From positions 124,001 through 188,000 of IMG/VR virus record IMGVR_UViG_3300027573_000779: a DNA stretch of 64,000 bases. One strand, written 5' to 3'. The translations under genes were made by a program, and so were the position numbers. Shown piece after piece: positions 1 to 64,000 of this stretch; positions within the stretch are counted from its first letter, which is position 1; the number at the start of each line of letters is the position of its first letter. The notes beneath the pieces were generated by a model, which worked only from the letters and a program-made list of their open reading frames with translations, ran no database searches and was not told the origin of the DNA.

Positions 1-2
1 TG

Positions 3-3000
3 CCAAACTTTGCAAAAGCTCCGCAATTTTCTCAACTTCAATTAAAAGAAATTTTGGGCGGCTCAACTGAAGCTAGAAAAGCTGTTTTCCAAGACAGTCA
101 ATTTGTTTTAAAATACGGAAAATCTTCTGGTCACGCTATAAATGAATTTGTTTCAAATAGATTATTTAATGCTTTTGGCGAAAACGTGCCCGAAGCTCAA
201 TTAATTGACACTCCTCAAGGTAAAGCCTTTCTGTCTAAATTCATCCAAAGTCAATCTTTTGGAGAACTGTATGATAAAGGAGATATTAATACAAGACAAA
301 GATTAATTCAAGGAGTTAAACCTTCTTTTGCGGCTCATGCGGCCTTTGCTAATTGGGACGCATTTGGCGATTGGAATCCAGCAGGAGCCAATGTAAGACT
401 AGATTCAAATAATAGACAGTTTTTTGTGGACTTGGGTGGGGCTTTAGCTTATAGAGGTTTGGGCGCACCTAAACCCAATTTTGGTCCAGAAGTGCCCGAA
501 CTGCGTTCTCTTATTGATTATGCATCTAATCCTTATGCTAAAGCCGCTTTTAAATTTCAACCAGAAGAGCTAAAATCTAATGTTGCCGATTTTCTAAAAA
601 GAACTCCGTCAAATTTAAGCGGTTTGTTAGAGTCTTTAAATAGTGAAACCCAAGGGGACCCACATATCACTAAAGCACTAAAACAAATTCCTAATCGTTT
701 AAATTATCTTAGAAACTTTATTAAATCCAAAGGTTCTATCCCAAATTTCGCGTTCTTTTCAGGAATAGCTTCTGTCGCGCAATCACTTACAGGAGCTAAA
801 AAACTTCCAAAACAAAACATTCGTGCTAACATTACTCCCGAAGAAATGGAGGCAATCTATTTTAATTACGCTAAAACCATTTATAATCCTCAAAAAGGAA
901 AAATCCCAGTAGGTTTAAATTATTTTGCGAACAAGGCTTTCAATTCCGCGATGTTTGAACATCAAGGCTCTTATGTTTTTGGTTCTCACGATAACGAGTT
1001 GTTCCTTCCAACTCACTTTGCTCCAAAAAGCTTAAAGGGCGGATTTGCGGCGCAAAAAGCATTAAGTGAATATTCTAATGTAATGTATGCCGTAACTCAG
1101 GAAATGACCCCAATGCTAGAAAGACTTGGGTTCAGTGTGGCTAAATCTGGAGTTAAAGTTCCCTTCAGGGGCGGAACTGCATTAAAAGACTTTTTGGTTT
1201 CTGATAAACTGCGAACCCCAATGTTTCTTACCAATTTCCTTTCTCAAATGAAACAGGGAGCGGGTTCTAAATACGTTAAACAATATTTAACAAGAGAAGA
1301 CCAAGCTAAATTTAGTCATTATTATCCTTATGGTGGGGGAACTCCGGGCGAAGATGAAGCTATTGAATACTTAAGAAACAGAGGAATTACAGCTAATCAG
1401 GGCAAAATTCCTTCGTCTAATGCGTATTTAAAAGCTAAGTTAACGCACGTCCCCAATTTTGCTCTTCTTGACTCTCTTAGGAGTTTAATTGATGTTCAAA
1501 ACAATAAGTTTTTGGGTTCGAAATTACCCAATACACTTGGAGAAATTTACCCTGTTATAAGGGACCAATTTCCTAAAATAGGACCAATCTTAAAGGGAAT
1601 TAACCCTAGATTACTACTAGATGATATTAATGTTGATAGTGGGACATTATATCGAGGTTTTGCTAGAGCTGTGCGCTCAAAAACATATGACGGTCCTTTT
1701 AGAGCATATGACAGTCCTATTAAACCCTCCGAAACCGTCACAGGTGAACTTGACTTTTTATATAACTTTACGCACGCTTTAAATAGAGGCCAACCGTTAA
1801 AATTCCAAAAAGCCTCGCTAGAAGCCCTGTTCCAAATTGGCGCTCAAGCAAAACAAGAAGGGATAACTGATAAAGTAGGTATCAATACAAATAGCGACCC
1901 ATTTTTTAGAAACCTCGGAAACCCGCAACAACATAGAGATTTTGCACGAAACTTTTTAAATTTAGATAAATCAAAACCCAATCAATCCTTTATTCAAAAA
2001 TATGTAAACAAAATTTTTGACAGAAACAATATAGATGCTGATGAAAACCATATTTCAAAAAACATTGATGTAGGAAACAACACATTGCGTTTATATATTG
2101 AAAAAGAAAGAGGTGACATAAGGTTTTCGTCAAATGGAAGTTTTCATTCTTTAACTGGAGCGGGCGCGTTTTCAACCATGAAAGCTTTAACGCCCGCGTT
2201 AAGAATTATGTTGTGGGGCGCAAGCAAACTAAATCCTAACTTAAAATTTAACTTTAAAGGAGTTTATGGAGACGAAAAAACAGCCTATACCCGTCAAAAG
2301 TTATATTTAAGACAATTAAAAAAGGCCGGAATTCCATTTGAAGGAGGAGTTCATGATACAGCCTATTTTAGTTTTCCAAAAGGAAGTAGTTACAAAAATA
2401 AAGGTAATATTCCCAACTTTGCGGACCCTTTAATTGAGGCTGTTAATAGAGAAATTGCCGCTGGTGTTAATCCTAAGCTTATTAAAGTGGGCCGCCACCC
2501 AAATTTGCGCTCAAGTGAAAATCCCCTAGGATTAGGAGTTTATAATAAGCGCGATGAACCTTCAGGTCTTTATCAAGGTATTTCAAGGGCTATTAGAGAA
2601 GGAATGAATCCTAGAACTTATGGAATGAAGTTCAAAGGAAAGCTGCCAAATTTTGCCCCTAAAGGTGCAGGAGCCGAAAGGGTTCTTCAAGAAGCATCAA
2701 TTAACGAAGGAAGCATAAATACTATTATGGCTCGCTTCCGTGAATTGTCTAGCGCTATTGCCAACTCAACAATTCCATTAAGCCAATTAAGTGCCGCCGC
2801 TCAAACCGTTGCAGCTACAATGCAATCACTTTCTAAAGGACTTGGTTTAACTGAAGAACAAACAAAGAGATTTAGTCAATCAATCGGAGACTCACTAAAA
2901 AGAACTGTCAGTGATGAACAAAATAGACGTAAAGCCGCCGCTGAACCTATTTACTCGTCTGTAGATATTTCAGACAGAAAAAGAGTTAATGCTGCCAGAA

Positions 3001-6000
3001 GAGCGGAAGAAAGAGCTAAAAAAAGAGCAGAAGAAGAGGGATATCTTATTAGACAAGCTGAGGCTTCGGAAAACCGAAGAGAACAAAGAAGATTGGGCAA
3101 CAAAGCTGTTATTTATCCAAGTGGAACTACAACAGAAAATACAAGAACAAGATTAACTCAACCTCCCCTTGAATTTCGTCAAAGGACCTTTAATCCTCTA
3201 GAAAGACAAATAGCTAGAGAAGTGGCTGCAAAACCATTTACATTAGCTTTACCTGAAAGAGCTTTAGGTTTTGCTCGTAAATTAGGAGTTTCAGATAGAT
3301 TTTTAACCTCTTCAGAAAACTATAACCTTTTTAGACAAGTTTCAAGACAGGCGGGTCCAGAAGAAAAACAGGCGCTGAAAGGTATTAGAGACCAAAGAAA
3401 CGCAAGTTTCATTAATAAAGCTTTTGCCGTTTCCTTTGCTGCTCCATTAGTCGGAGGAGTAATAACTGAGGCTATTGGACAATCTACCCCTACCCGAAGA
3501 GGGGTTGGAACCGGAGTTCAAACATTAGCTAACGCCGCAAGTTTTGGCGCTATTGGTGCTCAGTTTGGTGGACCTTATGGGGCCGCTGCTGGCGCGGCTG
3601 TGGGTTTAGCATTTGGATTAATTCCCACCTTTAAAGCTTTTAATGATACATTGCCCGATTTAAGTAAGAGGTTGGAAATAGCCACAGAAGGAGCTAATAG
3701 ATTTTCAGAGGGCTTGAATACATTTATTAGCACTGGCGAGAAGTTAAAGTTTTTATACGAGAATCCAACTCCGAATTTAGGACGTGACGTTGCTAGACTT
3801 CAAGCTCAAAGAGCTACATCTTTTACATTGTTACCAATTGATATCCAAAGACGTTTAACGGAAGCCGAAAAGAAAGGCGACACGACAGAAATCGCAAGTA
3901 TTAGCCAAGAAGGACAATTAAGAAATATCCGAGAAGTGAATGGTCTCGCAATTGCAAAAACCTTAGGAACGGCAGTTCAAGAAAAATCTACTGAAGCTAT
4001 GCTTGCGGGTTTAAAAAGCTTTGAAGCGGAAGTTTTAGGTATTACTAACAAACAAGGCGAAACATTCGCTCAATATCTACAAGAAAACAGGGCAGCTTTT
4101 AACCTATTGAAAGGGCAAAACGATGAAAATTCGATAGACAGACTAAACAATGTAATCAAGAACTTTAGTCCAAATCAATATCAAAACATTTTACCAGCGT
4201 TAAATCAAATAGCCGCCGAAGGAACTCCGTTACGTGGACTTTTTGGGAAAAATTCTTTAAAAACCATTACAAATGAAACCTTTGATTTAAACAAGCAGGG
4301 AGCCGAAGCTAGTTTAAGAAACGTTAAAAATGCCAACAGAAATCTAAATTCTTTTGGAGATGCGATTTTTAAAGTTCAAGAAAGACTAATTGATTTTGGA
4401 GGTAGAGTTAATACAGCTACAACTTTATTAGTATCTAATTTAAGGGCCGCTTCAGAACGTTTGGAAATTCTAGCTGAAGGAACACTGGCCCAAAGAGCGC
4501 CATTTATTAGAGAAGAAAATCTCCCGCTAGTTAGAGCGGGACTAAATACGGAAGTTTTACTTGAACAATTTAATAATCAAAGAACAAATATAGCCGCCGC
4601 TAGTCAAAGAGAAATTGCACTATCTATAAGCGATTCCTTAAATAGATTCTTTGAAGGAGCTTTGGATTTAAGCAAGAGTGAAACCGGAGAAGGTAACAAA
4701 ATTATTGATATTCAAAAGCAAACCCAAGACACAACGCGCCAATTGCTTAGAATTGTAGACCAAAACGGACCCGAAGCACTAAACACTAATTTTGATGAAA
4801 TAAGTGATACTTTAAAAACCCAATTACAATCTCTTAATATAGATATTCAAAAAAGCGGATTTGCTTCAAAGTTCCAAAATTTACAACAAGACCTACTTAG
4901 AAACGTTTCTTTTTCGGTTCGCAGAAATAGAACAGAACAAGGAAACCAAGAATCTGTTTTAAGACAAGATATAATTAATAATGCTGTAAACGACTTAATT
5001 AAAGCTCAACAAGAGACCAATTCCAGAGTCCAACAAAGAAATCTATCTTTAGGGGGCGGGATTGAATCAATTTTAAATACAAACTTTCTATCTCAAAGGC
5101 GCGGCTTTGCTTACGAAGAAAACGCGGGAAGAATCCTAGGTAGAAATGATATTATTGGAGCTAACGCTTTAAGACAGGCAGATTTATTAAACTCTTTTAA
5201 TGTCGAAGTTCCTCAAGAGCTTAGAAACCGTATTGGAAGGGGCGCACAGTCAAATCTTCAAAGGGCAGGTATTAGCTTACCTCAAGAAGCTATTGACCAA
5301 ATGATAGAAAATAGGTATCCGCGTGAAGGGACTGACCAAGAAATCCAAAAGGTTATTCTCCAAACTACCAGTTTATACAAAGCTTTAGAAAAGCAATTTA
5401 ATGACCCATTAAAAATTACAAGTCAGGGGATTTCAGAGTTAGTTGCTTTAGCTAAAGGAACGGGTTTAAGAATTACAACCCAAAATACGCCAATTGAAGA
5501 CACTGCTGCGTTTTTCGATAAAAAAACAGAATCTCAAACCGCTCCAACCAAAACGGTCCCAACTCAATTACAAGATGTTGATAGCAGAATAAACACACTA
5601 ACTAAGACGAGTTTAGATATTTTAAACAGGCAAGGAAAACGGACTGATATTATAAACTCAATCCAAAAAGAGCTAAATCAAAGCGAAGATTCTCATCAAG
5701 TTCGTAGTGTTAGTCCGTTTGCTGCTCTTGGTAGAACTAGCGGCCAGTTGACAACGGAACCAACACCAGCTCAAATTACTGCAAAAGCCATACTTTTAGA
5801 AACCAAAAAAGACTTTGATAAAAACCAATTGAGACAAAAAGACTTAGAAAAACAAATCAACGAACTCCGCGAACAAAAAAGAATCTTAGAGTTTCCACAA
5901 GACCCCATCAATCAACTCTTAAATTTCTTTCCTTCACAAAGAGGAAAACTAATTGAAGAAGCCCGAACTCCAATCAATACCGAGGTTCTTGGACCAATCT

Positions 6001-7649
6001 TGCCACCAGAACTAGAACGAGAAAGACTTAAAAATGAAATTCTTGAACTAGCAAAAAGCTTTGGATATTTAACAAACGTTATAACCAAGTTTAGTGGCCG
6101 AATCAACGATATATCAGTTCTTCCTAGAAACAGAAGAGGGGCACAAACTCTTGTTGACACCAGTTTAGGTCAAATTAACGAAAACGAAGAGCCTTTATCA
6201 AGAAGAAGACTGTTTGAAACGGCTGGCGCTGCCGCTGGATTCTGGAATTCAGCCAACGACACTGTTCTAGAATTCCAAAAAACAATAATTGACACTGCTG
6301 AAACTTTTAGAAGTTCATTCAAACAAGCCGCTGGCGACATGATTACAGGCTCTAAGTCTGTGGAAGAAGCTTTTAGGGAAATGGGCCTGAATATTGGTAA
6401 CAGATTCTTGAGTAATGTAGCTGGCAACTCGGTTGACTCACTTTTAGGACTTTTGGGCCAAGCTGGAGGAGGACTTGGCAGCTTCTTTACCACAAAACGG
6501 AACACTGGTGGGCTTATTCAAAAGTTCGCTAAGGGTGGTAGAGTAAAAGGTGGTTCGGGCACTAGAGATGATGTTCCCGCTCTACTAGATGGAGGAGAAT
6601 TTGTAATAACTAAGCGTGCGGCACAAGCTATTGGTTATGAAAAACTTAATAAACTTCAAAAAAGAGCAGAATCAGGCAAATTTAATACTGATGGCGGACC
6701 AAGTGGCGCACCTTCTGAAGTATTAGTGGGTGCTAATTCAGTAAGAATTAATCTCCAAAACGCATTTAAGTATAATGACGCTTACAAGCCAACCAAGGGA
6801 ACTTTGGCTGTTGACCCTAGATTATCTGCCTTTGCGCTGACAGACGATAACAACCCTCAGAATCAAATCAGGGTTGAAAGAGAAGCGGCATTTTATAGTT
6901 ATTTGCAAGCTCGCAAACAATATCATGCGCAAAAAGTTAAAACTTTAAGTGAATACGAGGAACGGCGCAGGGTGCAGGCGGGGATGATTGTTTTCAGTGC
7001 CGCTTTAAGTGGACTTAGCGGCTTTTTAAACTCTAGTGGAAACAGTGGCCAACCTGCATCACATTACAGTGCCTTTGATACCAGTCCTGTAAGTCGCAAT
7101 CCTAGCTTATATCGCTTTGCTTCTGGTGGACCAGTTAGAACACCTAAAGTTCCAGCTTTATTAACTGGGGGCGAGTTTGTGTTCTCTCCTGCCGCAACCA
7201 GAAACATAGGTCTTTCAACCTTGGGTTCGATGAACCAAGTGCGCGGCTATGCCGATGGGGGCTTAGTTTCGCCTTTTGGTAGCGTTACTCAGGTTGGAGA
7301 TAATAGATTAACAGACTATCTCTCCAAGTTAATCATGGTGTCTGAGTCAATCAGAGAAGCTATTGGAGCACAAAAAGGAACGCCGAACGCCAAGCCCCAA
7401 AAGGAAACTTCTCAGGCTATTAATAACAATATCAGTATTTCTATTACTGTTAATAAAGACGGAAGCGTTAAGAGTAATGTCAACAGCGAAAATGGCAAGA
7501 AAAATGATGGAAGCGGCAACAAAGAAGAAAAAGAAACTGAAGAAGAGAAATATAAGAGACTTGCGCGAATGATTGACGGTAAAGTTATGGAAGTCCTAGC
7601 TCGCGAACAAAAACCGGGAGGCGTTCTTTACGACTTGGATTCAAGATAA
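3..7649 (+). CDS. Tape measure protein, 5'-truncated, with N-terminal cargo (effector-like) domains
   Basis: The frame is open from base 3 (PNFAKAPQF...), so the gene starts upstream of the window. It has a long helical Ala/Gln/Leu-rich body, a Gly/Ala hydrophobic stretch (GAIGAQFGGPYGAAAGAAVGLAFG), C-terminal FAxGG...VPALLxGGEFV repeats and a REQKPGGVL end, all typical of siphovirus TMPs. Confidence 0.85.
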   Translation, partial: PNFAKAPQFSQLQLKEILGGSTEARKAVFQDSQFVLKYGKSSGHAINEFVSNRLFNAFGENVPEAQLIDTPQGKAFLSKFIQSQSFGELYDKGDINTRQRLIQGVKPSFAAHAAFANWDAFGDWNPAGANVRLDSNNRQFFVDLGGALAYRGLGAPKPNFGPEVPELRSLIDYASNPYAKAAFKFQPEELKSNVADFLKRTPSNLSGLLESLNSETQGDPHITKALKQIPNRLNYLRNFIKSKGSIPNFAFFSGIASVAQSLTGAKKLPKQNIRANITPEEMEAIYFNYAKTIYNPQKGKIPVGLNYFANKAFNSAMFEHQGSYVFGSHDNELFLPTHFAPKSLKGGFAAQKALSEYSNVMYAVTQEMTPMLERLGFSVAKSGVKVPFRGGTALKDFLVSDKLRTPMFLTNFLSQMKQGAGSKYVKQYLTREDQAKFSHYYPYGGGTPGEDEAIEYLRNRGITANQGKIPSSNAYLKAKLTHVPNFALLDSLRSLIDVQNNKFLGSKLPNTLGEIYPVIRDQFPKIGPILKGINPRLLLDDINVDSGTLYRGFARAVRSKTYDGPFRAYDSPIKPSETVTGELDFLYNFTHALNRGQPLKFQKASLEALFQIGAQAKQEGITDKVGINTNSDPFFRNLGNPQQHRDFARNFLNLDKSKPNQSFIQKYVNKIFDRNNIDADENHISKNIDVGNNTLRLYIEKERGDIRFSSNGSFHSLTGAGAFSTMKALTPALRIMLWGASKLNPNLKFNFKGVYGDEKTAYTRQKLYLRQLKKAGIPFEGGVHDTAYFSFPKGSSYKNKGNIPNFADPLIEAVNREIAAGVNPKLIKVGRHPNLRSSENPLGLGVYNKRDEPSGLYQGISRAIREGMNPRTYGMKFKGKLPNFAPKGAGAERVLQEASINEGSINTIMARFRELSSAIANSTIPLSQLSAAAQTVAATMQSLSKGLGLTEEQTKRFSQSIGDSLKRTVSDEQNRRKAAAEPIYSSVDISDRKRVNAARRAEERAKKRAEEEGYLIRQAEASENRREQRRLGNKAVIYPSGTTTENTRTRLTQPPLEFRQRTFNPLERQIAREVAAKPFTLALPERALGFARKLGVSDRFLTSSENYNLFRQVSRQAGPEEKQALKGIRDQRNASFINKAFAVSFAAPLVGGVITEAIGQSTPTRRGVGTGVQTLANAASFGAIGAQFGGPYGAAAGAAVGLAFGLIPTFKAFNDTLPDLSKRLEIATEGANRFSEGLNTFISTGEKLKFLYENPTPNLGRDVARLQAQRATSFTLLPIDIQRRLTEAEKKGDTTEIASISQEGQLRNIREVNGLAIAKTLGTAVQEKSTEAMLAGLKSFEAEVLGITNKQGETFAQYLQENRAAFNLLKGQNDENSIDRLNNVIKNFSPNQYQNILPALNQIAAEGTPLRGLFGKNSLKTITNETFDLNKQGAEASLRNVKNANRNLNSFGDAIFKVQERLIDFGGRVNTATTLLVSNLRAASERLEILAEGTLAQRAPFIREENLPLVRAGLNTEVLLEQFNNQRTNIAAASQREIALSISDSLNRFFEGALDLSKSETGEGNKIIDIQKQTQDTTRQLLRIVDQNGPEALNTNFDEISDTLKTQLQSLNIDIQKSGFASKFQNLQQDLLRNVSFSVRRNRTEQGNQESVLRQDIINNAVNDLIKAQQETNSRVQQRNLSLGGGIESILNTNFLSQRRGFAYEENAGRILGRNDIIGANALRQADLLNSFNVEVPQELRNRIGRGAQSNLQRAGISLPQEAIDQMIENRYPREGTDQEIQKVILQTTSLYKALEKQFNDPLKITSQGISELVALAKGTGLRITTQNTPIEDTAAFFDKKTESQTAPTKTVPTQLQDVDSRINTLTKTSLDILNRQGKRTDIINSIQKELNQSEDSHQVRSVSPFAALGRTSGQLTTEPTPAQITAKAILLETKKDFDKNQLRQKDLEKQINELREQKRILEFPQDPINQLLNFFPSQRGKLIEEARTPINTEVLGPILPPELERERLKNEILELAKSFGYLTNVITKFSGRINDISVLPRNRRGAQTLVDTSLGQINENEEPLSRRRLFETAGAAAGFWNSANDTVLEFQKTIIDTAETFRSSFKQAAGDMITGSKSVEEAFREMGLNIGNRFLSNVAGNSVDSLLGLLGQAGGGLGSFFTTKRNTGGLIQKFAKGGRVKGGSGTRDDVPALLDGGEFVITKRAAQAIGYEKLNKLQKRAESGKFNTDGGPSGAPSEVLVGANSVRINLQNAFKYNDAYKPTKGTLAVDPRLSAFALTDDNNPQNQIRVEREAAFYSYLQARKQYHAQKVKTLSEYEERRRVQAGMIVFSAALSGLSGFLNSSGNSGQPASHYSAFDTSPVSRNPSLYRFASGGPVRTPKVPALLTGGEFVFSPAATRNIGLSTLGSMNQVRGYADGGLVSPFGSVTQVGDNRLTDYLSKLIMVSESIREAIGAQKGTPNAKPQKETSQAINNNISISITVNKDGSVKSNVNSENGKKNDGSGNKEEKETEEEKYKRLARMIDGKVMEVLAREQKPGGVLYDLDSR

Positions 7650-8482
7650 TCAAGACGTTTCTGAAGTTTAATAATTTCCTGTTCAAGCATATGAACAGCT
7701 TGATTATACACAATATCCATAGTGAAGCTGTTTTTGGCCATTGTGGGCAAGTTTAAAACAGGAGTAAAGTCTCTAGAAATAGAATATTCAGTGTTAAAAA
7801 GGGTTGGGCCAGTATAGGGAATATTCAAATAAAGTTGCCATTTAGAACAACTTATATTGATAACTTTAAGTTCTCGCGGCAAAGGAGTTTCAACAATGAT
7901 TTTATTTACTGACGAATTTACTTGAATAATTCTATTGGTTACAGTAGTATATTCATTTAAATAAATAAATGAAACACCAATTTTAGCATTCTTTCCAGTG
8001 CCGCCGCTTAAAAAACATTCCGTAGATGAAGTCATAACATATCTACCTCTGTTTTTTATATTTATTCTTTTGATTTTGCCCTCTTCAACTCCTATTACAT
8101 TTATTTGCGCCGCAACCCCAATTCCGCCTTCTAAAGTCAGCACGTCACCTACTGAATAACCAGTGCCAGCATCCAAAATTGACACTACTGTATCCAATTC
8201 AAGCTCTTTATAAGAAATCTTTATTACATCTTCTACTTGAAGGTGAGGCGCGACTATTTCATTAATCACAATAGTTTGAAGTCCTTCAATAATGCAATTA
8301 TTAAACATAAAAACACATTCTTCCTTTTTATTTATAAAATAGAATGCGTTTTGACTGTTAATAGTTAAATAAGTTCCATCAACAACTTCTCTTAAATCGT
8401 CGCTGGAAGAAACATAGGCAATATGACTACCGTTCAAGATAGACAAACTGCCTCCTTTGATTTTTTTACGTTGAAGTAACAT
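7628..8482 (-). CDS. Probable virion/tail-associated protein
   Basis: 284 aa, directly downstream of the tail fibre. Contains DAGTGYSVGDVLTLEGG and GGTGKNA motifs of the kind seen in phage structural proteins; C-terminal coiled coil. Confidence 0.45.
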   Translation of the reverse strand: MLLQRKKIKGGSLSILNGSHIAYVSSSDDLREVVDGTYLTINSQNAFYFINKKEECVFMFNNCIIEGLQTIVINEIVAPHLQVEDVIKISYKELELDTVVSILDAGTGYSVGDVLTLEGGIGVAAQINVIGVEEGKIKRINIKNRGRYVMTSSTECFLSGGTGKNAKIGVSFIYLNEYTTVTNRIIQVNSSVNKIIVETPLPRELKVINISCSKWQLYLNIPYTGPTLFNTEYSISRDFTPVLNLPTMAKNSFTMDIVYNQAVHMLEQEIIKLQKRLDYLESKS

Positions 8483-8484
8483 TA

Positions 8485-11274
8485 TTAAGCAGGATAATCA
8501 ACTGGATACATCGGCGTGCAGGTCCATTTAGGAACCTGATGGTCAATAATCATACCCGGAGCCTGAGTTAAACCGTCGCCGGTTGAACCAGTGGTAACAT
8601 AACCGGTGCAAAGATAAAGGTAATAAGTGTTGGTATCAAAAGTAGCACCACCACCGTTATAAGTTGCAGGCGAGCCAGCTTTATCAGGAATTCCAGTGCC
8701 AACGCACATCATTCCGGGGAATCCCGGCCTATAACCGTTATACCAAGAAGGAGTGAAAAGGTTGGGTTGGAACACTAAAGCTCCCTCTCTGAGCCACAAA
8801 CCGCCAGAAAAGAACATGTTAATTGAATTGTCATTTCTTGGCTCTCTAACTCCGGTGCCAAGTCTGGCATCAGTAATTATAGTAGTGCCTGTTCTAGTGG
8901 TACTGATATTACGCCCAAACAGAAAAGCGTTTCCAGCTTGAGAACTGCCTGTGATACCACTTCCATGAATTAACATTCCATCGACATTTAAAAGGAAGCA
9001 TCCAGAACCATTAAGGATAGTGTTTTGTTTTCCTCCACTGATGACATTATTTGCGCCCCCTAGGATATGATTGTGCATACCCCTTAAAATGGTATTGTTT
9101 CTTCCTACAAGCACAGAATGAAGAGTCCCGCTGGCTAAAGCAAAGTGGCCGTTTGGAATTGTGGTATAGCTTGAAGCACCATGAACTTTATTAAGTTGTC
9201 CACCTAAAACAGTAGAAGCATAGCTGCCTCCACTGACATGATTTCCAATACCCACTAAAACAGCAGAAGAGTCACTGTTTTCAACAATGTTTTGGTTGCC
9301 TGCGCCGATAAAATTAAATCCAAGAGACGGATTGCCGGTAATTATGTTTAAATAACCCCCAACAATTGCGCTTGAAGAATTTGCGCTACTTACTTTATTC
9401 TCCTGACCGGCTACAATAGTTGACCAGTCAGCGTGAGCTTCATTAGCTTCCCCGCCTAAAATAGCAGCTTGGTCACCGTTAATATAGTTTCTTAAACCCG
9501 CCGCAATAGTAGAGAATTTGGCGTCTGTTGAAATAAAATTGCGCCCACCACCCCCAATGAATGCCCAAGCACTTCTAACAATACCGCTTTCTCCCGCCGC
9601 AATACCAGCAGACCTAACAGTATCGATTCGATTATTATCTCCACCACCAACAAAACTTCGACTACCACTAATTCTATGGTCTCTACCCCCAACAATCGAA
9701 CTATCCGTAGAGGCAGTTAAGGTAATATAGTTACTAGTGCCTCCCCCAATAAACCCCCTATCTCCTGAAAGCCTATGCGAACTACCACCACCAATAAATG
9801 AGTTATCAGCAACAACCAAATTCGCAGTCCCCGCGCCAACTATTGCATTAAGGCCAATGGCTTTATTAAGTTGTCCACCAATTACAGTAGAAAAACGTCC
9901 AGTTGCAAAGTTTGCAAAACCATTAACAACTGTGGAATAATCTCCACTAGACATATTAGTGTCACCATTAACCACCAAACTAAAGTCACCAAAAGTTTGA
10001 TTATTTTCACCCCCAACAATTACTGCATGTTCGTTAGTTCCTGTTCCAGCCGCGTTGTTTAATCCTCCTATAATAACACCATAAGTAGAAGTGGAGACAT
10101 TGTTTTTGCCGCCTCCTATAAAGGACTCAGTAAGCATTACCCTGTTTAAAGTGCCCCCGACAATCGCGCTACCCGAAGTAGTGTCTGCAATTCTGTTTCG
10201 GACGCCTCCACCAATAAAAGCAAAATCGCCAGTAACACTATTACTATGTCCCCCAACAACAGTGTCGTTTTCTCCTAGAACAGTATTAAGTTTGCCCGCG
10301 CCAATAAAATTAAAATCGCTGCTAGCAGGGTCAATAAAGTTATTGCTTCCAGCTACAATCGCCGAGCCTTCAGAATCCAAAATGACATTAGCATAACCAC
10401 CACCAATAAAGCCAGCTAAAGCAGTTGAAAGAGTGTTTCCAGAACCACCAGCAATAACAGCAAGCCTTGAACTTTCAATAATTCCTGTGGCTCCTGCAAC
10501 TACAGCACTAAAATTAGAAGAACTATCTATTTCATTACCAACTCCACCACCAACGAACCCAAAATCTCCTTCATTTGAATTATCTTGTCCGCCCACAATA
10601 GCTGCACTAGGAGCACCTTTAACCAAGTTTCTAACTCCACCACCAACAAAACCGTAGTGCGAACCAGTCACAGTATTGACCTGCCCGCCGCATATTGTAG
10701 CATAATCCGATACAGCAACGTTACAATTTATTCCAACTAAAATTCCAGCATAAACACAGGCTCCTACAATTTTATTGTTGCTTCCAGCCCCAATTATACC
10801 AACTGAAGCTTCGTCAATCCCATTAAAAGTTCCATTAACAACAGCAGAATTGGCTCCAGAAACCACATTGCTTTGTCCACCACCAACAATTGAACGAATA
10901 GCGCCAATAGCAACAGAATTACTTGCTCCTCCTAAAATAGAAGCATAAGTAGCTGAAGGATTGACTAAATTAGTAGTTGCTTGACCACCAATAATGTTTT
11001 TAAAATAACCGCTACCGTTCGGAAGCATAAAAGAGTTGTTAGCGCCAGTAACAATCACATTCCCAGAAAAGATGTTATTAGCAGAATAGGGTTCTCTTAA
11101 CAATCCGTAATCAACAATAGCGCCGCCTCCACCATAACCAAACAAAGTAGAAAGAGTAGTGTTAAAGTTTAAAACGGTCATTTTGTAAGGAAGTCCGTTA
11201 GAAACGATATATATTAAATCGCTTGCCGTTGCGCTTGTCAAACCTGTTAGTTGTGATACCTTATAGTCAGCCAT
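8485..11274 (-). CDS. Tail fibre/adhesin with GGxxN beta-roll repeats (Hep_Hag/YadA-head-like)
   Basis: 929 aa with dozens of ~15-aa repeats of the form S-x-I-x-GG-x-x-N. The N-terminal ADYKVSQLTGLT...DLIYIV segment resembles a fibre attachment motif. Confidence 0.8.
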   Translation of the reverse strand: MADYKVSQLTGLTSATASDLIYIVSNGLPYKMTVLNFNTTLSTLFGYGGGGAIVDYGLLREPYSANNIFSGNVIVTGANNSFMLPNGSGYFKNIIGGQATTNLVNPSATYASILGGASNSVAIGAIRSIVGGGQSNVVSGANSAVVNGTFNGIDEASVGIIGAGSNNKIVGACVYAGILVGINCNVAVSDYATICGGQVNTVTGSHYGFVGGGVRNLVKGAPSAAIVGGQDNSNEGDFGFVGGGVGNEIDSSSNFSAVVAGATGIIESSRLAVIAGGSGNTLSTALAGFIGGGYANVILDSEGSAIVAGSNNFIDPASSDFNFIGAGKLNTVLGENDTVVGGHSNSVTGDFAFIGGGVRNRIADTTSGSAIVGGTLNRVMLTESFIGGGKNNVSTSTYGVIIGGLNNAAGTGTNEHAVIVGGENNQTFGDFSLVVNGDTNMSSGDYSTVVNGFANFATGRFSTVIGGQLNKAIGLNAIVGAGTANLVVADNSFIGGGSSHRLSGDRGFIGGGTSNYITLTASTDSSIVGGRDHRISGSRSFVGGGDNNRIDTVRSAGIAAGESGIVRSAWAFIGGGGRNFISTDAKFSTIAAGLRNYINGDQAAILGGEANEAHADWSTIVAGQENKVSSANSSSAIVGGYLNIITGNPSLGFNFIGAGNQNIVENSDSSAVLVGIGNHVSGGSYASTVLGGQLNKVHGASSYTTIPNGHFALASGTLHSVLVGRNNTILRGMHNHILGGANNVISGGKQNTILNGSGCFLLNVDGMLIHGSGITGSSQAGNAFLFGRNISTTRTGTTIITDARLGTGVREPRNDNSINMFFSGGLWLREGALVFQPNLFTPSWYNGYRPGFPGMMCVGTGIPDKAGSPATYNGGGATFDTNTYYLYLCTGYVTTGSTGDGLTQAPGMIIDHQVPKWTCTPMYPVDYPA

Positions 11275-11304
11275 AAACCTTATTATTAATTACACTTTTT
11301 TAAG

Positions 11305-12630
11305 TTATGTCTCAGTTAAAATATATCCACCATTCTCAAGAAGAAGATAGCCTTGTTCGTTTCCAGTTAAATTGTCATACTGTAAATAACCAGTACTAGT
11401 TATTACAGGTTGGTCTATTACTCCGCTTATAAACAGTCCCTTTGAAAGGTCTTTGGGGTCAATTTCAGCCTCAAAAGAGAACCTTGTTGATGCTTGCCCA
11501 TTTAGATTAAGCTGAAAAGTCGAATTTGAATATTTAGCGTTTCTAAAGAAATAATAGATTTGAGGAACATTACTCCGATTTTTAACCGTAATATCCACGT
11601 TATAATTCTTATCCTGAATAAATAATCTCTCTAAAGTGCCGGTAAGCAGGTTTTTAGCAACAATATCAAAGCTTAAATTAACCAAAACAGGGAATTGAAT
11701 TACTCTATCAAGGGGAGATTTATAACCTAATTTAGTCAACGGTGTTCTATCAAGGCCCATTGAAATATCATATCCTTGAATTATTAAATCATTAAAATGA
11801 ACGCCAAAATTAGATTCGCCACTGACTGAAACAGTGATATTCCCCGGCAAAAGAACTGTTTCCAAAGCAAGACTTTCGGTTGGTCTAGGAATACAACATT
11901 TTATGCCGGAATAGTTTCTATAAGTCCTAATATCAATGGCAGGAATTGAAATCCCGCTGCCGCTGGTATAGAACATCATATTTTCCCCTATATAACTTAC
12001 AGAAGTTTGAGGAAATTCCCCAACAGCCGCTGAAGTCCGATAAGAAGTCATGTAACAATTACCAAAGCCAAACGCATCAACATCTAGGTAACCCGCTTTT
12101 CCTGTAGTTTGATTGCTTAAATCTTCTCTATCTTTTTTAATAGCTACAAAGAAGTTGCGACAATCCCTATAGTTAAAAGGCCAATAAAGACCTTCTGCGT
12201 CCGTTTTCCACATCTCGTTTGGATGCCTAACAGTAAGACCAGAAAGCAAAGGAACCGAAAAATTAGCCCCAAAAGCGTTATCTCCTCTTGTGTTACTATA
12301 GTAGTTAATATATAAACCCAAACGAAGTTCGTTTAAAACACCAAAATTATGATAATTGAAGTTAAAATTGACTGTGGGGGCTGTAGTAATACTATCTGAA
12401 GCAACTCCAATTTTGCCAATGTTTAAAATTCTAGTTCTATCAGTGTTAATTTGATAGTCAAAAGACGTGACGCGATGAACCGGAAAAACAATGTTGGTAG
12501 CGCCCGAAACCCCTAGTTGAGAGATATCGCTTTCCAGATATCCCAAAGAATTTAAAATATGATATCCAGTAGCGGGAGCCGGTCCTACAAATAAACCAGC
12601 TAAATTATATGTTATCCGGTTCCGATTCAT
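11305..12630 (-). CDS. Probable tail tube/major tail-type protein
   Basis: Beta-rich ~440 aa protein between portal and tail fibre. The N-terminal RNRITYNLAGLFVGP and internal LGYKSPLDRVIQFPV resemble tail-tube-like proteins of large environmental phages (recalled, not searched). ATG at 12630. Confidence 0.5.
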   Translation of the reverse strand: MNRNRITYNLAGLFVGPAPATGYHILNSLGYLESDISQLGVSGATNIVFPVHRVTSFDYQINTDRTRILNIGKIGVASDSITTAPTVNFNFNYHNFGVLNELRLGLYINYYSNTRGDNAFGANFSVPLLSGLTVRHPNEMWKTDAEGLYWPFNYRDCRNFFVAIKKDREDLSNQTTGKAGYLDVDAFGFGNCYMTSYRTSAAVGEFPQTSVSYIGENMMFYTSGSGISIPAIDIRTYRNYSGIKCCIPRPTESLALETVLLPGNITVSVSGESNFGVHFNDLIIQGYDISMGLDRTPLTKLGYKSPLDRVIQFPVLVNLSFDIVAKNLLTGTLERLFIQDKNYNVDITVKNRSNVPQIYYFFRNAKYSNSTFQLNLNGQASTRFSFEAEIDPKDLSKGLFISGVIDQPVITSTGYLQYDNLTGNEQGYLLLENGGYILTET

Positions 12631-14545
12631 CAACTTTGCTGGCTAACAAAATAGCAGCTTGATAATCATCAATTTGATGTTCACAAGCTAAGTCTAGAAT
12701 TTCCTGAACGCGCTCTGGATTGGTATCAACAGGCTTTTCTAAATATTTTGGTATTGAGTCTAACCAATTTTCGGGTTCTTCGTTGGCAACAATAACCTTT
12801 GTTACCTCTTTAATTAATTCTTCTTGTTGGGAAGTGATTTTTTGGCCTTTTAATTTCTTTTCAACAGCCTCCTTAATTTCTTGATTAACCTGATTAGCTA
12901 GACTAAAATTTTCAATAGTTTTAGACATACTGAAGTTCGCGCCAATTGGCTTTACTTTCTTGGTGCTTTGTTTGCGTTTTGTCCCCTTTGGTCTTCCTCC
13001 CGGTCGAGATACGGGAGCGGGTTTCATAATTTCCTTTTGTTTAGCTAGCTCAAGCTGGTCTGCTGGCCCACCAACAATTGGTTGATAATAACCCTTATCT
13101 TTAAGAGGTTTAAAGGCGGCTTGATTTTCTTCCGAAGACTCTCTGTCAGGCAAAATACCAGTCTCAAAAGCTTCAAAGGCTTCTTCGGGTGTTAAAAGTC
13201 CAAGTTCATAAAGTCTAGTATAAATTTTACTATATTCCAAAGAGTCCTTAAGATTGATATCAGCAAAATTGGGTGTAGGATAGTTTTTAAACCCTAGCAT
13301 TTTGGAAATACGTTTAATTTCGGGAACTAGAAATTCACTTAAAAAAGCTTCGCGCCCCTGTTTCAATCTTTCAATCAAAACCTGAACCTTCATGCTGGTA
13401 TTAGCAAACTTTTCGCCATCCCCAAGTAAAACATTGTTTAACCCAGTTCGAATATCTCTATCAATTGATTCGTACTTCTTGGGGTCCAAGAAACTGGCAA
13501 CATCAGGAAAAATATATTGAGCGTTGGTGGTATAATCTGCAATGAGCACACGACCCACCGATTCATTTTGAAACAAAGCTTGCATTTGGCGCATAGCTTC
13601 CATGTTAGTTCCCCCTTTGTCTGGTTCCGCACCCATAGTGATAAGAAGAATAGCTTGTTGAATTGTTCTAGTTGCTGCCATGTCCATTTTGCGCATCTCG
13701 GCTTTCCAGTTAATATCAGCTAAAACCGGAAAACCCATTGGAACAGCCATTGGTTCATAATCTTGTTTCTTATAAAAAACGGCCACTATTTGTTCAGGGG
13801 AAAGCTCAATAACAATTCGTCCCGCGCCCGTTTCAAGTTCTTTTTTTGTTTTGGCAGGAAGACTGTCATAAAAGGCAATCTCCTCTTCTGTTTGGGGCTT
13901 CTTCAGTCTTTGAATTTCATATGGCGTAAGAACCTTTAAAAATTTTGAAGCAAAAAACGAAATGTTCCCACCTGTTTCAATGTCCGCAGGATTTAAGATA
14001 ATATATCTAGCAGGAAGCTTTGAATCTTCTTCAATCGCGCCAAAAACCTGAGTCATCTTGGTTATATCTTCAGACAAAATTTTAGAATCAATCCTGTAGA
14101 TTATCACGTTGCCAGAACGGTAATACTCTCTAAAAAATCTGTCTTGAAGCGACCACTCGCCAATCTTCTTAAGCCAAGCAGCAAAGAAATCCCGCGCCTT
14201 TTTGTTCCCACCTTTAAATCTGAGTTCGCTACTCGAAAACTCAGTCATAAAGTCAATAGTGTTCCGAAAAATAGAAAAGTTATAATAGGTTTTTTGACAA
14301 AGGATAATGGCCTCTCTGGTATTAACGTTTCCCCCAGTGCTGGAATAGAGAAAAGGGTCTAGACCATTATTTATGTTTGTATAGTTGTCTGTTCTTTCAA
14401 TGGTCCCCGCCCTGTTTCTCCTAGTTGGGCTGGAAGTTGTTGAACTTGAGTCACTTGCGTTTATTTGGATACCATAAACATACTCTCTGTCCTTAACCCC
14501 TTCAATAAATGCATCCCCTTTTTCTTTTTCTTTGGTCTTAGCCAT
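12605..14545 (-). CDS. Portal protein
   Basis: 646 aa, immediately downstream of the large terminase. Contains portal-like segments (FFREYYRSGNVIIYR, PMGFPVLADINWKAEMRKMD) and a basic low-complexity C-terminal region. Confidence 0.75.
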   Translation of the reverse strand: MAKTKEKEKGDAFIEGVKDREYVYGIQINASDSSSTTSSPTRRNRAGTIERTDNYTNINNGLDPFLYSSTGGNVNTREAIILCQKTYYNFSIFRNTIDFMTEFSSSELRFKGGNKKARDFFAAWLKKIGEWSLQDRFFREYYRSGNVIIYRIDSKILSEDITKMTQVFGAIEEDSKLPARYIILNPADIETGGNISFFASKFLKVLTPYEIQRLKKPQTEEEIAFYDSLPAKTKKELETGAGRIVIELSPEQIVAVFYKKQDYEPMAVPMGFPVLADINWKAEMRKMDMAATRTIQQAILLITMGAEPDKGGTNMEAMRQMQALFQNESVGRVLIADYTTNAQYIFPDVASFLDPKKYESIDRDIRTGLNNVLLGDGEKFANTSMKVQVLIERLKQGREAFLSEFLVPEIKRISKMLGFKNYPTPNFADINLKDSLEYSKIYTRLYELGLLTPEEAFEAFETGILPDRESSEENQAAFKPLKDKGYYQPIVGGPADQLELAKQKEIMKPAPVSRPGGRPKGTKRKQSTKKVKPIGANFSMSKTIENFSLANQVNQEIKEAVEKKLKGQKITSQQEELIKEVTKVIVANEEPENWLDSIPKYLEKPVDTNPERVQEILDLACEHQIDDYQAAILLASKVDESEPDNI

Positions 14546-14563
14546 ATATCATAAAAAATTACA

Positions 14564-16441
14564 CTATTTTATCACCATGGGCACAAACATTCCCGTTGGG
14601 CGTTCTACCGGTTGCCTCATTATTTCAAAATAAGCTTTAACTCCCCAACAGCCTAATAGTAAAGCTGTATAACTGTCTTTTCTTGGTCTATCGGCGCTAG
14701 TAATCTTTTTTAAATGAACAGGAACATCAAAAGATTGGGTCCCTTTGGCGGTTATTTTAACTTCTATAAGGGCGCACTCATTTTTAGTTTGTTTAATTAA
14801 GTCATCCTGTCTTTCAATTAACTCAAGAATTTGATTCTGCTCAAAATTTTGACCCTCATCGTTTTTAAGATAGGTTATATCTATTTTTTGAGAACAATAA
14901 TGATTTAACGCAGCTTCGTTTGGTTGCACTTGGGAACCAAAAAACACTTTTTTATGGTCTATACAAGTTTGTAAATGAACGTTGGCGTTTCGAATAAAAT
15001 CACTACTAAAAATCTGTGCAAAAGCTATTTTCCCGCCTCCGTTTTTCTTTTTGTTATATTTCAACCTTGCTTCTCGAAGCATTTCTTCATATTCGCGCCC
15101 CTCCAATTCACTTTTAAAATCAAAAAAAGTAACCTCCAACCCATGAGAATGAAACGTTTCGCTTTCTGTAGCGCTATCCAAAAACTGAAATCCAGCATTA
15201 TCAATAATTATCAACACTATGTTAAAATGACTTAAAACATAAAAAAGATATTTAATGTGGTCTTTAAGGTCTCCACCGGCCACTGCATAAGCATGAACCA
15301 AGGTAGAAGTCTCTGTTTCCTCATCCAGTTCCATAATTGCCATAGCAAAATTGTCGCTTGAGGGGCTATTGGAAAAACTTGGGTCAATTGCTAAAACATA
15401 CTTTTTATCAGGGTCACCCGTTATTTTGGTTGTAGGGTAATCGCCATCAGAAATAGTGCTGGCTAGCATTTTTCTAGCTGAATAATAACCCTCAGAATCA
15501 TCAATAAACTTCGCGCCCCATTCACGTAAAAAGGCAGAATTGGAAACCCCTCCGTTTTTGGCGGCTTCAATAATCTCCTGATTAAGCATCGCTTTGGGAA
15601 TAGCTTCGTAACTAAGCTGAGAAACAAAATAAGTTAAAGCACTCTCTTTTGGAGAATAAATTTCTTCAATAAATTGGCAATATTTCTGATAAAGATATTC
15701 AAAAGTATAGCTGGCAGAAGAAAGGAAAATAACTCTAGCTTCGTTAGTAAAAACCGTTCTGTCTTCCTCTTTCATTGCCCCCGCCGCAATAGCTTCATCT
15801 TCTTCTCTCTCAGTTTTTAAACGTTCTTTAAGACCTTTGTGAACAGAAAGAAATGGAGTTAGAACTGTGTCAATAATTTCCTGAGACATTAACAAAAACT
15901 CATCAACGATAAGAACGTTGGCGCGAAAACCCCGGACCTTTTCTCCGTTAAGAGGGATAGCTTTAATTGATGAAACTTGTCCGTCTGGATAAGTGATTCT
16001 CCATTCGTATAAATCGTTCCTTTTAGCCCGATAACCAAACATTTGCCCAAGAATCTTTCCTTGAGGACTATCAACCAGTTTTTCAAGCTCACTAAAAATA
16101 TGTCTAGCCGTCCTAAAGGTAGGACCGGCAATAATAATTTGAGCGCCGGGATTAAAAAGAGGATATAAAAAACAAAAGATAGCCGCCATTGTGCTTTTGG
16201 AACCACCACGAGTCCAAACGCAAAGACTAAAGTTCCTAATCATCCAAGCTTTTAAAGTCATCTCTTGAAAAGCCTCCAAAGCAAAACCGCAAAGAAACTC
16301 AACCGTCCATCCAATATTATAACGCATGAATTTGGCAAAGCTTACCCTAGCCACTCGGTCATCAAGTTCTCCCTGAAGTTCCATTAGTTCTTGATTAACG
16401 TTTTGAAGAGGACGTTTGTATTTTTCTGGACTATAAATCAT
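14564..16441 (-). CDS. terL: Terminase large subunit
   Basis: Walker A TRGGSKS, Walker B LIVDEF, motif III FLSSAS, RNase H-like nuclease YVLAIDPS and C-terminal KDSYTA. Confidence 0.92.
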   Translation of the reverse strand: MIYSPEKYKRPLQNVNQELMELQGELDDRVARVSFAKFMRYNIGWTVEFLCGFALEAFQEMTLKAWMIRNFSLCVWTRGGSKSTMAAIFCFLYPLFNPGAQIIIAGPTFRTARHIFSELEKLVDSPQGKILGQMFGYRAKRNDLYEWRITYPDGQVSSIKAIPLNGEKVRGFRANVLIVDEFLLMSQEIIDTVLTPFLSVHKGLKERLKTEREEDEAIAAGAMKEEDRTVFTNEARVIFLSSASYTFEYLYQKYCQFIEEIYSPKESALTYFVSQLSYEAIPKAMLNQEIIEAAKNGGVSNSAFLREWGAKFIDDSEGYYSARKMLASTISDGDYPTTKITGDPDKKYVLAIDPSFSNSPSSDNFAMAIMELDEETETSTLVHAYAVAGGDLKDHIKYLFYVLSHFNIVLIIIDNAGFQFLDSATESETFHSHGLEVTFFDFKSELEGREYEEMLREARLKYNKKKNGGGKIAFAQIFSSDFIRNANVHLQTCIDHKKVFFGSQVQPNEAALNHYCSQKIDITYLKNDEGQNFEQNQILELIERQDDLIKQTKNECALIEVKITAKGTQSFDVPVHLKKITSADRPRKDSYTALLLGCWGVKAYFEIMRQPVERPTGMFVPMVIK

Positions 16442-17376
16442 GTTAAACTAAAAGTATTAGTGTCATAAAGAAATTGTAAATCATACTTAAAAAACTCACC
16501 TTCAGAGTAAAAAATCTTGGTTATAATTTGTGAGGCCGTCTCCCTATTATTGACAAAAAGAAATTGGACATTATGAAAATCACGTAAGATATGTCTGACG
16601 TTATGAAAGATAAAGTCAGGTTTAACTGACGAAAATTTACATTGTGGTAGTTTATCAAACTGAAACGCCAAACCAAATCCGCACTCAACAATAACAATTA
16701 CTCTAAAACCAGCTATTCTGGCACGCTCAAACTCTTTATGAACTCGCTCAAAATCGCGGCCAAACGAATTAATAAAATCTGTCAAAGACTTCCTTTCAAA
16801 AACCAAATCAATAGGTTTACCATTTACTAAAAACCCATAATCTCCAACGTTTAATGTTCCAATATGAGCTTCACAATCAAACTTAAGAGGCGTTTGCTCT
16901 CTGGAATCTATAACAATATTGGAAAATAAAGGTTTTTGGGGATTAATTAAAGTAAAGGGGTCCGGCTTTTCAAACCTAACCCTTAAGCCTAAATCATAAC
17001 AAAGCCTATAATAGTCTCCAAAAAGCAAATTATACCCAAAAATTGAGGGGCAATAAAGCGTTCGAAGCTCAACTTGAGAAGGAGCATATAATAGCCCCTT
17101 AACTTGAATTCTTGCTTTTAAAAAATTTAATGCATATTCTTTTAAGACATGTTGGGGCTGGCTGGCATACCACTTTTTAAAGTTCTCTCTGGAATTGAAA
17201 TTTTGAGTAAAATACTGTTCGTAACTTTTATATTTAATAAGCTCGCCGGTTAGTAAATCGCGCCTATCAAAATGTTTGTGATAATAATCTTCTATTTTAA
17301 GCTTATGAGAACGAAGATGACGATGCAGGTCTTCATTGGTTTCAAAAGCTGTTTGACATTCCTTACAATTAACCAT
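16438..17376 (-). CDS. C2H2 zinc finger fused to ERCC4 (XPF/Mus81-type) nuclease
   Basis: CKEC...HLRSH finger; VIDSREQ, GDY and ERKSLTD motifs of ERCC4. The true start is probably the ATG at 17376, which overlaps the upstream stop (GATGGTTAA). Confidence 0.8.
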   Translation of the reverse strand: MVNCKECQTAFETNEDLHRHLRSHKLKIEDYYHKHFDRRDLLTGELIKYKSYEQYFTQNFNSRENFKKWYASQPQHVLKEYALNFLKARIQVKGLLYAPSQVELRTLYCPSIFGYNLLFGDYYRLCYDLGLRVRFEKPDPFTLINPQKPLFSNIVIDSREQTPLKFDCEAHIGTLNVGDYGFLVNGKPIDLVFERKSLTDFINSFGRDFERVHKEFERARIAGFRVIVIVECGFGLAFQFDKLPQCKFSSVKPDFIFHNVRHILRDFHNVQFLFVNNRETASQIITKIFYSEGEFFKYDLQFLYDTNTFSLT

Positions 17377-18457
17377 CCAACGCCTCCTCAACAGAAAACC
17401 CAAGAACGCGAGCTTTATACTCGTCCATAGTTTCAATTTCTTGGACACCCTGTTTATATTTAAGCTTCCTCATTTCGGCAGCTTTAATGGTTTTCTTTCT
17501 TGATTCTTCCTGTTTCCAGTCAACAATAACATTTAAAATAGTCGCATTATCTTTAATTTGATTAGATAATCTCTTGCTACGTTCTTCCGTAAGAGCTTTA
17601 AAAAGCCTCTGTTGGCGGGCCACACATTCATTGTATTCTTTTCGGGCAACTCCAATAGCTTCAACTAATGCCATAGAGAGCTTCCCTTTTTCTTCAACTT
17701 CCCTATTTTGTTCCTCTTGAAACATTTTAATAGTTTTTTGTATATTGGATGACTGGACAACCTCAAGACAAAGAATTATATATTGGTCCACATCTTCTTT
17801 TGACAAATCGGGCTTATCATAAGTATAGCTTATAAAAGCACTTTCAAAAAGCTCTCTGTCAACCTGACTTTCCAGAGTGTTTATTAAATGAACCAGTCTA
17901 TAAGTATGCAAATAGTTTATTAAAGAATACGCATTCTTTTTTTGTCTTGGATTTAATTCTTTAAAATTATAATTATCGCCTCTAACATATTTATTAATCC
18001 TAGCAGAAATTCGGTCAAGAGTTGTGGGGGGTCGCCAATCTTCTTGAGGAACCTCTTGCGGGTCCTGATAAGCTTCGGTGGTATTTAAGCTTCTAACATA
18101 ACTTGTGACCGCTTTAGTTTCTGCGTTTCCAACACCCAAAAGATTGTTATTAAACAGAATTCTTGCTATTTCAAAAATCTTAAGAGTTTGATAATTATTT
18201 CTTATATATTCTTTTTGTTCTTCAGTTAATTCTAATTGAGATTTGGTTTCTTCTGGTGCGCCGTTTTTGGTTTTTCGGGACGCCAAAAATGATTTAATGC
18301 TTCTTGAATACTTATTATTGCCATGAGTGTCCACGTTTGGCCCCCAAGCTAACACAACCAGTTCAGCAATAGAAGGAGGGTTGGTTAGTCTAGAGTTCCA
18401 CTCATTTAATATTTTTTCTTTCTGCTCGTCAGTTAATTCAAATCTTGGGTCGTCCAT
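17369..18457 (-). CDS. Conserved hypothetical helical protein (possible small terminase or packaging accessory)
   Basis: 362 aa intact ORF in the sigma-ERCC4-TerL operon with a C-terminal coiled coil. Function inferred from position only. Confidence 0.5.
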   Translation of the reverse strand: MDDPRFELTDEQKEKILNEWNSRLTNPPSIAELVVLAWGPNVDTHGNNKYSRSIKSFLASRKTKNGAPEETKSQLELTEEQKEYIRNNYQTLKIFEIARILFNNNLLGVGNAETKAVTSYVRSLNTTEAYQDPQEVPQEDWRPPTTLDRISARINKYVRGDNYNFKELNPRQKKNAYSLINYLHTYRLVHLINTLESQVDRELFESAFISYTYDKPDLSKEDVDQYIILCLEVVQSSNIQKTIKMFQEEQNREVEEKGKLSMALVEAIGVARKEYNECVARQQRLFKALTEERSKRLSNQIKDNATILNVIVDWKQEESRKKTIKAAEMRKLKYKQGVQEIETMDEYKARVLGFSVEEALDG

Positions 18458-18460
18458 ATA

Positions 18461-19162
18461 TTAAGATACAATATCTATTTCTCCGTTGCGAATTACTTTT
18501 AAAACTCTAATCATAATCTTTTTTTTCATATTTTGAATATGTTTGTAGCCGGGACTTCGATTATGCTCGTTGGTTTTATAACCTAAAAGCCTAGCCACTT
18601 CTTCTTCGTCTAAATGGTCAACATAGAGAGCTTTATAAATCTTCCATTGTTGGGGTTTTAAAACAGACGCCATTTTTTTATGAATGTTAGCACCAGTCCT
18701 TTCAATATCAATACTATCTTCTGATTGGTTGTATACTTCTTGAATATGATGTTCTAAAGGAAGGGGTAGTTTTGTATCAAAAGCGCGTTTTTTTGTTTTT
18801 TCCCATTGGGCGTAAAGAGGACAGTTGCTGCACTGTTTAGTATAAATAGAACATAAATCGTCCCCCTCGGAAGCGGCGCACCTGAGACAAGGACGTGAAT
18901 AGTTGCTATAATGATTGCGAACCAGATTTCTTATTTGACTTGAAATCACCTTGTTTATCCATGGTCCCAATGGGCGACTTGGGTCATATAAACTCCATTT
19001 TTTATAAATATGTATTCTTAAAATTTGGGAAACATCATCAAAATCCATCCAAGTAAGTGCGGTTAAGTTCCATTTGCCACGCCTTTTGTTAATTTCTACA
19101 TTAATTTCTTCTATACAATCCTCAAACTCAAGAGGAACTTTTTTAACTTTCATAAACGCCAA
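18461..19162 (-). CDS. Phage sigma70/ECF-like sigma factor with a Cys-rich insertion
   Basis: Region-2-like MDFDDVSQILRIHIYKKWSLYDPSRPLGPWINKVISSQIRN, a CLRC...C...CSNCP insertion, and a region-4 HTH (LKPQQWKIYKALYVDHLDEEEVARLLG). Confidence 0.75.
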   Translation of the reverse strand: MAFMKVKKVPLEFEDCIEEINVEINKRRGKWNLTALTWMDFDDVSQILRIHIYKKWSLYDPSRPLGPWINKVISSQIRNLVRNHYSNYSRPCLRCAASEGDDLCSIYTKQCSNCPLYAQWEKTKKRAFDTKLPLPLEHHIQEVYNQSEDSIDIERTGANIHKKMASVLKPQQWKIYKALYVDHLDEEEVARLLGYKTNEHNRSPGYKHIQNMKKKIMIRVLKVIRNGEIDIVS

Positions 19163-19612
19163 TTAATCTTGGCTTTTGTTCCTCCGACTAAATGACTGTG
19201 GTTTAATAGCCCCTGCTTCTCTAGAAAACTCTTCTAAAAACTTCTTTTGAGACACTTTGGGGTTTTTTTGTCTTAGTTTTTCAAGAGATTTTATGTCTAC
19301 TGGCCTTCCAGCAGCTAAATCCTTAATAGTGGTTTTTGTGGGTTTGTTATGAATTACTTCTACCTGAATATCGGATAAAGACTGTACGGCTTCTTCGGCG
19401 CTTAAATTGTCATCTTCTTCATCTGTTTCTTCTTCGTAATCGGTCTGAACTGAAGGGGGAGGAGGACGGTTGGGGGGACGTTTAAGCAGGGGGGGTTTGC
19501 TGGCCACATTAGTTATTCCCGCAAAAGGGGTGCCACAAAAAGCACAAAGTCTAGGTTTATCTAATGAATATTCGGTTGCTTTACCGCAACTACTGCAAAA
19601 AGTTCTATTCAT
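19163..19612 (-). CDS. Double zinc-ribbon protein
   Basis: N-terminal FCSSCG...CAFCG followed by Pro-rich and acidic segments. Confidence 0.6.
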   Translation of the reverse strand: MNRTFCSSCGKATEYSLDKPRLCAFCGTPFAGITNVASKPPLLKRPPNRPPPPSVQTDYEEETDEEDDNLSAEEAVQSLSDIQVEVIHNKPTKTTIKDLAAGRPVDIKSLEKLRQKNPKVSQKKFLEEFSREAGAIKPQSFSRRNKSQD

Positions 19613-19700
19613 ACTACCTAATTATACTTACACGTAATATATTTTTCTAATCAAAATATTTTTACAAATCTTGGATTACTAACGGTGTAATCAAAGAAGA

Positions 19701-20708
19701 ATGATACATAAGCCTTGGAAATTAAAAGAAATTGAATATTTAAAAACAAATTACTCAAACACACAAAACGGCATTTTAGCAAAACATTTAAACAGAACCG
19801 TTTCCTCTGTTTATAGTGAAGCTCATATTCTTAAACTTAAAAAAAGCAAAGAATTTAAAAGCTGGCTTATCGGAAAGCGTAATAAAATGACCGGAAGAGA
19901 CCTCAGTCCTAGTTTATTACAAGAAATTGCATTAAAATATAAAAGCAGGGCGGAATTTCAAACTATGGACCCTTCAGCGTATAGCACGGCAAGGCGACTG
20001 AATCTATTAGATAGTATTTGCAAACATATGATTAAAGCCTCATTTAGTATTCCACAATTAATTTTACAAGATATTTTGAATGAAATATTAAAGTCAGAAT
20101 GTTTATATAATTCTAGAAAAATTATTCCTCCTTATGAAATAGATTTGTTTTATCAGGAATTCAATTTGGCCTTCGAATATCACGGTAAACGCTGGCACCT
20201 TAATAATGTGCGAGACGAGAGAAAATTAAAGCTTTTCAATGAAAAGGGGATTAAGGTTTTTTATTTAATAGAAAATAACAGAAATTATGAAGAAGATATT
20301 AAAAATCAACTAATACTTTTGTTGCCACAAATCAATTCACATTGTAATAAAAACATAACCAAAGAACAAATTTCGAACTACGCAATTAAAAATCCTTATA
20401 AAAAAGTTTATAACGAAGAAAAATTAATAAGTGTAGCTAAACAGTATTCCTCCTTTAAAGAGTTTAGAACTAAGGAAAAACCAATTTACGTAAAGCTTAG
20501 TAGAATGCGCCTAATTGACAAAGCAACGAGTCACATGGAGGACAGAAGAAAGGAGCGAAATCTAGAAGAGGTTAAAATGGTTGTTTCTAAATATGAAAAA
20601 CTTATAGACTTGATAAAAAATGATTTGGGTGCCTACGGATGGATTAGAAAACATGGACGTTGGGATTTAGTCTCTCATATTAAAGCGCAAAGACCAGTAA
20701 GCAATTAA
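19701..20708 (+). CDS. Free-standing homing-endonuclease-like protein (DUF559/Vsr-like PD-(D/E)xK domain plus DNA-binding repeats)
   Basis: PYEIDLFYQEFNLAFEYHGKRWH nuclease motif and repeated ALKYKSRAEF / AKQYSSFKEF / VSKYEKLIDL modules. Lies antisense within a - strand block next to phoH. Confidence 0.65.
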   Translation: MIHKPWKLKEIEYLKTNYSNTQNGILAKHLNRTVSSVYSEAHILKLKKSKEFKSWLIGKRNKMTGRDLSPSLLQEIALKYKSRAEFQTMDPSAYSTARRLNLLDSICKHMIKASFSIPQLILQDILNEILKSECLYNSRKIIPPYEIDLFYQEFNLAFEYHGKRWHLNNVRDERKLKLFNEKGIKVFYLIENNRNYEEDIKNQLILLLPQINSHCNKNITKEQISNYAIKNPYKKVYNEEKLISVAKQYSSFKEFRTKEKPIYVKLSRMRLIDKATSHMEDRRKERNLEEVKMVVSKYEKLIDLIKNDLGAYGWIRKHGRWDLVSHIKAQRPVSN

Positions 20709-20722
20709 ATCTTTCTTTGGAT

Positions 20723-21448
20723 TCAGGGACGCATTACTTCTAAAGCTTCTACAAGAAATTTAAGAAAGTCTGAACGAACTATATCCTCTGTTTCAAATTT
20801 AAAACAATAAATTCCATTTTCTTTTGCGAGAGGATAGTTATTAAAGTGATTGTATAAATTGTTAAATCCACCCCTACTTCCATTGTTTAGGTCGGTTTGT
20901 TTAGGGTCAGCCAAAATAAAACATTTGGAAAAGTGACCGAACCGCGTAAGAATAGTAACTATTTCATTGTGTCCAGAATTTTGACACTCATCGTAGATAA
21001 AGCATTTGGCGTTCCAACTCATTCCTCTAGCATAATTAGGAGGATAAGAAAAAACCCTTTTCTCTTTTTCTAATGCTTTGACTTGATGTTTAGGCAGAAG
21101 TTCTTCAAGTTTGTCCGTAAAAGGAAGGTTATAAAAATAAAATTTATCTGAAACCTCTCCGGGTAAAAAACCGATTTTAAAACTAGAACTTTCAACAGCA
21201 GAGCGAATATAAATAAGTTCCGAAACTCGTTTTTGGTCAAGAAGTTTTAATCCGCAATAAACCGCCAAAAGCGTCTTACTTGTCCCTGCTGGACCCGACA
21301 CAAATATAACTTTAGTGTTTTTATCTAACGCAATATCTATAAACTCTTTTTGCTTTTTAGTCCATTTAAATTCGCGTATATCAAGGTTTTCCTTAAGCTT
21401 GTCCCTTTGATAAACATAGAGAGACTCATCCGTTTTCTTTTCTTTCAT
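20723..21448 (-). CDS. phoH: PhoH-like ATPase
   Basis: VIFVSGPAGTSKT, IYDECQN and ADPKQTD motifs. Confidence 0.92.
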   Translation of the reverse strand: MKEKKTDESLYVYQRDKLKENLDIREFKWTKKQKEFIDIALDKNTKVIFVSGPAGTSKTLLAVYCGLKLLDQKRVSELIYIRSAVESSSFKIGFLPGEVSDKFYFYNLPFTDKLEELLPKHQVKALEKEKRVFSYPPNYARGMSWNAKCFIYDECQNSGHNEIVTILTRFGHFSKCFILADPKQTDLNNGSRGGFNNLYNHFNNYPLAKENGIYCFKFETEDIVRSDFLKFLVEALEVMRP

Positions 21449-21475
21449 ATTAAAGAACTACACTATGTATTACAC

Positions 21476-22624
21476 CTACCTAAACAGCATAGTTCCTTTA
21501 TTCTCCTCGTGAAAAGTTTCAAAGTCCAAATTATAAATATCGGCAATAGACATTCCCTCCCGGTCAATATGGTTAACATTCTTGCCTAGTTTTTGCGCCA
21601 ATGTTACTGATTTATCATAAGACAGCTTTTTAAACTCATATTCAACCTTCAAGCGCCCCTTCCGAAGCAGCGCTCTATCAATTGATTCTTTTTTGGCATT
21701 AAAAGTAACTATAATAGAAGTGTTTAAAATTGAACCCACAATGCCATCAGTTAAATTTAAAACGGTGCTGATGAGAGAATTGTTGCTTCCATCACGTTCC
21801 AAAACCGCTTTTTCGGCATCCTCTAAAATCAAAACAACATTGTTATTATCAGTTAATAATCTAATAAAATCAGGCTCAATTAAAGCATTAACCATATTGG
21901 TTGGCACGAATATAAATTTTCGTTGAACACACTTGGTAAGATGTTTAAGATAGCTGGTTTTTCCTGTGCCGGGGTCGCCGTGAAAAATATACAAACCAGA
22001 CCGACTGGTGTTTAGGCGCTCAACAATTGAATTATGAACATCAATAAATCCTTCTGGATAATTTAATTCTAAGTTAGTGTTTAGGTCGTCAAGAGGAAAA
22101 TTACTTACTGCTAAGTTTCCAGAATGTCCCTTAATTAAAAGACTAACTTCGGAGCGGTTTTTAGGAACAATTGGAAAACGTTCATTTAGTTTATTAAAAA
22201 TATCAAAAAAATAAACGTCATCAACGCAAATATCCAAACTATATTCACTCGCTTTCCCATGATTATTAACATTGAGTTTTAACAAACAATTCCCCTTTTT
22301 GTACTTACAAAAAAACACTTCATAAAAAGAACGGTTTTCGTCATCAGTAAAAATAGCCTGCGTTAAATTATCTGATTTGTTTGTATCACAATTAGATATA
22401 GTTTTTTCGCTTCGACTGTTCTTTACAATACTCCATATTTCAAAATCCTCCCCATCTAATATATGTTTAAAAAGCTCTTCGCTTATATCATTAAAAAAGT
22501 AGGTACTTGGTAAAGTTTTATAAAAACATTCAAATAAATAGGGCAAACTAATATCACCTAAACTGGCATTATAATAATCAAAAAACTGAAAACTCTTATC
22601 CAAAGTTACTTTTTTAATTTCCAT
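21476..22624 (-). CDS. AAA+ ATPase (BCS1-like C-terminal domain)
   Basis: HGDPGTGKT, LILEDAE, LNLTDG and IDRALLRKGRL. Confidence 0.85.
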   Translation of the reverse strand: MEIKKVTLDKSFQFFDYYNASLGDISLPYLFECFYKTLPSTYFFNDISEELFKHILDGEDFEIWSIVKNSRSEKTISNCDTNKSDNLTQAIFTDDENRSFYEVFFCKYKKGNCLLKLNVNNHGKASEYSLDICVDDVYFFDIFNKLNERFPIVPKNRSEVSLLIKGHSGNLAVSNFPLDDLNTNLELNYPEGFIDVHNSIVERLNTSRSGLYIFHGDPGTGKTSYLKHLTKCVQRKFIFVPTNMVNALIEPDFIRLLTDNNNVVLILEDAEKAVLERDGSNNSLISTVLNLTDGIVGSILNTSIIVTFNAKKESIDRALLRKGRLKVEYEFKKLSYDKSVTLAQKLGKNVNHIDREGMSIADIYNLDFETFHEENKGTMLFR

Positions 22625-22655
22625 TGTTAATAATCTACTAAAATCTTTAATTTTT

Positions 22656-22667
22656 TGTCAATTGACA
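22656..22667. promoter_or_regulatory. Back-to-back -35 boxes of a divergent promoter pair (TGTCAATTGACA)
   Basis: Perfect palindrome at the strand switch between the AAA gene (-) and the + strand block. TAGATT and TAAAAT boxes lie 18 nt out on each side, each 7 nt from an ATG. Confidence 0.55.
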
Positions 22668-22698
22668 AATGCACCAAACCCTTCATAAAATTAAGAAC

Positions 22699-22980
22699 AT
22701 GGGTAAATGCGCTAAATGTGATAAAAGAGTTGGTTTAAACGAAAGTTTTTTAATTGAGTTCACGGCTGAAACTTCGGTCTGGTATCTCAACAAAAAACAC
22801 TCAAACCGTTTTACGTTTTCAAACATGCTTTGTGCGGTTTGCGCCCAAAGAGAACTGAACAATGAAACTGCTAACCCTAACGGATGCAACGTTTTACGTA
22901 AAAGGGTTACCTGTAATTGTTGCAACGAAGAAATTATGACCACCAACCACAAATGTCCCCAAATCCCGCTTTTTACATGA
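22699..22980 (+). CDS. Cys-rich (zinc-binding) hypothetical protein
   Basis: CAKC, CAVC and CNCC...HKCP. Start taken at the ATG 7 nt after TAAAAT. Confidence 0.6.
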   Translation: MGKCAKCDKRVGLNESFLIEFTAETSVWYLNKKHSNRFTFSNMLCAVCAQRELNNETANPNGCNVLRKRVTCNCCNEEIMTTNHKCPQIPLFT

Positions 22981-23018
22981 TTGACAACCCAAAAAAACAT
23001 AGTATCATAGCTAGAAAG

Positions 23019-23171
23019 GTGCAAACCTTTAATCATATCACTAATCGTTGGGTAACATTCATATACTTGGATAAACGTGAAAAGTTCGACCCAAAGAACT
23101 ATTTGGAACAAAATTTCAAATGGCGCATTATTAAAGAGGTTGTGGAACAGCCTTGGAAAGCTGGCGCTTGA
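23019..23171 (+). CDS. Small hypothetical protein
   Basis: GTG start 10 nt after a TTGACA-16-TATCAT promoter (22981-23008). Confidence 0.5.
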   Translation: MQTFNHITNRWVTFIYLDKREKFDPKNYLEQNFKWRIIKEVVEQPWKAGA

Positions 23172-23343
23172 CCAGCACTTTTTTAATTAATCGTTCCTTA
23201 TGCTTTTGATAAAAAGCTTTTTGTTTTACCTTCATACAACCAATACAGTGATACTGAAGACCATCTTTGGTCCCGGCCTGTTTGCGGAACTCGGTAAGAG
23301 GTTTCTCCCTCCAACATTTTGTGCAAGTTTTAAAGATTTCCAC
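23131..23343 (-). CDS. Small zinc-finger protein of the kind found at the N-terminus of HNH endonucleases
   Basis: KTCTKCWREKPLTEF...DGLQYHCIGC; GTGTAA motif 8 nt upstream of the GTG start. Confidence 0.6.
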   Translation of the reverse strand: MEIFKTCTKCWREKPLTEFRKQAGTKDGLQYHCIGCMKVKQKAFYQKHKERLIKKVLVKRQLSKAVPQPL

Positions 23344-23357
23344 ACTACTCTTTACAC

Positions 23358-25672
23358 ATGATTGCGATTTTTGGCATTTATTGCTTGATTGGCCTGTTAT
23401 ATTCGGTTGTCTCTATTATCTGCCAAAGAAAGAAGCTGTTGATGTATGAAACATCTAAAGTTTTTCTTGTCCTTTCAATAGTTGTTTTTGGAACGTTTTT
23501 GTGGCCAATTGTGGTCTACTGGAAATTTAAAAATTTACAACGTTGATGAAAACAAGAAAGCTTGTAGAACTTGATAATCAAATTAAAGCTTCTATCTTAC
23601 AACAAGCTATGTCACAACAAGCCAATGAAAACTTAGTAAATAAGATTCATACAATTTATAATAATATTTCCCATGACATTTGGACAAATTTAGGCTCTCA
23701 AATATTTTTGTGTGCTTCCTCAACTTTTAAAGAGGACCAGTTAATCAAACAAACAAATGACTATTGAATCCTACTACTTAATCAAGGAAGAAGCGCTTTC
23801 TGCGCTCCAAAACGAAGTAAACAAGTATATTAAAGCGGGTTTTGAGCCGCATGGGTCGCTTGCGATTCGAGTTTTGGGCGCTAACAGTTACTTTTACATC
23901 CAACCAATGATAAAATATAATTCTTTTTGTAAACAAAAAAAGAGCCATGAATTTAGTTAAAATTTATAAAACTATAGTAATAGGTCAAATTTACAAAACG
24001 GCTAATTTACTCAACTGTCAGATTTTTGAACAAACAAAACTAACACTACCTCCTACATTCCCCCCCCTTCCCTTTGAGATTAAACGAGAAATTCGTAATC
24101 AACTTCATGACCAGTTTAAAAAAGAAATTTTTAGATAATTTTTTAGTTGTAATGACTTCAGAAATTAAAATACATAGAGTTGTTCGTGAACAACTTGATG
24201 GCAAATTAGATTGGAAAATAACTCCCATCTTTTCTATGTTTTCGAACAATCGTGAAATAATACAAAAGCAAATAGAAGAGGTGTTGGATGAAGTATTTTA
24301 ATTTAGTATATAGCGAAATGAGAAAAATAGATGACTCGTTTAACGATTCTATTTCAACTCAAAGTTTGCACTATCCACAGTCATGGATTATTTATATAAA
24401 GCTTGACCGCGAAATAATAGCACGTGTCGGAATGCCAATTAAACTATTAATGGAGGAGGCTCTAGATGGACTCTTTACAAGATAAAATAAATAACATAAA
24501 ACAACCAATACTCAACTCTATTGTGCTTCAAGGATATAGATATCCTAAAACCAATTCAGGGACGTATTTATCGCTTTGCGATGAGACAATAAATAATTAT
24601 CGAATCCAAATTGAAGAGCAAATGTTAATTGAAACACAAATGTTTAAATGAACCGTTTAAAAAACCTTAATTTAAAAAACCTTAATATAGTATTTAATAA
24701 GATGACTGAAATAGATGCGTTGCTTGCTAAATCTATTAATTTTACATATTCAACTCGCCCCTCAGAAATTTATCTTGAAATTGACAACGAAACAGCAAGT
24801 ATCAAATTTCCAGTTTGTCAAAATTGTGTTTTTGAAAATGTTTTTATAAATGAATAATCAGTTTACATTAGTTTTCAGCGCCCAAGAGAAGGAGGAGCTT
24901 CTTGAAATCTTTAAAAACCATCCTAAATGGCAAGAAAAAATTAAAAATTCAAGTAATTCTTTCGTGTGGGAAAACATTATAACTTATCAAGGTTGCGCCG
25001 ATAGGGGGTTTTGTTTTAAATGTAATATCTTTCTAGCTGATACATTGTGTTTTTGCGGAGGGGGTTTTTGCCCCAAGTGTGGCGGCTATGTAGCTATGTA
25101 GTCCCGCGCTCTTCTCCTGAGAAACTTGATGGTATTTTTGAAGTCCATTATACCAACAGTAACATAAAACCCATTAAACAAAGGTTTGAAAATGGTCAGT
25201 GGAAGGAAACAATTACTTGATATGAAAAAACGCGATTATGTGGCTATTCATTATGTGACTGCCCACCTTCTTTCTAAAATTACATCGTTTACCGGTTTAA
25301 TAGAAAATAAATGTACCTATAATCCCAAAATAGAAGCTCTTTACTATAAAATAGGAGAAGCCTCAAATCGAGGCGCAGTTTCCAATTTTTGTATGAAGTT
25401 TTTTAGAAATGCTAACATTTTCAATAGAAACAAAAAAACACAGTTGTAAATATGGAGACCGTATGATGGATATTATTAATCCAGACGAAATAGAAGAGCG
25501 GGTTTTTGGAAATATTTTTGGTAAAATATTCAGTCGCATTGAAATGCCAATAATGGAATCAATTGAAAAACAAATTTTATTACCCGTTGAAAACATAAGA
25601 AAGGATATTGAAACGGCAACACTTGAATTTATTGTTAATAATGTGGTTGATAATAGCCCTTTTATAAACTAA
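23358..25672 (+). other. Cluster of about 11 short, overlapping or coupled hypothetical genes
   Basis: Co-oriented 60-90 aa ORFs with ATGA/TGATG-type overlaps (23358, 23543, 23757, 23947, 24288, 24466, 24648, 24850, 25409). No family recognised. Confidence 0.6.
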
Positions 25673-25693
25673 AAAAACAGTGTAATAGCTTTT

Positions 25694-27790
25694 ATGAGTA
25701 AGCTATTACTAGTTTTGTGTTTTTTAACTTTCTTTGGTTTTAATGTAAACGCTCAACAAGCTTGGATAGGCAAGTTTAAAGAGAATGGCGGCAATGGTTT
25801 AGCGGGAGAAATTGTTAATTCGCGTCACTTAAAGCACCTTGATTTGCATAGGTTTGAATTTAAAAACACCGAAGTAGCAGAAAAACTCCTTTCTAGTGGC
25901 CGATTTGAGTTTTTGGAGCCAGATGAAGAAATCTCTATAAGCGCTATACCAAATGACACTTTTATATCTTCTCAGTGGGCAATTACCAACATAGAAGCTG
26001 ACTTAGGATGGGACATTTCAACGGGTTCTGATGAGATTGTTGTAGCTGTTGTAGATACGGGCATTTGGACCCAACACAGCGATTTAACCAATAATCTTTG
26101 GAAAGACCCTCTCTCGGGCGCAAGCGGTTGGACTGCAAGAGGAGGGGTATTAACTGAAGGGGTCACAGATGACCATGGACATGGTACGCATGTCGCGGGA
26201 ATTATTGGCGCAACAGGTAATAACAATAAAGGTGTTGCTGGTTTAAACTGGAAAGTGAAACTTGCGGGGTTTAAGTTTATAGGTTCAAGTGGAACGGGCA
26301 GCAGAGGAGACGCTTTTTTGTGTCTTGATAAGATAATTGAATTAAAGAAACGAGGTATTAACATTAGAGTTGTAAACAACTCATGGGGGAGCACGAGTAA
26401 AGATTATACCTTATCTTTGGCAGCAGCTTTTAAAAAGCTAGAAGAAAACAACATCCTTGCAGTAAATGCCGCAGGTAATGAAAGTCAAAATGGTGACATT
26501 AACAGTTTTATGCCAGCTAACCTTACCAATAATAATGTCATTTCAGTTATGGCTAGCACCCCCTTTAATAAGAAAGCATCTTTCTCCAACTTCGGGTATA
26601 CCAGCGTTGATATTGCTGCTCCGGGTTCTAGTATCTTAAGCACTGTGCCACAAATAAAAGCCGCTTTAGGAACTTCTACAGGTTATAAAATGGCTAGCGG
26701 AACGTCTATGGCCGCTCCTCATGTAGCTGGACTTGCTGCTTTAGTTTTATCTTTAAATCCTTATTTAACAGTTGACCAAGTTAAAGAAGTTATTTTAAAT
26801 AATGCTAGTTATGATTTAATGGATAGTCCCACCAAAAGTCAAACAGGCGGCAAAATCAACGTTAAAAAAACTTTATCGAACCCTCTTGTTTATCGACCAG
26901 AGAAGAACCATAGTCCTGTTTTATTTGTTAAATATCCTACCAATGTTGTAGGGGGGCAAAGAATTACAATTTACGCATCTGCGATTGACCCGGACGGCGA
27001 CCCTGTTAAAATTATTATCTCACCACTTGATACACTTTTTCGAGAAAAAACAAGCACAAACGCTGCCGGAACCAATGTTTCGTTTCTTTCACCTAAATAT
27101 GTGATTGATTATGTTTGTAAAGCGCGAATTATAGCATTAGATAATAACGGTTCGTCCGCTGAACAATATATAAATATCAATATCCTTAAAAATGGTATTT
27201 ATGCGCCAACATTTGGTTTAGAAACTGTTGTTATAAATAATCCTACTAATTCTCTGCATCCTATTGCTCGCGCCTGCTTAACCGAAGGAAGTATTATACC
27301 TCAGAAGTTAACATATGGTTATCTTTTTGGATTAAACGGTGGAGTTCAGGCTAATACTAGTTTTTTTGGAACTTTAACCAATTGTGCCAGCAAAACCGCC
27401 ACATATGCCAACGGCATTTCAAATAAATCAATAGTTGTTTATACTATAGCAGAGACTCCTAAAAAAGAGTTAGTTTATTCTCCTTATACTTATTTTAGAG
27501 TCGGCACAGAAACTAGCTCTACTACTCAAGCGCCCATTATAGACCTTAAACTGAGCGCCCAATCTGGTTACGGCCCTTTGAACATAGCCTTTGATTTTAG
27601 TGGATGTAAAGACCTTTATGGACCTGTAACTTTTATAATCGACAAAGAATCCAATGGCCAGCGCGTTTATATTCCCGAAAAAGGAACGTTGACCTATCCT
27701 AATGTGGGCACTTTCAAGTCAAGATTGACAGTGCAGGGAAAATATTTTAGTGTGTCGGCATGGTTTTACGTAACTGTGTTAACACAATAA
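25694..27790 (+). CDS. Secreted subtilisin-family (S8) serine protease with C-terminal Ig/PKD-like domains
   Basis: Signal peptide MSKLLLVLCFLTFFGFNVNA; Asp in VAVVDTG, His in HGHGTHVAG, oxyanion Asn in AAGN, Ser in GTSMAAPHVAG. Confidence 0.95.
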   Translation: MSKLLLVLCFLTFFGFNVNAQQAWIGKFKENGGNGLAGEIVNSRHLKHLDLHRFEFKNTEVAEKLLSSGRFEFLEPDEEISISAIPNDTFISSQWAITNIEADLGWDISTGSDEIVVAVVDTGIWTQHSDLTNNLWKDPLSGASGWTARGGVLTEGVTDDHGHGTHVAGIIGATGNNNKGVAGLNWKVKLAGFKFIGSSGTGSRGDAFLCLDKIIELKKRGINIRVVNNSWGSTSKDYTLSLAAAFKKLEENNILAVNAAGNESQNGDINSFMPANLTNNNVISVMASTPFNKKASFSNFGYTSVDIAAPGSSILSTVPQIKAALGTSTGYKMASGTSMAAPHVAGLAALVLSLNPYLTVDQVKEVILNNASYDLMDSPTKSQTGGKINVKKTLSNPLVYRPEKNHSPVLFVKYPTNVVGGQRITIYASAIDPDGDPVKIIISPLDTLFREKTSTNAAGTNVSFLSPKYVIDYVCKARIIALDNNGSSAEQYININILKNGIYAPTFGLETVVINNPTNSLHPIARACLTEGSIIPQKLTYGYLFGLNGGVQANTSFFGTLTNCASKTATYANGISNKSIVVYTIAETPKKELVYSPYTYFRVGTETSSTTQAPIIDLKLSAQSGYGPLNIAFDFSGCKDLYGPVTFIIDKESNGQRVYIPEKGTLTYPNVGTFKSRLTVQGKYFSVSAWFYVTVLTQ

Positions 27791-28005
27791 AAAACATATG
27801 AACGTTCACGAAGCTCTTGTGAAATTAAAAGCAGGTGGATATGTAAAATGCCCCAAGGAATATGTTGGACTTTTTAGGTGGTATGCTGGAAAAATAACTT
27901 TTACTTGTCCTGACAATTGCTGTGAATGGGATTACACAGAAGAAGAGTTTTTGGAACGAGAAAAAAATTCAGAGTTCGAGGAGCTTTAAAGAGTAAACTC
28001 CCGCC

Positions 28006-28033
28006 TTGACAAAACAAAAAAACCTGTTATCCT
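28006..28033 (+). promoter_or_regulatory. Early promoter TTGACA-16-TATCCT, 6 nt before ATG
   Basis: Read directly; ATG at 28040. Confidence 0.7.
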
Positions 28034-28039
28034 GTCTTT

Positions 28040-28393
28040 ATGAATAGACGCGGTTTTTTTACGGATTTAGCCTCAGGGTTGATTGTGTCGGCTGCACCGA
28101 CAATTTTCGCGCCTCAACTCATTAAGCCAATCTGGAAGCCTTTCAGGTATATCCGCGCAGGGGAGTATATTCGGGTCAACAGACAAAATGTAATTGAAAT
28201 GGGAGAAATGTTTCATGACCGATTAGCCAATAAACTTATACGTAACCCTCTACCTAACTTGTTTGAAATAAATCAAGTGGCGGGTATGACGTGGTATAAA
28301 CCACGCTTCTATAGTAACACTCCTGTTCTGACTGAATTAGACATTGTCAATTCTATTATATCTGAATATACAATGGTCGAACTACGTGATTAA
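28040..28393 (+). CDS. Hypothetical protein with twin-arginine-like N-terminus
   Basis: MNRRGFFTDLASGLIVSAAP. Confidence 0.5.
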   Translation: MNRRGFFTDLASGLIVSAAPTIFAPQLIKPIWKPFRYIRAGEYIRVNRQNVIEMGEMFHDRLANKLIRNPLPNLFEINQVAGMTWYKPRFYSNTPVLTELDIVNSIISEYTMVELRD

Positions 28394-30318
28394 CATGACT
28401 AAAACTTACCGGCTAAAGTTGGACGACAAATATTTTGACTATTGTTATAGGGGTCAGATGTTTTGTTGCTGTGATTTTATAGAACGAATTTTTGGGTCTT
28501 TGCCCCCTAAGATAACACTCGCCGCTTCAACAACAAAAAAACAGGGCACTAGAATTTATGTCAAAAAACAGATATGCGAAGAGGAGACGTTTTGGTGGTG
28601 GCGGCACGACTGGGAAAGTAAAACAACAATATATACTCTGTCTGGTTGTGTTGAGGAAAAGTTAACCAAGCTGTTTCCGAATGTTAAAGTAGGGGAGCAG
28701 ATTGCTGTTTGGGTGAACGTTACAAAATAATTTATAATGAAAAGCCAACTCGTTTTTAACATCTTAAAAAGGCCATTTCCTAAATTAATGCAAATGAAAA
28801 GAAAGAATTATATTGTTCTTTTTGAAAAAGATAGTTGCGGCACTGTAATACATGCCCCTTTAACCCCTCCAGACTGCCAATCTTATAGTTTAGGATATTA
28901 TGCCGATAATTGGGCTATGGAAGGCTTTGAAGAAATGCCGGAAGGAACTCAGGTTGTAATTTCAATATAAGGAGATGAAAATTTTTGAACTTGCTCTTTC
29001 GGAGTCTAATTATTGGGTATACGCAGAAAGAAATGGAGAAAAAAAGTTACTGCGAGCATTATGCGCAAATTTTGTCTGGCAATTAATTGAAGGAAAACCT
29101 GAAAAGATAAGGGTCACTGTCGATACCCAACCGATTGAAGGGGCAAAAAAGCTTAAAGTTTGGCCAAACTTTTATGGTTGGTGTTGGTCAAATCCCGAGA
29201 TGAATTTTACGATGCAAACTGATACTGCGCCAGTATATACATATGCCTCAGAGGTACTGAATAATATCTTTGGACAACATGTTGGAAAACATAGTGACAA
29301 CAGCTTTGATATTTGGCTCTTGATTGAACCATCATAAATAATGACCCTAGAACAAAAAACTAGAAGTTTATTAAGGCGAGTGCTGCGGCTTGACTGTTTA
29401 TCTTCTGAGATTGATTATGAAGTGCAACTTTACAAGCTCCAAAAAGAAGTTAGAAAACATTTAAAAGAATTGCCAAAGTTACGAAAATGTTTAGGTTGTG
29501 GTTTTGTGCATAACGGCGACTGCGCGACTATATGAAAAACATAAAACTTATAAACATTGTTCAGGCTCTAGATAATGAAGTCGGTATTACTGATAAAGAC
29601 ATGGTTGAAACTATTAAGTTTTTAACTAACGTCCTTGATTCCAAAGATAGTGTTAAAAAGGTCTGGAAGCATGTTAAAGATGCATATGAATATGAGTTTT
29701 GTAAACCATCATGAAACAAACCGCTTTAGATATCTTACTTACAGACCCTGAATTTTTGGCCGCTTTCGGCGCTTTTATTACTGGTATGATAATATATGTT
29801 GCTGTTATGTGGTATAGAGATTGGAGAAGAGAAAGATAAAACTTGTGAAAATTCAAATCGAAAAATCAGAAGGCCATTATAGGGCAGATTGTCTGGATTT
29901 GCCCGGAACTCCTCCTGTAGGATTAGGGGAAACGCCAGAAATGGCCGTCGCCTGCTTATTTTATAGGATGATGTTTGAAAGTCCCGGTGGCCCAAACAGT
30001 TATCAAAGGTATCGTTGGTTTGATTCAATTGAAAAAGGCGAGCCTATTATTGTTAATGACAAGATGTGGAGCTATCCCCCTTCTTATTTAAAAGATTTGA
30101 GATAAAATTATGAGTAAATTGTATCAAATTTATGAACATGATTTGGCTATTCTTGAAAGCGAGCTACCAAGGTTGTTAGAAAGGCCAAACTGCGATGATG
30201 TAATTGTGCGCAAAAGGTGGGAAGCCATAAAAAAGATTATTTGTGACATAAGATGGGATTATGGTCCACCGTTAGAGAGTTTTATTATAGAGGAATAATA
30301 ATTGGTTTGTCCTCATGT

Positions 30319-30458
30319 TTTGAAAACACCTTTTAAAAAAGAGCGTCTGGCCGAAATTTTAACTTAGTAAATGGTTTGAAAACTCCACTTTTTAAAATGA
30401 TGGGTGGGCTTTTATATACAAGAAAGAAAGACAATATTTGAAAAGTCACCTTTTAAAA
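30319..30458. repeat. Three imperfect palindromes TTTGAAAA-(N)CAC(N)-TTTTAAAA in the convergence zone
   Basis: 30319-30338, 30375-30397 and 30437-30458. Confidence 0.8.
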
Positions 30459-30571
30459 TAGGTAGTGGAACGAATTTAACCCCCCCGCGCCCAATTCCGC
30501 CATAAGCCTCCCTTACTTTTTCATTAACACCCCCCCGGTCGAACTTATACTGCCTTTTCGCGTCAAGGCAC

Positions 30572-30599
30572 AAAAAAAGCGAGCTTATTAGGCTCGCTT
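30572..30599 (-). terminator. Rho-independent terminator ending the - strand early array
   Basis: 8-bp stem AAGCGAGC/GCTCGCTT, 7-nt loop, T-tract on the - strand. Confidence 0.85.
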
Positions 30600-31176
30600 G
30601 TAGTGTTTTTAAGCTAAATTAGTTTACTTTTCTGTGGGTGTTTGCTTCCTCATCCCAAACAAACAGGCTCTTGCCAAGTATCGTAATTGACCCATTGACG
30701 CATTAGGAGCTTGTGTGTGTCTTTGCTAATGGTTCCACCGTCAAGTAGGAATTTAATAAACTCTGCAATGGTCATTAAAGGATAATCTACTGGCATGTTG
30801 ACTGCATTGTTATAAGTGGCAACGTAAACGCCTACAATGGCGCTTGCCCTATCGAGGTCAAGATATTGATTATTCATGGTCTAATCCTTTCAGATTAATG
30901 GGTTTACTTGGCTTCTGGAAAGGTCATCCAGAGCTTATGCAAAGCAGTCATAGTATTAGAGAAACCTTGACACACATCGTCAACCAAATAGAACTGTAGC
31001 TTGCCAAGGTCTGTATCTATTTCCATTCCTTCACTGCTAGGTATTTGAGAACAAACCCTAGCGCCAACCGTATTGAATTTCTCCATGAGGGTTTTGACTT
31101 CTCCCCTAAGAGCTTTGATATCGTCTTTTATAGAATTCATGCCACAATCCTACTCTACACCTGCCTAAATGCAAAC

Positions 31177-31204
31177 AAAAAAGGGAGGATTTTTTCTCCT
31201 CCCT
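31177..31204 (-). terminator. Rho-independent terminator
   Basis: AGGGAGGA/TCCTCCCT stem with T-tract on the - strand, just after 31226..32416. Confidence 0.85.
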
Positions 31205-31225
31205 ATATTGCTCTCCTACAATGAC

Positions 31226-32416
31226 TTAGGAATTAATCACTAGTCTACTTACCTTGGTTTGTTTGTTCCCCTTCCATTCTTCATGAGCCTTAACTGTAAA
31301 AGTAGCATTGACCATGGTACCCATAGGCACATTGACGTTTGTTCCACTCTTCCAGATAAGCCTAGAGCCATCATTAGCGCTAAAGGAGTGTATATAGGTG
31401 TAACCGTAAGCAGAATCAAACCCAGTAGACTTTAGGTAGGTTATTGGCTCATTCTTAACCCGTTTACCGACTAGTCCAAAGTAGTTTTGAGTAGCTGCAA
31501 TCCTAGCTCTTTCAATTGAACGCGCATAGAACTCAGGGACAAAGGCCAGAATACCCGTATTTTTCCATTCTACAGCCTCACACTTGCAAACTACTAACAG
31601 ACTATGCTCAAAATCTGTAATGGCCTCAGAGTCTTTGTTTTCTAGGGTCTCAATAACATACTCCTTTGCCTTACTAGCTAGAATAATATCGCAATCCTCT
31701 GGTCTATGGTAGTCAACGCCCAATCTCCAATCTTTTGCAGGGTGCATCCAGTCAGACGCCCTATCCTTAGTAGCAATACCTAGGGTTTCTTGTGCTTTCT
31801 TGCTCCCTATAAACCCAAAAAACCTTATAACGCACGCTGCATAGGCCAGAAAACTCTCTACGTGACACAGTGAACGCCCGCAACCATACCCACCTAAGCC
31901 TTCTGATATTTCGCAAGCTTCTCTAAGTGAGAAGGCTAATTCTGCCATAGCTGCCAATCTTTCGGGACTATTGTGTCCCAAAAAATCACGTAAGCAATTG
32001 CGCCCTACCATCTTACGTGAACCGTCATCATGCAAAACAATAAAGGTTTCTATCCTATATCTAGCTTGCTTGCAATGGTCACAGTGTTGCGCACCCGTTC
32101 TAAACTCTCCTAATTCCGCCTCAATTCCGGGTGCTTTCCTTAGGATGTTTCCTTCCTCTGTATGCTCTACTACAGCCGCAAGCGTCCAACCATTAAACTT
32201 AGGCGCTTCCCCAGAGACTTCTACAAAATGATATCTATCTACTCTGACAACTAGGCCAGAAATATCGTCCTTAATCTGTATGTCCTCCGTTCTGCCCGTC
32301 TCATTAAAGACAATTAAAGGGCAACCCAGTTTGATAGCTTTCTTGTTAAGCTTGGCAATTTGCTCCCTAAGAGAGTAAAGGTTGCCCGAATAGACTCTAT
32401 AAACGTTAGAATTCAT
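31226..32416 (-). CDS. Conserved phage hypothetical protein (central CDHC zinc motif, possible C-terminal OB fold)
   Basis: 396 aa intact ORF; CDHC...GRNCLRDFLG. The family is familiar from phages but I cannot name it. Confidence 0.7.
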   Translation of the reverse strand: MNSNVYRVYSGNLYSLREQIAKLNKKAIKLGCPLIVFNETGRTEDIQIKDDISGLVVRVDRYHFVEVSGEAPKFNGWTLAAVVEHTEEGNILRKAPGIEAELGEFRTGAQHCDHCKQARYRIETFIVLHDDGSRKMVGRNCLRDFLGHNSPERLAAMAELAFSLREACEISEGLGGYGCGRSLCHVESFLAYAACVIRFFGFIGSKKAQETLGIATKDRASDWMHPAKDWRLGVDYHRPEDCDIILASKAKEYVIETLENKDSEAITDFEHSLLVVCKCEAVEWKNTGILAFVPEFYARSIERARIAATQNYFGLVGKRVKNEPITYLKSTGFDSAYGYTYIHSFSANDGSRLIWKSGTNVNVPMGTMVNATFTVKAHEEWKGNKQTKVSRLVINS

Positions 32417-32470
32417 GTTTAAATCCTACTCTAGTCGCCCATGACACACAATATCTTTTTTATCCTTATG

Positions 32471-32632
32471 TCAAACTACTTCTTCCTGTTGTTCTTCCTG
32501 TTGTTCTTCCATCTCTTTCTCACCTAGGCAATCATGACACAACCCGTCAACGTCATTAATGTCAAGTAAGATGTGTATATGAAACACTTGTCCACATTTG
32601 GGACATGTAAAGATATTAGACAAAGAATACAT
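32471..32632 (-). CDS. 53-aa zinc-finger protein (missing from the ORF track)
   Basis: Manual translation: MYSLSNIFTCPKCGQVFHIHILLDINDVDGLCHDCLGEKEMEEQQEEQQEEVV. Confidence 0.6.
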   Translation of the reverse strand: MYSLSNIFTCPKCGQVFHIHILLDINDVDGLCHDCLGEKEMEEQQEEQQEEVV

Positions 32633-32675
32633 GAGAAGTTAGGGTTTAGTCACCTCACCCCTTTTTGATTTTAGG

Positions 32676-33203
32676 CTATTCGCAGGTTATAGCGTGACTT
32701 CGCTCTGTAGCCCATTCTGGCAAATCTCCCTGTTTTTCTGCCATCCTAAAGTAGGAGTAGGCTTGTGCAAGGGGTTTAATGAAGTAAACGCATTCCATGG
32801 CATTCCAGTCCGCCGTTGCTAGTTCTTGTGCCACGATTGGCAGTCCGCCACCCTTGACCCCTTTAAACTTCATTAGCTCCTGTTTGTGTGTGCCGTCGAC
32901 ACACATGCGTAACTCTTGACGTATCCTTAGACCATAAAGAAACTGTTTAGGTGTAGCAGTAACATAGGCTAACCCATTGTTAAGGAATTCAAGCTCGCCG
33001 TCAAAACAGTGAACCGCGTAAAGAGTATTAAAGGCATTAAGTATGCTTTCCTCTGTACCACTGAATAGCACATAGACGCTAGTACCATTCAATTGCTTTT
33101 GAACCTCACAACCACAGATAGTTAATTTATTCATGCTTAAAGAATAATCCCCACAAGACAAGGATGCAAGTTTTTTTTTAATATTTTTTAATATTTTTTT
33201 CAT
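32676..33203 (-). CDS. Hypothetical protein
   Basis: Intact ORF co-oriented with ArdC; the true start may lie downstream of 33203. Confidence 0.55.
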   Translation of the reverse strand: MKKILKNIKKKLASLSCGDYSLSMNKLTICGCEVQKQLNGTSVYVLFSGTEESILNAFNTLYAVHCFDGELEFLNNGLAYVTATPKQFLYGLRIRQELRMCVDGTHKQELMKFKGVKGGGLPIVAQELATADWNAMECVYFIKPLAQAYSYFRMAEKQGDLPEWATERSHAITCE

Positions 33204-34072
33204 GCTGCAACCGCCTCAACATCAAGCTCTTCTGTAGGCTCTTCTGCCTTTGGATTAAGTTTTTCCATGACCCATTCAAACCTTTTTTGCGCTTGTCCAC
33301 TAGCGCCAACAATCAGTTTGCAGTCATCACGCAATTGACTAATCCAGTTATTAAGATAGGCTCCGCTATTTTTGATTGTCTTACTAATGTCTATTCCGCA
33401 GTAGCTAGCAAAAAAGTTTGCACCTATTTCCGCAGTAAGTTCCTCTTTGCTATAAGATTCGTTCCCAAAATTACAGTCAAGAGTGACGCCTACTTCCTTA
33501 CTAAGCCAGTGAGTTAATTCATGGAACAATGTGCAGTAATACTCTTCTACGCTGCCAAATTTCTCCTTTAAGGGCATGTATACAGTATGCTCTGAGGGTC
33601 TGTAGCAAGCCCTATCGCCACTATGGATGACATTAACGCCCGTAGCCAGTACTAGCTTTTCAGCCTCTTCTATTGGCATAAAGTCAAGTCTGTTTTGCGC
33701 TGGCAGCTTGACCTTTACGTTCTCAGTATCTTCCAAGGCAAACACTGTATAATACCTTAAAAGAGGGATTGTCTTTTCCTCTTTGTTACCCGTAGGGCCG
33801 ACTTTTTGCTCTTTAAGCATTTTCCAGAATACTACAGGAATTCCCTTAGCTCCCTTTTTAATACTTCCGCCCGCTGCCCTTGCTTGATTGAAAGTCAAGA
33901 ACCATTCTCCCTTGTCAGCTATAGCGCACATAAGAACATTAACTCCCCTATACGCCTTTTTGCTAATACAGTTACCATACCTAAAGCTACTCCAAGGTTT
34001 GTGCCATGGAACACTCTTATTCTCTTCCATCGCCTTAACTATTCTGTCAGTGATAATTTCATATGTATTCAT
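33200..34072 (-). CDS. ardC: ArdC-family antirestriction/ssDNA-binding protein with zincin-like domain
   Basis: PWHKPW, YRGVN, FLTFNQ, IKKGAKG, HELTH and YSKEELTAE. Start at ATG 34072, 6 nt after TATATT. Confidence 0.9.
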   Translation of the reverse strand: MNTYEIITDRIVKAMEENKSVPWHKPWSSFRYGNCISKKAYRGVNVLMCAIADKGEWFLTFNQARAAGGSIKKGAKGIPVVFWKMLKEQKVGPTGNKEEKTIPLLRYYTVFALEDTENVKVKLPAQNRLDFMPIEEAEKLVLATGVNVIHSGDRACYRPSEHTVYMPLKEKFGSVEEYYCTLFHELTHWLSKEVGVTLDCNFGNESYSKEELTAEIGANFFASYCGIDISKTIKNSGAYLNNWISQLRDDCKLIVGASGQAQKRFEWVMEKLNPKAEEPTEELDVEAVAA

Positions 34073-34125
34073 AGGCTCAATATACATAATCTTTTTTGCG
34101 CCGCAAGCATTATTTTAAAATAAAT

Positions 34126-34161
34126 AAAAAAAACCCCTAAAGCATTGAGCTTCAGGGGTTT
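34126..34161 (-). terminator. Rho-independent terminator
   Basis: AAACCCCT-A-AAGC / GCTT-C-AGGGGTTT stem with T-tract on the - strand. Confidence 0.75.
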
Positions 34162-34195
34162 ATGGTGGGAGGGGGGAAGGAAACTTAGTAGGTTT

Positions 34196-34360
34196 TTAAA
34201 CTCCTATTGTTTTCTCTTTTGCTTCTTTTACCGCTTTTGCATAATTTCTAAGACAAGCGATTTTGCAAAAAGTTTTTCCTTTTAGATGTTCAAACCATCT
34301 TGTCTTGTTTTGAGCTTTAACTAAAGCGTTTGGATTTCCACACCAATCACATTCATTCAT
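34196..34360 (-). CDS. 54-aa TRASH/MYM-like zinc finger (missing from the ORF track)
   Basis: MNECDWCG...TFCKIACL; ATG 6 nt after TTGACA-16-TATTAT. Confidence 0.65.
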   Translation of the reverse strand: MNECDWCGNPNALVKAQNKTRWFEHLKGKTFCKIACLRNYAKAVKEAKEKTIGV

Positions 34361-34390
34361 CACCCCATAATACAAAACCTTTTTGCGTTG

Positions 34391-34939
34391 TCAACTCTTT
34401 AGCTTTAAATAAATTGTATCTCCTTGCAAAGTAACGCTTTGCATGTATTCTGGTAGGATAATAAACTCCCTAAACCTACCTATAGGTAGTTCACTTCGCA
34501 AAGCTCTTTTAGCAATTGTCAAAGGTCTACTATTTACAATCGGGCGTTCGCCCTCTTCTATGACTGTTTTCCTATGCTGTAAACCTGTTACGTTAATTGT
34601 TCTGTTACTGATACAGAATTTTAGGCCGGGAACGATATCAACGTAAGAATCAGGTTTTCTATAGTCAGGATGAAAACGACCTAAAGAATGACTTTTTAAG
34701 CTTTCCTCAAAACTCTCTTTAAGTTGTTGAGCTGCAAGTATTAAGATAGGATGGTTTAGTGCTGGCCTGATTGCGTCAAGAGCTTCTAAAGACTTCCGAA
34801 GTTGATTGTCGTAAGATGCACCATAAATTACAGTATGGCGAGCTAGTTCGCCAGCTTGTTTGCATCTGTATAGAAATGAGACAAACTGAGCTTTACTGGC
34901 AAGCTCCTTTAGGGTGTCGATGACTAATTTTTCGTTCAT
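34391..34939 (-). CDS. Conserved phage hypothetical protein
   Basis: 182 aa intact ORF. Confidence 0.65.
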   Translation of the reverse strand: MNEKLVIDTLKELASKAQFVSFLYRCKQAGELARHTVIYGASYDNQLRKSLEALDAIRPALNHPILILAAQQLKESFEESLKSHSLGRFHPDYRKPDSYVDIVPGLKFCISNRTINVTGLQHRKTVIEEGERPIVNSRPLTIAKRALRSELPIGRFREFIILPEYMQSVTLQGDTIYLKLKS

Positions 34940-35451
34940 CTCCCAATAATAAAGAGTTTTTTTATCTTGTCAAGCTTTTCTCAAAATGCCTTTGCAATAA
35001 GCCACAACGTTTTGAATCAAAAAAGACTATTAAAGCTATAAAGCTCTCAATTAGCCATCGGGGATAGCGCAATTTTAGCCAAAGAAATTTCCAAATCGGC
35101 GCTAATAAGCTTTTCTTATTTTTAATATACTTCGTTGCTGCCCAACGATTTAAAACCGCAATAGGCTTGTATCCCATGGGGTAAAGCCAGATAAAACGTA
35201 ATACTTCTGTCATTATTCCCCATTGTATCAGAAATTTTTACGTTGGCAAGAGGGGGGACCTCCCCAATGGGCTAAACGTAGATTGGATATGGATAATTTT
35301 CTTTTTGCTCTTGAGTTAGAAAGATTTGCATCCAAAGACTGCCAGCTTCAGAGACTTTTATATCTTGTGGAAGCTGCCCTTTGCCTAGCGCCACGAAAAA
35401 GTCTTGTCTTCTAATGAGATAAAGCTTCATATGCTCAAGCGCCGCAGGGCT

Positions 35452-35646
35452 TTATGAATTATAATCCCTTTCACAAGACCGACTACAAAACACCTTTTCT
35501 TGCATCTCGTTCTTGTTTTTATCGTCCCTGTTAATACCATACCTGAATTTAGCAGGTTGGCCGCACCACGCGCACTCACCCTCTGCTTTTTGGCGCACAA
35601 CGTTAAAACGTCCAAAAGGGTCTCTTGAGATTGATACTGTATTCAT
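35452..35646 (-). CDS. Small zinc-finger protein (TRASH-like)
   Basis: CAWCG...VFCSRSC. True start MNTVSISR, 7 nt after TTGCAA-16-TATTAT. Confidence 0.65.
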   Translation of the reverse strand: MNTVSISRDPFGRFNVVRQKAEGECAWCGQPAKFRYGINRDDKNKNEMQEKVFCSRSCERDYNS

Positions 35647-37487
35647 GTTCTCAATAATAGAGAGTCTTTTTATGTTTGCAAGACTAAATTTGAGAGTGCC
35701 CACATTTTGGACATTTGAGCACGTCAACCATTGTAACCTTAGAAGGAAGGAAACTAAGCGTATCTCCGTCTCTTGCGGGTTTACCATCAAGGCGACCTGT
35801 ACCATTGACAAGAGCTTTTACCCTTTTTAAGGGGAACTTTACATCGCCAGCAAATTTTTGTGCCTTGTTTGGTCTTCATGCTTTATGTTACTTTCCGTCA
35901 AATTATACAATATTTATGTGTCAACCGCAAATATCTTGTGGTCTATGAGTTACCTGTTCGCCATTTTTCGCCACAAGAACCACTGTTACCTGATATTCTT
36001 TGCGAGCTTTAAGCTGTTGCGCCGCTTTCTTTTGCGCCGAATAGGAGGTTTCAGCTTCGACTTCAATTTCCTTGCCACGATAAAAAGCTTTATATATATT
36101 CATAAAAGAGATTATACATAGTCTTTTTTATGCTACAAGCCAAACTTTATACTGCTAGGGCTGTATTCGTCTCAATAGGTGGCATACACTGATTAATCAC
36201 TTCTAGCAATTCTGACAATTTATTGTCATCTATGCCAAGAAATTCCCCTATAATACTTCTCATATCCTTATCTGTTAAAGCCACTTGTGCAATTTTAAGG
36301 GTTTCGAGTGCCTCTTCTCTTGTAAATTCTTTTGTGTTCATTGATTATAAAAATAGCGTATAAGGAGAAGAGCCGCAAGTAAAATTAATATGCTCATTTA
36401 TTTATTCCTGTTCCTCTTCTGTGTCTTTTTCTTCCAGTTCATCTTCCAGACGTTCAACAACCTCTGCGAGTGTATCACAACTAGACACAACCCACTCTTG
36501 ACTTGTCGAAATTGCTGGTTCGCAATGCCCTAAAGTCCTATACTTGAATTGCTGGTACTCCTGTTGAGACATTGACCGCCGACAAATTTCCTTAAACTCG
36601 TTTAATCCTTCCTCTAGTTCAGTGGCGAGTTCTGCGAGACGTTCCCAATTAGCTTTTGTAATTTTATTCATTGAGTTTCACTGATTTAATTTTAAATTTT
36701 TCGTCTGTTCCCTCGTACTTTTTGACTAGTTCTGCTAGTTTGGTTTGCGCTGGCGCTAGGTCAAGCCATACACCAAACTCCATACAATGGAGCCAGTCAC
36801 CATCGCCCACGTTATCCACGTTATCATTATAACTAGGACACCACTGCACTATGTAATAAACGCTCTTCATGGTTAAAAGATACAATATCTTTTTTAACTG
36901 TCAATAGCGGTTATTGTCAATCTTTCTAATCGCATTAATCGCTGGTATAATACTTTCTGCACCAAGTTCATATGTAATTGATTCTTCAACAACACACAAA
37001 AGAGTCTTGGCTAGTCTAACAGGATGTTCCCCGTTAGAGGAAAACTTTAGTCTTTCGTCATATGTCAACTTTTTATAAAGCTGTAAAGCTCTCTCTTTTA
37101 AAATTTCGCCTGCTTTAACAGACATTTCTTTAATAGCAGATTCAAATTCAGCACTACTACGGGCAACTTCTTTAGTATTCATAAAGTATAAAAGATACAA
37201 TATCTTTTTTAAAAGTCAACACTCAAGCGCCGTTTACAGTTAATCTGCTAATTTGACTTCGCGCCATACCGTCAAGGCATTCAAAAGCTTTTCCTTGTCT
37301 TTCTATTCTAGTTTTTGCGCCATTGATGATATTAGCTACCTTTTGCGCATTTTCGCGCCCGCCGCAATCCTGAATCAGGTTAAAGTTCCCGTTAGAGAAC
37401 ACCCACTTGCGAAAGCTCCGATTGAAGTTAAATAGTGTTTTATTCATATTCTGAGAATATAGAATCTTTTTAAAACGTCAATACCTT

Positions 37488-37781
37488 TTAATTTTTTAGA
37501 GTATAACCCGCACCTTTTAAAGCTGTTTCGTGGTCATAACCTCCCCTATAAGACCCTTCAAGCTCGCTCCAATTCAAAATTTTTCCTTCAGAATCAGCAG
37601 CAAAGATGTAAGTTTCAGGACCAGTAAACATTGCATCAGCCGCAGAAACTACTACATATTCATGCTCTTTAACTTCCATCCCCCCAATGTCTTCAGCATA
37701 ATCTTTTACTTTAATTGGCGGGTCAAGTTTATACAAAACTTTACCCTTAGAGAGAGGTTTAATTAGGGTTGCGTAATTCAT
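37488..37781 (-). CDS. Conserved phage hypothetical protein
   Basis: YVVVSA...GPETYIFAAD...WSELEGS...DHETALKGAGY pattern recalled from other phages. Confidence 0.65.
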   Translation of the reverse strand: MNYATLIKPLSKGKVLYKLDPPIKVKDYAEDIGGMEVKEHEYVVVSAADAMFTGPETYIFAADSEGKILNWSELEGSYRGGYDHETALKGAGYTLKN

Positions 37782-37870
37782 ATGCTCAGTCGCCGCAAGG
37801 GCTTTTTGATTGTTTTTTAAATTGTTTAACTTTTAAGATTATACAATATCTTTTTAAACCTGCAAGACTT

Positions 37871-38188
37871 TTAAGCACCCGCTAAACTAGCTTTTTCCAG
37901 CCAATTAACTTCTGGTTTGTCCTGAAAATGATAGTCCCGTTCTATATAAAGACCAAACTTTAACTTGATAGACTGTAATTCTTTAAGGCTTATAGTGCCG
38001 AATTCGACACAACCCATTCCTAAGTCCGCATAACCCCAAGCAACATCGTCATCAGGTTCTAGGTAACAAATAAGCCAAGTCGCCGCTCCCATTGGGTTAA
38101 AAAACTTAACAATCGGGCGCATATTATCAGGACTAGCTTCCCTAAGTTTTCTGTGAAGTTCTTTAGTTAAGAATTTTTGTCGTGCCAT
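37871..38188 (-). CDS. DUF2958 family protein
   Basis: PIVKFFNPMGAATWLI, GYADLGMGCVEFGTISLKEL and IERDYHF. Confidence 0.85.
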   Translation of the reverse strand: MARQKFLTKELHRKLREASPDNMRPIVKFFNPMGAATWLICYLEPDDDVAWGYADLGMGCVEFGTISLKELQSIKLKFGLYIERDYHFQDKPEVNWLEKASLAGA

Positions 38189-38657
38189 AGTTTAATTATA
38201 CAATATCTTTTTTGCGCTGCAAGTTAAATCTCAGTATAAGCTACTGAAATTGCAGTATTAAGATTTTTGATTGCATCTTCTCTACTAGTGGTGGGATTTA
38301 CCCTCATATAAAACTGAATTCTGTCTTCTGTAGGAGGATATTTCTTTTGTGCTTTCTTTTCCGCCGCGTTATGGCTTCCAGCCTGAATTATGCCTATTTC
38401 TTCTCCCTTACAATAAACAATATAATTTTTCATAGTTAAATTATACGATATCTTTTTTATCTTACAACCGTAAATTCATCCCACCAAAAGAACTTTTTAT
38501 AGGGAAATCCATCAATATCAAAAGTCGCGCCGTTAAAGTGTGGTCCTGATAGTTCAGAAGGAGTATGAACAGTTAGAATTTCTCCCTTTTTAAAGGTTCT
38601 GCCAGTCGCGCAAACATCCTTTAACATCTCGATTTTATAAGTTTTTAAGTTCATCTC

Positions 38658-38826
38658 TCAAGCACCAAGGGGTTGAACTAACTCCTCATCGTCAAAAAAC
38701 CAGCAAACATAAAGAGAATTTCTGGCATTAGTGCAAAAATCGCGCATTTGGACAAACTCAGTTCTTAATAAACTCTGAGTTCTGCCACTGAAACCGCTCG
38801 CCAATTGCTAAATCCTTAAACCTCAT
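38658..38826 (-). pseudogene. Frameshifted small gene
   Basis: MRFKDLAIGERFQWQNSEFIK continues after a +1 shift as TEFVQMRDF...EELVQPLGA*. Total length is 3n+1; its promoter is intact. Confidence 0.55.
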
Positions 38827-38863
38827 AAGAAAGATTATATATAGTCTTTTTAAAAAGACAAAG

Positions 38864-38889
38864 AAAAAAGCCCCCAAAAGGGGGGCTTT
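38864..38889 (-). terminator. Rho-independent terminator
   Basis: AAAGCCCCC/GGGGGCTTT stem with T-tract on the - strand. Confidence 0.85.
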
Positions 38890-38996
38890 AGCCAATTTAT
38901 TTGATAGACCTATATAACCCTTCAAAAGGGCCGGTTGGCGGCACTATCTTTTTAACGACTTTTAGCTACGCCGTATGAATTAGCCAACCCTATCAC
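38864..38996 (-). ncRNA. Candidate structured small RNA with its own promoter and terminator
   Basis: Promoter TTGCTT-16-TAAGCT at 39003-39030; stems UGAUAG/CUAUCA, GGUUGGC/GCCAACC and GGCCCUU/AAGGGUU; terminator at 38864-38889. Confidence 0.55.
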
Positions 38997-39057
38997 TTGA
39001 AAAGCTTAACAGATTTTTTCCAAAAAGCAACAATAAAGCCCTTCGGCGTCTGAGAAT

Positions 39058-39453
39058 TTAAGCTGCAACGGGTTCTGCCACTTCAGTTACAGGAATATTT
39101 TCTGTAACGTGCTCAGTCGCAGGCTGTTCGGGAGCATTGCTCACTCCTGACTTTTCAGCCGCTCGCGCCACCTTTTTGGCCAGTTTTTCAGCCTCTTTAG
39201 CCGCCTCTTCCTTGTGTTTATTTTCCCAATAAGCCTTTTTCGAAGCTGAGATTTTGTCCCTTCCAGCTTGGCTCATCTTACTTCCCTTGGGTCGCCCCTT
39301 TCGAGTTTGAGAAGGAGAAGGAAGAAGGCTAGGAAGAGTTGAGGGAATATTAATTCCACTCATCAACTGATTGTATTCAGACTGCTTTACCGCAATCTCT
39401 TCCAGCAACTTTGCCGCTCGCAAGTGAGTTTCGGGCGTTAACACTATGTTCAT
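39058..39453 (-). CDS. Small basic DNA-binding-like protein (AT-hook plus MSxAGRxKI motif)
   Basis: N-terminal coiled coil, RKGRPKG, KMSQAGRDKISASKKAYW, and a Lys/Ala-rich tail. Confidence 0.6.
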   Translation of the reverse strand: MNIVLTPETHLRAAKLLEEIAVKQSEYNQLMSGINIPSTLPSLLPSPSQTRKGRPKGSKMSQAGRDKISASKKAYWENKHKEEAAKEAEKLAKKVARAAEKSGVSNAPEQPATEHVTENIPVTEVAEPVAA

Positions 39454-39582
39454 TTTGTTCTTTCTTTCTTTTTAATTGTTTTTAAAATTTTGTCTTTAAC
39501 TGACAACACCCATACGTTAACACTACTTTTTAAACGTGCAAGACTATTTTTTTTCAATAATCAGTCTTAAGCTAATAACTAA

Positions 39583-40350
39583 TTAAGCTTCAACTAGTTG
39601 CGCACTAACTTTTTTCTTATCATAGTGGGCGAAATAGTCCGTTTTATACCCGCCTCTTCCCTTCCTTCTAATTAGCTCCCAAGCTTTAGCCGCTTGAGTG
39701 CCAGAGGGTTGCACGCCATGAAGCAAGACTGCATAATTTTTGTTAGCTTTCCGTGCTAGAGAGTCATCATGGTCAATCTTTAGTCCTAAATCTTTTGCCT
39801 CTTTCTCAGAAAAGACAACTTTAACCGATACAAGCCCATGTTTTTCAATGAGATAGTCAAATTTTCCACCCCTTGAAGCAGTAAGCTTTAGATTATGGGG
39901 TATAGACCCTAATCTATTGACCCAAAATGGTAGAGCTTTGGTGTAGGCATAAAACAGCTTATTGGGGTAGCGCCGAACTACTTCCACCCACGCGTCAAAA
40001 TAGTCCTGACTGAAAAAGTCGCCTGAACCATGTATGCGAATTATGGCATATTTCTTAGAAAAACGTGCAATTTCATTGTCAAGCAACGCGACTATTTGGT
40101 TGATTGACTTTCCTTTTACCAAGTCAAAATTGTTCCATCTGCTATCCCTTGTATTCTGAAAAAGGCTTTCGCCTGAAGCCGCATAACACCTAAATTGAGC
40201 GTCGGGTCCTGTTATAATTGGACCGCCAAATCTAGGAACTTTCGCTAGGCAATCCTTTGCAAAGGGGCAGGACCAACCAGCAGGGAGACTGAATATCTTT
40301 GTTTTATCAATCTTGGCGTTACCGTTAGCAAAAAAGAGTCTGTTATTCAT
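39583..40350 (-). CDS. GP88-like protein (radical-SAM-related phage family)
   Basis: FSLPAGWSCPFAKDC...CYA, RIHGSGDFFSQDYFDAW and FYAYTK. Confidence 0.8.
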   Translation of the reverse strand: MNNRLFFANGNAKIDKTKIFSLPAGWSCPFAKDCLAKVPRFGGPIITGPDAQFRCYAASGESLFQNTRDSRWNNFDLVKGKSINQIVALLDNEIARFSKKYAIIRIHGSGDFFSQDYFDAWVEVVRRYPNKLFYAYTKALPFWVNRLGSIPHNLKLTASRGGKFDYLIEKHGLVSVKVVFSEKEAKDLGLKIDHDDSLARKANKNYAVLLHGVQPSGTQAAKAWELIRRKGRGGYKTDYFAHYDKKKVSAQLVEA

Positions 40351-42138
40351 AAATTGGATTATAAATAATCTTTTTAAAAAAGCAAGCCCCCATTTTTTAG
40401 GTGGGGGCCGGGGGGGCAGGGCTACTTATGGGAGAAGTATTTACATACCAACAGGACTATCAACAGGCACACACTCTCCATAATAATTTAAATTGGGCGT
40501 TTGAAACTCAAGGTATCCAACCTTGTAGCGGTAATGTTCTTTAGGCTGTTCAAGAGGAACGAATTCTAGGTAAGTAATTTCCTCATATCGTTTTGAGGCC
40601 AACTCACAAGCTTGGCACATCAAACCATTTTTGCGCCCTTTATATTTCTTTGTATCTTGCTCGGAATTAAGTATTTGGAACAAAGACGAATATATTAAAG
40701 CGTGTTCAAACTTTTCTTGCGTACTCCAAAAGTAAGCAAGTGTAGGAGTCAACCAATGCAATTCGCCATTGGTGCCTTCGTGGTTGTAGAAAGAGAAGTA
40801 TCTTTCTTGAAGTTCGATAGGATTGCTGTCTTCGATTGCTATTGCAACGTGTAAACCAAAGTTTTGACGATACAACTTTTGCATACGCACTCAAGCGCCG
40901 TGGGGCTTATAAAAAAGAAACAGTTTTCCTGAACTGTAAATTTTAAAAACTCTGGTGCTTGATTTATATACTCATACTATCAAGGATTTTTCCTAAGTCA
41001 ACAGGAATAATGGGGGAACAACCTTATTTTTTTGGACTTTTTTAAGATTTTTTGCTCAATTTTGAGACATTTTAGGGTTTTTTCCTACTCTCAAGCGTCG
41101 ATGAGCTATTTTATAATTTCAGCTAGAGGCCAAGTGGTTTCGTCCATTTCATAATTTTTATCTCCTTTTGAGAACCAGAATGTCCCTACTGAGCTACTGC
41201 AATTAGTAAAGCCGTGTGCGCGACAAGCATCAAAGACCGCCTGAACATCCTTGTCTTTATCCCATTTAAGTTCTGTACGTATTGCTGTGTATATTAATTC
41301 CCATTCTCCAGCACAAGCAACGACTTTAGAATCAATTCGAAACTGATTCATTTTGTGGATTTGATAGGCCGCGACTGCAATAACAATACTATCGGGCATT
41401 TCAACTAGTTCCATAAAGAAAGTTTACAATCTGAGGGGCTTTTAGTTTGATAGAATGATTACTTTTGTGTACCTATCTTTGCACAAGTCATTCGCTTCTT
41501 CACTTGTAAGACTTTCATCAATCTCTTTTCCTTTTACACTGACTGCATTGACAAGTTGAACTATCCTATAACGCTTATCCAACAAGTTTTTTTGCAGCGT
41601 AACAGTGGTTTGTTTGTTATTCATAAACACAAGAATACAATATCTTTTTTAACTCTCAAGAACTTTTTGCGCCGCCTCAGAGCATTATTTTAGCTTTTTC
41701 TTCCATAGTTAAAACCGCCGCGTGAATACTTTTAATGTCTTCAAAGTCAAGGAACACATCTGTTTGATTACCTATAATTGTTACTCTATCTGGCCGCACT
41801 ACAGCAATATTTCCAACATTAATAGGTTCAAAAATAGTATTATCCGCCTCTATCAGTTCATCAAGGGTGACGCTTTGAACTACTTGGCCACAAGAGCACA
41901 GTTCTACAACTTTTGTTTTTCGTCTAACTAGAATAAATTTTGAGGTTCCCACATCTCCTAATACGCGATTGTAACCTATTGAGGACAAACAATTTAGGAG
42001 CGCCGTTAAATGTGATTTACTTTTAATTGTAAGTTGGACCGCATCGTTCATATAGGAGGATTATACAACATCTTTCTATTAAATCAAGGTTTTATGGAGA
42101 AATGTTTCGAACTACTATGCATTGCCAAGTAGCATGTA

Positions 42139-42171
42139 TGTATTTACATTGTATTTACTTTGTATTTACAT
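42139..42171. repeat. Three tandem 11-bp near-palindromic boxes TGTATTTACWT
   Basis: 42139-42149, 42150-42160 and 42161-42171. Confidence 0.85.
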
Positions 42172-42857
42172 CCTTTAACTCTATATTATATTATACCATT
42201 GTCAGTTAACGCCTCAATATACGCCTTGGCATACACTCTATGCCTTAACCTCAACTCTTTAGTGTCTTCATTGGCAAGCTTTATCCTCAGAGAATTAAGC
42301 TTCTGCAAAGAACTTCTAACGCTATCGGTGATAGTAGAATCGTCAATATCGGGCATGACCTTGTGAGAGTGCTGGCTTAAGCTGTCAATAACTTCAGTCA
42401 GCGCCGCAATTATCTCTAAGTTGCTCATAATCAAAGTCTTATCCTTGGAACAGTCCGTCACTATAAGGTTGATAATCCTTTTTGGCCATTATCTCCTTAA
42501 CCCTTTCCTCTGTCACTTCGCGCCAACCAACGGGCAAACATTGATACCATTGACCTTTGAACTTCACAAAGTCGCCAGACGACATAGAACGGACATGTAA
42601 TTTGCAGAAAAGTGTTGATTCACAACCACTTCCAGCGTTGAAAGCCGCAAAAATGTCCTCTAAGCCCAAATTGTCATCCCACACACTGGAAAACTCTACA
42701 GTTTGCGCCGCACCAAAGGAACGGGGATATTTAATTTCAATCATGCACCCATTCTAGCAAGACTTTTTAAAGTTGCAACCCTAAAAGTTTGCCTAAAATG
42801 TAGACACCCAAGAAAAAGAATCAATTAAAGTCAATAAGAACAGCAATTAAGAGCCAC

Positions 42858-43064
42858 TTAAGACCCATTATCAAGGTAACTTATCAAAACATCATTCTGT
42901 GCTTGGTCCTTTACTTGGTCCCAAATTGAGTCATGAATTGGCCAAATTACGTTCCGAACTTGGTTCTCAACTTGGTCTGGAGTCTGGCCTTTAATTTGGC
43001 TTCTCATATGCCACATTTGGCTTCTGACGTGCTGTTGCCAAATTTGAACCTTTAAAGCATCCAT
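42858..43064 (-). CDS. DQVW-type tetrapeptide-repeat mini-protein
   Basis: QIWQQHVRSQMW...DQVENQVRN...DQVKDQ. Confidence 0.65.
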   Translation of the reverse strand: MDALKVQIWQQHVRSQMWHMRSQIKGQTPDQVENQVRNVIWPIHDSIWDQVKDQAQNDVLISYLDNGS

Positions 43065-43069
43065 TCCCT

Positions 43070-43219
43070 TTAATTAATACTATCAATTAGCTTACCAAGA
43101 ACAGAATTTTTATATCCACTCTCCGTTGCATCCATTACGAGACAGACCAACGGAAAAATTGTAATTGTACACACAATCAGCAAAAAAAGGATAATTATTG
43201 CTCTGGCAAAAACTCTCAT
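43070..43219 (-). CDS. 49-aa membrane peptide (missing from the ORF track)
   Basis: MRVFARAIIILFLLIVCTITIFPLVCLVMD...; fills the gap between its neighbours. Confidence 0.5.
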   Translation of the reverse strand: MRVFARAIIILFLLIVCTITIFPLVCLVMDATESGYKNSVLGKLIDSIN

Positions 43220-43955
43220 ATTAATCTTTTGTGTTTATGTTTTCTTCTAAACCCTTAACTATACATTCTGCCCATCGTGCGCCGAACCTCTTGTCATCAA
43301 GCTCCTTATCAATTTCCTTTAGAAAGGACTGAATGTCTCTGCCTAAACCATCAGGGTAGCCGTCGCCATGCCTATAGACAATGGCTCCAGTTGAATCGTC
43401 GCTGTAACAGAAATGAATTGTAGCTCTAGTTGACATATTTGGATTATACGATATCTTTTTAAAACGTCAAGCGCCCGTTAATGGTTCAAACGTCCTATCT
43501 TTAGGCCAACGGGCTAACCTATGGTCGTTAGCGTATTTTAGCCAAGCTTCTGCTTTTTCTTTATCCTTCCAAATATTCAAGGCAATCTGGCGCATTTCTA
43601 GGGCAGTTTGTTCCTCTTGATAATGCCACATATCCCTATCATCTGAGGACTTAATGTCACGCCAAGAAATCATATGCTCAAACGCCGCAGGGCTTTAGCT
43701 TTTCGTTTTTATAGGTTTCGCGCTTAGCCAGAGAGTTTGAACTTTCTTTGATTTGGGAAACAACTTATCTAAAATATTTTCTGCTTCTTTAATGTGATGT
43801 TCAAGCGCCGCCTTTGATTGTTCTTTATACTGGTCACTGGACTGAACGAAACTTTTATATAGCTGGACAATCATATCCAATCTACAGTTAGCGTTCTCAG
43901 TTTCGCGAATAAAATCTAAAGCGTTTGTCTTCATACTCTCAAGTGTCGCAGGGTT

Positions 43956-44108
43956 TTAATTCCAAAATGCAATTCCGTGGCTAAATTCTTCTAAATGAAG
44001 AGGGTTCATTTCAAGGTCATTTAAACCATGTATATCAATGTAGGCGATAGGCAAATCATCTTTAGCGCCGTTTTTCTCCAGCAATTCTTTAAGTTCTTTC
44101 CACGTCAT
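43956..44108 (-). CDS. 50-aa hypothetical protein (missing from the ORF track)
   Basis: MTWKELKELLEKNGAKDDLPIAYIDI...; own promoter upstream and a junction element right after the stop. Confidence 0.6.
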   Translation of the reverse strand: MTWKELKELLEKNGAKDDLPIAYIDIHGLNDLEMNPLHLEEFSHGIAFWN

Positions 44109-45206
44109 AAACAAGAGAATACGATATTTTTTTTATTCCGCAAGCTTTAACTTGGGTTAATAAAAGGATTAAACTTAGACTGAGAGTCAAGATTTCTATC
44201 TAAGATGCTCTGTTGCAACATCTTAATAGCTTCAACGCAATCAGCATCTTTAGGTCCGCGCCCTTTGTTCTTTTTAATGTGATTCCAGATTTTATCTGTA
44301 GCACAACACCAAGGAAGATTTGTATTCCAATCATTGTCTTCTTTTTGGAAGCCAATACCAACTGTGCCAAACTTGGGAAAACATACAATTGCCTGATTCT
44401 TACTAACTTTAACCCGCATCAACCAAAAATCTTCATCCAATGGAGGAGTTATTAAAAGTGTGTTGCCAAAAGGTTTTGGGTCTTGAATTTTGTTTGAATT
44501 AAGTTCAATTGTAAGTTTCATATTCAGATGATACAAAATCTTTTTTAAGAATCAAGCTCTTTTTTAGCTCTTATGTCTATCCCAAATCGACAATAGCCCG
44601 CCCAAGCTGGAATGTTTGAGGCTGAACAGACCTGTAAATTATGCCACTTATGGAATTCTTTGGGCCAATACTTAGGGTCTGCAAGCACTCCTAGCCTAAA
44701 GTGTTCCCGCGCCTCATTAGGAGAATCTGCTAGAATAAAACGCCGCTGGTTCTGATAGCAACCCCACTCGCCTGTAGTCAACAAGTGTTCACTGGTAAAA
44801 GTAACCATCCATCGCTTGTCAGGGGGATACAGCTTGATATCAATTGGGTTTTCATTCATATCCCAATCATATAATATCTTTTTTAACTGTCAACCTTGAA
44901 AATCTTCTCTAGGGGTTACCTTTATCTCAAGAGGAACAACCCAAAAAACCAACAAAAGGTCGCCATTGGGAACCTCTTCGAACCGTCCCACAGTCCAATT
45001 AAAAGATTTGTAATCTGCTAGCTTTTGCATCAAATGAGCGCCGCCATCTAGCGCCCCTTGCGGACTTTTACAGTTTAAGCCATACACATAAAAAGCCCCT
45101 ACTGATAAACCTCTGAAGTATACTGCCGTATATTCTCTGCTTGGAGTAATAATTGTTTTCATTGTTTTTGTATTCTACAACATCTTTTTTAACCCGCAAG
45201 CTTTTC

Positions 45207-45998
45207 TCATAACATGTTTATAGGTTTCAGCGCCCACCCGAATTGTTGGTTAACTTTAGAATAAAGCTCTCTAATCTCTTGTTCTGCTTTCTCAAGTCGT
45301 TCAAAATCAAGTGGATGTGCGTTTTTAACGTGGTCTCTAGCTTGATGATGCCCCGAATATTTACCCTTTAATAAGATTTGAGTATTACAAAATGAACATT
45401 TAAAGTATGTTTTCATCCTTGGCCCTAAAATCTTTTCTATTGACTGCCACCTTGTAAAAGCTTTCCCTATTAGTTTCTTCAGTCTATTGCGCCAATTGGT
45501 TATACGATACCTAGATTGATAGGGTCCGCTCATAAAAGTGCTGCCTTTTAAGAAAGTAAAAGTATCTAAAACCGCGCCGCTACAGAAGCTAATCTCATCT
45601 TTAAACTTAATTTTGTCACCCTTTTTAACCTTTACTGTTGACCGCTTCTTAATGTTCTCCCAACACCTATCGCGCCACTGTTGCGCCCATTCATAAGTTG
45701 TTGGTGTTAAAAGCTTTAGGATTCTTTCAGGACACTCAGATTCACAAGGTCCCATTTCCTCACTCATATCCTTGTAGCCAAAATTATAGTAATCGTGTGG
45801 TTTATAACCCAACAAGCACACAATACCAATAACGCTCTTTCTTGTGCCATCTTCGTTCAGACACTCATAAGCTAGGTAGGCTGTGCGATAACCCTTTACC
45901 GCGCAATCAATCACACACCCCTGTTTGCCATTGAATTCCTTCTCAAAGAATTCTCGAACTGAAACGCCTTGATTTTTGTTTGTAAATGTCCAACCCAT
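45207..45998 (-). CDS. DUF6927-like protein with an appended zinc-finger-like tail
   Basis: MGW..., NFGYKDMSEEMGPCESECPERILKLL; C-terminal CSFC...HVKNAH. Family name recalled from memory. Confidence 0.6.
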   Translation of the reverse strand: MGWTFTNKNQGVSVREFFEKEFNGKQGCVIDCAVKGYRTAYLAYECLNEDGTRKSVIGIVCLLGYKPHDYYNFGYKDMSEEMGPCESECPERILKLLTPTTYEWAQQWRDRCWENIKKRSTVKVKKGDKIKFKDEISFCSGAVLDTFTFLKGSTFMSGPYQSRYRITNWRNRLKKLIGKAFTRWQSIEKILGPRMKTYFKCSFCNTQILLKGKYSGHHQARDHVKNAHPLDFERLEKAEQEIRELYSKVNQQFGWALKPINML

Positions 45999-46554
45999 AT
46001 GCGCTCAAAAGCCGCGAGGCTTAGTAATTTTTTGGTTAACGCCGCAGGGCTTAATTGCCCTTAAAGCTATAGACAAGATACACTATCTTTTTAAACTGTC
46101 AACGCTCTATGAAAGGCTATGCTGTATATGAGCTAAGTATGAGGCTCTTTTAATCTTCTTCTCTGCTAGGTAAGCTGCCTTTCTCTCCCTTTTGTTTGGG
46201 AACAAAGAAAGCATAACGTCTTCGTGATTTGTGGAATTACCTAATGCGTAAAGAAGATTTTCGGTTTCAAATTGGGTTAATTGAAATGTAACTTTCATAT
46301 TGAATGCAAACCTGTTTTCTCAAGCTCTTCAGGACCAAAAGCAACATTTAACATATCAACCGTAACAGAATAGCAACCGTTTTCGGGTATTAGTCTATTT
46401 ACAACCCCACATTGACCTTTCCATGCGCCAGTGAGGATTCTAACCCTGTCGCCAATATTAAAGGATTGCTGTTCTTCTTTTGAGTCTTTATTCATCTGTG
46501 GGGATTATACAAAATCTTTTTAAAATGTCAATGCTCCAAAGCCGCAGGGCTTTT

Positions 46555-46712
46555 TAATATGAATTGAATATCTGTTGTAATTTGGTCCGCAATTGGGTCC
46601 CCAATTTTAACCAACTGTTCGGTCCCAAATGTGATTTTCAACTTGTTCTTGAACTTGGTCCCTAATTTCGTACCTAACTTGGTCTTCAAGTGTATCCCAA
46701 ACTTTCTTCCCT
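46555..46712 (-). pseudogene. Decayed DQVW-type gene
   Basis: VWDTLEDQVRYEIRDQVQEQVENHIWD with no start codon, then a frameshift. Flanked on both sides by junction elements. Confidence 0.55.
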
Positions 46713-47621
46713 ATTTATGCTCAGACGCCGCAAGGCTTAAAGTTTATTGGTATCACCATTACTTCAATTGGTTTAGAATGTTCGCTTGTCCCATAACCCA
46801 TCTTTAGCGCCGCCGCCCTAGATTTAAATAACTGGTGCGTGTTAGGCAAAAGCCATCTCTTTCTAAGTATATGTTGTGCTTTTTTATGGTGATAACTCTC
46901 ACACCAAGAACACCAAGGAATTTTCATATAGCCAGATTATACAAAATCTTTTTTAAGTGTCAATAATTTCCCGCCTATTGATAATCTTTATTCCCGAATG
47001 ATGACAGTGTGGACACTTTTCCTCTGCAACTTCCCCCGTTACTTTAAACTGTGTTCCACAATCACAAGTAAAAGGAGCATGTCTGTTAATATCAGAGAAA
47101 ACATCTACGGGCGCGTCCTGAAGGGTATAAATTCTTAAAAGACAGTCGCCTCCTTTCGATTGAGCTTCTTGTTCTAAGCCGCAACCGGGACAATGAATGA
47201 TAACTGTATCGAAACAACCCATATTAAGAGTATACTAAATCTTTTAAATTGTCAATCGTATTTGTTGAGCATTACGCTCAGGGCACATTTCTTTCTTACA
47301 CTTCATATATACGTCGAGTTCCACACTTAGGACACCAACCGCTTTCGTCAAGGTGACGCGCCTTACAAGTAGGACATATTTCTGTGGGATTTTCAAGCTT
47401 TTGGACAAGACCGCCCACCGAAACAATGCTCTTGTCTTCAATTTCTGCCTTCTTACGCAACCATTCAATTTCCGCGCTCTCCGCACTTTTAGCTGTCAAT
47501 TCCCTTACAATTTGCATAAGTGTTTGAAACGCAATGTTTTTGGTTGTACAAAGTCCATAAGACCTATTAACAAATTGTACTCCGTTGCGTTCAAAAGCTT
47601 CTTTAATTTCTTGTTCGGTCA

Positions 47622-47855
47622 TCACGATTCCTTTGTAACATAAGGCCAGTAGATAATATACTCTAATCCCATATTGTCTTGGCAGTATTGTTTTAGTTTC
47701 CTGTGTTTCTTGGCTAAATCAATCACCAACTGAGGATTGCCTGTTACAATTCCCATACATTGGCGACCAAACATTCCGCGCCCCGAATAATCATAGCGCA
47801 CTTCGCCGCCAACTTCTTCTGAGATTTCTTCAATGATTTTTTTGTTGGTTGTCAT
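47622..47855 (-). CDS. Conserved phage hypothetical protein (YSGRGM family)
   Basis: YDYSGRGMFGRQCMGIV...DNMGLEYIIYWP. True start MTTNKK; the longer N-terminus in the track is a shadow of the upstream repeat gene. Confidence 0.7.
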   Translation of the reverse strand: MTTNKKIIEEISEEVGGEVRYDYSGRGMFGRQCMGIVTGNPQLVIDLAKKHRKLKQYCQDNMGLEYIIYWPYVTKES

Positions 47856-47856
47856 A

Positions 47857-48081
47857 CTAAGTGTTAAAGTTTTTATCGTCTTCGGCTTCTTTCTGAGACT
47901 GGTTCCGAATTTGACTCCCGATTTGTTCCCAAATTTGTTCTCCAATCTGATTCTTGAAGTGTTTCCAAGTATATAGCCAAATATGATTCCCGGTTTGTTC
48001 CAATACTTGGTTATTAATGCTATCAGATACTTGCGATATCTGCTCCCAAACCGGCTCTTTTTTAAAGACAATAATATCCAT
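47857..48081 (-). CDS. DQVW-type tetrapeptide-repeat mini-protein
   Basis: VWEQI...NQIGEQIWEQIGSQIRNQ. Confidence 0.65.
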   Translation of the reverse strand: MDIIVFKKEPVWEQISQVSDSINNQVLEQTGNHIWLYTWKHFKNQIGEQIWEQIGSQIRNQSQKEAEDDKNFNT

Positions 48082-48451
48082 AAACACATCTGCTGCCATT
48101 TCGGGTGCAATCATGATTGTCATAAACAACCCCGTCAATAACAGCAACAAAATGTTTACTAACTTGACAAATTAGCTTACCTTTGGGTAGTTCATTAGCT
48201 CTCAAGTGAACTTTACAGCCTTGACCAATAAACATAGTTGGCACCCAAGTCCAACCCAAACTCTTTAAATAGGCTCTCAATACTGACCTTTTTACCCCTC
48301 CCTGATAGCCCTTTTTTGGCCGCAAAGCGTCATAAATCTCCTGATAAGGTTTACCAGTGACAATCGAAACAGCCCTAACAGAACAGTCACCCGTTTTGCC
48401 TTTGTAACCAGCATCAACTCTTCCTCCGTCTGTCAAAACAACATTGTTCAT
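48062..48451 (-). CDS. Putative papain-like/C39-like peptidase-fold phage protein
   Basis: GDCSVRA (Cys), KHFVAV (His) and VYDNHD (Asp). Start MNNVV 6 nt after TATTAT. Confidence 0.55.
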   Translation of the reverse strand: MNNVVLTDGGRVDAGYKGKTGDCSVRAVSIVTGKPYQEIYDALRPKKGYQGGVKRSVLRAYLKSLGWTWVPTMFIGQGCKVHLRANELPKGKLICQVSKHFVAVIDGVVYDNHDCTRNGSRCVYGYYCL

Positions 48452-48752
48452 GCTGCAATAATACAAAGTCTTTTTTAAAAATCAACCTAAAAATTCATTA
48501 CCGCAAGAGCATTTGTAAGTAACTTTAGAACCATTCTGAACAGTTATATAAGTGGTCCCCGGTGGAGGCCAAGGTCCATCATAATCAAGACTAAAATCCT
48601 TTGGCAAAACCTCTTCGTCATAAGTGATAGGTTCAGATTTAACTATTGCCTCAGGGCCAATTTCCTCTTGGCACTTTGGGCAAACCCTGATACCGTCATC
48701 AACCTCAGGGGGGTCATTCCAATAATCATTCATACTCTCAAGCGCCGAGGGG

Positions 48753-48803
48753 TTAAAAAAATTTAATATTCCGAACTTGGTCCCCAACTTGACCTTCGTT
48801 CAT
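48753..48803 (-). pseudogene. 16-codon remnant of a DQVW-type gene
   Basis: MNEGQVGDQVRNIKFF*, followed directly by a junction element. Confidence 0.5.
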
Positions 48804-50321
48804 AATATCGTTCAAAGTTTAATGTCTGGCCCACCAATACCCTTGATAATTCCGTTTTCAGCATAGGTAACATACAAAACATGTCTCTCTTCCTCTGAAA
48901 TGAGACCCGCATCGCCCAAGGCATCAACGTAACCCGCCAAATAAGGATTTGGAACTTGGTCCGACTCCTCATACATTTGGACCATAGCTTTTTCAATGAG
49001 GGTTATTGCGTGTTCTATGTTCATACTGCAAAGATACAGTATCTTTTTAAACCTGCAAGCCTTTTATTCATCGTTCCAACATTGGCACCTAGGATTGTTA
49101 GACGACCCACAATACTTGCAGTAACTTTCCCACAACCCCAATCTCTCTTCATCCGTTAAACCGGATATAAGAGTTTTGAGATTAGTAAAATTTGGTGGTT
49201 GAATGCTCAGCCAGTGCCCCCAATAGATAGGCACACAGTTCTTTTGCCATTTACTACACCAGCCAATTCTAGGATGGTCTCTATCTGTCCTAAGAATATC
49301 AATAGCCTTTAAAGCCTCATCTTTATAGTTCCGCCAATAACTTTTGGCATAATCCTCTAAAAGTTCAGTCAAATCTTGTTCGTCCTTTGGTGCACAACCA
49401 GTTTGAATAAACAAAACTTCCTTAATATCTACCCTACCCTCGCAAATATCTCTAATACAACAGGATAGAGAGAAACCTATTAAATGGCGTTCCAGTTCCA
49501 TAATTAAAAAAATTTTAAATAATTCGTTTGATTAATTTTAATGAGGGACACAAAGCAATCTTTGACCCGTTTAAAAGCTTAGGTTTGAAAAGCGTCTTTC
49601 GCTCGGTTCCTAACGCTTCCCAATTATTCCATACGTTCAAACAATCATCAACTGTTTTGGGTGCCCAATTTAAATCAGCCTTATGCTCAACTGATAATGT
49701 AAATACTTGTAACGAATCGACTTCCCAAAGCTGCGTATTAGAAGTAATCGTTAAATTGTTGTATCTTTCTTGACCATCCTCTAGGTTATGATAAGCAAAT
49801 AATGGAGTGTTGCGGACCTTAGGAAAAGTTTCTATATTAGGAATATATTCGACCACTCTAAAGTTCATCCCTTCTGTCTTTAAATGTGGAGTCCATGAAT
49901 AAAGCTTTCCTTCAAATTCTTGAACAAGTTTGTAAACTACCATAAAAAAGGCATGATACAATATATTTTTTAAACCGCAAGCATTATTTGTCTACAGAGA
50001 TTGAAAGATAGACAGGATAGTTGATACCAGCTTCGCTATCAGGAAAAAGGTCGCGTAATATTCTCTCTGCGTAAACATATGTCTCTCCACCCTCACCATC
50101 CTTCTTATCGAACCAATTCCAACCTCTAGAATGAGGGGTCACCCAAAGTTTATGGCCTTTTATTCTTTTGGTTGAGACCGTTATTTTGATGTGGCGAGGC
50201 TCTTTACCTAGTAACCTATACACAAAACCCGCACATATCGCCATGTGGTCGTTATGCCAGTAAGCGCCGTCATCTAAGGTAAGAAAAAAAGTCAGTTTAC
50301 TAATCAATTTTCTCATGGGGC

Positions 50322-50528
50322 TTATTTTATTCCTGCTTTTCTGTTTTCTTTCATTAATTCAATACTATTAACTTGTTGACTAAAAGAGGAAAAAGGACTC
50401 CAATTAGTAACTAAATAAAAATCTCGAAGAAAAACCAAACCCTCACTCAAAACATTTAGTTATTCGTCCGACAAACATTCGCCCCTTTCCCAAGAGTTAA
50501 ACAGTGTGGCTACATCTTTTCCGTTCAT
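50322..50528 (-). pseudogene. Small gene with one in-frame TAA
   Basis: MNGKDVATLFNSWERGECLSDE*LNVLSEGLVFLRDF...AGIK*; internal stop at 50460-50462. Confidence 0.5.
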
Positions 50529-51230
50529 AAAACAAATTAAGGCTTAATTTTTTTGATTCTGGAGCTATCCATAGTTGAAAACTCATAACCATGTTTATGC
50601 AATATTGTTGATAGCTTGTCGCAACACCCTTCTATAGTTTCTTTGTCTTCTTTGTTGTTGTCTACGTTCCATAACGCCTTGTGAAGGTTTACAATTGCTC
50701 TTGCCACCCTGCTACAAAGTCTCTTTTTCATGATGTTACCATTTTAAAATATTTTTTTAAAATGTCAACCCTTTCTTTTTTGGTCTAACCTTTAAATATC
50801 GTAGTTAGGATATTCAGGCTGTTTCTTAAAACCATCCATCACTCTATGCAAGTACTCATATGCCCATTTTTCATCTATAGCCTTAGTGTGGTCATGGTCC
50901 CATCCAAATACTTCTTTATAAGTCATTCTGATAGTATGAGATTCCCATTTATCCGCTTCGTTATCCTCTTCTCCCGCACCAAAACCCCAAACATTTTTCT
51001 CTCTTTTGTAACCAAAAATTACCCCATCCCACATCAGATGATAGTGAGAGTCATGTAGCGTGACGCCCACTAACTCTGGATGCAGTCTCCCTACAGCGCA
51101 CCGAACAGTCCAATCCACAGACTTAGAATATCTCTCCGCTTCTTGATTTAGCTTAAAAGCTACCTCAGTCAGAACATGCATCTTGAGAAAATCTTCGTGT
51201 GTCATTTAAGCGCATGATACGATATCTTTT

Positions 51231-51593
51231 TTAAAAGTCCAGTTCTATTTTAGCGTAAAGAACATCGGGAGGAACTTTAAAGAACAAGGTCAGGGCGTTA
51301 CAAAGCCAAAAAATCATCCCCTCAGTTTCCCATTCGTAAAGCGTCCCCGATTCAGGTTGAACTTCTTTGGGACATTTAGTAGCTTTAGCTGTATAGTTAG
51401 GGAAAAACTCGTCCGAGAAAATCAGATTAAAGCCTTTTTTCATGGTAATTTTACCCTTGAGTTTTAACATTCTATCAATTGCTTGTGTTGCTCCTCCTAC
51501 GAAAGCCTCTGCGACCAAACCTAAGGTAGGTTCGTCAAAAACCCAAATTTTGCCTAGCTTATATGGGCGAATTATAAATATTTTATTTTCCAT
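51231..51593 (-). CDS. DUF6717-like protein
   Basis: IRPYKLGKIWVFDEPTLGLVAEAFVGGA and WLCNALTLFFKVPPDVLY. Family name recalled from memory. Confidence 0.7.
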   Translation of the reverse strand: MENKIFIIRPYKLGKIWVFDEPTLGLVAEAFVGGATQAIDRMLKLKGKITMKKGFNLIFSDEFFPNYTAKATKCPKEVQPESGTLYEWETEGMIFWLCNALTLFFKVPPDVLYAKIELDF

Positions 51594-52051
51594 TAAGCTA
51601 GTTGATTGATTACGATAAGCATGTCTGTGTCTTTAAATACTTCTTCAATCATTACCCTGACAATCCTCCAGTTCCCTCCCGCCAAACCGCACCCCATTTT
51701 AAAAGGAATTCCAATAGATTTAATTCCTTTGGCTACAGCGTCGTTTTTCATTTTGTCGAGGGCTTTATAAAGGGCTTCATAATTTAACGCCCGAAGACCC
51801 CCAATTTCAAATTGACCATACAAATTGTAAATATGTTTAATGTAATCGCCTGAAACCTGAGAGACTGAAAAGGTTCCGAGTTTTGTTCTTTTCCCGTAAG
51901 AAGTATTCTTGTCTGTTTCTAACACTTCTGGCCACTGGCGAGCGATAGCAAGAGCTACACCCGCTCCCATGGTGTGAAAACAGTTTGCAACGTGAGCTAT
52001 AGCATCTGTTTTGGAAAAAACAATAGAACGGTTTTGAGTAACGCTATTCAT
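51593..52051 (-). CDS. Macro domain protein (ADP-ribose binding/hydrolase)
   Basis: AHVANCFHTMGAGVALAI, NLYGQ and IPFKMGCGLAGGNW. Start MNSVTQ 8 nt after TAGAAT. Confidence 0.9.
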   Translation of the reverse strand: MNSVTQNRSIVFSKTDAIAHVANCFHTMGAGVALAIARQWPEVLETDKNTSYGKRTKLGTFSVSQVSGDYIKHIYNLYGQFEIGGLRALNYEALYKALDKMKNDAVAKGIKSIGIPFKMGCGLAGGNWRIVRVMIEEVFKDTDMLIVINQLA

Positions 52052-53435
52052 AAAAACGCATTCTACAACATCTTTTTCAAACGTCAACAATAATCCAAAA
52101 CCTCTGTAAAGTCTTGTATTTGCTTGGTGCCGCCCTCTGATTCTTTTATTAGTTTAATATAAGTTTCCTTATTAATAGTCCTTGAAGGCATACTGGCTAG
52201 TTCTAATGTAAAAATGTCGGGAGTTGATTGCGCATAACTTGAATGCCTAAACAAACAACCAGTTAGTAAATTAGTAAACTTGTAATAGCCCTCAATATAG
52301 ACCTTTGCGGTTAGATAGTAATTGTGGGGAGACAACATCTTAAATTGTTCCTTGAAGGTCAAAATAAGTTTTCATCATGCCTTTCTCTGTATCGTTCGCT
52401 TCTTGAATTAGTTTTTTGCGTCTAGCACGCCAAACACTCATTGAAGTTTCAAGTTGTGCGTTATAAGGGACGTATCCACTAGAATAAAACCCACACTCGT
52501 ATCTTTCGAGTCCAATTTTATAACCAATTTTTCGTGCGTCTGGAATCCCTGCCTTGGTAAGCTGGTCTTTAGTCCAAAATCTTTTGCGCTCTTTGTCTAT
52601 ATAAGCCGCTTCCAGTATTTCGCCTGTTTTAGGATAAACAAATTTATTCATAAATGCTCCAAAACACCAGAATACAGCATCTTTTTAAAATGTCAATGCT
52701 CAAGCACCGCAGGGCTTCAGTTCTAATCTAATCCCTTCAATTTTGTTTTTTTCAGTTAAATACCACCCCTCTATTATTAAATCAATATCAATGGTGGTCT
52801 TGGGACCAAAGATAGTCCATTTTTTGTTTTCAGCCTTATCAAACACAAGTAATGTATTACCATAGTTCATAACGTTAGCTTTGTCCCCTTCAATAAAAGG
52901 AGCGTTTTCTATAGTCTGACCTAAATCGTCTTGGATTGTTTTAATTAAGAAAAACATATCAGCCACCACCCACCCTTCGCCCAAATGATTATTTTTTGGG
53001 TCCTTTGGTTTTTGACCTATAGACCAAACAACAATCTTAGAGATGCTTTTTGATTTCATCTGGACAAACTTCTAAAAGATAAATTTTTGTTAGTTTATAA
53101 ATACCTTCAATTAATTGTTCTCTCTGAGCTACAACTTTGTCCACTTCCTGTTTTACTCTTTTGCCTTCTTTTAATGGCAAAGAAGCAAAATATCTAAAAT
53201 GACCGTCATAAGAACGTATATAGGCATAACCTTCTCTCCCTAAAAATTTTGGAACTGCAAACCCAACCCCACAAAGAAAACCCGGAAATTGGTCATATTC
53301 CCAAAAAAACATCCTTTTTTCGTGTTTTTTGCCGTCGCCATTACATTCTATACAACGGTTTTTTTCAATAGTCCCTGTTCCTTTACACTCTTTACACTCT
53401 CTCTTATTACTTAAATTCCTCATATCATAACTCCC

Positions 53436-53684
53436 TCAAAATGAGTTTTTGGTAGTTACAAAAACTTGTTCCATAATTTGGAGTCGAACCTGTTCTTGGG
53501 TTTGTTCCCAACCTCTTTCTAATTGGTCCCAAACTTGGTTTCCAACTTGGTTTCCAATTTGATTGCTAAAGTGATACCTAATTTGATTTAGAATTGTTAA
53601 ATATTTTTTATCCATTTCACAAACAGGTCTAAGACAAAAACCATACCGAATGCTAAAACTAATATTAATATAATGTACATTCAT
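53436..53684 (-). CDS. DQVW-type tetrapeptide-repeat mini-protein
   Basis: NQIGNQVGNQVWDQL...EQVRLQI. Confidence 0.6.
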   Translation of the reverse strand: MNVHYINISFSIRYGFCLRPVCEMDKKYLTILNQIRYHFSNQIGNQVGNQVWDQLERGWEQTQEQVRLQIMEQVFVTTKNSF

Positions 53685-53896
53685 TCAACTAAACTGTTGA
53701 TTTGGTGCTCAATTTGGTAGCCAATTTCTGCCCACATTTGGTTTTGAGTTTGGTCCCAAACTTTGTTTTCTATGGTTTGATGCCCAATTTGCTTAGAAAT
53801 TTGAAGTCTTATTAAGTCCAAAGTATCTGTTAAGACTTGGCACTGAAACCGGTACTGGTCCCTAATTTGGTCTTTTGTTTTAAATCTCTTCAACAC
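53681..53896 (-). CDS. DQVW-type tetrapeptide-repeat mini-protein
   Basis: DQIRDQ...KVWDQTQNQMW. Confidence 0.65.
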   Translation of the reverse strand: MLKRFKTKDQIRDQYRFQCQVLTDTLDLIRLQISKQIGHQTIENKVWDQTQNQMWAEIGYQIEHQINSLVE

Positions 53897-54766
53897 TTAG
53901 ATTGGTTCTTTGATAAGTTTCGTATACATCAATAGGGTCGCTGGCTGTCCAAGGCATTAAAATAAAATTAATTCCAAATGGGTGATACATTTCCATTTTT
54001 TCTTTGTCTGTTGCCTCGTCTAAATAGCCAGCCACATACCAATCCAGCCCTTCAAATGGGTAGGCCCAGTTTTTTCCTTTCTTATCCGGCCTGTGTCCTA
54101 CGACATAAATTCTATCTCTGTCGTTTCGTTTATAACGCGCCCCTTCCCATTGGTCCGAACCAATCTTTACTTTAACTGGTTGCACGTCAAAACACCCACA
54201 TTGTTCTAACCATTCTTTTAAAGTCATATGCTCAAGCGCCGCAGGGCTTAGTTTATTCTAATTCCCACCATTCGGGGTCCACTTCTGCCAAAGCTTTACC
54301 TAAGTCACTAGGAAAAACAACGGCAATATCATAAACGGGATTTTCTTTACCTTCACTATCTGATTCTGTCAAACTCAAACCCCTATGATTCAGAGTTAGG
54401 TTAGAGACTTTCTTAAAAAATGTTTCTAATTTGGCTTTATCGTGTTCTTTCATATGCTCAAGCGCCGCAGGGCTTAGTTTTATTTATAATAAGTCTGAAT
54501 ATAGGCATCTGCCACCTGTTTGAAATAGCTAAAAATTCGCTCTTTTGTTTGTTCTGTTCCGTCGCCGCTCATATTAACAGTTACGCCTCCAATCTTGAGA
54601 GGCTTTACTTTACCATCCCTAAAAAGCCTCAAAAAACGCGAAACTGTCATCAGTTCAACCCACCTACGTTCAGGGGTCTTGATTTCGACCTTGAACTTCT
54701 TCACCTTTGGAAGGAAGTTGGCTACCAACGTAATTGATATCATGAAACGATGATAGCGGGTCTTTT

Positions 54767-54961
54767 TTAAAAATCAAGTCGATTGCTCAAGCCGCTCCTA
54801 AAAATTTCACTTACAATTTGGTCCCAAATTTGCCCCTTAACTTGGTTCCAAGTTTGTCCTCCAATTTGGCTCCCAACTTGTTTCCAAACTTGCTCCCAGA
54901 CTTGGTCCCCAACTTGGCTCCAAACTTGGTCTATAATCCTTTCTTTAATTATTTGGGTCAT
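54767..54961 (-). CDS. DQVW-type tetrapeptide-repeat mini-protein
   Basis: DQVWSQVGDQVWEQVWKQVGSQIGGQTWNQVKGQIWDQI. Confidence 0.75.
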   Translation of the reverse strand: MTQIIKERIIDQVWSQVGDQVWEQVWKQVGSQIGGQTWNQVKGQIWDQIVSEIFRSGLSNRLDF

Positions 54962-54967
54962 AAAGGC

Positions 54968-55192
54968 TTAAATTTGGTCCCAAATTGCGTCCTCAAGTTG
55001 TTTCCGAAGGTTGTCCCAAAGTTGTTCCCTAAGTGGATTCCAAACTTGTATAACCTGCATCCAAATTGGGTCCCAAACCTGTTCATCAAGCTGACTTTTA
55101 ACTTGGTCCCCAACTTGGTCCCAAATAATCTTACGAATCTCAATATCGGTTTGGTACCAATCCTCCGATAATTTGTCTAGCATCATTTTCAT
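54968..55192 (-). CDS. DQVW-type tetrapeptide-repeat mini-protein
   Basis: IWDQVGDQVKSQLDEQVWDPIW. Confidence 0.7.
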   Translation of the reverse strand: MKMMLDKLSEDWYQTDIEIRKIIWDQVGDQVKSQLDEQVWDPIWMQVIQVWNPLREQLWDNLRKQLEDAIWDQI

Positions 55193-55514
55193 TTATTAAA
55201 ACTTTTTTAAAAATCAATCACAAAAAGAAACTAAGGAATTCTTGGTGGCAGTGGTAAAACAATTCCTAATTTAGTAAGGGCTTGTTCATCTGTATTGTTC
55301 AACCCGTTATAAATCACTTTTGTAGCTATATAAAGACACTCGGCTTGTGTCCAATCTGGAAACCTTTTCTCTAAAGAATCACAAAATCTATCCCTTAATT
55401 CTTCAACAGGTATGGGATTAGATTTAGAAACAAATGTAAAAGCAATTTTGAAAACCACGTCTGCTAAAATTTCAGAATTATCACTTAAATCTTTTAAAAT
55501 TTTTGGTGAAATTT

Positions 55515-55730
55515 TCATAACCATATTTGCTCAAGAACTTGGTTCCGAACTTCCATGAAAACGTCATTCCTTATTTGTTCCCTAGATGGGTTTCCAACAT
55601 GCTTCATAACTTGGCTCCCAATCTCAGTTCGGTCCCCAACTTGGTCCATAACGTGGTCCCAAACTTGGTCCATAACGCGGTCCCAAACTTGGTCCACAAC
55701 TTGATACTGAATTTTGGTGACTAAGCTCAA
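55515..55730 (-). CDS. DQVW-type tetrapeptide-repeat mini-protein
   Basis: DQVWDRVMDQVWDHVMDQVGD. Confidence 0.75.
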   Translation of the reverse strand: MSLVTKIQYQVVDQVWDRVMDQVWDHVMDQVGDRTEIGSQVMKHVGNPSREQIRNDVFMEVRNQVLEQIWL

Positions 55731-56027
55731 TCAATCCGCTTTTGTTTCAACTTCTTCAATAGAATATTCAGGTAAAGCTTTATTAATCCGCAGTTTAACG
55801 CGCTCTATAATTGGTTTTACCACATCGGGCGCTCTGGCTACGGTTTTGAGTTTATTAGCTCTACCTATAGCTACCCGTAAACCAAAGTCTCTGTTAAACG
55901 AGTCTCCAGCATCAATATTGGTATAGCTCCAGCCAATATGAACCGTTTTGCGGTCATGGTCTTCTACTCCCGCCACAATGCCGCGCCTTTGATTTGTTTT
56001 GGGGTCTCTGACAAATTGAATAAACAT
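55731..56027 (-). CDS. Conserved phage hypothetical protein
   Basis: HIGWSYTNIDAGDSFNRDFGLRVAIGRA pattern; own promoter. Confidence 0.65.
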   Translation of the reverse strand: MFIQFVRDPKTNQRRGIVAGVEDHDRKTVHIGWSYTNIDAGDSFNRDFGLRVAIGRANKLKTVARAPDVVKPIIERVKLRINKALPEYSIEEVETKAD

Positions 56028-56065
56028 ATCTGTATTTTAAATATTTTTTTTAAAAAAGCAAGCAA

Positions 56066-57061
56066 TTAATAGTCCTGATTTAAAATCTTGACCGACAGTG
56101 ATTTACCAAGAATTGGGGAATATTTGGGCGTTATTGGTCGCAAAACAATCCCCTCTGCCTTGCGCTCTTGTCCTGTAGATGTGAGATAAATAGCCTTGTT
56201 AGCTTCTTCCTGAAGCCGCGCCATGGTCCAAGTATCATCAAATGTAAAAGGTTCACTAACAGGAATAACCACAGGAATTTGCAATTGGTTGCATAACTCA
56301 TTTATTTCCTGCCAGTTATACCATTTGCCAGTATCAAATTCTTTAACATTAAAGACAAACATCTGAAAACTGTTCAGGCCCAATGGGTTACCTTGAATTT
56401 TGCCCCCGCAAGCCTCTGCTTGAATAGCAATGTTTTTACCCAACTCTTTAAGCTTAGAAGTTAGATTATATTGGTCTGCAATCTTCCAAAAGCCGGTCCC
56501 TTCTTTTTGCTCCAGCCGCCGACTGCAAACGCGAACTTCACCGTTTTCATAAATCACAGTCATTGAAGAACCGTCAGCTTTGATAGTTAAATAACAAAGT
56601 TCATTCCTAAACTCTTCTAAAATCTCTGGATAGTTTTGAATGTTTTCTTCGTCTGTAATTGAGATTAAATGAGTAGGAAAAGAACCCTTGGCGTCTCCAT
56701 TAACAGAAGAATCAATAGGTTTGTCGTATTTTAAAATACCTAAAGCTTCCGAAACGTCCGAACCTTCTTCAACCTGATAGTTATAGCTTGGAATGATAGT
56801 TAAAGGGCAAACTAAACCCTGAGAAGGAGAGCCGCGAAACTTGGCGTTCCAGACACGATATTTTTGCCTTTCTAAAAAACTAAAATAAGAATTCGCGCTA
56901 GGAACAATAGAGTCAATACGAATAAACACCACTAAATCGCCGTTTTTATATTCTCCCTTCTTAACCACAACAGGCCATTCTTTAATTTTGGCGACTTCAA
57001 GAGAGTCGGCGTTGAAATGTGGTTGGACGCTATGAATTCGTTCAATTGTGGCTAATTTCAT
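56066..57061 (-). CDS. RNA ligase, DRB0094/Rnl5-like family
   Basis: KLATIERI...GDLVVFIRIDS N-terminal OB-like domain; motifs TIKADGSS, IQAEACG, FVFNV, EGIVLR and SVKILN. Confidence 0.9.
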   Translation of the reverse strand: MKLATIERIHSVQPHFNADSLEVAKIKEWPVVVKKGEYKNGDLVVFIRIDSIVPSANSYFSFLERQKYRVWNAKFRGSPSQGLVCPLTIIPSYNYQVEEGSDVSEALGILKYDKPIDSSVNGDAKGSFPTHLISITDEENIQNYPEILEEFRNELCYLTIKADGSSMTVIYENGEVRVCSRRLEQKEGTGFWKIADQYNLTSKLKELGKNIAIQAEACGGKIQGNPLGLNSFQMFVFNVKEFDTGKWYNWQEINELCNQLQIPVVIPVSEPFTFDDTWTMARLQEEANKAIYLTSTGQERKAEGIVLRPITPKYSPILGKSLSVKILNQDY

Positions 57062-57071
57062 TTTAAAAGGT

Positions 57072-57097
57072 ACCCACTAGCGAACTGGCTAGTGGGT
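57072..57097. terminator. 10-bp hairpin in the RNA ligase leader (terminator-like)
   Basis: ACCCACTAGC/GCTAGTGGGT; long T-run on the + side and a weak one on the - side. Confidence 0.55.
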
Positions 57098-57251
57098 GGT
57101 TTTTTTTACCTTTACTTAACAAGCCTGCAAACCAACAAACAGGTTAATTTGCAGCGTCTTCCCCGAAGACATTTTAATGATATCAAGCCTTTCTAAAAAG
57201 TCAATCTCTCAAGTGCCGAGGGGCTAAGTTTTCGCTAAGTGCGCCGCAAGG

Positions 57252-57503
57252 CTAATCTTTTTGGTGAACTTTAAATGCTAGTATCTTAGTGGGGTTTGGA
57301 CAACGCCAACCGTCAGTAATACACTCATATCCAAGAGTCCTCAGAACTGTTCTAAAAGTATTTGTTTCACTTAATGATAGTTCTACCGCATCGCCCACAT
57401 TCATTGTGTTCGCTAAAGTAATGAGATTCTTTAAGGTTTGTTCTCTTGAACCCCTTCCTTTAGGAATGGGTAAATTTTTATGTATCGTAAAACTTTTAAC
57501 CAT
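57252..57503 (-). CDS. Small putative DNA-binding protein
   Basis: IHKNLPIPKGRG...MNVGDAV pattern common in small phage proteins. Confidence 0.5.
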   Translation of the reverse strand: MVKSFTIHKNLPIPKGRGSREQTLKNLITLANTMNVGDAVELSLSETNTFRTVLRTLGYECITDGWRCPNPTKILAFKVHQKD

Positions 57504-57951
57504 TCGTTTTATGGTAAAGGTAACATTTTACTTGGGATTAGCCTAAATCTATCTTTTTTGTTTTTGCTTTGAATATATCTTTTAATATCATCGTGTCTTC
57601 CATAAATACCCCTTTCAGAGTATTGATAAGGCTCCCATGCACCGTATCCATCCCAATCGGTACAAAACTCAATTACTATCTGAAAAACGGGCGCTTTTAA
57701 GTGAACCCATTTTCCTAGCTTAGAATCATAAACATGTACTCCAGCATTATCATAATATTTTTTGCGCTCTATTTCTTTATAGGTTGTGCCGCCTTTATTG
57801 CCACATTTCGGACAATATTCCCAAGGGTCTTCAATATTTAAAGTAAACTGTTTATGGCAGCTTAAGCATTTAAAACGAGCATAATGGCCATCTCCATGGT
57901 CTTCTTGCCATTTGGGACTAATTTGTAATAAAGTTCTCATACAGGGCTATT

Positions 57952-58176
57952 TTATTTTTGGTCCCAAACTTGGTCCTCAACTTGGTCCCAAACTTGGCCC
58001 TGAACTTGGTCCCAAACTTGGTCCCGAACTTGGTCCCGAACTTGGTCCCGAACTTGGTCCCGAACTTGGTCCCGAACTTGGTCCCAAACTTGGTCCCAAA
58101 CTTGGTCCCAAACTTGGTCCCGAACTTGGTCCCGAACTTGGTCCCAAACTTGGTCCTCAACTTGACCCTCAATCAT
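57952..58176 (-). CDS. DQVW/DQVR protein encoded by a near-perfect 12-bp tandem array
   Basis: About 17 units of GACCAAGTT(T/C)GG; ATG at 58176. Confidence 0.7.
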
Positions 58177-58189
58177 AAAGATTTAGTTT

Positions 58190-58315
58190 TTAATTCCTCA
58201 ACTTGCCAATAAACTTGGTCTTTAATTTGTTACCATTAACTTGGTTCCAAACTTGGTCCCCAACTTGGTTCCGAACTTGGCCCCAAACTTGGCCCCAAAC
58301 TTGGTCCGCGTTCAT
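58190..58315 (-). pseudogene. DQVW-type gene with a frameshifted 3' part
   Basis: MNADQVWGQVWGQVRNQVGDQVWNQVNG, after which the repeat continues in another frame (QIKDQVYWQVEE). Confidence 0.55.
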
Positions 58316-58344
58316 AAAAGAAGGGTAGCCCCGCAAGGCTACCC
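58316..58344 (-). terminator. Rho-independent terminator after the DUF932 gene
   Basis: GGGTAGCC/GGCTACCC stem followed by TTCTTTT on the - strand. Confidence 0.85.
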
Positions 58345-58353
58345 CAAATTAAC

Positions 58354-59358
58354 CTAATTTTTTGGCAAGGTTAAGTCCTGTAGGAGTAAATCAGTAGCCC
58401 TCTGTTTGAGATTAGCTCCAGTACCAAGTAGCGCCGATTCAAACTTTGCTTCCTGTCTATTAGCTCCTTCTTCTGCTCTGGTGCTTCTTTTTTGGTCAAC
58501 AAATTCAGTTATACTGTTTAGGTAATCATACCTTGTCTCGCCTACATTCCCTGTGCCACGCTGAAAAAGTTCTGTTACCTGCTCTCGAATATTCTCAGTT
58601 CTTGAGCTACATTCATAAAGTCCAGTTTCCTTATTCAATTTCCCCGGAAACAAGGTTTCATTGTACCTAACTACCTCTTCTTCATTGCATTTCTGGTCTT
58701 TGAGCATTTTCAAGACTAGCTCCAGCCGCCCAAAATAACCATAAGCAATTCCGAGCGCCCTTTGAACTTCCTCTTTGTGACTCTTAAAACTTTTGGTATG
58801 GCGCATCTTAACCTGATTCTTTGCGCCTTTTAGGGCTGCATTAAGGGTGTTTTGACAGACTACCCGCACCGCTACATTCTGCATCCATACTGAGTGCGTA
58901 CCATCGTGGCTTGAAATCATCAAAATCCACTTGTCCATCTTATCGCTAGGGTCAATATACATGGTTTCTGGCAGCTTGGCCATAATCCAGATTTTGCGCC
59001 CCTCTCTTAAAGACCCCGCAGTCTCATAAACTGCCTGACCTTCAGAAATAACCGAATCAAAAAATTCAAAAGCTTCCTCGTTTTGGACTGGCGTATATCG
59101 ATTACCTACCACTCCCAGTTTAACCCCATTGTCCTCCCTTACAACAGCTTTATAATCTTCAAATTCAGAAAGACCACTCTCTGTCTGAATAAAAATTGGC
59201 TCTTTGCGAACCCTCCAATCCAAATGCGCCAATTGGATTGCTTCTTTGGCTGTAACTGTTCCTTTGACAACGCTTCCCAATGAATGCCAAGGAACTATAT
59301 TATTACCGCTAAAAGTTTCCGCAGTGCCGTCTTCTCTAATTGTTATTTCGTGTGACAT
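58354..59358 (-). CDS. DUF932 (TIGR03299-like) phage/plasmid protein
   Basis: PWHSLG, YTPVQNEEAFEFFD, YETAGSLREGRKIW, SSHDGT, VRVVCQNTL and RHTKS. Confidence 0.92.
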   Translation of the reverse strand: MSHEITIREDGTAETFSGNNIVPWHSLGSVVKGTVTAKEAIQLAHLDWRVRKEPIFIQTESGLSEFEDYKAVVREDNGVKLGVVGNRYTPVQNEEAFEFFDSVISEGQAVYETAGSLREGRKIWIMAKLPETMYIDPSDKMDKWILMISSHDGTHSVWMQNVAVRVVCQNTLNAALKGAKNQVKMRHTKSFKSHKEEVQRALGIAYGYFGRLELVLKMLKDQKCNEEEVVRYNETLFPGKLNKETGLYECSSRTENIREQVTELFQRGTGNVGETRYDYLNSITEFVDQKRSTRAEEGANRQEAKFESALLGTGANLKQRATDLLLQDLTLPKN

Positions 59359-59846
59359 ATTGTTTTACAAGTTTGTTTATCTGTCTACAGCATAACAAAT
59401 CTTTTTAAACCGTCAACAGGTTTCTTTTGAAAGTCTCCCCACTGCTTTTTCAAGTGCAACCATCTTAACCTCAAGTGGTTGCCCAGTCAAAAAAGCAACC
59501 AAAAGAGATTGAGACAAATCTTCTATTATCACATCAGCCTCTTTTGGAGGAGTAGTACGAGTTTGTGTCCTAATTTTAGACAGGCAGTTCTTCATTGTTT
59601 CTTTATAAAAATTACGCTCTCTTCAAGCCCGAAAGCCCAAAGAAAATTATTCCAACCTCTGTGTCCTAGTCCGCGCATTTTCCAGACTATTCTTTTAGTA
59701 TCATGAGCATTTTTGATTAACCAGTCTTGTTTTTGTTCTCTAGACCAGTTAACGTTGTATATTTCATCCACAGGAAAGAATCTTGTGTTGTCAGCTAAAA
59801 AATCTTCAATTTCTGGTAAATTTGGCATTGCTCAAGCGCCGCAAGG

Positions 59847-60035
59847 CTAGTTTATTTTTAGGTCTCTAACTTGGTCCCAAATTTGTCCCACAACTTGGCT
59901 TCTAAATTGGTCCTGTATTTGGCTTTGGCCCCAAATTTGTTTCTTGGTTTCATGCCCAACTTGGTCCCAAATTTCGCTCCAAATTTGGTCCCAAACTTGG
60001 TCCCGAACTTGTCTTTTTATTAAATTACTATTCAT
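59847..60035 (-). CDS. DQVW-type tetrapeptide-repeat mini-protein
   Basis: [20 protein letters not shown]; ends KIN*. Confidence 0.75.
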   Translation of the reverse strand: MNSNLIKRQVRDQVWDQIWSEIWDQVGHETKKQIWGQSQIQDQFRSQVVGQIWDQVRDLKIN

Positions 60036-60328
60036 TCAAATAATCATCGGGATTAACTTCTTCGCCAACATCGTCTTCTTCAGTTAAAGGAGAACCACAA
60101 ATAGCACAAATTTCTTCTAAAAGCGAATAGCTGCTATGCGCTCCGCCATCTCCCTCTTGAACCAATACTTCAACCAGTTTATAGACGCGCCAATTGACTA
60201 ACTCTGCTAATACTGGCAAGTCTTCCTTGGTAGGAGGCCAACAAGAGGCGCAAAGGTCTAAATGTTGGTCGTTAAGTCTTATTCTAGGCATCTCTCAAGC
60301 GCCGAGGGGCTAAGTTTTCGCCGCAGGG

Positions 60329-60535
60329 CTAGTTTATTTTTATGTTCCAAATGTGTTCCACAACTTGGCCTTCTACTTCTTCCCCAACTTCTTCCCAAAC
60401 TTGGCCCCAAACTTGTTCAAAAACCTGTTCCCAAACTTGACCTTCTACTTGGTCCCAAATTTGTTCCCCAATATGGTTATGAACTTGGCTCCTAATTTGG
60501 TCATCAATTTGCTTCCTAATGTTATCTTTCGTCAT
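60329..60535 (-). CDS. DQVW-type tetrapeptide-repeat mini-protein (MTxDxI subfamily)
   Basis: MTKDNI...EQIWDQVEGQVWEQVFEQVWGQVWEEV; ends KIN*. Confidence 0.75.
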   Translation of the reverse strand: MTKDNIRKQIDDQIRSQVHNHIGEQIWDQVEGQVWEQVFEQVWGQVWEEVGEEVEGQVVEHIWNIKIN

Positions 60536-60826
60536 TAACGCGCCGATTTAAATTCTGGTATTTCCATCCAATGCGCCCGAACTGAAGGTAAAGCTATTGT
60601 ACTCGTATAAGTTAAATCATTGTCCGTCATAACAATAATTTTTGTGCCTTGCTGCTCCCATCTTCCAGTAATTTGCTGCCATCCCTCTTTCCGTTTAAGA
60701 GACCAAAGAACGGTGGTTTTTTGTGGAGGTTTCTCTTTCTCGAAATTCTTCCAAATCATAAAAACGATGATAATAAAAGTTTTTAAAATGTCAATGCTCA
60801 AGCGCCGCAGGGCTTAAGCCCTTTTT

Positions 60827-61060
60827 TTAAAACGCCGAGGGGCTAAGCGCCATAGGGGGTTCTGTGTTCCAAGCTTGGTGCCAAATTTGGTTTTCTACTT
60901 GGCTCCCAATCTGTTCCCAAACTTGGTCCCAAATCTGTTCCCAAACTTGGCCCCAAACTTGGCCTTCTATTTGGTTCCAAATTTGGTCCCCAATATGGTG
61001 GTCCCCAATATGGTCCCTAACTTGGTCCATAACTTGGTTCTGAATGTTGTCTCTTGTCAT
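60827..61060 (-). CDS. DQVW-type tetrapeptide-repeat mini-protein (MTxDxI subfamily)
   Basis: MTRDNIQNQVMDQVRD...GQVWEQIWDQVWEQI. Confidence 0.75.
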   Translation of the reverse strand: MTRDNIQNQVMDQVRDHIGDHHIGDQIWNQIEGQVWGQVWEQIWDQVWEQIGSQVENQIWHQAWNTEPPMALSPSAF

Positions 61061-61074
61061 GTTCTTAAGGAGGG

Positions 61075-61284
61075 CTAGGTTTCACTAAAACATTTATTTG
61101 AAATTTGTATCATAACTTCATGCCGTAATTGGTTCCAGTGTTCCTGACCTTGGTAAACTTGGTCCCCAACTTGGTTCCAAACTGCTTGGTTCCCAACTAG
61201 GTTTTGAATACTCTTAAAAGTTTGCCCCAAAACGCCATTATATAACTGATGATGTAACTGATTCTCAATCTTATTTCTAGTCAT
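61075..61284 (-). CDS. DQVW-type tetrapeptide-repeat mini-protein
   Basis: MTRNKIENQ...VWNQVGDQVY. Confidence 0.65.
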   Translation of the reverse strand: MTRNKIENQLHHQLYNGVLGQTFKSIQNLVGNQAVWNQVGDQVYQGQEHWNQLRHEVMIQISNKCFSET

Positions 61285-61486
61285 GTGTCTCTAAAACTTG
61301 GTCCCCAACTTGGGTCCTAACTTGGTTCCGAATTTCTTCTAAAGATGGATGTAAAAAACGTCGCCCCCAAAGTAACGGGTGCGAAGTCGGGTCTTGGATT
61401 TGATTATAAATTTGCTTCAAAATTTGGTCCCAAGTTTGGCCCCAAACTTTTGCGAACACCTGACTCTTAATCTCATCTTTGGTCAT
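61277..61486 (-). CDS. DQVW-type tetrapeptide-repeat mini-protein
   Basis: True start MTKDEIKSQV; GQTWDQI...NQVRTQVGDQV. Confidence 0.65.
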   Translation of the reverse strand: MTKDEIKSQVFAKVWGQTWDQILKQIYNQIQDPTSHPLLWGRRFLHPSLEEIRNQVRTQVGDQVLETHD

Positions 61487-61490
61487 GTTT

Positions 61491-61697
61491 TTAGTAAATT
61501 TTGCTGCACCGAAAAACTTGGTACAAAATTTCATTTTTAATTTCATACCTTATTTGTGGGTCCCAATAATCCTGAATTTGGTTATGAACCTGCTTGCTAA
61601 TTTGGTTGCCAGCTTGGTTGAACAACGGTCTTACAACAAGTTCCGAAGTTTGACCCCGAACAAAAGCATCCTGATTCTCAATCTTATCTTGGGTCAT
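61491..61697 (-). CDS. DQVW-type tetrapeptide-repeat mini-protein
   Basis: MTQDKIENQ...NQISKQVHNQIQDYWDPQI. Confidence 0.6.
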   Translation of the reverse strand: MTQDKIENQDAFVRGQTSELVVRPLFNQAGNQISKQVHNQIQDYWDPQIRYEIKNEILYQVFRCSKIY

Positions 61698-62421
61698 ATT
61701 TTATTAAAAAAGGTAAATACAATTTAATACAAATCTCAGTAGCCACTTTTTCATCAAAACAATATGTAATCGTTCGTTTTTCAAAAGCTTTGTCTAATTC
61801 TTTTTCAGCTTCATCTACTTGTTTGTTTAAATCTTCTTTTTTGTAATTAGCTGGATTAGTTTTAATATCTATTAACCGCGCCGCAAAATCAGGGTTATAT
61901 TTTTTGACATTAACGGGAAAAATCCCGTCAGTAAAAAAATACTTACCAGCCCAAGCAAGCCTAAATAATTGCACCGCATTCTTAAAAGAATAGCCAAACT
62001 CTTCTACCGCCTTGTGCCGCTTTGAACCTAAAAGCCCAGTCCGCTCGCCGTTCATCAATCTTCTTTCCCCAAACATGTAGCCTTTTAAAGATTTATATAA
62101 ATGTTTACTATCAAGCAAAGAAAATTTATGAGTAAGGATTAACGCCCATTCTGGAGAGGGTTTAAAATTCGGCGCTTCATCTGTAAAAAGCAATTCTAAA
62201 GCCTGAGTGTTAGTCTTTCTTAAGCTGGATAAAAAATGTCGAAGCTCAAAAAGAAAAGTATCATCATTTTCTTTTTTAATATCCTGATGGTCGAACCTTT
62301 GGAGACCAATAATCTTTTCGGGTTCTTCGTTTAAAAAACAACCCCTAGCGTCCAAGTCGGACGCTGGAGTATTTAAACCGTAAGCATGACTTCCACCAAG
62401 AGTTGAGTAAATAATCTTCAT
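61684..62421 (-). CDS. Predicted nucleotidyltransferase (PF10127-like, Pol-beta superfamily)
   Basis: GGSHAYGLNTPASDLDARG and NTQALELLF. Confidence 0.9.
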   Translation of the reverse strand: MKIIYSTLGGSHAYGLNTPASDLDARGCFLNEEPEKIIGLQRFDHQDIKKENDDTFLFELRHFLSSLRKTNTQALELLFTDEAPNFKPSPEWALILTHKFSLLDSKHLYKSLKGYMFGERRLMNGERTGLLGSKRHKAVEEFGYSFKNAVQLFRLAWAGKYFFTDGIFPVNVKKYNPDFAARLIDIKTNPANYKKEDLNKQVDEAEKELDKAFEKRTITYCFDEKVATEICIKLYLPFLIKYDPR

Positions 62422-62702
62422 TTTGCTTCAATCTCACAGCACCAAGTTTCAAGAGCATCAAGGTTTTCTCCCTTGTAAATTTCTTCCAGTTTATCGAATT
62501 CGTTCCTCAACGCCGAATGTAAAATGTCCCCAAGTTGACCCCAACCTATATCGTCACAGTCTAAAGAGTGTTTGGCATAAGCGCAAAGACAAGCGTGAAG
62601 CAACCTGTCGTTTCGCCCATTATGTTCATTTAGTTTATGGTAATCGGGCTTTATAAGAGCTTGAATTCCCGTCAATAAATCTTTGTTAATTGGTTCCATA
62701 AA

Positions 62703-63671
62703 TTATTTAGACAACAGCCTAGGATAGGTTTCTTTAATTCTATCTAAAATCAGCCGCCCGTTTTCTGTAATTATACGCCCATTTGCCTTCTCAATTTTCA
62801 TCAAATCGTTCTTTAAGAGATAAATTTCAGCGTCTCTTTGGACCGCTGTCATGGTCTGTCCCGTCTTAGCCGCCAAAGTGGTTAAAGAAACTCCTGTGCC
62901 AGCCTCTAAAATACCCAAAATCTTAACCTCAGAAGGAAGAAGCCCCAAAGGAAGAATAAACAGTTGCGTCTTAATCTCGTTCCATTCCTTCAAAGATAGA
63001 ATCCTTCTGTCGTGACTATCCATATAAAGCTTGATAGACATAGCTATCTGGAAAGACTGCCGCGCATTACCACGAAAACAATCAGAAATATCTTCTAATG
63101 CCTCATCGTGAATTTGATTGGGCGTTATATACTTGAGAAGTATTTTACCAAGTTGCTCCCGAGTATAGCCTTCTAAATCAACTCGTTCCAGCCTGTTAAG
63201 GAAAGCCGCAAAAAGCTTTTGAGGTTCAGATGTGGCAAATATCCATGTAATCTTCCTCAAGTCAAAAACGTAGTCTTTCCCATTAAACAACAACCTATTT
63301 TTATGTTCCTTATTGGGGTTAAGAATAGTCAACAACTCTTCCCTCATCATGTCTTTTGGGAGTTCTGCTGCTTCGTCAAAAAATAAGGTGACTTCGTTTT
63401 CTATTTTTGGCTGCAAAATTTGAGTCATTAACTGAAAGAAACTTTTAACACCCCCACAATTAATTATCGTTAGAGGTTTAATTTTGGTAGGGTTACTGGG
63501 TGTAATCAATTTACTGCTGAAACTTTCCGACAAGACTGTCTTGCCATCGCCCTTTGGACCAGTAAATAGAAGAGGGGGAATTATACCACTTCTATAATAG
63601 TTTTTTAAAAAGAAGCCAAGTTTTAGCTTGGCTCCTTCCTGTCCTATAATGTTATCAAACGAAACACTCAT
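62703..63671 (-). CDS. ruvB: RuvB-like Holliday junction branch-migration ATPase
   Basis: FDNIIGQ, LLFTGPKGDGKT, LFFDEA, FATSE, RGNARQ and a C-terminal winged helix (EIYLLK...GRIIT). Confidence 0.85.
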   Translation of the reverse strand: MSVSFDNIIGQEGAKLKLGFFLKNYYRSGIIPPLLFTGPKGDGKTVLSESFSSKLITPSNPTKIKPLTIINCGGVKSFFQLMTQILQPKIENEVTLFFDEAAELPKDMMREELLTILNPNKEHKNRLLFNGKDYVFDLRKITWIFATSEPQKLFAAFLNRLERVDLEGYTREQLGKILLKYITPNQIHDEALEDISDCFRGNARQSFQIAMSIKLYMDSHDRRILSLKEWNEIKTQLFILPLGLLPSEVKILGILEAGTGVSLTTLAAKTGQTMTAVQRDAEIYLLKNDLMKIEKANGRIITENGRLILDRIKETYPRLLSK

Positions 63672-63680
63672 TCTTTCTTC

Positions 63681-63917
63681 TCATTCTTTCTCGAAATGAA
63701 TCTCTGTAGTTTCCAATGGAATATGCGTTATTAATGTTTCAAGCTTGGCTGTTATTGGGGTGCCTTTAAGTTTGTTCTGGTCTGCCCATTTGCGCCACAC
63801 CGGAATTGGATAGTCGGGCTTAAACAGTTTGTTCAATTCAGACAAAGGCACTTCACAGCAACTCACCGCTCCTGTTTTGCGTCCACTGCCTTCTTTTCTA
63901 GGTTTTTTTTCTATCAT
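63681..63917 (-). CDS. Small hypothetical protein with a basic N-terminus
   Basis: RKEGSGRKTG...VPLSELNKLF. Confidence 0.55.
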   Translation of the reverse strand: MIEKKPRKEGSGRKTGAVSCCEVPLSELNKLFKPDYPIPVWRKWADQNKLKGTPITAKLETLITHIPLETTEIHFEKE

Positions 63918-64000
63918 ACATTAATAAAAACAATTTCTAAAAGCGTTTCTTTCACAATCCCGCTACGCAAATCAGATTGCGGCCAAAACATTGCATCCAT

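Follow-up and report, generated by a model that had tools for sequence, protein, structure and literature searches.

A conserved junction motif separates exchangeable cassettes in the giant tape measure protein of an uncultivated phage

The giant protein encoded at the beginning of the analyzed window is, by its profile matches, a TP901-type tail tape measure protein (TMP). At least 13 cassettes at aa 562-3805 of this protein are joined by a short junction motif, which was conserved at the protein level and formed an unstructured junction between unrelated modules that fold independently. As judged from alignments of related sequences, the motif also marks precisely where modules are swapped, acquired and dropped among related phages. 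We are highly confident that the protein carries a cassette array with the motif as its swap joint. It represents a real and apparently undescribed TMP-borne variant of the phage polyvalent proteins; full-text searches of the literature for the motif strings, TMP polyproteins and TMP cassettes found no description.

The window is a stretch of 64,000 nt from contig IMGVR_UViG_3300027573_000779 (208,933 bp), which stems from an uncultivated phage of groundwater and freshwater sediment with a genome of about 209 kb. Nucleotide 1 of the window corresponds to nt 9999 of L001, on which the whole TMP ORF (L001:1241-17647) encodes 5,468 aa in one frame that remains open as far as the first base of the window. 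The start of the gene lies 8,758 nt ahead of the window, with 2,920 residues encoded outside. The family models PF10145 (E 1.2e-27, 97.6 bits at a cut-off of 33.2) and TIGR01760 (E 5.7e-37, 127.5 bits at a cut-off of 28.8) both matched aa 77-405, upstream of the window. Together with a C-terminal alignment to lambda gpH, these matches bore out the sequence-only reading, which had taken the protein for a TMP. An N-core of about 560-700 aa, resembling TMPs of Bacillus, Lactococcus and Staphylococcus siphophages, is followed by the cassette array and by a C-core of about 1,660 aa (Table 1); L007, a syntenic relative, is laid out in the same way. The ORFs 5' of the TMP gene have the same orientation and lack any recognizable annotation; two of the ORFs before the TMP (L004:9222-9944 and L004:10001-11014) were taken as putative chaperones. 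The genes 3' of it in the window are convergent (head-decoration-like, TerL) and not tail-tip genes; in L005, L012, L013 and L014, PF05939 minor tail genes come after the TMP gene. Among the cultured phages of INPHARED, there was neither a DNA nor a protein match to the window region. No cultured phage carried the motif, and the nearest cultured TMPs, those of Staley and Thrax5, were without PNF. MAG hits of a degenerate DNA pattern point, as weak evidence, to hosts among the Flavobacteriaceae.

Table 1. Features of the tape measure gene in the window (nt, window numbering; aa, numbering of the whole protein).
Feature	Position (nt)	Strand	Basis or remark
TMP C-terminal 2,548 residues (aa 2921-5468) and stop codon	3..7649	+	window translation
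Junction (GKL)PNFA, aa 2918-2924	3..14	+	first three residues encoded upstream of window
Cassette M10, protein-kinase-like, aa 2925-3163	15..731	+	alignment: invariant K, E, D, N, D-x-G-G
Junction GSIPNFA, aa 3164-3170	732..752	+	coil, low pLDDT in model
Cassette M11, aa 3171-3400	753..1442	+	motif-to-motif unit recurring in other TMPs (family F15)
Junction THVPNFA, aa 3401-3407	1443..1463	+	sole copy without Gly at -3
Cassette M12, aa 3408-3720, rare	1464..2402	+	partial matches only, P0006 and P0051
Junction GNIPNFA, aa 3721-3727	2403..2423	+	sequence
Module M13, aa 3728-3798, family F0, about 70 aa	2424..2636	+	present in 42 relatives
Junction GKLPNFA, aa 3799-3805, last; end of array	2637..2657	+	sequence
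TMP C-core, aa 3806-5468	2658..7646	+	homology to C-termini of relatives; weak match to phrog_934 (tape measure family)
Hydrophobic and Gly-rich stretches, aa 4056-4079 and 4087-4130	3408..3632	+	Kyte-Doolittle scan, sequence
C-terminal motif FAKGG...VPALLDGGEFVI	6525..6608	+	sequence
Region aligned to lambda gpH 691-791	6987..7289	+	phmmer vs PDB chain 8iyk_H, E 0.0085

Five PNFA copies had been described for this DNA, and translation of window nt 3-7700 returned all of them (nt 3-14, 738-752, 1449-1463, 2409-2423 and 2643-2657). Contigs from independent freshwater-sediment runs showed zero differences across the last four of these junctions, and because of this match the array is not an assembly artefact. 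The number five held for the window but not for the whole array, which extends upstream with the ORF and has 17 junctions: 14 exact copies of G-x-[IVL]-P-N-F-[A/N] and three degenerate ones. The exact PNF[AN] sites have their P at aa 562, 898, 936, 944, 1327, 1403, 1540, 1712, 2100, 2921, 3167, 3404, 3724 and 3802; the degenerate copies are GKVPSFA at 695, GRVPNLA at 1141 and GKIPSFA at 2294. When the TMP was shuffled 2,000 times with preserved composition, the mean was 0.14 motif copies and the maximum was two. The motif was longer than the sequence-only reading had it: glycine was present at position -3 in 13 of the 14 copies and I, V, L or A at -1, with frequent S or A at -5 and K at -4.

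The synonymous positions of the motif codons differed at every copy, both within the TMP gene and in relatives. The amino acids were invariant within one gene and across TMPs with just 40% identity. Since the synonymous codons differ between copies, selection acts on the protein, and the synonymous variation ruled out a DNA-level repeat or an RNA element. An intein- or 2A-like element was dropped as a candidate due to the lack of a nucleophile after Asn and of NPGP. In about 51,000 residues of other ORFs (window, L004, L005 and L007) the motif was not found. A lone PNFA in ORF 12605-14545 has neither the flanking Gly nor the hydrophobic residue, and KPNFG at nt 474 lies within the conserved kinase-like fold and is no junction. 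A general virion-maturation site of the prohead-protease type is unlikely, as the neighboring ORFs are without the motif. Structure prediction module by module, which had been suggested earlier, placed the motif in a coil of low pLDDT on both sides of the two modules modeled with AlphaFold.

At least 56 TMPs of uncultivated phages followed the same plan, with a variable array set between a conserved N-core and a C-core of about 1,600 aa that is conserved as well. The array is bounded by the motif, whose consensus in this family was [GN]-A-[AS]-G-G-[FY]-[IV]-P-N-[FY]-A. The residue after [FY] was Ala in 63%, and V, S and N also occurred there. The spacing of the motif was irregular (8 to >1,800 aa), and tandem copies 8-30 aa apart were common. 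In the 56 giant TMPs the first motif was located at a median of aa 575 and the last one about 1,600 aa from the end, and the variable middle comprised about 300 to 3,200 aa. The 280 motif-to-motif units fell into 128 families. A homology search with the cargo region alone returned four relatives, and TMP pairs with 88-95% identity in the N-core differed in their cassettes. Protein homology between related TMPs stopped directly after PNFA, and 53% of the internal HSP ends were at most 10 aa from a motif, compared to 4% for random positions. The DNA of L013 and L014 was 87.6% identical as far as the Ala codon of GFIPNFA. It was followed by unrelated sequences of 1.5 kb and 0.75 kb, respectively, and homology was back 10 nt before the next motif. 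In L005, several motif copies had most of 30 nt in common. The proposal that the motif is a module-swap linker was supported by the aligned TMPs. In protein as well as in DNA comparisons, the sites at which modules had been acquired, dropped or exchanged coincided exactly with the motif.

Modules M10 to M13 gave no significant match to each other in BLASTP, in agreement with what had been noted for the segments of the window; upstream of the window, one module of about 190 aa was present three times. The earlier remark that at least one segment is a complete domain proved correct for M10, which AlphaFold2 modeled as a kinase-like fold (pLDDT 88.7, pTM 0.88). Foldseek matched the model to CtkA, HipA and eukaryotic-type kinases with E values of about 1e-6. 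The comparison with Pfam gave a weak HipA_C match, and a PDB sequence search with the M10 kinase profile gave none. Homologues of M10 elsewhere are fused to Phage_Mu_F, ADPrib_exo_Tox or NUDIX. M11 was without a match in Pfam, PHROG or NCBIfam. M13, a conserved module, is usually the final unit before the C-core, and R, E, G and N residues were invariant in its alignment; it matched no Pfam family and nothing in the ESM Atlas. An apparent stand-alone M13 protein, P0055, stems from a frameshift-fragmented low-coverage assembly and was not counted as evidence.

Three further modules (aa 702-894, 948-1140 and 2104-2293) contain HExxH, each with the motif on both sides, and the residues H, E, G and H were invariant in seven sequences. 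Their fold neighbors, all non-significant, were ArdC, PprI/IrrE, the PolyVal MPTase and SprT peptidases. Based on HExxH, the conserved Glu and these fold matches, the modules may be zincin-like or metallopeptidase-like. Profile searches of the Pfam/NCBIfam type identified a sigma-70 region-4-like HTH at aa 1331-1399. Most cassettes of the TMP and its relatives had no match in Pfam, PHROGs or NCBIfam. LPD-family neighbors of the TMP in the ESM Atlas had scores below 0.9, and no MuF, MPTase-PolyVal or LPD domain was found in the TMP at the Pfam threshold.

In the C-core, the hydrophobic and Gly-rich stretches are likely the membrane-inserting part. The starts of FAKGG (nt 6525), FASGG (7116) and YADGG (7248) were confirmed, and the lambda-gpH-like region contains FASGG...GGEFVF (7116-7184) and YADGG (7248-7262). 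Relatives have overlapping sites, for example IPNFAKGG, and the TMP itself has FASGRVPNLA. A relationship between the junction motif and the C-terminal [FY]AxGG motifs, which the sequence-only reading had suggested from a shared aromatic-Ala junction, is plausible in light of these overlaps.

How would such an array be used? The cassettes may be ready-made effectors that are carried inside the tail lumen as parts of the TMP and reach the host before the DNA does. A site-specific protease would recognize the motif and free them, with the scissile bond most likely between [FY] and the following A, S, N or V, and release would occur during tail assembly or after ejection. The DNA coding for the motif would at the same time serve as short homology for recombination: since the motif is conserved, its coding DNA offers such homology, and the array would thereby become combinatorial. 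As a whole, the explanation by a swappable cassette array, delivery with the TMP and cleavage at the motif is the best we have, and we consider it probable with appreciable doubt. For proteolytic processing at the motif taken by itself, we put the chances slightly below even. In favor of delivery with the TMP, we counted the near-absence of cysteine: 58 TMPs of this kind had 8 Cys among their 182,650 residues, compared to 1.14% in the other ORFs of the source phage. As in processed polyproteins, the folded domains are connected by flexible linkers that contain short conserved sites, and the small residue after [FY] would fit a P1' position. The space in the tail lumen may be limiting for a folded cargo of about 3,200 residues per chain; by our estimate, a trimer would take up about half of the lumen volume and a hexamer would be impossible. 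No protease gene was recognized in the neighborhood of the TMP gene. Cuts at every junction would also part the N-core from the C-core, which speaks against processing, as does the fact that a binding or structural role accounts for the conservation of the motif equally well.

Such a role is the core of the strongest rival, in which the motif stays uncleaved and serves for docking or as a joint. As a short linear motif, it would bind a common partner (a tail assembly chaperone, the tube lumen or the hub) or fix the register of the TMP trimer, and in this way the bulky cassettes could be threaded into the tail. The chain would stay whole, with the N-core and C-core still joined. The motif is conserved at the protein level, disordered and exclusive to TMPs, as binding motifs would be, and the [FY]AxGG/GEFV elements found at the C-termini of ordinary TMPs are related to it; this rival also does without the universal protease that we did not find. 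However, the spacing of the motif is irregular and therefore cannot match a periodic tube lattice, the closely spaced tandem copies are common, and no binding partner was found. We regard uncleaved docking as possible but on balance doubtful.

According to another alternative, a special case of the favored explanation, the three HExxH modules are processing enzymes that cut their own TMP in cis at the flanking motifs. The bordering of every such module by motifs on both sides, the invariant H, E, G and H and the weak fold neighbors are consistent with this, and autoprocessing by embedded zincin peptidases (MPTases) was proposed for polyvalent proteins (PMC5512222). However, HExxH was present in just 9 of the 56 motif-bearing relatives and 47 were without any. 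Embedded zincins therefore cannot account for processing in general and were ruled out as the universal protease. The fold matches were moreover non-significant, and such peptidases could equally well be effectors against host proteins. Cleavage in cis is thus unlikely. The view that the motif is a pure recombination signal without a role in the protein, kept for the homology needed in cassette exchange, could draw on the break of L013/L014 homology within the motif codons and on the shared nucleotides of the L005 copies. The observed free synonymous sites and invariant amino acids are the reverse of what a pure DNA signal would produce, and we consider this view very improbable. That the feature is unreal (a repeat arisen by chance, a chimeric ORF from misassembly or a giant protein other than a TMP) has nothing in its favor but the unusual length and the convergent, non-tail-tip genes downstream, and it has a negligible probability given the shuffled controls, the identical contigs from other samples that span the junctions, the layout of L007 and the TMP family models matched above threshold.

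Polyvalent proteins of phages and conjugative elements, including multidomain ones anchored by MuF, were described by Iyer, Burroughs, Anand, de Souza and Aravind in 2017 (PMC5512222). Like the TMP array, they are giant phage proteins with many unrelated effector-type domains in shuffled combinations, entry into the host along with the DNA is assumed for both, and the kinase-like cassette M10 is shared with Phage_Mu_F, ART and NUDIX fusion proteins. The carrier is a tail TMP here and a head protein there, and the word 'tape' does not occur in the text of PMC5512222. Unlike in polyvalent proteins, one strongly conserved junction motif separates the cassettes, and the hallmark domains MuF, MPTase-PolyVal and LPD stayed below detection at the Pfam threshold.

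Cleavage that separates an enzymatic piece has precedents in the TMPs of lambda and T5. Lambda gpH is converted to gpH* and gpHC and thereby loses about 14 kDa from its C-terminus, at a site and by a protease still to be identified (PMC12617516). In T5 pb2, the cut follows R1127 beside the metallopeptidase motif and separates the enzymatic domain (PMC10038345, PMC10713586). The C-terminal region around gpH 691-791 is homologous in lambda gpH and the TMP, and by our estimate the lambda fragment of about 14 kDa begins near a FATGG motif. In a farther-reaching version of the favored explanation, the TMP would be a programmable delivery string with a dozen or more effectors in the tail lumen (the kinase, the peptidases, the sigma-like factor and many of unassigned function) that enter before the DNA. 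They would be released between the aromatic residue and the Ala of a universal PN[FY]A junction, and this junction would be an elaboration of the [FY]AxGG element that adjoins the gpH/gpH* cut. We hold this version to be quite doubtful; if the junction is such an element beside the unmapped lambda cut, it would identify the determinant of TMP processing. The TMPs of lambda and T5 are cut once and carry no more than one or two cell-wall enzymes, close to the C-terminus, whereas the array has at least 13 internal cassettes with cytoplasm-type domains and 17 motif copies.

In polymorphic toxins, short motifs border cassettes as well (VENN in CdiA, PxxxxDPxGL in Rhs), and the Rhs motif is also a site of autoproteolysis. 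CdiA and Rhs share with the TMP array a short conserved peptide at the border of constant and variable parts that is a recombination breakpoint. In these systems a single toxin sits at the C-terminus and its cognate immunity gene lies downstream, whereas the cassettes of the TMP are serial, internal and without immunity genes, with convergent structural genes downstream. According to its abstract, Sle1 of an actinobacterial contractile injection system is a TMP-related reconfigurable effector (PMC13277306, 2026), in which a TMP-like scaffold in the tail tube likewise carries an exchangeable functional domain. As described there, it has a single C-terminal functional domain and belongs to an injection system rather than a phage, and the abstract reports no junction motif.

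If the cassettes are delivered with the TMP, customizable enzymes and regulators would be in the cell before any phage gene is expressed, and the array would be a tail-borne counterpart of the head-packaged polyvalent proteins. The 128 families in just 280 units would then be a large, mostly uncharacterized pool of candidate functions for host takeover or anti-defense. The motif makes such arrays easy to find by sequence and to divide into functional units, and the exact swap points in the DNA show how array diversity arises. The rule that TMP length predicts tail length would be challenged, because phages with identical backbones differ by hundreds of residues. The likeness to the lambda-type C-terminal motif is a testable lead on TMP processing, including that of lambda.

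Translation of window positions 3-7700 gave a single open frame with its stop codon at 7647-7649, and this frame was still open at the first base of the window. The 10 kb upstream of the window were taken from the source record (208,933 bp) as L001, with window nt 1 corresponding to L001 nt 9999. Since the ORF begins in this upstream stretch, at L001:1241, the window carries just the final 47% of the protein. A chimeric assembly was excluded, because contigs from three other freshwater-sediment runs bridged the junctions with zero differences to the window. Over window positions 1-6000, the phage sequence was present with zero differences in one groundwater metagenome and in three freshwater-sediment metagenomes of other studies.

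Residues 77-405 matched TIGR01760 (tape_meas_TP901) with 127.5 bits (cut-off 28.8) and PF10145 with an E-value of 1.2e-27. Annotated tape measure proteins (TMPs) of Bacillus, Lactococcus and Staphylococcus siphophages were found with the first 600 aa as query. The C-terminal 100 aa (FASGG...GGEFVF...YADGG) aligned to residues 691-791 of lambda gpH (FATGG...GEFVF...YATGG; PDB 8iyk_H), and aa 4056-4130 contained hydrophobic and Gly-rich stretches. On sequence grounds, the 5,468-aa protein is a TMP.

The five PNFA copies and three C-terminal motifs of the sequence-only reading lay exactly where it had placed them in the window translation. The full TMP had 14 PNF[AN] sites, all within aa 562-3805, and none in its C-terminal 1,663 aa; after shuffling the TMP 2,000 times the mean was 0.14 and the maximum 2. 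Three degenerate copies were also present (GKVPSFA at aa 695, GRVPNLA at 1141, GKIPSFA at 2294). Gly occupied position -3 in 13 of the 14 copies and I, V, L or A position -1; many copies had S or A at -5 and K at -4. At each junction motif the synonymous codons differed from copy to copy, so the constraint acts on the peptide and not on the DNA. Where the Gly-rich hydrophobic segment of the C-core ends, GLIPTF (window 3620-3632, aa 4125-4130) is similar to a junction motif in degenerate form. The sole PNFA of the window outside the TMP (13273, minus strand; ORF 12605-14545; YPTPNFADINL) is probably due to chance, as it lacks Gly at -3 and a hydrophobic residue at -1.

The units that the junctions delimit within aa 562-3805 are 8 to 821 aa long; several of them are listed below together with neighboring ORFs.

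Features of the TMP and of the adjoining part of the window
Feature	Coordinates	Strand	Remarks
Complete TMP ORF	L001:1241-17647		5,468 aa
M10, kinase-like cassette	window 15-731		33 homologues aligned; invariant K, H, E, D, N, D-x-G-G
M13, conserved 70-aa unit			family F0
~190-aa module, first copy	TMP aa 702-894		upstream of window
~190-aa module, second copy	TMP aa 948-1140		upstream of window
~190-aa module, third copy	TMP aa 2104-2293		upstream of window
Sigma-70 region-4-type HTH cassette	TMP aa 1331-1399		upstream of window
284-aa ORF	window 7628-8482		convergent with TMP gene (end 7649), 22 nt overlap; like head-decoration proteins
929-aa ORF, neighbor of 284-aa ORF	window 8485-11274	-	convergent with TMP gene; beta-roll match PF21300, E 2e-6
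TerL	window 14564-16441		
ERCC4-type nuclease	window 16438-17448	-	C2H2-type zinc finger ahead of domain; adjoins TerL gene
Sigma-70 region-2-like ORF	window 18461-19162	-	free-standing, separate from HTH cassette of TMP
Homing-endonuclease-like ORF	window 19701-20708	+	amid long minus-strand gene run

The predicted fold of M10 (pLDDT 88.7, pTM 0.88) resembled protein kinases, with H. pylori CtkA at the top by TM-score and HipA also among them. The motif residues on either side were modeled as coil with low confidence, and an internal KPNFG (nt 474) belonged to the fold. Proteins 550-1,100 aa long contained homologues of the M10 domain in fusion with Phage_Mu_F, an ADP-ribosyltransferase, NUDIX or DUF3626, a context typical of phage polyvalent proteins. 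The same kinase-like module was present in P0002, a giant Cys-free protein (3,416 aa) from an ENA metagenome that is without the PNF motif. A junction of ~45 aa (containing AFKNHPGSHDEQTHTTLFNLANPSQGREG) occurs in it six times (aa 51, 598, 1183, 1804, 2362 and 2904) at intervals of 550-620 aa, and P0002 appears to represent another family of multi-module proteins, one that has a repeated junction of its own. No recognizable family was found for M11 and M12. The three ~190-aa modules were 32-36% identical to one another, each copy was flanked by motifs, and all had an invariant HExGH and a conserved Glu ~25 residues further on. The model of this module had a pLDDT of 75; its fold neighbors were all non-significant, with zincins (ArdC, PprI, PolyVal metallopeptidase, SprT, IrrE) enriched among them.

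The rest of the window is also phage, with TerL, the ERCC4 nuclease, the sigma-like ORF and an AAA ATPase; the remaining genes had no match to any cultured phage. The ERCC4-TerL pairing was also seen in a syntenic relative (L007).

An exhaustive HMMER search with the 885 in-window residues as query returned 2,401 proteins. The best 150 of these, cluster members and fetched relatives formed the family set, in which 56 proteins were longer than 2,000 aa and had at least three motif copies. PF10145 was present in the members checked, and one member has a TP901-family TMP annotation. The layout was constant: the first motifs had their median at aa 575, and the last ones lay ~1,600 aa from the C-terminus; the variable middle ranged from ~300 to 3,200 aa, and units of the M13 type were mostly the final unit ahead of the C-core. 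Over 386 motif instances the consensus was [GN]-A-[AS]-G-G-[FY]-[IV]-P-N-[FY]-A, with K or R instead of G at -4 in the subgroup of the window TMP. Tandem copies 8-30 aa apart were frequent, and the motif was absent from ~51,000 residues of other ORFs surrounding the TMP genes of the family. Motif-bearing TMP-like ORFs were also present on three genome contigs (L015-L017) in Flavobacteriaceae and Candidatus Neomarinimicrobiota MAGs; these bins are a weak hint to the hosts.

The 280 motif-to-motif units grouped into 128 families, of which 84 had a single member, and 54% of the HSPs between units spanned more than 80% of both partners. Between the TMP of L007 (P0079, 3,351 aa) and the window TMP, homology was limited to the N- and C-cores, M13 and a portion of one zincin module, and these homologous blocks started and stopped at motifs. 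TMP pairs with 88-95% identical N-cores (P0034/P0060, P0089/P0121, P0098/P0131, P0076/P0153 and P0056/P0090) had different cassettes, and their alignments ended just past ...PNFA or ...PNF in both members. In 166 pairs of relatives, internal HSP ends fell within 10 aa of a motif in 53% of cases and within 6 aa in 43%, compared with 4.3% and 2.5% for random positions. At the DNA level, two relatives (L013 and L014) were 87.6% identical over nt 11-3889 until homology stopped at the Ala codon of GFIPNFA. Each then had a stretch of unrelated DNA (1,561 versus 757 nt); homology restarted 10 nt ahead of the next motif and stopped again just past PNYAA. That modules are gained and lost at the motif, as had been proposed, was thus borne out by the protein pairs, the HSP ends and the DNA breakpoints. 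Together with the P0079 blocks, these comparisons identify the motif as the joint at which related TMPs swap modules.

CdiA/Rhs systems have border motifs, and these are the closest analogue of the PNFA swap joint. The closest concept to the cassette-array TMP is that of polyvalent proteins, the description of which mentions no tape measure proteins and no junction motif (PMC5512222). Partial precedents are TMPs in which a single cell-wall enzyme is embedded, and Sle1, described as a TMP-related CIS effector with an exchangeable C-terminal domain (PMC13277306). Full-text literature searches of incomplete coverage gave no description of the motif or the architecture, so novelty is unproven.

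The PNFA junction may in addition be a proteolytic processing site. Strong conservation of an 8-11-residue peptide, placed in flexible linkers that join unrelated folded domains, suggests that one common factor recognizes it. The small residue after [FY] (A in 63%, then V, S, N) would fit the P1' position of a candidate cut, and the frequent tandem copies likewise speak for a processing site. Both studied TMPs undergo processing (PMC12617516, PMC10038345, PMC10713586). In lambda, a C-terminal piece of ~14 kDa is removed from gpH in the Gly-rich region, at a site and by an enzyme yet to be identified (PMC12617516). T5 pb2 is cleaved after R1127, so that its peptidase motif is split off (PMC10038345; also PMC10713586). 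By our arithmetic the 14-kDa fragment of gpH would begin close to FATGG, and the C-terminal motif of the window TMP is homologous to the gpH region containing it. The aromatic-Ala element that the sequence-only reading saw in both PNFA and [FY]AxGG was supported by IPNFAKGG in the ORFs of L015-L017, where KGG directly follows PNFA so that both types of motif coincide in a single site, and by FASGRVPNLA in the window TMP. Against processing, a cut at every junction would sever the N-core from the C-core, and a docking element would be compatible with the same motif data. No protease gene was recognized near the TMP genes. The embedded zincins were ruled out as general processing enzyme, because HExxH was present in only 9 of the 56 motif-bearing relatives.

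Cys was nearly absent from the motif-bearing TMPs (8 in 182,650 residues of 58 TMPs; 0 in the 5,468 aa of the window TMP), while other ORFs of the same phage in the window had 1.14%. The cassettes are near Cys-free like the backbone, and thus the constraint on the ejected backbone holds for the cargo too. This argues that the cassettes would not be discarded in the producing cell. Assuming a lumen of ~4 nm width and a tail of ~335 nm set by the 2,230 core residues, we estimate that three chains of full length would occupy about half of the lumen and that six would exceed its capacity. We infer that the cassettes are delivered with the TMP; the embedded zincin modules may be effectors.

What the first reader, a model, noticed from the sequence alone, without database searches (positions are those of the whole stretch)
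31141..60794. One gene, one promoter, leaderless mRNA: about 30 related early promoters with a 16-bp spacer
Most array genes have TTG(ACA/ACG/ACT/CAG/CGG/CAA/ATT) - 16 bp - TA(TAAT/TCAT/TCTT/GAAT/TTCT/TTAT), usually followed by ATG 6-9 nt later, with no room for a Shine-Dalgarno. The +1 would fall at or next to the AUG. The spacer itself is conserved (t/g-TTAAAAAGAT-a-TTG), unlike ordinary sigma70 spacers, which suggests common descent by copying or binding by a spacer-reading factor. Leaderless translation could keep these genes expressed while SD-dependent host translation is shut off. The layout is analogous to, but not the same sequence as, T4-type PeSL mobile promoter cassettes. It also corrects many starts in the ORF track.
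Basis: partly seen in the sequence, partly recalled or inferred. Interest (0 to 1): 0.66.

Follow-up and report, generated by a model that had tools for sequence, protein, structure and literature searches.

The report
Promoters fused to start codons
A 209-kb uncultured groundwater phage drives about a third of its small accessory genes from near-identical promoters placed so that transcription should begin at the ATG itself, a layout kept in a distant relative, so here the promoter seems to do the job of the ribosome-binding site.

Summary
On the minus strand of the window, 41 sites fit TTGACA, a 16-bp spacer and TATAAT. The spacer carries an A5 run at a fixed place. This is far above shuffles, and it is specific to that strand and to a spacer of exactly 16. 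At 32-33 sites an ATG that opens an ORF lies 6-9 nt after the -10 box, most often 6, which puts the A at +1. That is about 40% of the roughly 82 ORFs, not "most".

A second phage of 203 kb, whose shared proteins are 36-56% identical, has 69 such promoters. At eight orthologous genes the flanks are randomised, but TTG, the A5 run, TAnnnT and the ATG stay in register. The spacer is therefore under selection and is not a trace of recent copying. It lies where the RNA polymerase beta' zipper reads the spacer (the Z-element).

No RNA data exist, so transcription starts are inferred. The idea of escaping an SD-dependent shut-off is not supported. The phage's late genes are also SD-poor, and a relative with SD-rich genes puts a strong SD before the same gene. 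The likeness to PeSL cassettes is only partial. The host is unknown. I rate this a new variant of known kinds: leaderless phage mRNAs and multi-element early promoters.

The parts
31138..31174 (-). Promoter-ATG unit without an A-run (TTGCAT, 16 bp, TAGGAT, 6 nt, ATG at 31140), just after a terminator
   Evidence: ORF 30904-31140, 78 aa
34070..34973 (-). Three leaderless units. -35 starts at 34106, 34394, 34973; ATGs at 34072, 34360, 34939
   Evidence: all three have 6 nt between -10 and ATG; ORFs of 290 aa (ArdC-N plus zincin peptidase), 54 aa and 182 aa
35211..36138 (-). Three leaderless units. -35 starts at 35249, 35681, 36138; ATGs at 35213, 35646, 36103
   Evidence: distances 8, 7, 7 nt; ORFs 83, 64, 60 aa
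36868..37481 (-). Three leaderless units. -35 starts at 36904, 37219, 37481; ATGs at 36870, 37182, 37447
   Evidence: distances 6, 9, 6 nt; matrix scores 30-32 bits; ORFs 68, 93, 74 aa
38186..38467 (-). Two leaderless units. -35 starts at 38222, 38467; ATGs at 38188, 38433
   Evidence: distance 6 nt in both; ORFs 105 and 69 aa
40348..40385 (-). Leaderless unit of the GP88-family gene (ATG 40350)
   Evidence: distance 7 nt, 255 aa; the orthologue in G004 keeps the layout
41622..42778 (-). Three leaderless units. -35 starts at 41659, 42087, 42778; ATGs at 41624, 42051, 42744
   Evidence: distances 7, 8, 6 nt; ORFs 60, 124, 101 aa
43434..45199 (-). Five leaderless units. -35 starts at 43470, 44143, 44555, 44893, 45199; ATGs at 43436, 44108, 44521, 44859, 45162
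   Evidence: distances 6, 7, 6, 6, 9 nt; ORFs 71, 50, 124, 104, 90 aa
46493..47255 (-). Three leaderless units. -35 starts at 46531, 46963, 47255; ATGs at 46495, 46927, 47222. The last has a 15-bp spacer with A4
   Evidence: the best matrix scores (36 and 34 bits); ORFs 66, 68, 89 aa
48449..49058 (-). Two leaderless units. -35 starts at 48485, 49058; ATGs at 48451, 49024
   Evidence: distance 6 nt in both; ORFs 129 and 70 aa
49941..52087 (-). Four leaderless units. -35 starts at 49980, 50768, 51241, 52087; ATGs at 49943, 50731, 51205, 52051
   Evidence: distances 9, 9, 8, 8 nt; ORFs 142, 64, 137, 152 aa
54741..56061 (-). Three leaderless units. -35 starts at 54777, 55217, 56061; ATGs at 54743, 55183 (or 55186), 56027
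   Evidence: ORFs 87, 71, 98 aa
60757..60794 (-).
   Evidence: distance 7 nt, 74 aa
37838..37865 (-). Same-family promoter with a 56-nt leader that ends in motif 2 and the ATG at 37781
38834..38861 (-). Same-family promoter just after a terminator; the ATG 7 nt later opens only a short frame
39003..39541 (-). Two weaker family members (39030 and 39541). The latter lies 60 nt before the ATG at 39453, across an A-rich leader
40974..41001 (-). Family promoter with an 89-nt leader to a motif-2-like element and the ATG at 40884
46075..46102 (-). Family promoter with a 76-nt leader to a motif-2 variant and the ATG at 45998 (DUF6927 protein)
52669..52696 (-). Family promoter with a 17-nt leader, the only one with a clear GGAG before its ATG (52651)
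57177..57204 (-). Family promoter with a structured 115-nt leader before the RNA ligase gene (ATG 57061)
59389..59416 (-). Family promoter with a 30-nt SD-less leader before the DUF932 gene (ATG 59358)
35432..35452 (-). Motif 2 (21 nt, starts at the upstream stop codon), followed by T and then ATG
37783..37803 (-). Motif 2 inside a 5' leader, followed by T and then ATG
40888..40908 (-). Motif 2 variant with a compensatory stem change (CAC/GTG)
43675..43956 (-). Two motif-2 copies (43675-43695 and 43936-43956), each directly before an ATG
46002..46738 (-). Three motif-2 copies (46002-46022, 46532-46552, 46718-46738). The middle one abuts the -35 box at 46531
52697..52717 (-). Motif 2 abutting the -35 box of the promoter at 52696
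54229..54475 (-). Two exact motif-2 copies (54229-54249 and 54455-54475), each filling the whole gap between a stop codon and the next ATG
59829..60815 (-). Three motif-2 copies (59829-59849, 60292-60312, 60795-60815). The last abuts the -35 box at 60794
31182..31204 (-). Intrinsic-terminator-like hairpin at the downstream end of the array
34131..34161 (-). Strong terminator-like hairpin (13 pairs plus a T-run)
38867..38889 (-). Terminator-like hairpin directly before the promoter at 38861
58322..58345 (-). Terminator-like hairpin after the DUF932 gene

Best explanation
The array is a block of small accessory genes, presumably early, in a novel 209-kb phage. The host's primary-sigma RNA polymerase is expected to read a family of strong promoters with three elements:
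- a -35 box, TTGAC(A/T);
- a spacer of exactly 16 bp, with an A5-G-A block that falls at about -24 to -18;
- a -10 box, TAnnnT.

In three quarters of these promoters the -10 box is followed after 6-9 nt by the ATG of the gene. The usual start point, 7 nt after the -10 box, purine after pyrimidine, is then the A of the AUG or a base or two before it. The mRNA has no leader and no Shine-Dalgarno, and translation would start on the 5'-terminal AUG.

Such initiation needs the AUG at the 5' end of the RNA. Each independently translated gene therefore needs its own transcription start, which explains the dense promoter spacing with almost no terminators. Genes without a promoter mostly overlap or abut the stop codon of the gene before, which would allow translational coupling. 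Others follow a second conserved element, motif 2.

The A5 block is a functional promoter element kept by selection. Most likely the polymerase itself reads it, either like a Z-element through the beta' zipper or through the shape of the A-tract DNA.

Shown: the motif statistics, the geometry, the strand and position bias, and the conservation in a distant relative. Inferred: that these sites fire, where transcription starts, the early timing, and who reads the spacer.
For: - **Enrichment.** 76 sites against 24.8 expected. 46 with A5 against 1.7 expected. Specific to spacer 16 and to one strand.
- **Geometry.** 39 of 60 genome-wide hits have an ORF-opening ATG 6-9 nt after the -10 box, most often 6. 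Chance for an ATG in that 4-nt range is about 7% by base composition (my estimate).
- **Start-site rule.** The base before the ATG is T or C in 15 of 20 promoters (G000) and 34 of 40 (G004) of the 6-nt class, with A at +1. This fits the pyrimidine(-1)/purine(+1) preference for start sites, which I take from general knowledge.
- **No SD.** SD-like 4-mers occur before 10% of array genes, equal to the control level of 10-13%.
- **Relative G004** (202.7 kb, found through a 38%-identical protein). It has 69 same-type promoters on one strand, again specific to spacer 16. The ATG lies 6 nt after the -10 box in 38 of them.
- **Orthologous promoters.** Eight gene pairs, 36-56% identical in protein. Flanks are 32% identical, spacer positions 5-9 are 97%, other spacer positions 45%, and TTG and TA...T are 8 of 8.
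- **Protein N-termini.** Four protein alignments begin at residue 1 of both partners. One pair shares its first five residues, MIQNL. This supports the promoter-proximal ATG as the true start.
- **Contrast with an SD-using relative.** L130 has a strong SD before the orthologous gene. 81% of its genes have an SD and none has a -10 box fused to the ATG.
- **Few terminators.** They are at chance level inside the array.
- **Spacer position.** The A5-G-A block coincides with the spacer segment -24..-18 read by the beta' zipper in T. aquaticus, E. coli and B. subtilis polymerases (PMC3173786).
- **Precedents.** Thermus phage phiYS40 makes most of its middle and late mRNAs leaderless (PMC3594737). 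A TANNNT box about 12 nt before the start codon marks leaderless genes in bacteria (PMC3160421).
Against: - There is no transcript evidence. The only public runs that hold this DNA are three DNA metagenomes, and no RNA run was found.
- The host is unknown, so neither its promoter preferences nor its capacity for leaderless translation could be checked.
- A 16-bp spacer is suboptimal for E. coli sigma70 (general knowledge). Its meaning here is open.
- Only about 40% of the array ORFs have such a promoter. Nine family members carry leaders of 17-115 nt, so leaderless expression is not the only mode.
- Weak structure in the first 40 nt is shared by genes without a promoter, so it does not discriminate.
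- My gene calls are simple ORF rules, not a trained gene finder.
Confidence: 0.72

Rival explanations
1. The conserved spacer block is the binding site of a phage-encoded or virion-delivered protein, not of RNA polymerase itself. Such a protein could activate the array or shut it off later, somewhat as MotA reads a box in T4 middle promoters.
For: The block is as conserved as the invariant hexamer bases in two phages. Across IMG/VR it occurs densely only in these two genomes. Looser relatives (L129) have TTGACA, 16-17 bp, TAnnnT, 8 nt, ATG without it, so it is specific to this lineage, as a co-evolving phage factor would predict. The core TTTTAAAA is palindromic, as the consensus itself shows.
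Against: No candidate factor was identified. The -35 box is fully kept, whereas the MotA box replaces it in T4 (PMC2988021). The position matches a known polymerase contact. Lineage specificity could equally reflect a shared host.
Confidence: 0.25
2. The promoters resemble each other because they are recent copies of one mobile promoter cassette, as with T4-type PeSLs. In that view the spacer similarity is shared ancestry and not function.
For: There are many copies in a region of small ORFan genes. Five promoters genome-wide are directly preceded by the same 21-nt GC-rich motif. Public assemblies break at these repeats.
Against: Sequence directly outside the motif carries almost no information. 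Orthologous promoters in a phage with 36-56% protein identity keep exactly the motif positions while the flanks are at 32% identity. Every loose end I traced to its sequence (the cluster at 46507-46552) is a paralogous promoter or motif-2 copy of the same genome, and both joints have sides of only 23-25 nt, so none is a recombinant. Most promoters lack an upstream stem-loop, and terminators are at chance level.
Confidence: 0.1
3. Leaderless mRNAs are a takeover device. They keep phage genes translated while SD-dependent host translation is shut off.
For: There is a precedent in outline. phiYS40 infection raises IF2 and lowers IF3, which favours leaderless phage mRNAs.
Against: The phage's own late genes are SD-poor and are not leaderless through a -10 box. 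A shut-off of SD-dependent initiation would therefore not separate phage from host in any obvious way. A relative in an SD-rich genome uses an SD for the same gene, which points to matching the host. No phage S21 or IF3 homologue was found.
Confidence: 0.1
4. The sites are promoters, but the adjacent ATG is not the start codon that is used. Translation would begin further downstream, or the transcripts would serve the next genes.
For: Nothing specific. Starts are unverified, and some promoters of the family do have leaders.
Against: The ATG opens the ORF in 39 cases at a sharply peaked distance. Orthologous proteins align from residue 1. The same register holds in 38 to 49 cases in G004.
Confidence: 0.05

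Closest known systems
Leaderless middle and late mRNAs of Thermus phages (phiYS40)
   Same: A large lytic phage in which a whole class of genes is transcribed from promoters placed so that the mRNA begins at the start codon (PMC3594737).
   Different: There the host is Thermus, a phylum already rich in leaderless genes. Here the genome is 38% GC, the promoters have a full consensus -35 box plus a conserved spacer block, the genes look like the accessory (presumed early) class, and the host is unknown.
Bacterial leaderless genes marked by TANNNT about 12 nt before the start codon (Actinobacteria, Deinococcus-Thermus)
   Same: The same geometry: a -10 box 6-9 nt before the ATG and no SD (PMC3160421).
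   Different: Those promoters usually have weak -35 boxes and no spacer consensus. Here the promoters are near-identical and carry three elements.
T4-type PeSL cassettes (early promoter plus stem-loop)
   Same: Dense sigma70-like early promoters among small ORFan genes in a plastic region. A few promoters are preceded by a GC-rich repeated element.
   Different: PeSLs pair each promoter with a terminator stem-loop and drive SD-led genes, and recombination between them was shown experimentally. Here only 5 promoters have the upstream element, it is a 3-bp mini-hairpin and not a terminator, no shuffling was seen, and the genes are leaderless.
T4 early promoters with UP, -35, TGn and -10 elements plus extra consensus
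   Same: Phage early promoters carry more conserved information than host promoters, including positions outside the two hexamers (PMC2988021).
   Different: Here there is no TGn motif in register, the spacer is 16 bp, the extra information is an A5 block in mid-spacer, and the start codon is fused to the promoter.
Z-element of T7 A1 and A2 promoters, read by the RNA polymerase beta' zipper
   Same: A short A-started spacer segment at -22..-18, within the tested window -24..-18, contributes to promoter opening in three bacterial polymerases (PMC3173786). The A5-G-A block occupies the same positions.
   Different: The T7 sequences are AACCT and AACAT and their consensus is loose. Here the block is a strict A5 run. 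No test of a zipper contact was possible.

Membership tests
Primary-sigma (-35/-10) bacterial promoter | TTGACA-like and TATAAT-like hexamers at a spacing of 16-18 bp, on the gene strand, upstream of genes | tested here: met
   consensus hexamers, 16-bp spacing, 60 minus-strand against 8 plus-strand hits, located between genes
Primary-sigma (-35/-10) bacterial promoter | Transcription initiates about 7 nt after the -10 box | not testable with these tools
   No RNA run holds this DNA
Leaderless gene | A -10 box ends 5-9 nt before the start codon, so the 5' UTR is 0-3 nt | tested here: met
   distances of 6, 7, 8, 9 nt in 20, 8, 7, 4 cases; 32-33 units in the window
Leaderless gene | No Shine-Dalgarno is used; the start codon is AUG | tested here: met
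   There is no room for an SD. SD 4-mers occur before 10% of array genes, which is background. All 39 units were found by looking for ATG only. GTG occurs at the same distance in at least one G004 promoter
Leaderless gene | The mRNA 5' end maps to the start codon and the protein starts there | tested here: inconclusive
   Only indirect evidence: orthologous proteins align from residue 1. No 5'-end or peptide data
PeSL cassette (T4-type phages) | Each early promoter is coupled to an adjacent stable stem-loop that terminates transcription | tested here: not met
   Terminator-like sites are at chance level. The upstream motif is present at 5 promoters only and forms just a 3-bp helix
PeSL cassette (T4-type phages) | Recombination between cassettes shuffles ORFan genes between close strains | tested here: inconclusive
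   only fragmentary contigs. The loose ends I traced to their sequence are paralogous copies of the same genome, both joints have sides under 30 nt, and the holes in run X3 prove nothing
Z-element promoter (-10/Z/-35) | A sequence-specific contribution of the spacer at -24..-18 | tested here: inconclusive
   Position and selection are met. Function is untested
Z-element promoter (-10/Z/-35) | The effect depends on the beta' zipper of RNA polymerase | not testable with these tools
   Needs in vitro transcription with zipper mutants

The most novel reading that the evidence does not exclude
In this phage clade the ribosome-binding site may be largely replaced by devices that put the AUG at, or within a few bases of, an RNA 5' end. 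There would be three interchangeable gene-start modules:
1. A three-element promoter fused to the ATG (G000, G004, and looser forms in L128 and L129).
2. A tRNA or tRNA-like element whose CCA end is followed by ATTT and then ATG, so that tRNA processing would release an mRNA with a 4-nt leader. This resembles mitochondrial tRNA punctuation (G004, L128).
3. In G000, a conserved-loop mini-hairpin (motif 2) that sits between a stop codon and the next ATG. It may be a cleavage site or an operator.
Probability: 0.25. Interest if true: 0.8.

Novelty: new variant of a known kind. Interest (0 to 1): 0.6.

Why it matters
If transcription really starts at these ATGs, this phage lineage is a clean natural case in which one DNA element sets both where the RNA starts and where the protein starts. 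That would explain why its small genes each carry a promoter.

It also offers about 130 natural variants, in two genomes, of a promoter with a strictly conserved mid-spacer block. This is a ready-made data set for asking how RNA polymerase, or a phage factor, reads the spacer, which is still poorly defined.

For annotation, it shows that longest-ORF and SD-based start calling will systematically misplace starts in such phages. It also shows that a phage's gene-start signals carry information about the translation habits of an unknown host.

Tried and rejected
- **Close relatives among cultured phages.** None by DNA. A DnaE-like protein matches only at 30% identity or less. PHROGs were blank for most structural proteins.
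- **Host identification failed.** A composite promoter pattern over 185,579 species genomes gave 10 single hits in unrelated phyla, with no clustering. The Atlas look-alikes of the phage sigma factor and of an aminotransferase are almost all viral clusters.
- **Promoter-only DNA patterns in IMG/VR.** They gave chance singletons. The relative was found through a protein instead. A DnaE-based relative, a 109-kb contig, has no such promoters.
- **RNA evidence.** No RNA run was found. Read laying gave contigs only.
- **Rfam on the whole window.** Nothing found.
- **Direct comparison with T4 early promoters from the T4 record.** Simple patterns found few sites and the stretch contains N, so I rely on the review text instead.
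- **Motif 2 as a terminator or long hairpin.** Rejected: RNAalifold gives 3 pairs at -2.6 kcal/mol.
- **Motif 2 as a sigma54 or ECF-type promoter.** Rejected on spacing, by inspection.
- **Phage-encoded S21 or IF3 as translation modifiers.** Absent.
- **5' structure as a mark of leaderless genes.** It does not discriminate.
- **TGTGTAA as a late promoter.** Not enriched genome-wide, so I keep it only as a lead.

Full report
**Setting**

The window is bases 124001-188000 of a 208,933-bp IMG/VR virus record, rated complete by CheckV. GC content is about 38%.

The record encodes:
- a DnaE-type polymerase, a DnaB helicase and a class II ribonucleotide reductase with an intein;
- thymidylate synthase, and a 5,468-aa protein with a tape-measure domain;
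- subtilases;
- its own small sigma-70-family protein.

It has no close cultured relative, and most structural proteins match no PHROG. The same DNA occurs in one groundwater and two freshwater-sediment metagenomes. No RNA run holds it. The host could not be named.

**The observation**

All genes of the array lie on the minus strand.

I first defined sites by the hexamers alone, TTGNNN-N16-TANNNT, so that the spacer is not part of the definition. Genome 158-206 kb then holds 76 sites against 24.8 +/- 5.1 in dinucleotide shuffles. 46 of them carry AAAAA in the spacer against 1.7 +/- 1.3 expected.

The excess is absent at spacers of 15 or 17 bp and on the other strand. Base counts in the spacer of these unbiased sites give T-T-t-A-A-A-A-A-G-a-T at spacer positions 2-12.

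A weight matrix finds 60 minus-strand hits genome-wide and 42 in the window. One window hit is A-rich coding sequence.

The distance from the -10 box to an ATG that opens an ORF is 6, 7, 8 or 9 nt in 20, 8, 7 and 4 cases, with only isolated cases elsewhere.

The coordinates 31141-60794 bracket the window's share of the family, which also runs on to genome 205 kb and into 5.7-24 kb.

**How many genes are served**

With simple ORF rules I count about 82 ORFs inside the stated coordinates:

| Gene start | ORFs |
|---|---|
| Own promoter fused to the ATG | 32 |
| Overlaps or abuts the stop codon of the gene before | 21 |
| Preceded directly by a second conserved element (motif 2) | 11 |
| Short gap of 6-25 nt | 5 |
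| None of these | 13 |

One further unit with a 15-bp spacer (ATG 47222) and one without an A-run (ATG 31140) bring the count of promoter-ATG units to 33-34.

Nine more promoters of the family have leaders. These tend to serve the larger, enzyme-like genes: RNA ligase with 115 nt, DUF932 with 30 nt and DUF6927 with 76 nt.

'One gene, one promoter' therefore holds for about two genes in five. About eleven longest-ORF starts begin at a TTG that is part of the promoter and should move to the ATG.

**Why leaderless is the best reading**

With the -10 hexamer at -12..-7, six intervening bases put the A of the ATG at +1. In the 6-nt class the base before the ATG is a pyrimidine in 15 of 20 promoters (G000) and 34 of 40 (G004). 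This fits the known preference for starting at a purine after a pyrimidine, which I take from general knowledge.

There is no room for an SD. SD-like 4-mers before array genes are at background: 10%, against 10-13% at control positions inside genes.

Terminator-like sites are no more frequent than in shuffles, and only four look convincing on the gene strand. Transcripts probably run on through downstream genes. On such RNAs only the first AUG is terminal, which gives a simple reason why each independently translated gene has its own promoter. This last step is inference.

**Comparative evidence**

A 701-aa array protein led to a 202,704-bp phage with terminal repeats, G004, at 38% identity.

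G004 has 69 promoters of the same design on one strand between 78 and 161 kb, again only at spacer 16. The ATG lies 6 nt after the -10 box in 38 of them and 5-8 nt in 49.

Eight genes with such promoters are orthologous between the two phages, at 36-56% protein identity. Four of the protein alignments start at residue 1 of both partners, and one pair shares its first five residues.

Across these eight promoter pairs:

| Region | Identity |
|---|---|
| 30 nt upstream of the -35 box | 32% |
| TTG of the -35 box | 8 of 8 |
| TA...T of the -10 box | 8 of 8 |
| Spacer positions 5-9 (the A5 run) | 97% |
| Other spacer positions | 45% |

The A5 block is therefore held by selection at orthologous sites. 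Recent copying cannot explain it.

In all of IMG/VR the composite pattern is dense only in G004. The window's own record is left out of that search.

**What the wider clade shows**

A VWA-like array protein has further relatives.

- In L130 (GC 31%) the orthologue is preceded by AGGAGA. 81% of L130's genes have an SD-like 4-mer and none has a -10 box 5-9 nt before the ATG.
- In the G000 array the figures are 10% with an SD-like 4-mer and 40% with such a -10 box.
- L129 has TTGACA, 16-17 bp, TAnnnT, 8 nt, ATG units without the A5 block.
- L128 has a GTGTAAT-type box 5-8 nt before many ATGs.

G000's own late genes on the plus strand have neither a -10 box at fixed distance nor much SD: 25% have an SD-like 4-mer, and their upstream regions are A/T-rich and G-poor.

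Gene-start signals in this group thus track the genome, and so presumably the host. The simplest reading is that G000 and G004 infect a host that relies little on SD and accepts 5'-terminal AUGs. No phage S21 or IF3 was found.

**The spacer**

With a 16-bp spacer the A5-G-A block lies at about -24 to -18. In T. aquaticus, E. coli and B. subtilis polymerases the beta' zipper contacts the spacer around -21. The sequence at -24..-18, the Z-element (AACCT in T7 A1), aids promoter opening and can even stand in for the -35 box (PMC3173786).

T4 early promoters are also known to carry consensus beyond the standard elements (PMC2988021).

I therefore favour reading by the polymerase itself, or an effect of A-tract geometry on a short spacer. 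A phage-encoded reader stays a live rival, because the block is lineage-specific.

**The PeSL comparison**

PeSLs are early promoters coupled to terminator stem-loops, and they recombine to shuffle ORFan genes (PMC2839356). The setting is similar here, but the defining features are not met:
- Five promoters genome-wide (three in the window) are directly preceded by a repeated GC-rich motif.
- That motif is no terminator.
- Laying public contigs on 5.9 kb of the array showed only assembly breaks at paralogous repeats. There were no recombinant joints.

**Motif 2**

A 21-nt element with consensus AAGCCCTGCGGCGCTTGAGCA occurs 16 times on the gene strand and once on the other.

It starts at the stop codon of the gene before. 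It is followed either by T and then ATG, in which case it fills the whole 21-26-nt gap, or directly by the -35 box. In three or four cases it ends a 56-89-nt leader.

RNAalifold sees nothing stable. A 3-bp helix (UGC with GCA) around an invariant 9-nt loop is nonetheless supported by covariation:
- 47 of 48 cells are paired;
- six cells show changes on both sides (CG, AU and UA variants);
- none of 500 shuffles reaches the observed covariation score;
- the signal collapses when the partner columns are slid.

A conserved-loop mini-hairpin one base before an SD-less AUG suggests a protein-bound operator or a cleavage site. I could not decide between these.

**Verdict**

The promoter and leaderless interpretation is well supported by sequence geometry and comparative conservation, but not yet by RNA data. 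The spacer is functional. The shut-off rationale and the PeSL analogy are weak.

This is a new variant of known kinds (leaderless phage transcripts and multi-element phage early promoters) in a new phage lineage with an unknown host.

Noticed in passing
L120 and L121 (G004, about 132-151 kb, minus strand); also L128:8294, 9118, 13657: In the relative G004, about 17 tRNA genes alternate with small ORFs of 58-105 aa. In at least 12 cases a CCA end is followed by ATTT and then the ATG; the 10-mer CCAATTTATG occurs 11 times against 0.38 expected. Six of these elements are ARAGORN tRNAs and one more is called by Infernal. The rest have T-arm-like sequence but are not called as tRNAs. tRNA processing would leave an mRNA with a 4-nt leader.
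   Followed up: partly
window 35432-60815, 14 copies (see parts); also L009:9051-9071 and L003:4061-4081: Motif 2, a 21-nt element that runs from a stop codon to one base before the next ATG or to a -35 box. It has a covariation-supported 3-bp stem and an invariant 9-nt loop. It was not found in G004 (five or fewer mismatches). Its function is unexplained.
   Followed up: partly
window 54818-55703, 57958-58307, 59958-61198 (minus strand): Arrays of a 12-nt tandem repeat, up to 17 copies at 91% match, lie inside several small array genes. In the ATG frame they encode tetrapeptide repeats of the type Q-V-W/R-D. This is a family of repeat mini-proteins of unknown function. All three frames are open in the purest array.
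   Followed up: partly
window 18461-19162 (minus strand): A phage-encoded sigma-70-family protein of 233 aa, ECF-like with regions 2 and 4. All its nearest clusters are viral. It is a candidate late sigma factor.
   Followed up: partly
G000 genome 43846, 69522, 82082, 92970, 93349, 97169, 99572, 112928 (plus strand, outside the window): TGTGTAA preceded by a T-run lies 8-35 nt before several structural-gene ATGs. A similar GTGTAAT box sits 5-8 nt before ATGs in relative L128. It may be a late promoter for the phage sigma factor, but the 7-mer is not enriched genome-wide.
   Followed up: partly
L130 (IMGVR_UViG_3300032163_000001, 185.6 kb): A phage that shares the VWA-like gene at 51% identity has strong GGAGG-type SD sequences before 81% of its genes and no -10 box fused to a start codon. 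This is a natural contrast within the group.
   Followed up: partly
window 32417-32480 (minus strand): Upstream of the 396-aa gene there is a decayed family promoter: TTGACA, a 20-nt spacer that still holds the A-run, and a ruined -10 box followed by a 3-codon frame. A newer TAGGAT box then sits 6 nt before the real ATG. It looks like promoter turnover in place.
   Followed up: no
window 3-7649 (plus strand; the ORF starts outside the window): The end of a 5,468-aa ORF. It has a minor-tail (tape-measure) domain, weak metalloprotease hits and weak sigma region 4 hits.
   Followed up: no
G000 genome 201574-201650 (outside the window): Two family promoters sit back to back on opposite strands with overlapping -35 regions. 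Each is fused to an ATG, opening ORFs of 70 and 108 aa.
   Followed up: no
window 43985-44575 and 46743-47727: One sediment metagenome (X3) has no contig over these two stretches while neighbouring genes are covered. This could be a difference in gene content between strains or just low depth.
   Followed up: no

What the first reader, a model, noticed from the sequence alone, without database searches (positions are those of the whole stretch)
35426..60846. Cassette-like gene array punctuated by an unrecognised junction hairpin element (top candidate system)
Seen: at least 22 copies of (AATAAAC)TARGCCCTGCGGCGCTTGAG(CAT/AG), all but one in the coding orientation, confined to the small-gene array and always at gene boundaries. 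On the 5' side it overlaps or follows a stop. On the 3' side it runs straight into ATG (35430, 37781, 38654, 43673, 43934, 45998, 48733, 54227, 54453, 59828, 60291) or straight into a -35 box (GAGCA-TTGACA at 46531, 52696, 60794; GAGAGA-TTGACT at 57205). Upstream genes read through it in different frames (KPCGA*, KPCGV*, QPLGA*, LSPSAF*, KIN*), so it is not a protein motif. It folds as AAGC(G)CC-GCA-GGGCTT on the template strand (6 bp, one bulged G, GNA/GNRR loop), and the variants at 46002 and 46532 keep a perfect stem. There is no U-tract, so it is not a terminator. Hypotheses: (a) a short ssDNA recombination site, attC-like in logic but not in sequence, driving gene capture, loss and shuffling; (b) an RNA processing or initiation signal that makes internal cistrons near-leaderless; (c) a template-strand hairpin promoter like that of N4 virion RNA polymerase, where a -11 loop centre would put +1 at the G of GCAUAUG. 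No integrase or vRNAP is visible in this window.
Basis: partly seen in the sequence, partly recalled or inferred. Interest (0 to 1): 0.9.

Follow-up and report, generated by a model that had tools for sequence, protein, structure and literature searches.

The report
Small RNA knot punctuating phage genes
A 20-base GC-rich element, repeated 22 times at gene borders of an uncultured 209-kb phage, shows paired base changes that fit a tiny RNA pseudoknot; it most likely marks where early messages are cut or controlled in a phage that uses no ribosome-binding sites.

Summary
The repeat is real. The window holds 18 full copies on the coding (minus) strand, one inverted copy and four half copies, against about 0.1 expected by chance. 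Three more copies lie outside the window. All sit at gene borders.

- About 38 near-identical sigma-70-type promoters put their -10 box 6-9 nt before the ATG. Most genes are therefore leaderless, and there is no Shine-Dalgarno signal anywhere.
The three loop bases pair instead with the last three bases of the element, in seven compensated versions: UGC/GCA, CUC/GAG, CAC/GUG, CGC/GCG, UAC/GUA, UUC/GAA and CUU/GAG. With the GCC/GGC stem this makes a minimal H-type pseudoknot.

The element ends 0-3 nt before an ATG in 12 copies and directly at a -35 box in 7.

I read it as an RNA junction signal. Most likely it is a cleavage or recognition site that leaves the next cistron nearly leaderless. A translational operator and an attenuator remain open.

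In the 92% of the genome scanned I found no integrase, HUH nuclease or phage RNA polymerase. No relative carries the element, so gene-order tests were impossible. The mechanism is unproven.

The parts
60795..60813 (-). Full junction element (type UGC/GCA), directly followed by -35 TTGACA at 60794
60833..60843 (-). Half element (S1 hairpin GCCCCUCGGCG) followed by U4A7, upstream of the full copy
60292..60310 (-). Full element (CUC/GAG), 0 nt before ATG 60291
60319..60329 (-). Half element upstream of the 60310 copy
59829..59847 (-). Full element (UGC/GCA), 0 nt before ATG 59828
57206..57224 (-). Full element (CUC/GAG), 1 nt before -35 TTGACT at 57204
57242..57252 (-). Half element upstream of the 57224 copy
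54455..54473 (-). Full element (UGC/GCA), 1 nt before ATG 54453
54229..54247 (-). Full element (UGC/GCA), 1 nt before ATG 54227
52697..52715 (-). Full element (UGC/GCA), directly followed by -35 TTGACA at 52696; upstream ORF ends at the UGA inside it
48735..48753 (-). Full element (CUC/GAG), 1 nt before ATG 48733
46718..46736 (-). Full element (UGC/GCA), followed by neither ATG nor promoter
46532..46550 (-). Full element (UGC/GCA, L3 variant UUUGGA), directly followed by -35 TTGACA at 46531
46002..46020 (-). Full element (CGC/GCG), 3 nt before ATG 45998; lies in the leader of promoter 46102-46075
46040..46050 (-). Half element in the same leader
43936..43954 (-). Degenerate element (UGC/GAG, S1 and S2 partly broken), 1 nt before ATG 43934
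43675..43693 (-). Full element (UGC/GCA), 1 nt before ATG 43673
41088..41106 (-). Degenerate element (AUC/GAG), no ATG or promoter after it
40888..40906 (-). Full element (CAC/GUG), 3 nt before ATG 40884
39038..39056 (+). The one inverted copy (UUC/GAA), in the gap after the gene ending at 39058
38655..38673 (-). Full element (CUU/GAG, with G.U; A14-U23 compensated in S1), 0 nt before ATG 38654
37783..37802 (-). Full element with one extra loop base (UGC/GCA), 1 nt before ATG 37781; lies in the leader of the strongest promoter (-10 ends at 37838)
35432..35450 (-). Full element (UGC/GCA), 1 nt before ATG 35430
33183..60802 (-). Span holding about 38 near-identical sigma-70-type promoters (aAAaGgcTTGAcatTTtAAAAAGATaTTGTATaAT), with -10 placed 6-9 nt before the ATG; this is the other junction module of the array

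Best explanation
The repeat is a cis-acting element of about 20 nt, read as RNA within the early polycistronic transcripts. Its form is GCC-C-NNC-GGC-(G/U)(C/U)UUGA-GN'N'.

It folds as a minimal H-type pseudoknot:
- stem 1 is GCC/GGC;
- stem 2 joins the three loop bases NNC to the last three bases GN'N';
- loop 1 is 1 nt;
- loop 3 is the conserved GCUUGA.

It marks borders between expression units in a phage that uses no Shine-Dalgarno sequences and expresses most early genes as leaderless mRNAs.

Inferred, not shown: a trans-acting factor, most likely an endoribonuclease of phage or host, recognises the knot and cuts at its 3' edge. The next AUG then lies 0-3 nt from a new 5' end, like the promoter-made leaderless mRNAs. 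Where a promoter follows instead, the cut simply releases the upstream message.
For: Shown:
- The copy number is far above chance.
- 21 of the 22 full copies lie on the transcribed strand of one leftward gene block, which runs from about 121 kb down to about 30 kb.
- Copies sit at gene borders (P about 1e-11).
- Stem 2 is 97% paired over 22 copies with 16 double-change cells; 0 of 500 shuffles reach this, and slid controls collapse.
- There are seven compensated haplotypes. The two copies that break stem 2 also have a damaged stem 1.
- Stem 2 is kept in promoter-adjacent copies as well, for example UAC/GUA at 108.85 kb. The element is therefore an autonomous unit.
- It ends 0, 0, 0, 0, 1, 1, 1, 1, 1, 1, 3 and 3 nt before the ATG in 12 copies.
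- Promoter-driven genes in the same array have -10 to ATG distances of 6-9 nt, so they are leaderless (the pattern is described for Deinococcus-Thermus in PMC12340547).
- There is no SD enrichment: GGAG occurs in 3 of 103 upstream regions against 4.6 in random windows.
- Two strong promoters (-10 ends at 37838 and 46075) have no ATG after them. They feed a 40-70 nt leader that ends in the element and then the ATG. So the element acts in primary transcripts without an upstream ORF.
- Canonical U-tract terminators exist on the same strand at 58345-58322, 38889-38867 and 34161-34131. The U-less element is therefore not how this phage terminates transcription.
Against: - No RNA data exist, so cleavage is pure inference.
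- The fold is thermodynamically marginal: hairpin MFE is -5.3 kcal/mol with z about 0. Stem 1 has only 3 bp, and A14 is uncompensated in 3 copies.
- G.U against A.C counts (4 against 3) do not decide between RNA and single-stranded DNA of the other strand for the pseudoknot model.
- Seven copies abut a promoter rather than an ATG, where making a leaderless mRNA cannot be the purpose.
- No candidate nuclease or RNA-binding protein was identified. Pfam and PHROGs are silent on the small proteins.
- All copies come from one genome, so they are paralogues, not independent lineages.
Confidence: 0.4

Rival explanations
1. Translational operator. The pseudoknot sequesters the bases just 5' of the AUG. 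A phage or host RNA-binding protein stabilises it to switch off, or time, a subset of early cistrons. This resembles S15 on the rpsO pseudoknot, or T4 RegA acting on many early messages.
For: The 3' strand of stem 2 ends 0-3 nt before the AUG in 12 copies. A folded knot that close to the start codon should block start-codon placement (established knowledge of the 30S mRNA channel). The weak intrinsic stability suits a protein-stabilised switch. The conserved single-stranded GCUUGA looks like a protein contact.
Against: Seven well-conserved copies that keep stem 2 have no adjacent AUG; they abut a -35 box 35-45 nt before the next start. No repressor candidate was found.
Confidence: 0.2
2. Conditional transcription attenuator or insulator, the stem-loop half of a PeSL-like terminator/promoter cassette. 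It damps read-through from the many upstream promoters and may need a phage antiterminator to be passed.
For: Seven copies sit exactly where PeSL stem-loops sit, just before an early promoter. Three of these are composites of half element, U4A7, full element and promoter. Two copies lie between a promoter and its gene, like an attenuator. PeSL precedent: PMC2839356 and PMC4122927.
Against: There is no U-tract. The stem has only 3 bp, or 6 bp with a bulge. The phage has ordinary strong terminators where it needs them. Twelve genes with no promoter of their own lie directly behind the element and would be silenced by efficient termination. Loop-to-flank covariation is not a feature of terminators.
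Confidence: 0.12
3. DNA-level recombination module. The repeats, together with the 36-bp promoters, serve as patches of homology, or as a folded single-stranded site, through which gene cassettes are gained, lost and shuffled. This would be PeSL-like, or attC-like if a dedicated enzyme exists.
For: Identity between copies stops sharply at the edges of the element while the flanks are unrelated. The 32-nt composite at 60290-60321 recurs at 57.2 kb with an ATG after one and a promoter after the other. Half elements, and 5' halves fused to an ATG at 57940 and 50316, look like recombination scars. The chimeric haplotype UGC/GAG at 43954 looks like a crossover between two types.
Against: No tyrosine or serine recombinase, HUH or transposase domain appears in the Pfam hits on record or in my scans of about 92% of the genome. 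Five assemblies of the phage are 99.9-100% identical, so no polymorphism can be seen. Maintained stem-2 complementarity needs selection on a fold, which homology-driven exchange alone does not give.
Confidence: 0.1
4. Promoter for a phage-encoded RNA polymerase (N4-type hairpin promoter, or a T7-type promoter ending just before +1), giving near-leaderless middle transcripts.
For: A conserved block of about 30 nt ends 0-3 nt before the ATG, as a phage promoter would.
Against: No RNA polymerase or sigma gene was found in 92% of the genome. The giant ORF is a tape measure protein with a PhageMin_Tail domain and has no PDB relative. The template-strand hairpin has no covariation and would carry A.C mismatches. 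Seven copies are fused to a sigma-70 promoter, which would give long leaders. Double-stranded promoters do not covary.
Confidence: 0.04
5. CRISPR-repeat mimic (RNA anti-CRISPR, solitary repeat units) that soaks up host Cas proteins.
For: The layout of A-rich 5' part, GC hairpin and an 8-nt tail containing UUGA recalls CRISPR repeats. The array region holds anti-defence genes (ArdC-like, AcrVA2-like, DUF932). Racr precedent: PMC10651486.
Against: A scan of 185,579 species genomes for two such units 40-70 nt apart found no CRISPR array. It found only GC-rich tandem or coding repeats and REP-like intergenic units. Loop-to-tail covariation is not a CRISPR repeat feature. The strict placement at cistron borders is not explained.
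Confidence: 0.03

Closest known systems
PeSLs (promoter-early stem-loops) of T4-type phages (Arbiol et al. 2010, PMC2839356; Comeau et al. 2014, PMC4122927)
   Same: Short conserved regulatory modules repeated between small orphan early genes. Near-consensus sigma-70 promoters combine with a GC stem-loop. Seven copies here are stem-loop plus promoter composites. Repeats of this kind can drive cassette shuffling by recombination.
   Different: PeSL stem-loops are effective terminators, and PeSLs end in a Shine-Dalgarno sequence. Here there is no U-tract and no SD. Twelve copies have no promoter at all and run into the ATG. The element has loop-to-flank covariation (a pseudoknot). Shuffling could not be tested.
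Intercistronic RNase III processing sites of T7 early mRNA, and tRNA punctuation of mitochondrial transcripts (from established knowledge)
   Same: Structured RNA placed between cistrons of a polycistronic transcript and cut to release individual messages. In mitochondria the products are leaderless mRNAs, as proposed here.
   Different: Those signals are long double-stranded hairpins or whole tRNAs cut by known enzymes. This one is a 20-nt pseudoknot with no known enzyme, and cleavage has not been shown.
Pseudoknot translational operators (E. coli rpsO/S15; T4 gene 32; from established knowledge)
   Same: A hairpin loop pairs with bases just upstream of the start codon, forming an H-type pseudoknot next to the AUG.
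   Different: Those are single autoregulatory sites that include an SD. Here there are 22 copies on unrelated genes and no SD, and a third of them are not next to an AUG.
Integron attC sites
   Same: An imperfect palindrome directly after the stop of one cassette and just before the next ORF, in one orientation, forming an array of small promoterless genes.
   Different: attC sites are 57-141 bp with R''/L''/L'/R' boxes and extrahelical bases, and are recombined by IntI. No integrase is present, and most genes here have their own promoter.
N4 virion RNA polymerase hairpin promoters
   Same: A short GC hairpin with a 3-nt loop upstream of early genes.
   Different: N4 promoters need a template-strand hairpin and a virion RNA polymerase. 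Neither is supported here.

Membership tests
PeSL-type terminator/promoter cassette | Sigma-70-like early promoter within the repeated module | tested here: inconclusive
   7 of 21 coding-strand copies abut a consensus promoter. 12 have no promoter and run into an ATG.
PeSL-type terminator/promoter cassette | Stem-loop that works as a transcription terminator | tested here: not met
   There is no U-tract. Stem 1 has 3 bp, hairpin MFE is -5.3 kcal/mol and z is about 0. Real U-tract terminators lie elsewhere on the strand. Function itself was not assayed.
PeSL-type terminator/promoter cassette | Indel or replacement breakpoints between close relatives fall in the modules | not testable with these tools
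   No relative carries the array. The other assemblies are 99.9-100% identical.
Integron attC recombination site | Integron integrase (tyrosine recombinase) in the element or genome | tested here: not met
   No integrase or recombinase Pfam hit in about 192 of 209 kb. 16 kb was not seen.
Integron attC recombination site | Long imperfect palindrome with R''-L''/L'-R' boxes and a GTTRRRY core | tested here: not met
   The unit is 19-20 nt with consensus GCCCUGCGGCGCUUGAGCA and no GTTRRRY.
N4-type hairpin promoter | Hairpin on the template strand supported by its stem | tested here: not met
   The bulged stem is 84% paired against 83% in shuffles. It has 9 G.U cells on the coding strand, which are A.C on the template strand.
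N4-type hairpin promoter | Virion or phage-encoded single-subunit RNA polymerase | tested here: not met
   The 5468-aa ORF is a tape measure protein with no PDB relative. No RNA polymerase Pfam hit appears in the scanned 92%.
H-type RNA pseudoknot cis-regulator | Two stems in which loop bases of stem 1 pair with bases 3' of it, supported by compensatory changes | tested here: met
   Stem 2 (columns 18-20 with 30-32) is 97% paired, has 16 double changes and 7 compensated haplotypes, and no shuffle out of 500 reaches this. Stem 1 is 91% paired with one compensated A-U.
H-type RNA pseudoknot cis-regulator | Loop lengths sterically compatible with coaxial stems | tested here: met
   L1 is 1 nt across a 3-bp stem 2, L2 is 0 nt, and L3 is 6 nt across a 3-bp stem 1 (alignment A2). 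Compatibility is judged from established pseudoknot geometry, not modelled.
H-type RNA pseudoknot cis-regulator | The fold forms in RNA and affects expression | not testable with these tools
   This needs probing, 5'-end mapping or reporters.
CRISPR repeat mimic (Racr) | A cognate CRISPR array with the same repeat in a host genome | tested here: not met
   A two-unit pattern scan of genome contigs gave no CRISPR array. The scan needed close sequence matches.
Any Rfam family | Match at the gathering score | tested here: not met
   No match in the window.

The most novel reading that the evidence does not exclude
A bacterial virus carries its own RNA punctuation system. A 20-nt pseudoknot placed between cistrons is cut by a dedicated, still unidentified nuclease. 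Internal genes of polycistronic early transcripts are thereby converted into leaderless mRNAs. This would be a bacterial-virus counterpart of mitochondrial tRNA punctuation, and a way to express operons with no ribosome-binding sites at all.
Probability: 0.25. Interest if true: 0.85.

Novelty: new variant of a known kind. Interest (0 to 1): 0.62.

Why it matters
If the reading is right, this phage shows how a large genome can run about 90 kb of same-strand genes with no Shine-Dalgarno signal. It would use two junction modules: a promoter that starts transcription at the ATG, and a tiny pseudoknot for genes that lack such a promoter.

That would give a concrete, testable case for how internal cistrons are expressed in SD-less, leaderless systems, which is an open question for several bacterial phyla and their phages. 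It would also add a very small, covariation-supported RNA motif that is in no RNA family library.

Even if the function proves to be repression or attenuation, the element is a compact regulatory part of possible use in synthetic operons.

The repeated modules may also explain how orphan early genes are shuffled in huge phages.

Tried and rejected
Looking for relatives:
- Megablast of 12 kb of the array against 50,697 phage records gave nothing.
- The terminase is only about 24% identical to Bacillus phage terminases.
- Searching IMG/VR for the motif 17-mer gave only the source contig plus single chance hits.
The covariance model found no multi-copy locus among the low-GC hits.
- Homologues of array proteins (DUF932, DUF6927, a 396-aa protein, rIIB-like) are either distant or only the phage itself.
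- Other assemblies of the phage from four samples are 99.9-100% identical. Apparent gene differences were differences between gene callers.
- DnaQ-like relatives at 50-58% identity exist in IMG/VR but have 26-31% GC. They show no model hits near their replication genes and no shared promoter type.

RNA family and structure checks:
- Rfam found nothing in the window, nor at similar motifs elsewhere.
- Minimum-free-energy folding gives no signal.

Ideas considered and dropped:
- GAG as a Shine-Dalgarno core. The spacing is 2-5 nt, there is no SD use in the genome, and GAG is kept in copies with no AUG.
- A MotA-box or -35-like reading of CTTGAG. No -10 box follows in the coding sequence.
- Stop-codon readthrough or frameshift stimulation. 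The frames do not fit.
- Resemblance of CCUGCGG...UUGGA to the 3' end of 16S rRNA. This is from memory, is absent in the CUC/CAC variants, and is treated as coincidence.
- A 3.8-kb 'ORF-poor' stretch. It was an artefact of a gene running off a locus.
- AGTGTAAT as a late promoter. It has 3 hits against 2.55 expected, so it is not enriched.

Full report
**What the window is**

The window is positions 124,001-188,000 of IMG/VR contig IMGVR_UViG_3300027573_000779, which is 208,933 bp long. The same genome was assembled at 99.9-100% identity from at least four samples, once as a circular permutation of 208,883 bp.

It is an orphan phage.
- No phage record matches its DNA.
- Its terminase is about 24% identical to Bacillus phage terminases.
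- No array protein has a close relative among 5.8 billion proteins.

Window 1-30 kb holds structural genes. The ORF at 54-7649 is the C-terminal half of a 5,468-aa ORF with an N-terminal PhageMin_Tail domain, so it is a giant tape measure protein and not a virion RNA polymerase. From about 30 kb in the window to about 121 kb in window-equivalent coordinates, nearly all genes lie on the minus strand.

The motif lies on the minus strand, which is the coding strand.
- The 14-mer with up to 2 mismatches gives 10 hits against 0.10 expected.
- The hairpin core GCCNNNCGGYG gives 15 hits against 0.69 expected.
- A covariance model built from 19 copies finds 18 full minus-strand copies and one plus-strand copy in the window, and nothing in window 1-35 kb.
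- Four further half copies carry the hairpin only.

Fifteen of 18 copy centres are intergenic, where 12.2% of the array is intergenic (P about 1e-11). The other three are overlapped only by the tail of an upstream ORF that stops at the UGA inside the element.

Twelve copies end 0-3 nt before an ATG and four end at a -35 box.

Aligning upstream regions shows about 38 near-identical promoters on the minus strand between 33 and 61 kb. The consensus is aAAaGgcTTGAcatTTtAAAAAGATaTTGTATaAT, and the ATG follows 6-9 nt after the -10 box. A start site about 7 nt after the -10 box falls on or next to the A of the ATG, so these genes are leaderless. The same layout is documented for Deinococcus-Thermus (PMC12340547).

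Shine-Dalgarno motifs are not enriched upstream of 103 genes. GGAG occurs 3 times against 4.6 in random windows. Late genes lack them too.

Junctions in the array fall into three kinds:
- overlapping or nearly touching stop and start codons;
- a promoter;
- the element, alone or fused to a promoter.

**The structure**

Nine of its cells are G.U on the coding strand, which would be A.C on the template strand. RNAalifold keeps only GCC/GGC.

The informative signal lies elsewhere. The three loop bases (alignment columns 18-20) are complementary to the three bases that end the element (columns 30-32). Over 22 copies this stem is 97% paired with 16 double-change cells. No shuffle out of 500 reaches the observed covariation, and sliding the partner by one to three columns destroys it.

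The haplotypes are UGC/GCA (11 copies), CUC/GAG (4), and one each of CGC/GCG, CAC/GUG, UAC/GUA, UUC/GAA and CUU/GAG. The only two copies that break the stem, 43954 and 41106, also have a damaged first stem and look degenerate.

With GCC/GGC as stem 1, this is the topology of an H-type pseudoknot. Loop 1 is 1 nt, there is no spacer between the stems, and loop 3 is the 6-nt conserved GCUUGA. G28 and A29 are invariant. These loop lengths are compatible with known pseudoknot geometry, which is established knowledge and was not modelled here.

Three caveats apply.
- The nested hairpin alone is weak: -5.3 kcal/mol with z about 0.
- All copies are paralogues of one genome.
- G.U against A.C counts (4 against 3) do not by themselves tell RNA from single-stranded DNA.

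**Distribution over the genome**

I fetched overlapping pieces of the same genome and scanned each with the model. Window-equivalent 1-182.7 kb and 198.9-208.9 kb were covered, about 92% of the genome.

Three more copies appeared, all on the same transcribed strand and all fused to a promoter:
- at about 65.06 kb, upstream of an rIIB-like gene;
- at about 81.2 kb, of type CUC/GAG;
- at about 108.85 kb, of type UAC/GUA.

None lies in the rightward replication and sugar-modification genes or in the structural genes.

Three sites share one composite layout: half element, U4A7, full element, then promoter (60.8, 65.06 and 108.85 kb).

**What the junction types say**

- Stem 2 is maintained in the seven promoter-adjacent copies, so the element is an autonomous unit and not merely a way to mask an AUG.
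- Two strong promoters (-10 ends at 37838, the best-scoring of all, and at 46075) have no ATG at leaderless distance. They transcribe a 40-70 nt leader without an upstream ORF that ends in the element, followed by the ATG. The element therefore works in primary transcripts and does not depend on a terminating ribosome. The distance from the upstream stop also varies, from -23 to +70 nt.
- Ordinary strong U-tract terminators occur on the same strand (58345-58322, 38889-38867, 34161-34131), whereas the element has none. Twelve promoterless genes sit right behind it, so it cannot be an efficient terminator.
- The next functional signal, ATG or -35 box, always starts 0-3 nt after the last paired base. 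Promoter-made messages start 0-2 nt before their ATG. A cut at the 3' edge of the knot would give the downstream cistron the same kind of 5' end.

**Best explanation and rivals**

I therefore favour an RNA junction signal recognised by a trans-acting factor, most likely an endoribonuclease, that punctuates the early transcripts (confidence 0.4). The fold and the placement are shown. Cleavage and the factor are inferred.

- A translational operator (0.2) fits the AUG-adjacent copies and the weak fold, but not the seven promoter-adjacent ones.
- A conditional attenuator of the PeSL kind (0.12) fits the promoter-adjacent copies, but not the lack of a U-tract or the 12 dependent genes.
- A DNA recombination module (0.1 as primary role) has hints in its favour: sharp homology edges, half elements, 5' halves fused to an ATG at 57940 and 50316, and one chimeric haplotype. 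Against it, no recombinase, HUH or transposase domain appears in any Pfam record or scan.
- An N4-type promoter (0.04) fails its defining tests.
- A CRISPR-repeat mimic (0.03) also fails its defining tests.

**Comparison with known systems**

The nearest described thing is the PeSL of T4-type phages: conserved promoter plus stem-loop cassettes between orphan early genes that also mediate shuffling (PMC2839356, PMC4122927). This array shares the repeated consensus promoters and the idea of junction modules. It differs in four ways: there is no SD, the promoters are leaderless, the element is U-less and supported as a pseudoknot, and it often occurs without any promoter.

In function the proposal resembles T7 RNase III sites and mitochondrial tRNA punctuation. 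In shape it resembles pseudoknot operators such as rpsO. It is in no Rfam family.

I rate it a new variant of a known kind, namely a structured intercistronic regulatory RNA.

**Limits**

- The host is unknown.
- 16 kb of the genome was not read.
- The small array proteins are orphans.

Noticed in passing
window 33183-60802, minus strand: About 38 near-identical sigma-70-type promoters with a conserved spacer (TTtAAAAAGAT). The -10 box lies 6-9 nt before the ATG, so the mRNAs are leaderless. There is no Shine-Dalgarno enrichment anywhere in the window.
   Followed up: yes
window 53500-61330 (for example 57958-58164, 54818-54931, 60897-61038): At least a dozen small genes carry tandem repeats with a 12-nt (4-amino-acid) period from one family (unit TTGGTCCCAAAC on the plus strand). 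The longest array has 17 copies. Several frames are open, so the true reading frame is unclear. These genes often precede the element.
   Followed up: partly
window 54-7649 and L360:1190-17596: The large ORF at the start of the window is the C-terminal half of a 5,468-aa ORF with an N-terminal minor-tail (tape measure) domain and zinc-peptidase-like motifs. Lambda-like tail L, K, I and J genes lie upstream. This implies an unusually long tail.
   Followed up: partly
window 57940 and 50316, minus strand: The 5' half of the element is fused directly to an ATG (AAUAAAAUAGCCCUGU-AUG and AAUAAAAUAAGCCCC-AUG), as if the 3' half had been deleted.
   Followed up: no
window 60795-60843; L016:4262-4317; L224:8212-8267: The same composite occurs three times: hairpin-only half element, U4 and A7-8, full element, then a consensus promoter. 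These may mark major boundaries between transcription units.
   Followed up: partly
L220-L226 (window-equivalent 64-121 kb): The leftward block also encodes two RNA ligases, an RlaP nucleotidyltransferase, a Thg1-like enzyme, an ArfB-like RF-1 domain protein (134 aa), an AcrVA2-like protein, an rIIB-like protein and six tRNAs. This amounts to a heavy investment in RNA repair and anti-defence.
   Followed up: no
L226-L230 (window-equivalent about 125-162 kb): A large cluster of glycosyltransferases, epimerases, methyltransferases and an aminotransferase lies next to a bacterial-type replisome (Pol III alpha, DnaB, DnaG-like, RecA) and a class II ribonucleotide reductase with an intein.
   Followed up: no
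L313:2440-2570 (Chitinophaga MAG); L338:6322-6497; L342:4899-5092; L329:5835-6050; L322:4722-4824: Bacterial genomes hold intergenic tandem units with a similar core (AGCCC-NN-CGGC-NN-UKGAG-NN). In L313 each unit is followed 7 nt later by an AUG and keeps loop-to-tail complementarity. The others look REP-like, and their loop-to-tail pairing is inconsistent. Any relation to the phage element is unknown.
   Followed up: partly
window 11289-11296, 14558-14565 (minus strand); 25679-25686 (plus strand): AGTGTAAT lies 8-15 nt before three late-gene ATGs, and GTGTAAT precedes two more. It is not enriched overall (3 hits against 2.55 expected), so a late-promoter role is only a guess.
   Followed up: partly

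What the first reader, a model, noticed from the sequence alone, without database searches (positions are those of the whole stretch)
38864..39030. Candidate novel small RNA: three-way junction with an alternative pairing
A family promoter (39003-39030) and a strong terminator (38864-38889) enclose ~130 nt with only a 14-codon GTG ORF. P1 is UGAUAG/CUAUCA (38990-38995 with 38902-38907), P2 is GGUUGGC/GCCAACC (38983-38989 with 38933-38939) closing an A-rich arm, and P3 is GGCCCUU-UUG-AAGGGUU. GCUAAUU (38978-38984) can instead pair with AAUUGGC (38891-38897) next to the terminator, which competes with P2. It may be a decoy or antitoxin-mimic RNA, or a switch. It lies next to the nucleoid-protein-like gene.
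Basis: partly seen in the sequence, partly recalled or inferred. Interest (0 to 1): 0.6.

Follow-up and report, generated by a model that had tools for sequence, protein, structure and literature searches.

The report
Conserved small phage RNA, function unknown
A roughly 135-base stretch between two early genes of an uncultured 209-kb groundwater phage is most likely a real small non-coding RNA, because a distant relative keeps its core sequence, promoter and terminator, but its conserved fold is not the one first proposed and its job is still unknown.

Summary

**What is there**
- A weak member of the phage's early promoter family lies at 39030-39003.
- It is followed by about 135 nt that hold only a 14-codon GTG frame.
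- A strong terminator lies at 38889-38867.

**Evidence for a real RNA**
- The core fold is not unusually stable (z = -1.0).
- Rfam has no family for it.
- A syntenic relative, L209 (GP88 protein 66% identical), has the same unit. It keeps the promoter hexamers and 16-nt spacing, a 36-nt core (31/36 identical, three 1-nt indels) and a terminator.
- The flanking genes are only about 67% identical in DNA, and the upstream proteins cannot be aligned.
- L209 has no start codon at the RNA's 5' end, so the peptide reading fails.

**Which fold is conserved**
- One arm of that junction has three compensatory pairs.

**Limits**
- A second relative, L208, carries only a truncated remnant.
- Only two full copies exist, no transcript data are available, and no target prediction is significant.

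**Verdict:** probably a genuine new phage small RNA of unknown function.

The parts
39003..39030 (-). Weak early-family promoter: -35 TTGCTT (39030-39025), 16-nt spacer, -10 TAAGCT (39008-39003). The predicted start is near 38996-38998.
   Evidence: Weight-matrix score 12.4 bits against 14.0-35.9 for 38 validated members; about 1 chance hit per strand per genome. The L209 homologue has TTGCAT-16-TAAGAT at the same relative place.
38952..38996 (-). 14-codon GTG frame that starts exactly where the family's leaderless genes start (6 nt after the -10). Judged not to be the product.
   Evidence: All 44 leaderless genes use ATG. L209 has no ATG, GTG or TTG 5-9 nt after its -10, and three 1-nt indels break any frame in the conserved core.
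38950..38985 (-). Conserved 36-nt core (RNA nt 12-47): GGCUAAUUCAU, the CGGC...GUCG hairpin, and UUAAAA.
   Evidence: 31/36 identical to L209. Local alignment score 41, against 14.6 +/- 2.3 for 3000 shuffles (maximum 27).
38978..38985 (-). It overlaps the 3' end of the P2 5' strand.
   Evidence: Pairs with 38897-38890. In L209 this helix is part of the minimum-free-energy fold. Two one-sided changes and one mismatch between the two sequences.
38890..38897 (-). 3' strand of the closing helix, directly abutting the terminator stem.
38956..38973 (-). Hairpin H1 (CGGC/GUCG) with a GCUAAA-containing loop.
   Evidence: The stem is invariant in both sequences. It is predicted by RNAalifold on a plain MAFFT alignment and present in the L209 minimum-free-energy fold.
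38903..38948 (-). Arm H2: GAUAG (38948-38944) pairs with CUAUC (38907-38903). It carries the window-specific hairpin P3 (38932-38916).
   Evidence: L209 has CGGAG/UUCCG in the same columns: three pairs changed on both sides and one on one side. P3 is absent from L209.
38983..38995 (-). This competitor strand pairs with 38939-38933 and 38907-38902 and excludes both the closing helix and H2.
   Evidence: Fold A is -42.8 and fold B is -40.9 kcal/mol in the window RNA. In L209 the analogous competitor fold is -41.5, against -46.4 for fold B.
38861..38889 (-). Intrinsic terminator plus U tail. It is the only strong terminator downstream of the GP88 gene and the 131-aa gene.
   Evidence: Positionally conserved in L209 (1520-1546) and L208.
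38834..38861 (-). The next family promoter (TTGTCT-16-TATAAT), which drives the leaderless ATG at 38825. It bounds the unit.
   Evidence: Weight-matrix score 20.9 bits; geometry.

Best explanation
This is a small non-coding RNA gene in the phage's early region.

Shown:
- A weak early-type promoter sits inside the 3' untranslated region of the upstream 131-aa gene.
- A strong intrinsic terminator follows about 135 nt later. It must also end the upstream mRNA, because that gene has no terminator of its own.
- The sequence will therefore exist both as a free RNA of about 135 nt and as the tail of the upstream message. This is the layout of bacterial small RNAs that have their own promoter but share a terminator with the upstream gene.
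- The conserved part is a three-way junction. Its closing helix is GGCUAAUU/AAUUGGCU, stacked against the terminator. It has an invariant hairpin (CGGC/GUCG), a UUAAAA junction and a variable third arm.
That gives a second fold within 2-5 kcal/mol in both phages.

Inferred:
- The RNA acts in trans.
- My preferred guess, held at roughly 0.15-0.2, is base pairing through the conserved AUUCAU block. That block is the exact complement of AUGAAU, the commonest 5' end of this clade's leaderless mRNAs.
- The two folds would expose or hide that block.
For: Architecture:
- Promoter, terminator and the absence of a real ORF.

Homology:
- L209 keeps the gene order GP88, a leadered 115-aa gene, this unit, leaderless small genes and DUF2958.
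- It keeps promoter hexamers of the same unusual type (TTGC-T / TAAG-T, 16-nt spacer), a 36-nt core with 31 identities and three single-base indels, and a terminator.
- The core similarity has a z of about 11 against shuffles.
- Among 1206 tiles of the window, only the candidate matches L209's RNA body.
- The neighbouring genes are 66-67% identical in DNA.
- The upstream proteins are not alignable by BLASTP.

Structure:
- The L209 RNA has a z of -3.49, and its minimum-free-energy fold is the junction closed by the 'alternative' helix.
- RNAalifold on a plain MAFFT alignment recovers H1, H2 and the terminator, with three compensatory pairs.
- On a model-fitted alignment 95% of cells pair, against 23-50% when the partners are slid.
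- The fold-B model scores L209 at 20.5 bits, against 7 bits for the fold-A model.

Precedent:
- A family-like promoter also precedes the phage's tRNA-Met gene, so these promoters do drive non-coding RNA.

AUGAAU:
- 14 of 44 leaderless genes in this phage start ATGAAT.
- So do 15 of the 20 family-type promoter hits in L208 and 6 of the 8 in L209.
Against: - Only two full sequences exist, so the covariation has little power (54 of 500 shuffles reach the observed values). That alignment was also fitted to the model.
- The window RNA's own fold is not more stable than shuffles (z -1.03).
- The promoter scores below every validated family member and matches the sigma-70 consensus at only 6 of 12 positions.
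- L208 has lost the RNA body and its -10 element, so the unit is dispensable.
- A more distant relative, L214, has only a terminator at this position.
- There are no transcript data. All four sequencing runs that hold the region are DNA and are identical across the RNA.
- Target prediction is not significant. The best site is the start codon of the gene at 37781 (17 of 19 nt), but 33% of shuffled RNAs do as well.
- In L209's best fold most of AUUCAU is paired.
Confidence: 0.5

Rival explanations
1. This is only a structured 3' untranslated region and terminator module of the upstream leadered gene. The promoter-like sequence does not fire. The structure protects the mRNA's 3' end, or is cut out of it later.
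For: - The upstream gene has no terminator of its own in either phage, so its transcripts must run through this region to 38867.
- The promoter is the weakest of its family.
- The unit always follows the same leadered gene.
Against: - The unusual hexamers TTGC-T and TAAG-T and the 16-nt spacing are kept in L209, while the surrounding spacer sequence is not alignable.
- Chance hits at this score are about 1 per strand per genome.
Confidence: 0.2
2. This is a decaying remnant of an early gene cassette or of duplicated promoters, with no present function. The fold is incidental.
For: - Core fold z is only -1.03.
- L208 shows the unit being deleted.
- The RNA contains a 14-nt copy of the family promoter's spacer, flanked by no promoter hexamers (38955-38942).
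- The GTG sits exactly at a leaderless start position.
Against: - The 36-nt core is 86% identical where the neighbouring genes are about 67% identical and the upstream protein has diverged beyond alignment.
- H2 changed sequence but kept its pairing.
- L209's RNA is markedly more stable than shuffles (z -3.49).
Confidence: 0.14
3. This is a leaderless mRNA for a 14-residue peptide (VIGLANSYGVAKSR).
For: The GTG lies 6 nt after the -10 element, the modal distance for the family's leaderless genes (22 of 44).
Against: - All 44 leaderless genes start with ATG.
- L209 has no start codon at that place. The homologous frame there meets a stop, and single-base indels separate the conserved blocks.
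- About 90 nt of structured RNA would follow the stop codon.
Confidence: 0.04
4. This is a cis-acting switch (riboswitch, attenuator or anti-termination RNA) that controls read-through into the downstream genes.
For: - Two mutually exclusive folds are predicted in both phages.
- The junction's closing helix abuts the terminator, as in many riboswitches.
Against: - The terminator hairpin is intact in both folds, and I found no anti-terminator pairing.
- The next gene has its own stronger promoter only a few bases after the terminator, in all three phages.
- There is no Rfam match.
Confidence: 0.05
5. The conserved blocks are DNA sites, for example an operator for the adjacent AT-hook-like protein or for a factor that reads the promoter-spacer box. 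They are not an RNA.
For: - The block GTTAAAAAGAT resembles the family promoter's spacer (15 minus-strand copies against 2 plus-strand copies in the genome).
- The unit always neighbours the putative DNA-binding gene.
Against: - Compensatory changes in H2, and one-sided G-U/G-C changes in the closing helix, make sense only for RNA.
- L209's single-strand fold has z -3.49.
Confidence: 0.05

Closest known systems
Bacterial small RNAs that have their own promoter inside the upstream gene's 3' region and share its terminator (for example DapZ of Salmonella and MicL of E. coli; from my own knowledge, not tested here)
   Same: A promoter lies just after or within the end of the upstream gene. One intrinsic terminator serves both the mRNA and the small RNA. 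An A/U-rich stretch and a U tail lie at the 3' end. There is no ORF.
   Different: No Hfq, seed or target is known, and the host is unknown. The body is a three-way junction rather than a simple seed plus hairpins. It is encoded by a phage.
Phage small RNAs with their own promoter and terminator, such as lambda OOP RNA and P22 sar (from my own knowledge)
   Same: A short, independently terminated transcript in a phage regulatory or early region.
   Different: OOP and sar are antisense to a neighbouring gene. Here nothing is encoded on the opposite strand, and no significant complementarity was found to the upstream leader or to any start region.
Riboswitch aptamers built on a three-way junction, with the closing helix next to a terminator
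   Same: A three-way junction whose closing helix abuts a terminator, with a competing alternative pairing.
   Different: The terminator is not part of the alternative pairing. The downstream gene has its own promoter. There is no Rfam family match.
Bacterial RNase P RNA class A (RF00010)
   Same: L209 gives a partial, 5'-truncated match of 15-18 bits. Short words resemble the two strands of helix P4 (CGGCUUA and AAAGUC).
   Different: The score is far below the 100-bit gathering threshold. The alignment runs through the promoter. The window copy gives no such hit. I treat it as chance.

Membership tests
Any Rfam 15 family | Covariance-model score at or above the family's gathering threshold | tested here: not met
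   No hits in the whole window at gathering thresholds. The E-value scans of the window copy and of L209 give only terminator-driven hits and one weak partial hit.
tRNA / tmRNA | Cloverleaf recognised by ARAGORN | tested here: not met
   No tRNA or tmRNA in the window. The genome's five tRNAs lie elsewhere.
Independently transcribed small RNA sharing the upstream gene's terminator | Own promoter upstream of the RNA body | tested here: inconclusive
   A family-like promoter of 12.4 bits, weaker than all validated members but rare by chance. The hexamers and spacing are kept in L209. There is no 5'-end data.
Independently transcribed small RNA sharing the upstream gene's terminator | Intrinsic terminator that defines the 3' end and also serves the upstream mRNA | tested here: met
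   A strong terminator at 38889-38867. No other terminator follows the 131-aa gene. The arrangement is the same in L209.
Independently transcribed small RNA sharing the upstream gene's terminator | No conserved reading frame | tested here: met
   The 14-codon frame is absent from L209, and 1-nt indels lie between the conserved blocks.
Independently transcribed small RNA sharing the upstream gene's terminator | Sequence and structure conserved beyond the neighbouring sequence | tested here: met
   31/36 identity, z about 11. Three compensatory pairs in H2. This rests on only two sequences.
Independently transcribed small RNA sharing the upstream gene's terminator | A stable transcript of the predicted size, and identified targets | not testable with these tools
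   All four runs that hold the region are DNA. The best predicted target is not significant (P = 0.33).
Riboswitch / transcription attenuator | Alternative pairing that includes or excludes the terminator stem | tested here: not met
   The terminator hairpin is unchanged in both constrained folds of both RNAs.
Riboswitch / transcription attenuator | Downstream gene depends on read-through | tested here: not met
   A 20.9-bit family promoter lies between the terminator and the next ATG. The same holds in L209 and L208.
Leaderless small-protein gene | Start codon at the transcript's 5' end, kept in relatives | tested here: not met
   A GTG is present here, but all 44 family genes use ATG. There is no start codon in L209.

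The most novel reading that the evidence does not exclude
This would be a bistable phage RNA whose conserved AUUCAU block pairs with the extreme 5' end (AUGAAU) shared by most leaderless early mRNAs of this phage clade. By hiding their 5'-terminal start codon it would tune or shut off a whole class of early genes. The two competing folds would expose or bury the block. As far as I know, no small RNA has been shown to work by masking the 5' ends of leaderless mRNAs.
Probability: 0.1. Interest if true: 0.8.

Novelty: new member of a known kind. Interest (0 to 1): 0.42.

Why it matters
Few non-coding RNAs are known from uncultured large phages, and almost none have any comparative support. This one now has a homologue, a testable conserved fold and a defined competitor fold.

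It sits in a phage whose early genes are almost all expressed as leaderless mRNAs from one promoter family. That makes it a candidate regulator of an unusual mode of gene expression.

If it proves to be only a structured mRNA tail or a decaying remnant, the result still matters. It shows that the fold predicted from one sequence was not the conserved one.

Tried and rejected
**Searches for a known family or more homologues**
- Rfam at gathering and at E-value thresholds: nothing real. The partial RNase P class A hit on L209 (15-18 bits) is rejected.
- ARAGORN: no tRNA.
- The 131-aa upstream protein has no relatives by word search or viral scan.
- The 65-aa downstream protein gave one weak locus.
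- Terminase relatives are 49% identical or less.
- GP88 loci L002-L005 and L211-L213 are not syntenic. The DNA for P0005's contig was unavailable.
- The fold-A model found nothing in the phage's own genome or in four relatives' whole records, nor in 80 viral loci that carry the P2 words.
- Exact-pattern scans:
  - viral contigs: none, or unrelated coding sequence;
  - metagenome contigs: only the source contig;
  - genome contigs: four chance hits, at most 11.7 bits with the fold-B model.
- A 20.6-bit hit at L208 8823-8911 lies inside a leaderless 61-aa gene and is taken as chance.
- P0124's context (L214) has only a terminator.
- The nearest cultured phages share 25% terminase identity or less, so the host is unknown.

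**Reads**
- The four sequencing runs are all DNA and are identical across the RNA, so they give no expression data and no variants.

**Target searches**
- Against 318 start regions, the best hit is not significant (P = 0.33).
- Against the upstream gene's leader in both phages, there is no signal (P = 0.68 and 0.47).

**Not used**
- The large representative-protein search, structure prediction, complex prediction and any non-standard genetic code were not used.

Full report
**Setting**

The window is bases 124001-188000 of a 208,933-bp virus record. The record is 37% G+C, CheckV rates it 100% complete, and its source contig is Ga0208454_1000014. The DNA occurs in groundwater and freshwater-sediment runs. 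No cultured phage is close: terminase identity is 25% or less. The host is therefore unknown. The candidate lies on the minus strand, in a long run of small minus-strand genes.

**The observation**

- The promoter TTGCTT-16-TAAGCT lies at 39030-39003.
- The terminator lies at 38889-38867, with 9 pairs and a U run.
- The only frame is GTG plus 13 codons (38996-38952).
- P1, P2 and P3 are the minimum-free-energy fold, mostly with pair probabilities above 0.94.
- The alternative pairing of 38984-38978 with 38897-38891 exists.

Stability gives no support. For the core without the terminator z = -1.03, and 15% of shuffles fold as well. The z of -2.09 for the whole unit comes from the terminator.

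**The promoter family and the GTG frame**

The spacers of the early region share one promoter type, roughly TTGACA-nTTTAAAAAGATnTTG-TATAAT with a 16-nt spacer.
- In 44 cases an ATG-initiated ORF of at least 50 codons begins 5-9 nt after the -10 element, and in 22 of them the distance is exactly 6 nt. Simulated genomes give about 0.9 such cases. These genes must be expressed as leaderless mRNAs.
- The candidate's GTG sits exactly 6 nt after its -10 element, so a leaderless peptide was a serious rival.
- Against it, all 44 genes use ATG.
- The candidate promoter scores 12.4 bits, below all 38 validated members (14.0-35.9). Simulations give only 0-2 hits of that strength per strand. The real genome has 58 on the minus strand and 5 on the plus strand.
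- A family-like promoter also precedes the phage's tRNA-Met gene, so such promoters do drive non-coding RNA.

**Search for relatives**

Rfam, ARAGORN and many sequence routes gave nothing. The four runs holding the region are all DNA and show no variant in the RNA.

The neighbouring GP88-family gene did lead to relatives. Two proteins are 66-67% identical to it, and their contigs are syntenic.

In L209 (an ENA assembly) the gene order is:
- GP88;
- a leadered 115-aa gene;
- a 221-nt gap;
- leaderless small genes;
- DUF2958.

This matches the window. The L209 gap holds the following:
- TTGCAT-16-TAAGAT;
- then about 135 nt;
- then a terminator at 1520-1546;
- then a family promoter and a leaderless ATG.

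**Homology of the RNA body**

With promoter and terminator removed, the two bodies share a 36-column local alignment with 31 identities and three single-base indels.
- The score is 41, against 14.6 +/- 2.3 for 3000 shuffles (maximum 27).
- Among 1206 tiles of the window's minus strand, only the candidate reaches that score.
- The flanking genes GP88 and DUF2958 are 66-67% identical in DNA.
- The upstream 131-aa and 115-aa proteins cannot be aligned by BLASTP.

The core is therefore under stronger constraint than its protein-coding neighbours. The indels rule out a coding constraint. L209 has no start codon 5-9 nt after its -10, and the aligned frame there meets an early stop. The peptide reading is effectively refuted.

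**Which structure is conserved**

L209's RNA is clearly more stable than shuffles (z -3.49). It also has a hairpin CGGCUU/AAGUCG and an arm AGCGGAGA/UUUCCGCU.

The window RNA can adopt the same architecture, which I call fold B:
- the closing helix 38985-38978 with 38897-38890;
- H1, 38973-38970 with 38959-38956;
- H2, 38948-38944 with 38907-38903, carrying P3.

Further tests favour fold B:
- RNAalifold on a plain MAFFT alignment recovers H1, H2 and the terminator. H2 has three pairs changed on both sides and one changed on one side.
- A covariance model of fold A finds L209 only locally (7 bits, E about 5).
- A model of fold B aligns L209 end to end (20.5 bits, E 0.001-0.008).
- On that model-fitted alignment 95% of cells pair, against 23-50% with slid partners. 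The closing helix shows two one-sided changes and one mismatch.

These counts rest on two sequences, and 54 of 500 shuffles reach the same values, so they are indicative and not conclusive.

P2 can also form in both RNAs. If a bulged C is allowed in L209, one G-C pair becomes A-U. P1 and P3 have no counterpart in L209. Both RNAs are therefore predicted to have two exclusive states that share the GGC of the closing helix.

**Loss in other relatives**

L208 (an NCBI assembly, GP88 67% identical) keeps the following:
- the -35 element and the spacer;
- a mutated -10 (TCCAAC);
- only the 3' part of the RNA;
- the terminator.

The body is deleted. A more distant context, L214, has just a terminator. 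The unit is thus dispensable and evolves quickly.

**Function**

The terminator is intact in both folds, and a stronger promoter follows it in all three phages. Control of read-through is therefore unlikely.

The upstream gene has no terminator of its own. Its mRNA must carry this sequence as a tail, and the internal promoter would add a free RNA of about 135 nt. This is the layout of small RNAs that share a terminator with the upstream gene.

Target searches were negative in the statistical sense.
- The best site among 318 start regions is the start codon of the gene at 37781 (17 of 19 nt), but 33% of shuffled RNAs do as well.
- The upstream gene's leader shows no signal in either phage.

One lead remains. 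The conserved block contains AUUCAU, the exact complement of AUGAAU. ATGAAT begins 14 of 44 leaderless genes here. It also follows 15 of the 20 family-type promoter hits in L208 and 6 of the 8 in L209. This was noticed after the fact, the pairing is short, and much of the block is paired in L209's best fold. I hold it at low probability.

**Verdict**

This is most likely a genuine, previously undescribed small non-coding RNA of a phage early region (about 0.5). The main rivals are:
- a purely cis-acting structured mRNA tail (0.2);
- a decaying remnant (0.14);
- minor rivals: a cis-acting switch (0.05), DNA sites (0.05) and a peptide gene (0.04).

It is a new member of a known kind, and its interest is moderate. 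The leaderless architecture of the whole early region, noticed in passing, may be the more remarkable feature. A published map of phage phiKZ transcription start sites detected no leaderless transcript (PMC8244752).

Noticed in passing
window about 34000-64000 minus strand, continuing to G000 about 205000; also L208 and L209: Nearly all early genes are leaderless. 44 ATG-initiated ORFs of at least 50 codons start 5-9 nt after the -10 element of one promoter family (16-nt spacer with TTTAAAAAGAT), against about 0.9 expected. The same family and geometry occur in two relatives, where most such genes start ATGAAT. A published phiKZ transcription-start map detected no leaderless transcripts (PMC8244752).
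   Followed up: partly
window minus strand near 35450, 37802, 40906, 43693, 46020, 46736, 54247, 54473, 57224, 59847, 60310, 60813; one inverted copy on the plus strand at 39038-39054: A 20-nt intercistronic motif, about GCCCUGCGGCGCUUGAGCAU, mostly lies between a stop codon (TAA) and the next ATG. There are 12 minus-strand copies. The single inverted copy overlaps the end of the 131-aa gene, 8 nt upstream of the candidate's -35. In minus-strand RNA it would be antisense to the other copies (15-16 of 17 pairs). It is absent at this position in L208 and L209. Its function is unknown; it could be a coupling or processing site.
   Followed up: partly
window 38825-38658 minus strand: The gene just downstream looks split. 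ATG 38825 gives 22 codons up to a TGA at 38759-38757. A related-looking frame then continues one base over, to the stop at 38658. The site reads AAC-TGA-G. The sequence is identical in the public assemblies that cover it (X1, X2 and X3). It could be a +1 frameshift site or a broken gene.
   Followed up: no
window 57204-57062 minus strand: A second short unit: a family promoter (21.9 bits), an ATG 4 nt after the -10, an 18-codon frame, then a strong hairpin (57098-57071) directly before the ATG of an RNA ligase gene (56066-57061). It could be a leader or another small RNA.
   Followed up: no
window 41001-40891 minus strand: A family-like promoter (11.8 bits) is followed by about 60 nt, then a small hairpin with a T run, then a copy of the intercistronic motif before the next gene. 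This is another possible short non-coding unit.
   Followed up: no
window 38955-38942 minus strand (inside the RNA): A 14-nt string, TTAAAAAGATAGTG, is identical to the spacer of the family promoter at 46102 but has no -35 or -10 element around it. TTAAAAAGAT occurs 15 times on the minus strand and twice on the plus strand of the genome.
   Followed up: partly
G000:C1 208779-208905 (outside the window): tRNA-Met lies about 16 nt downstream of the predicted start of a family-like promoter (8.2 bits). The genome has five tRNAs in all.
   Followed up: partly
L209 1340-1464: A partial, 5'-truncated match to bacterial RNase P RNA class A (15-18 bits, gathering threshold 100). It is driven by words that resemble the two strands of helix P4. 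I judged it to be chance.
   Followed up: yes
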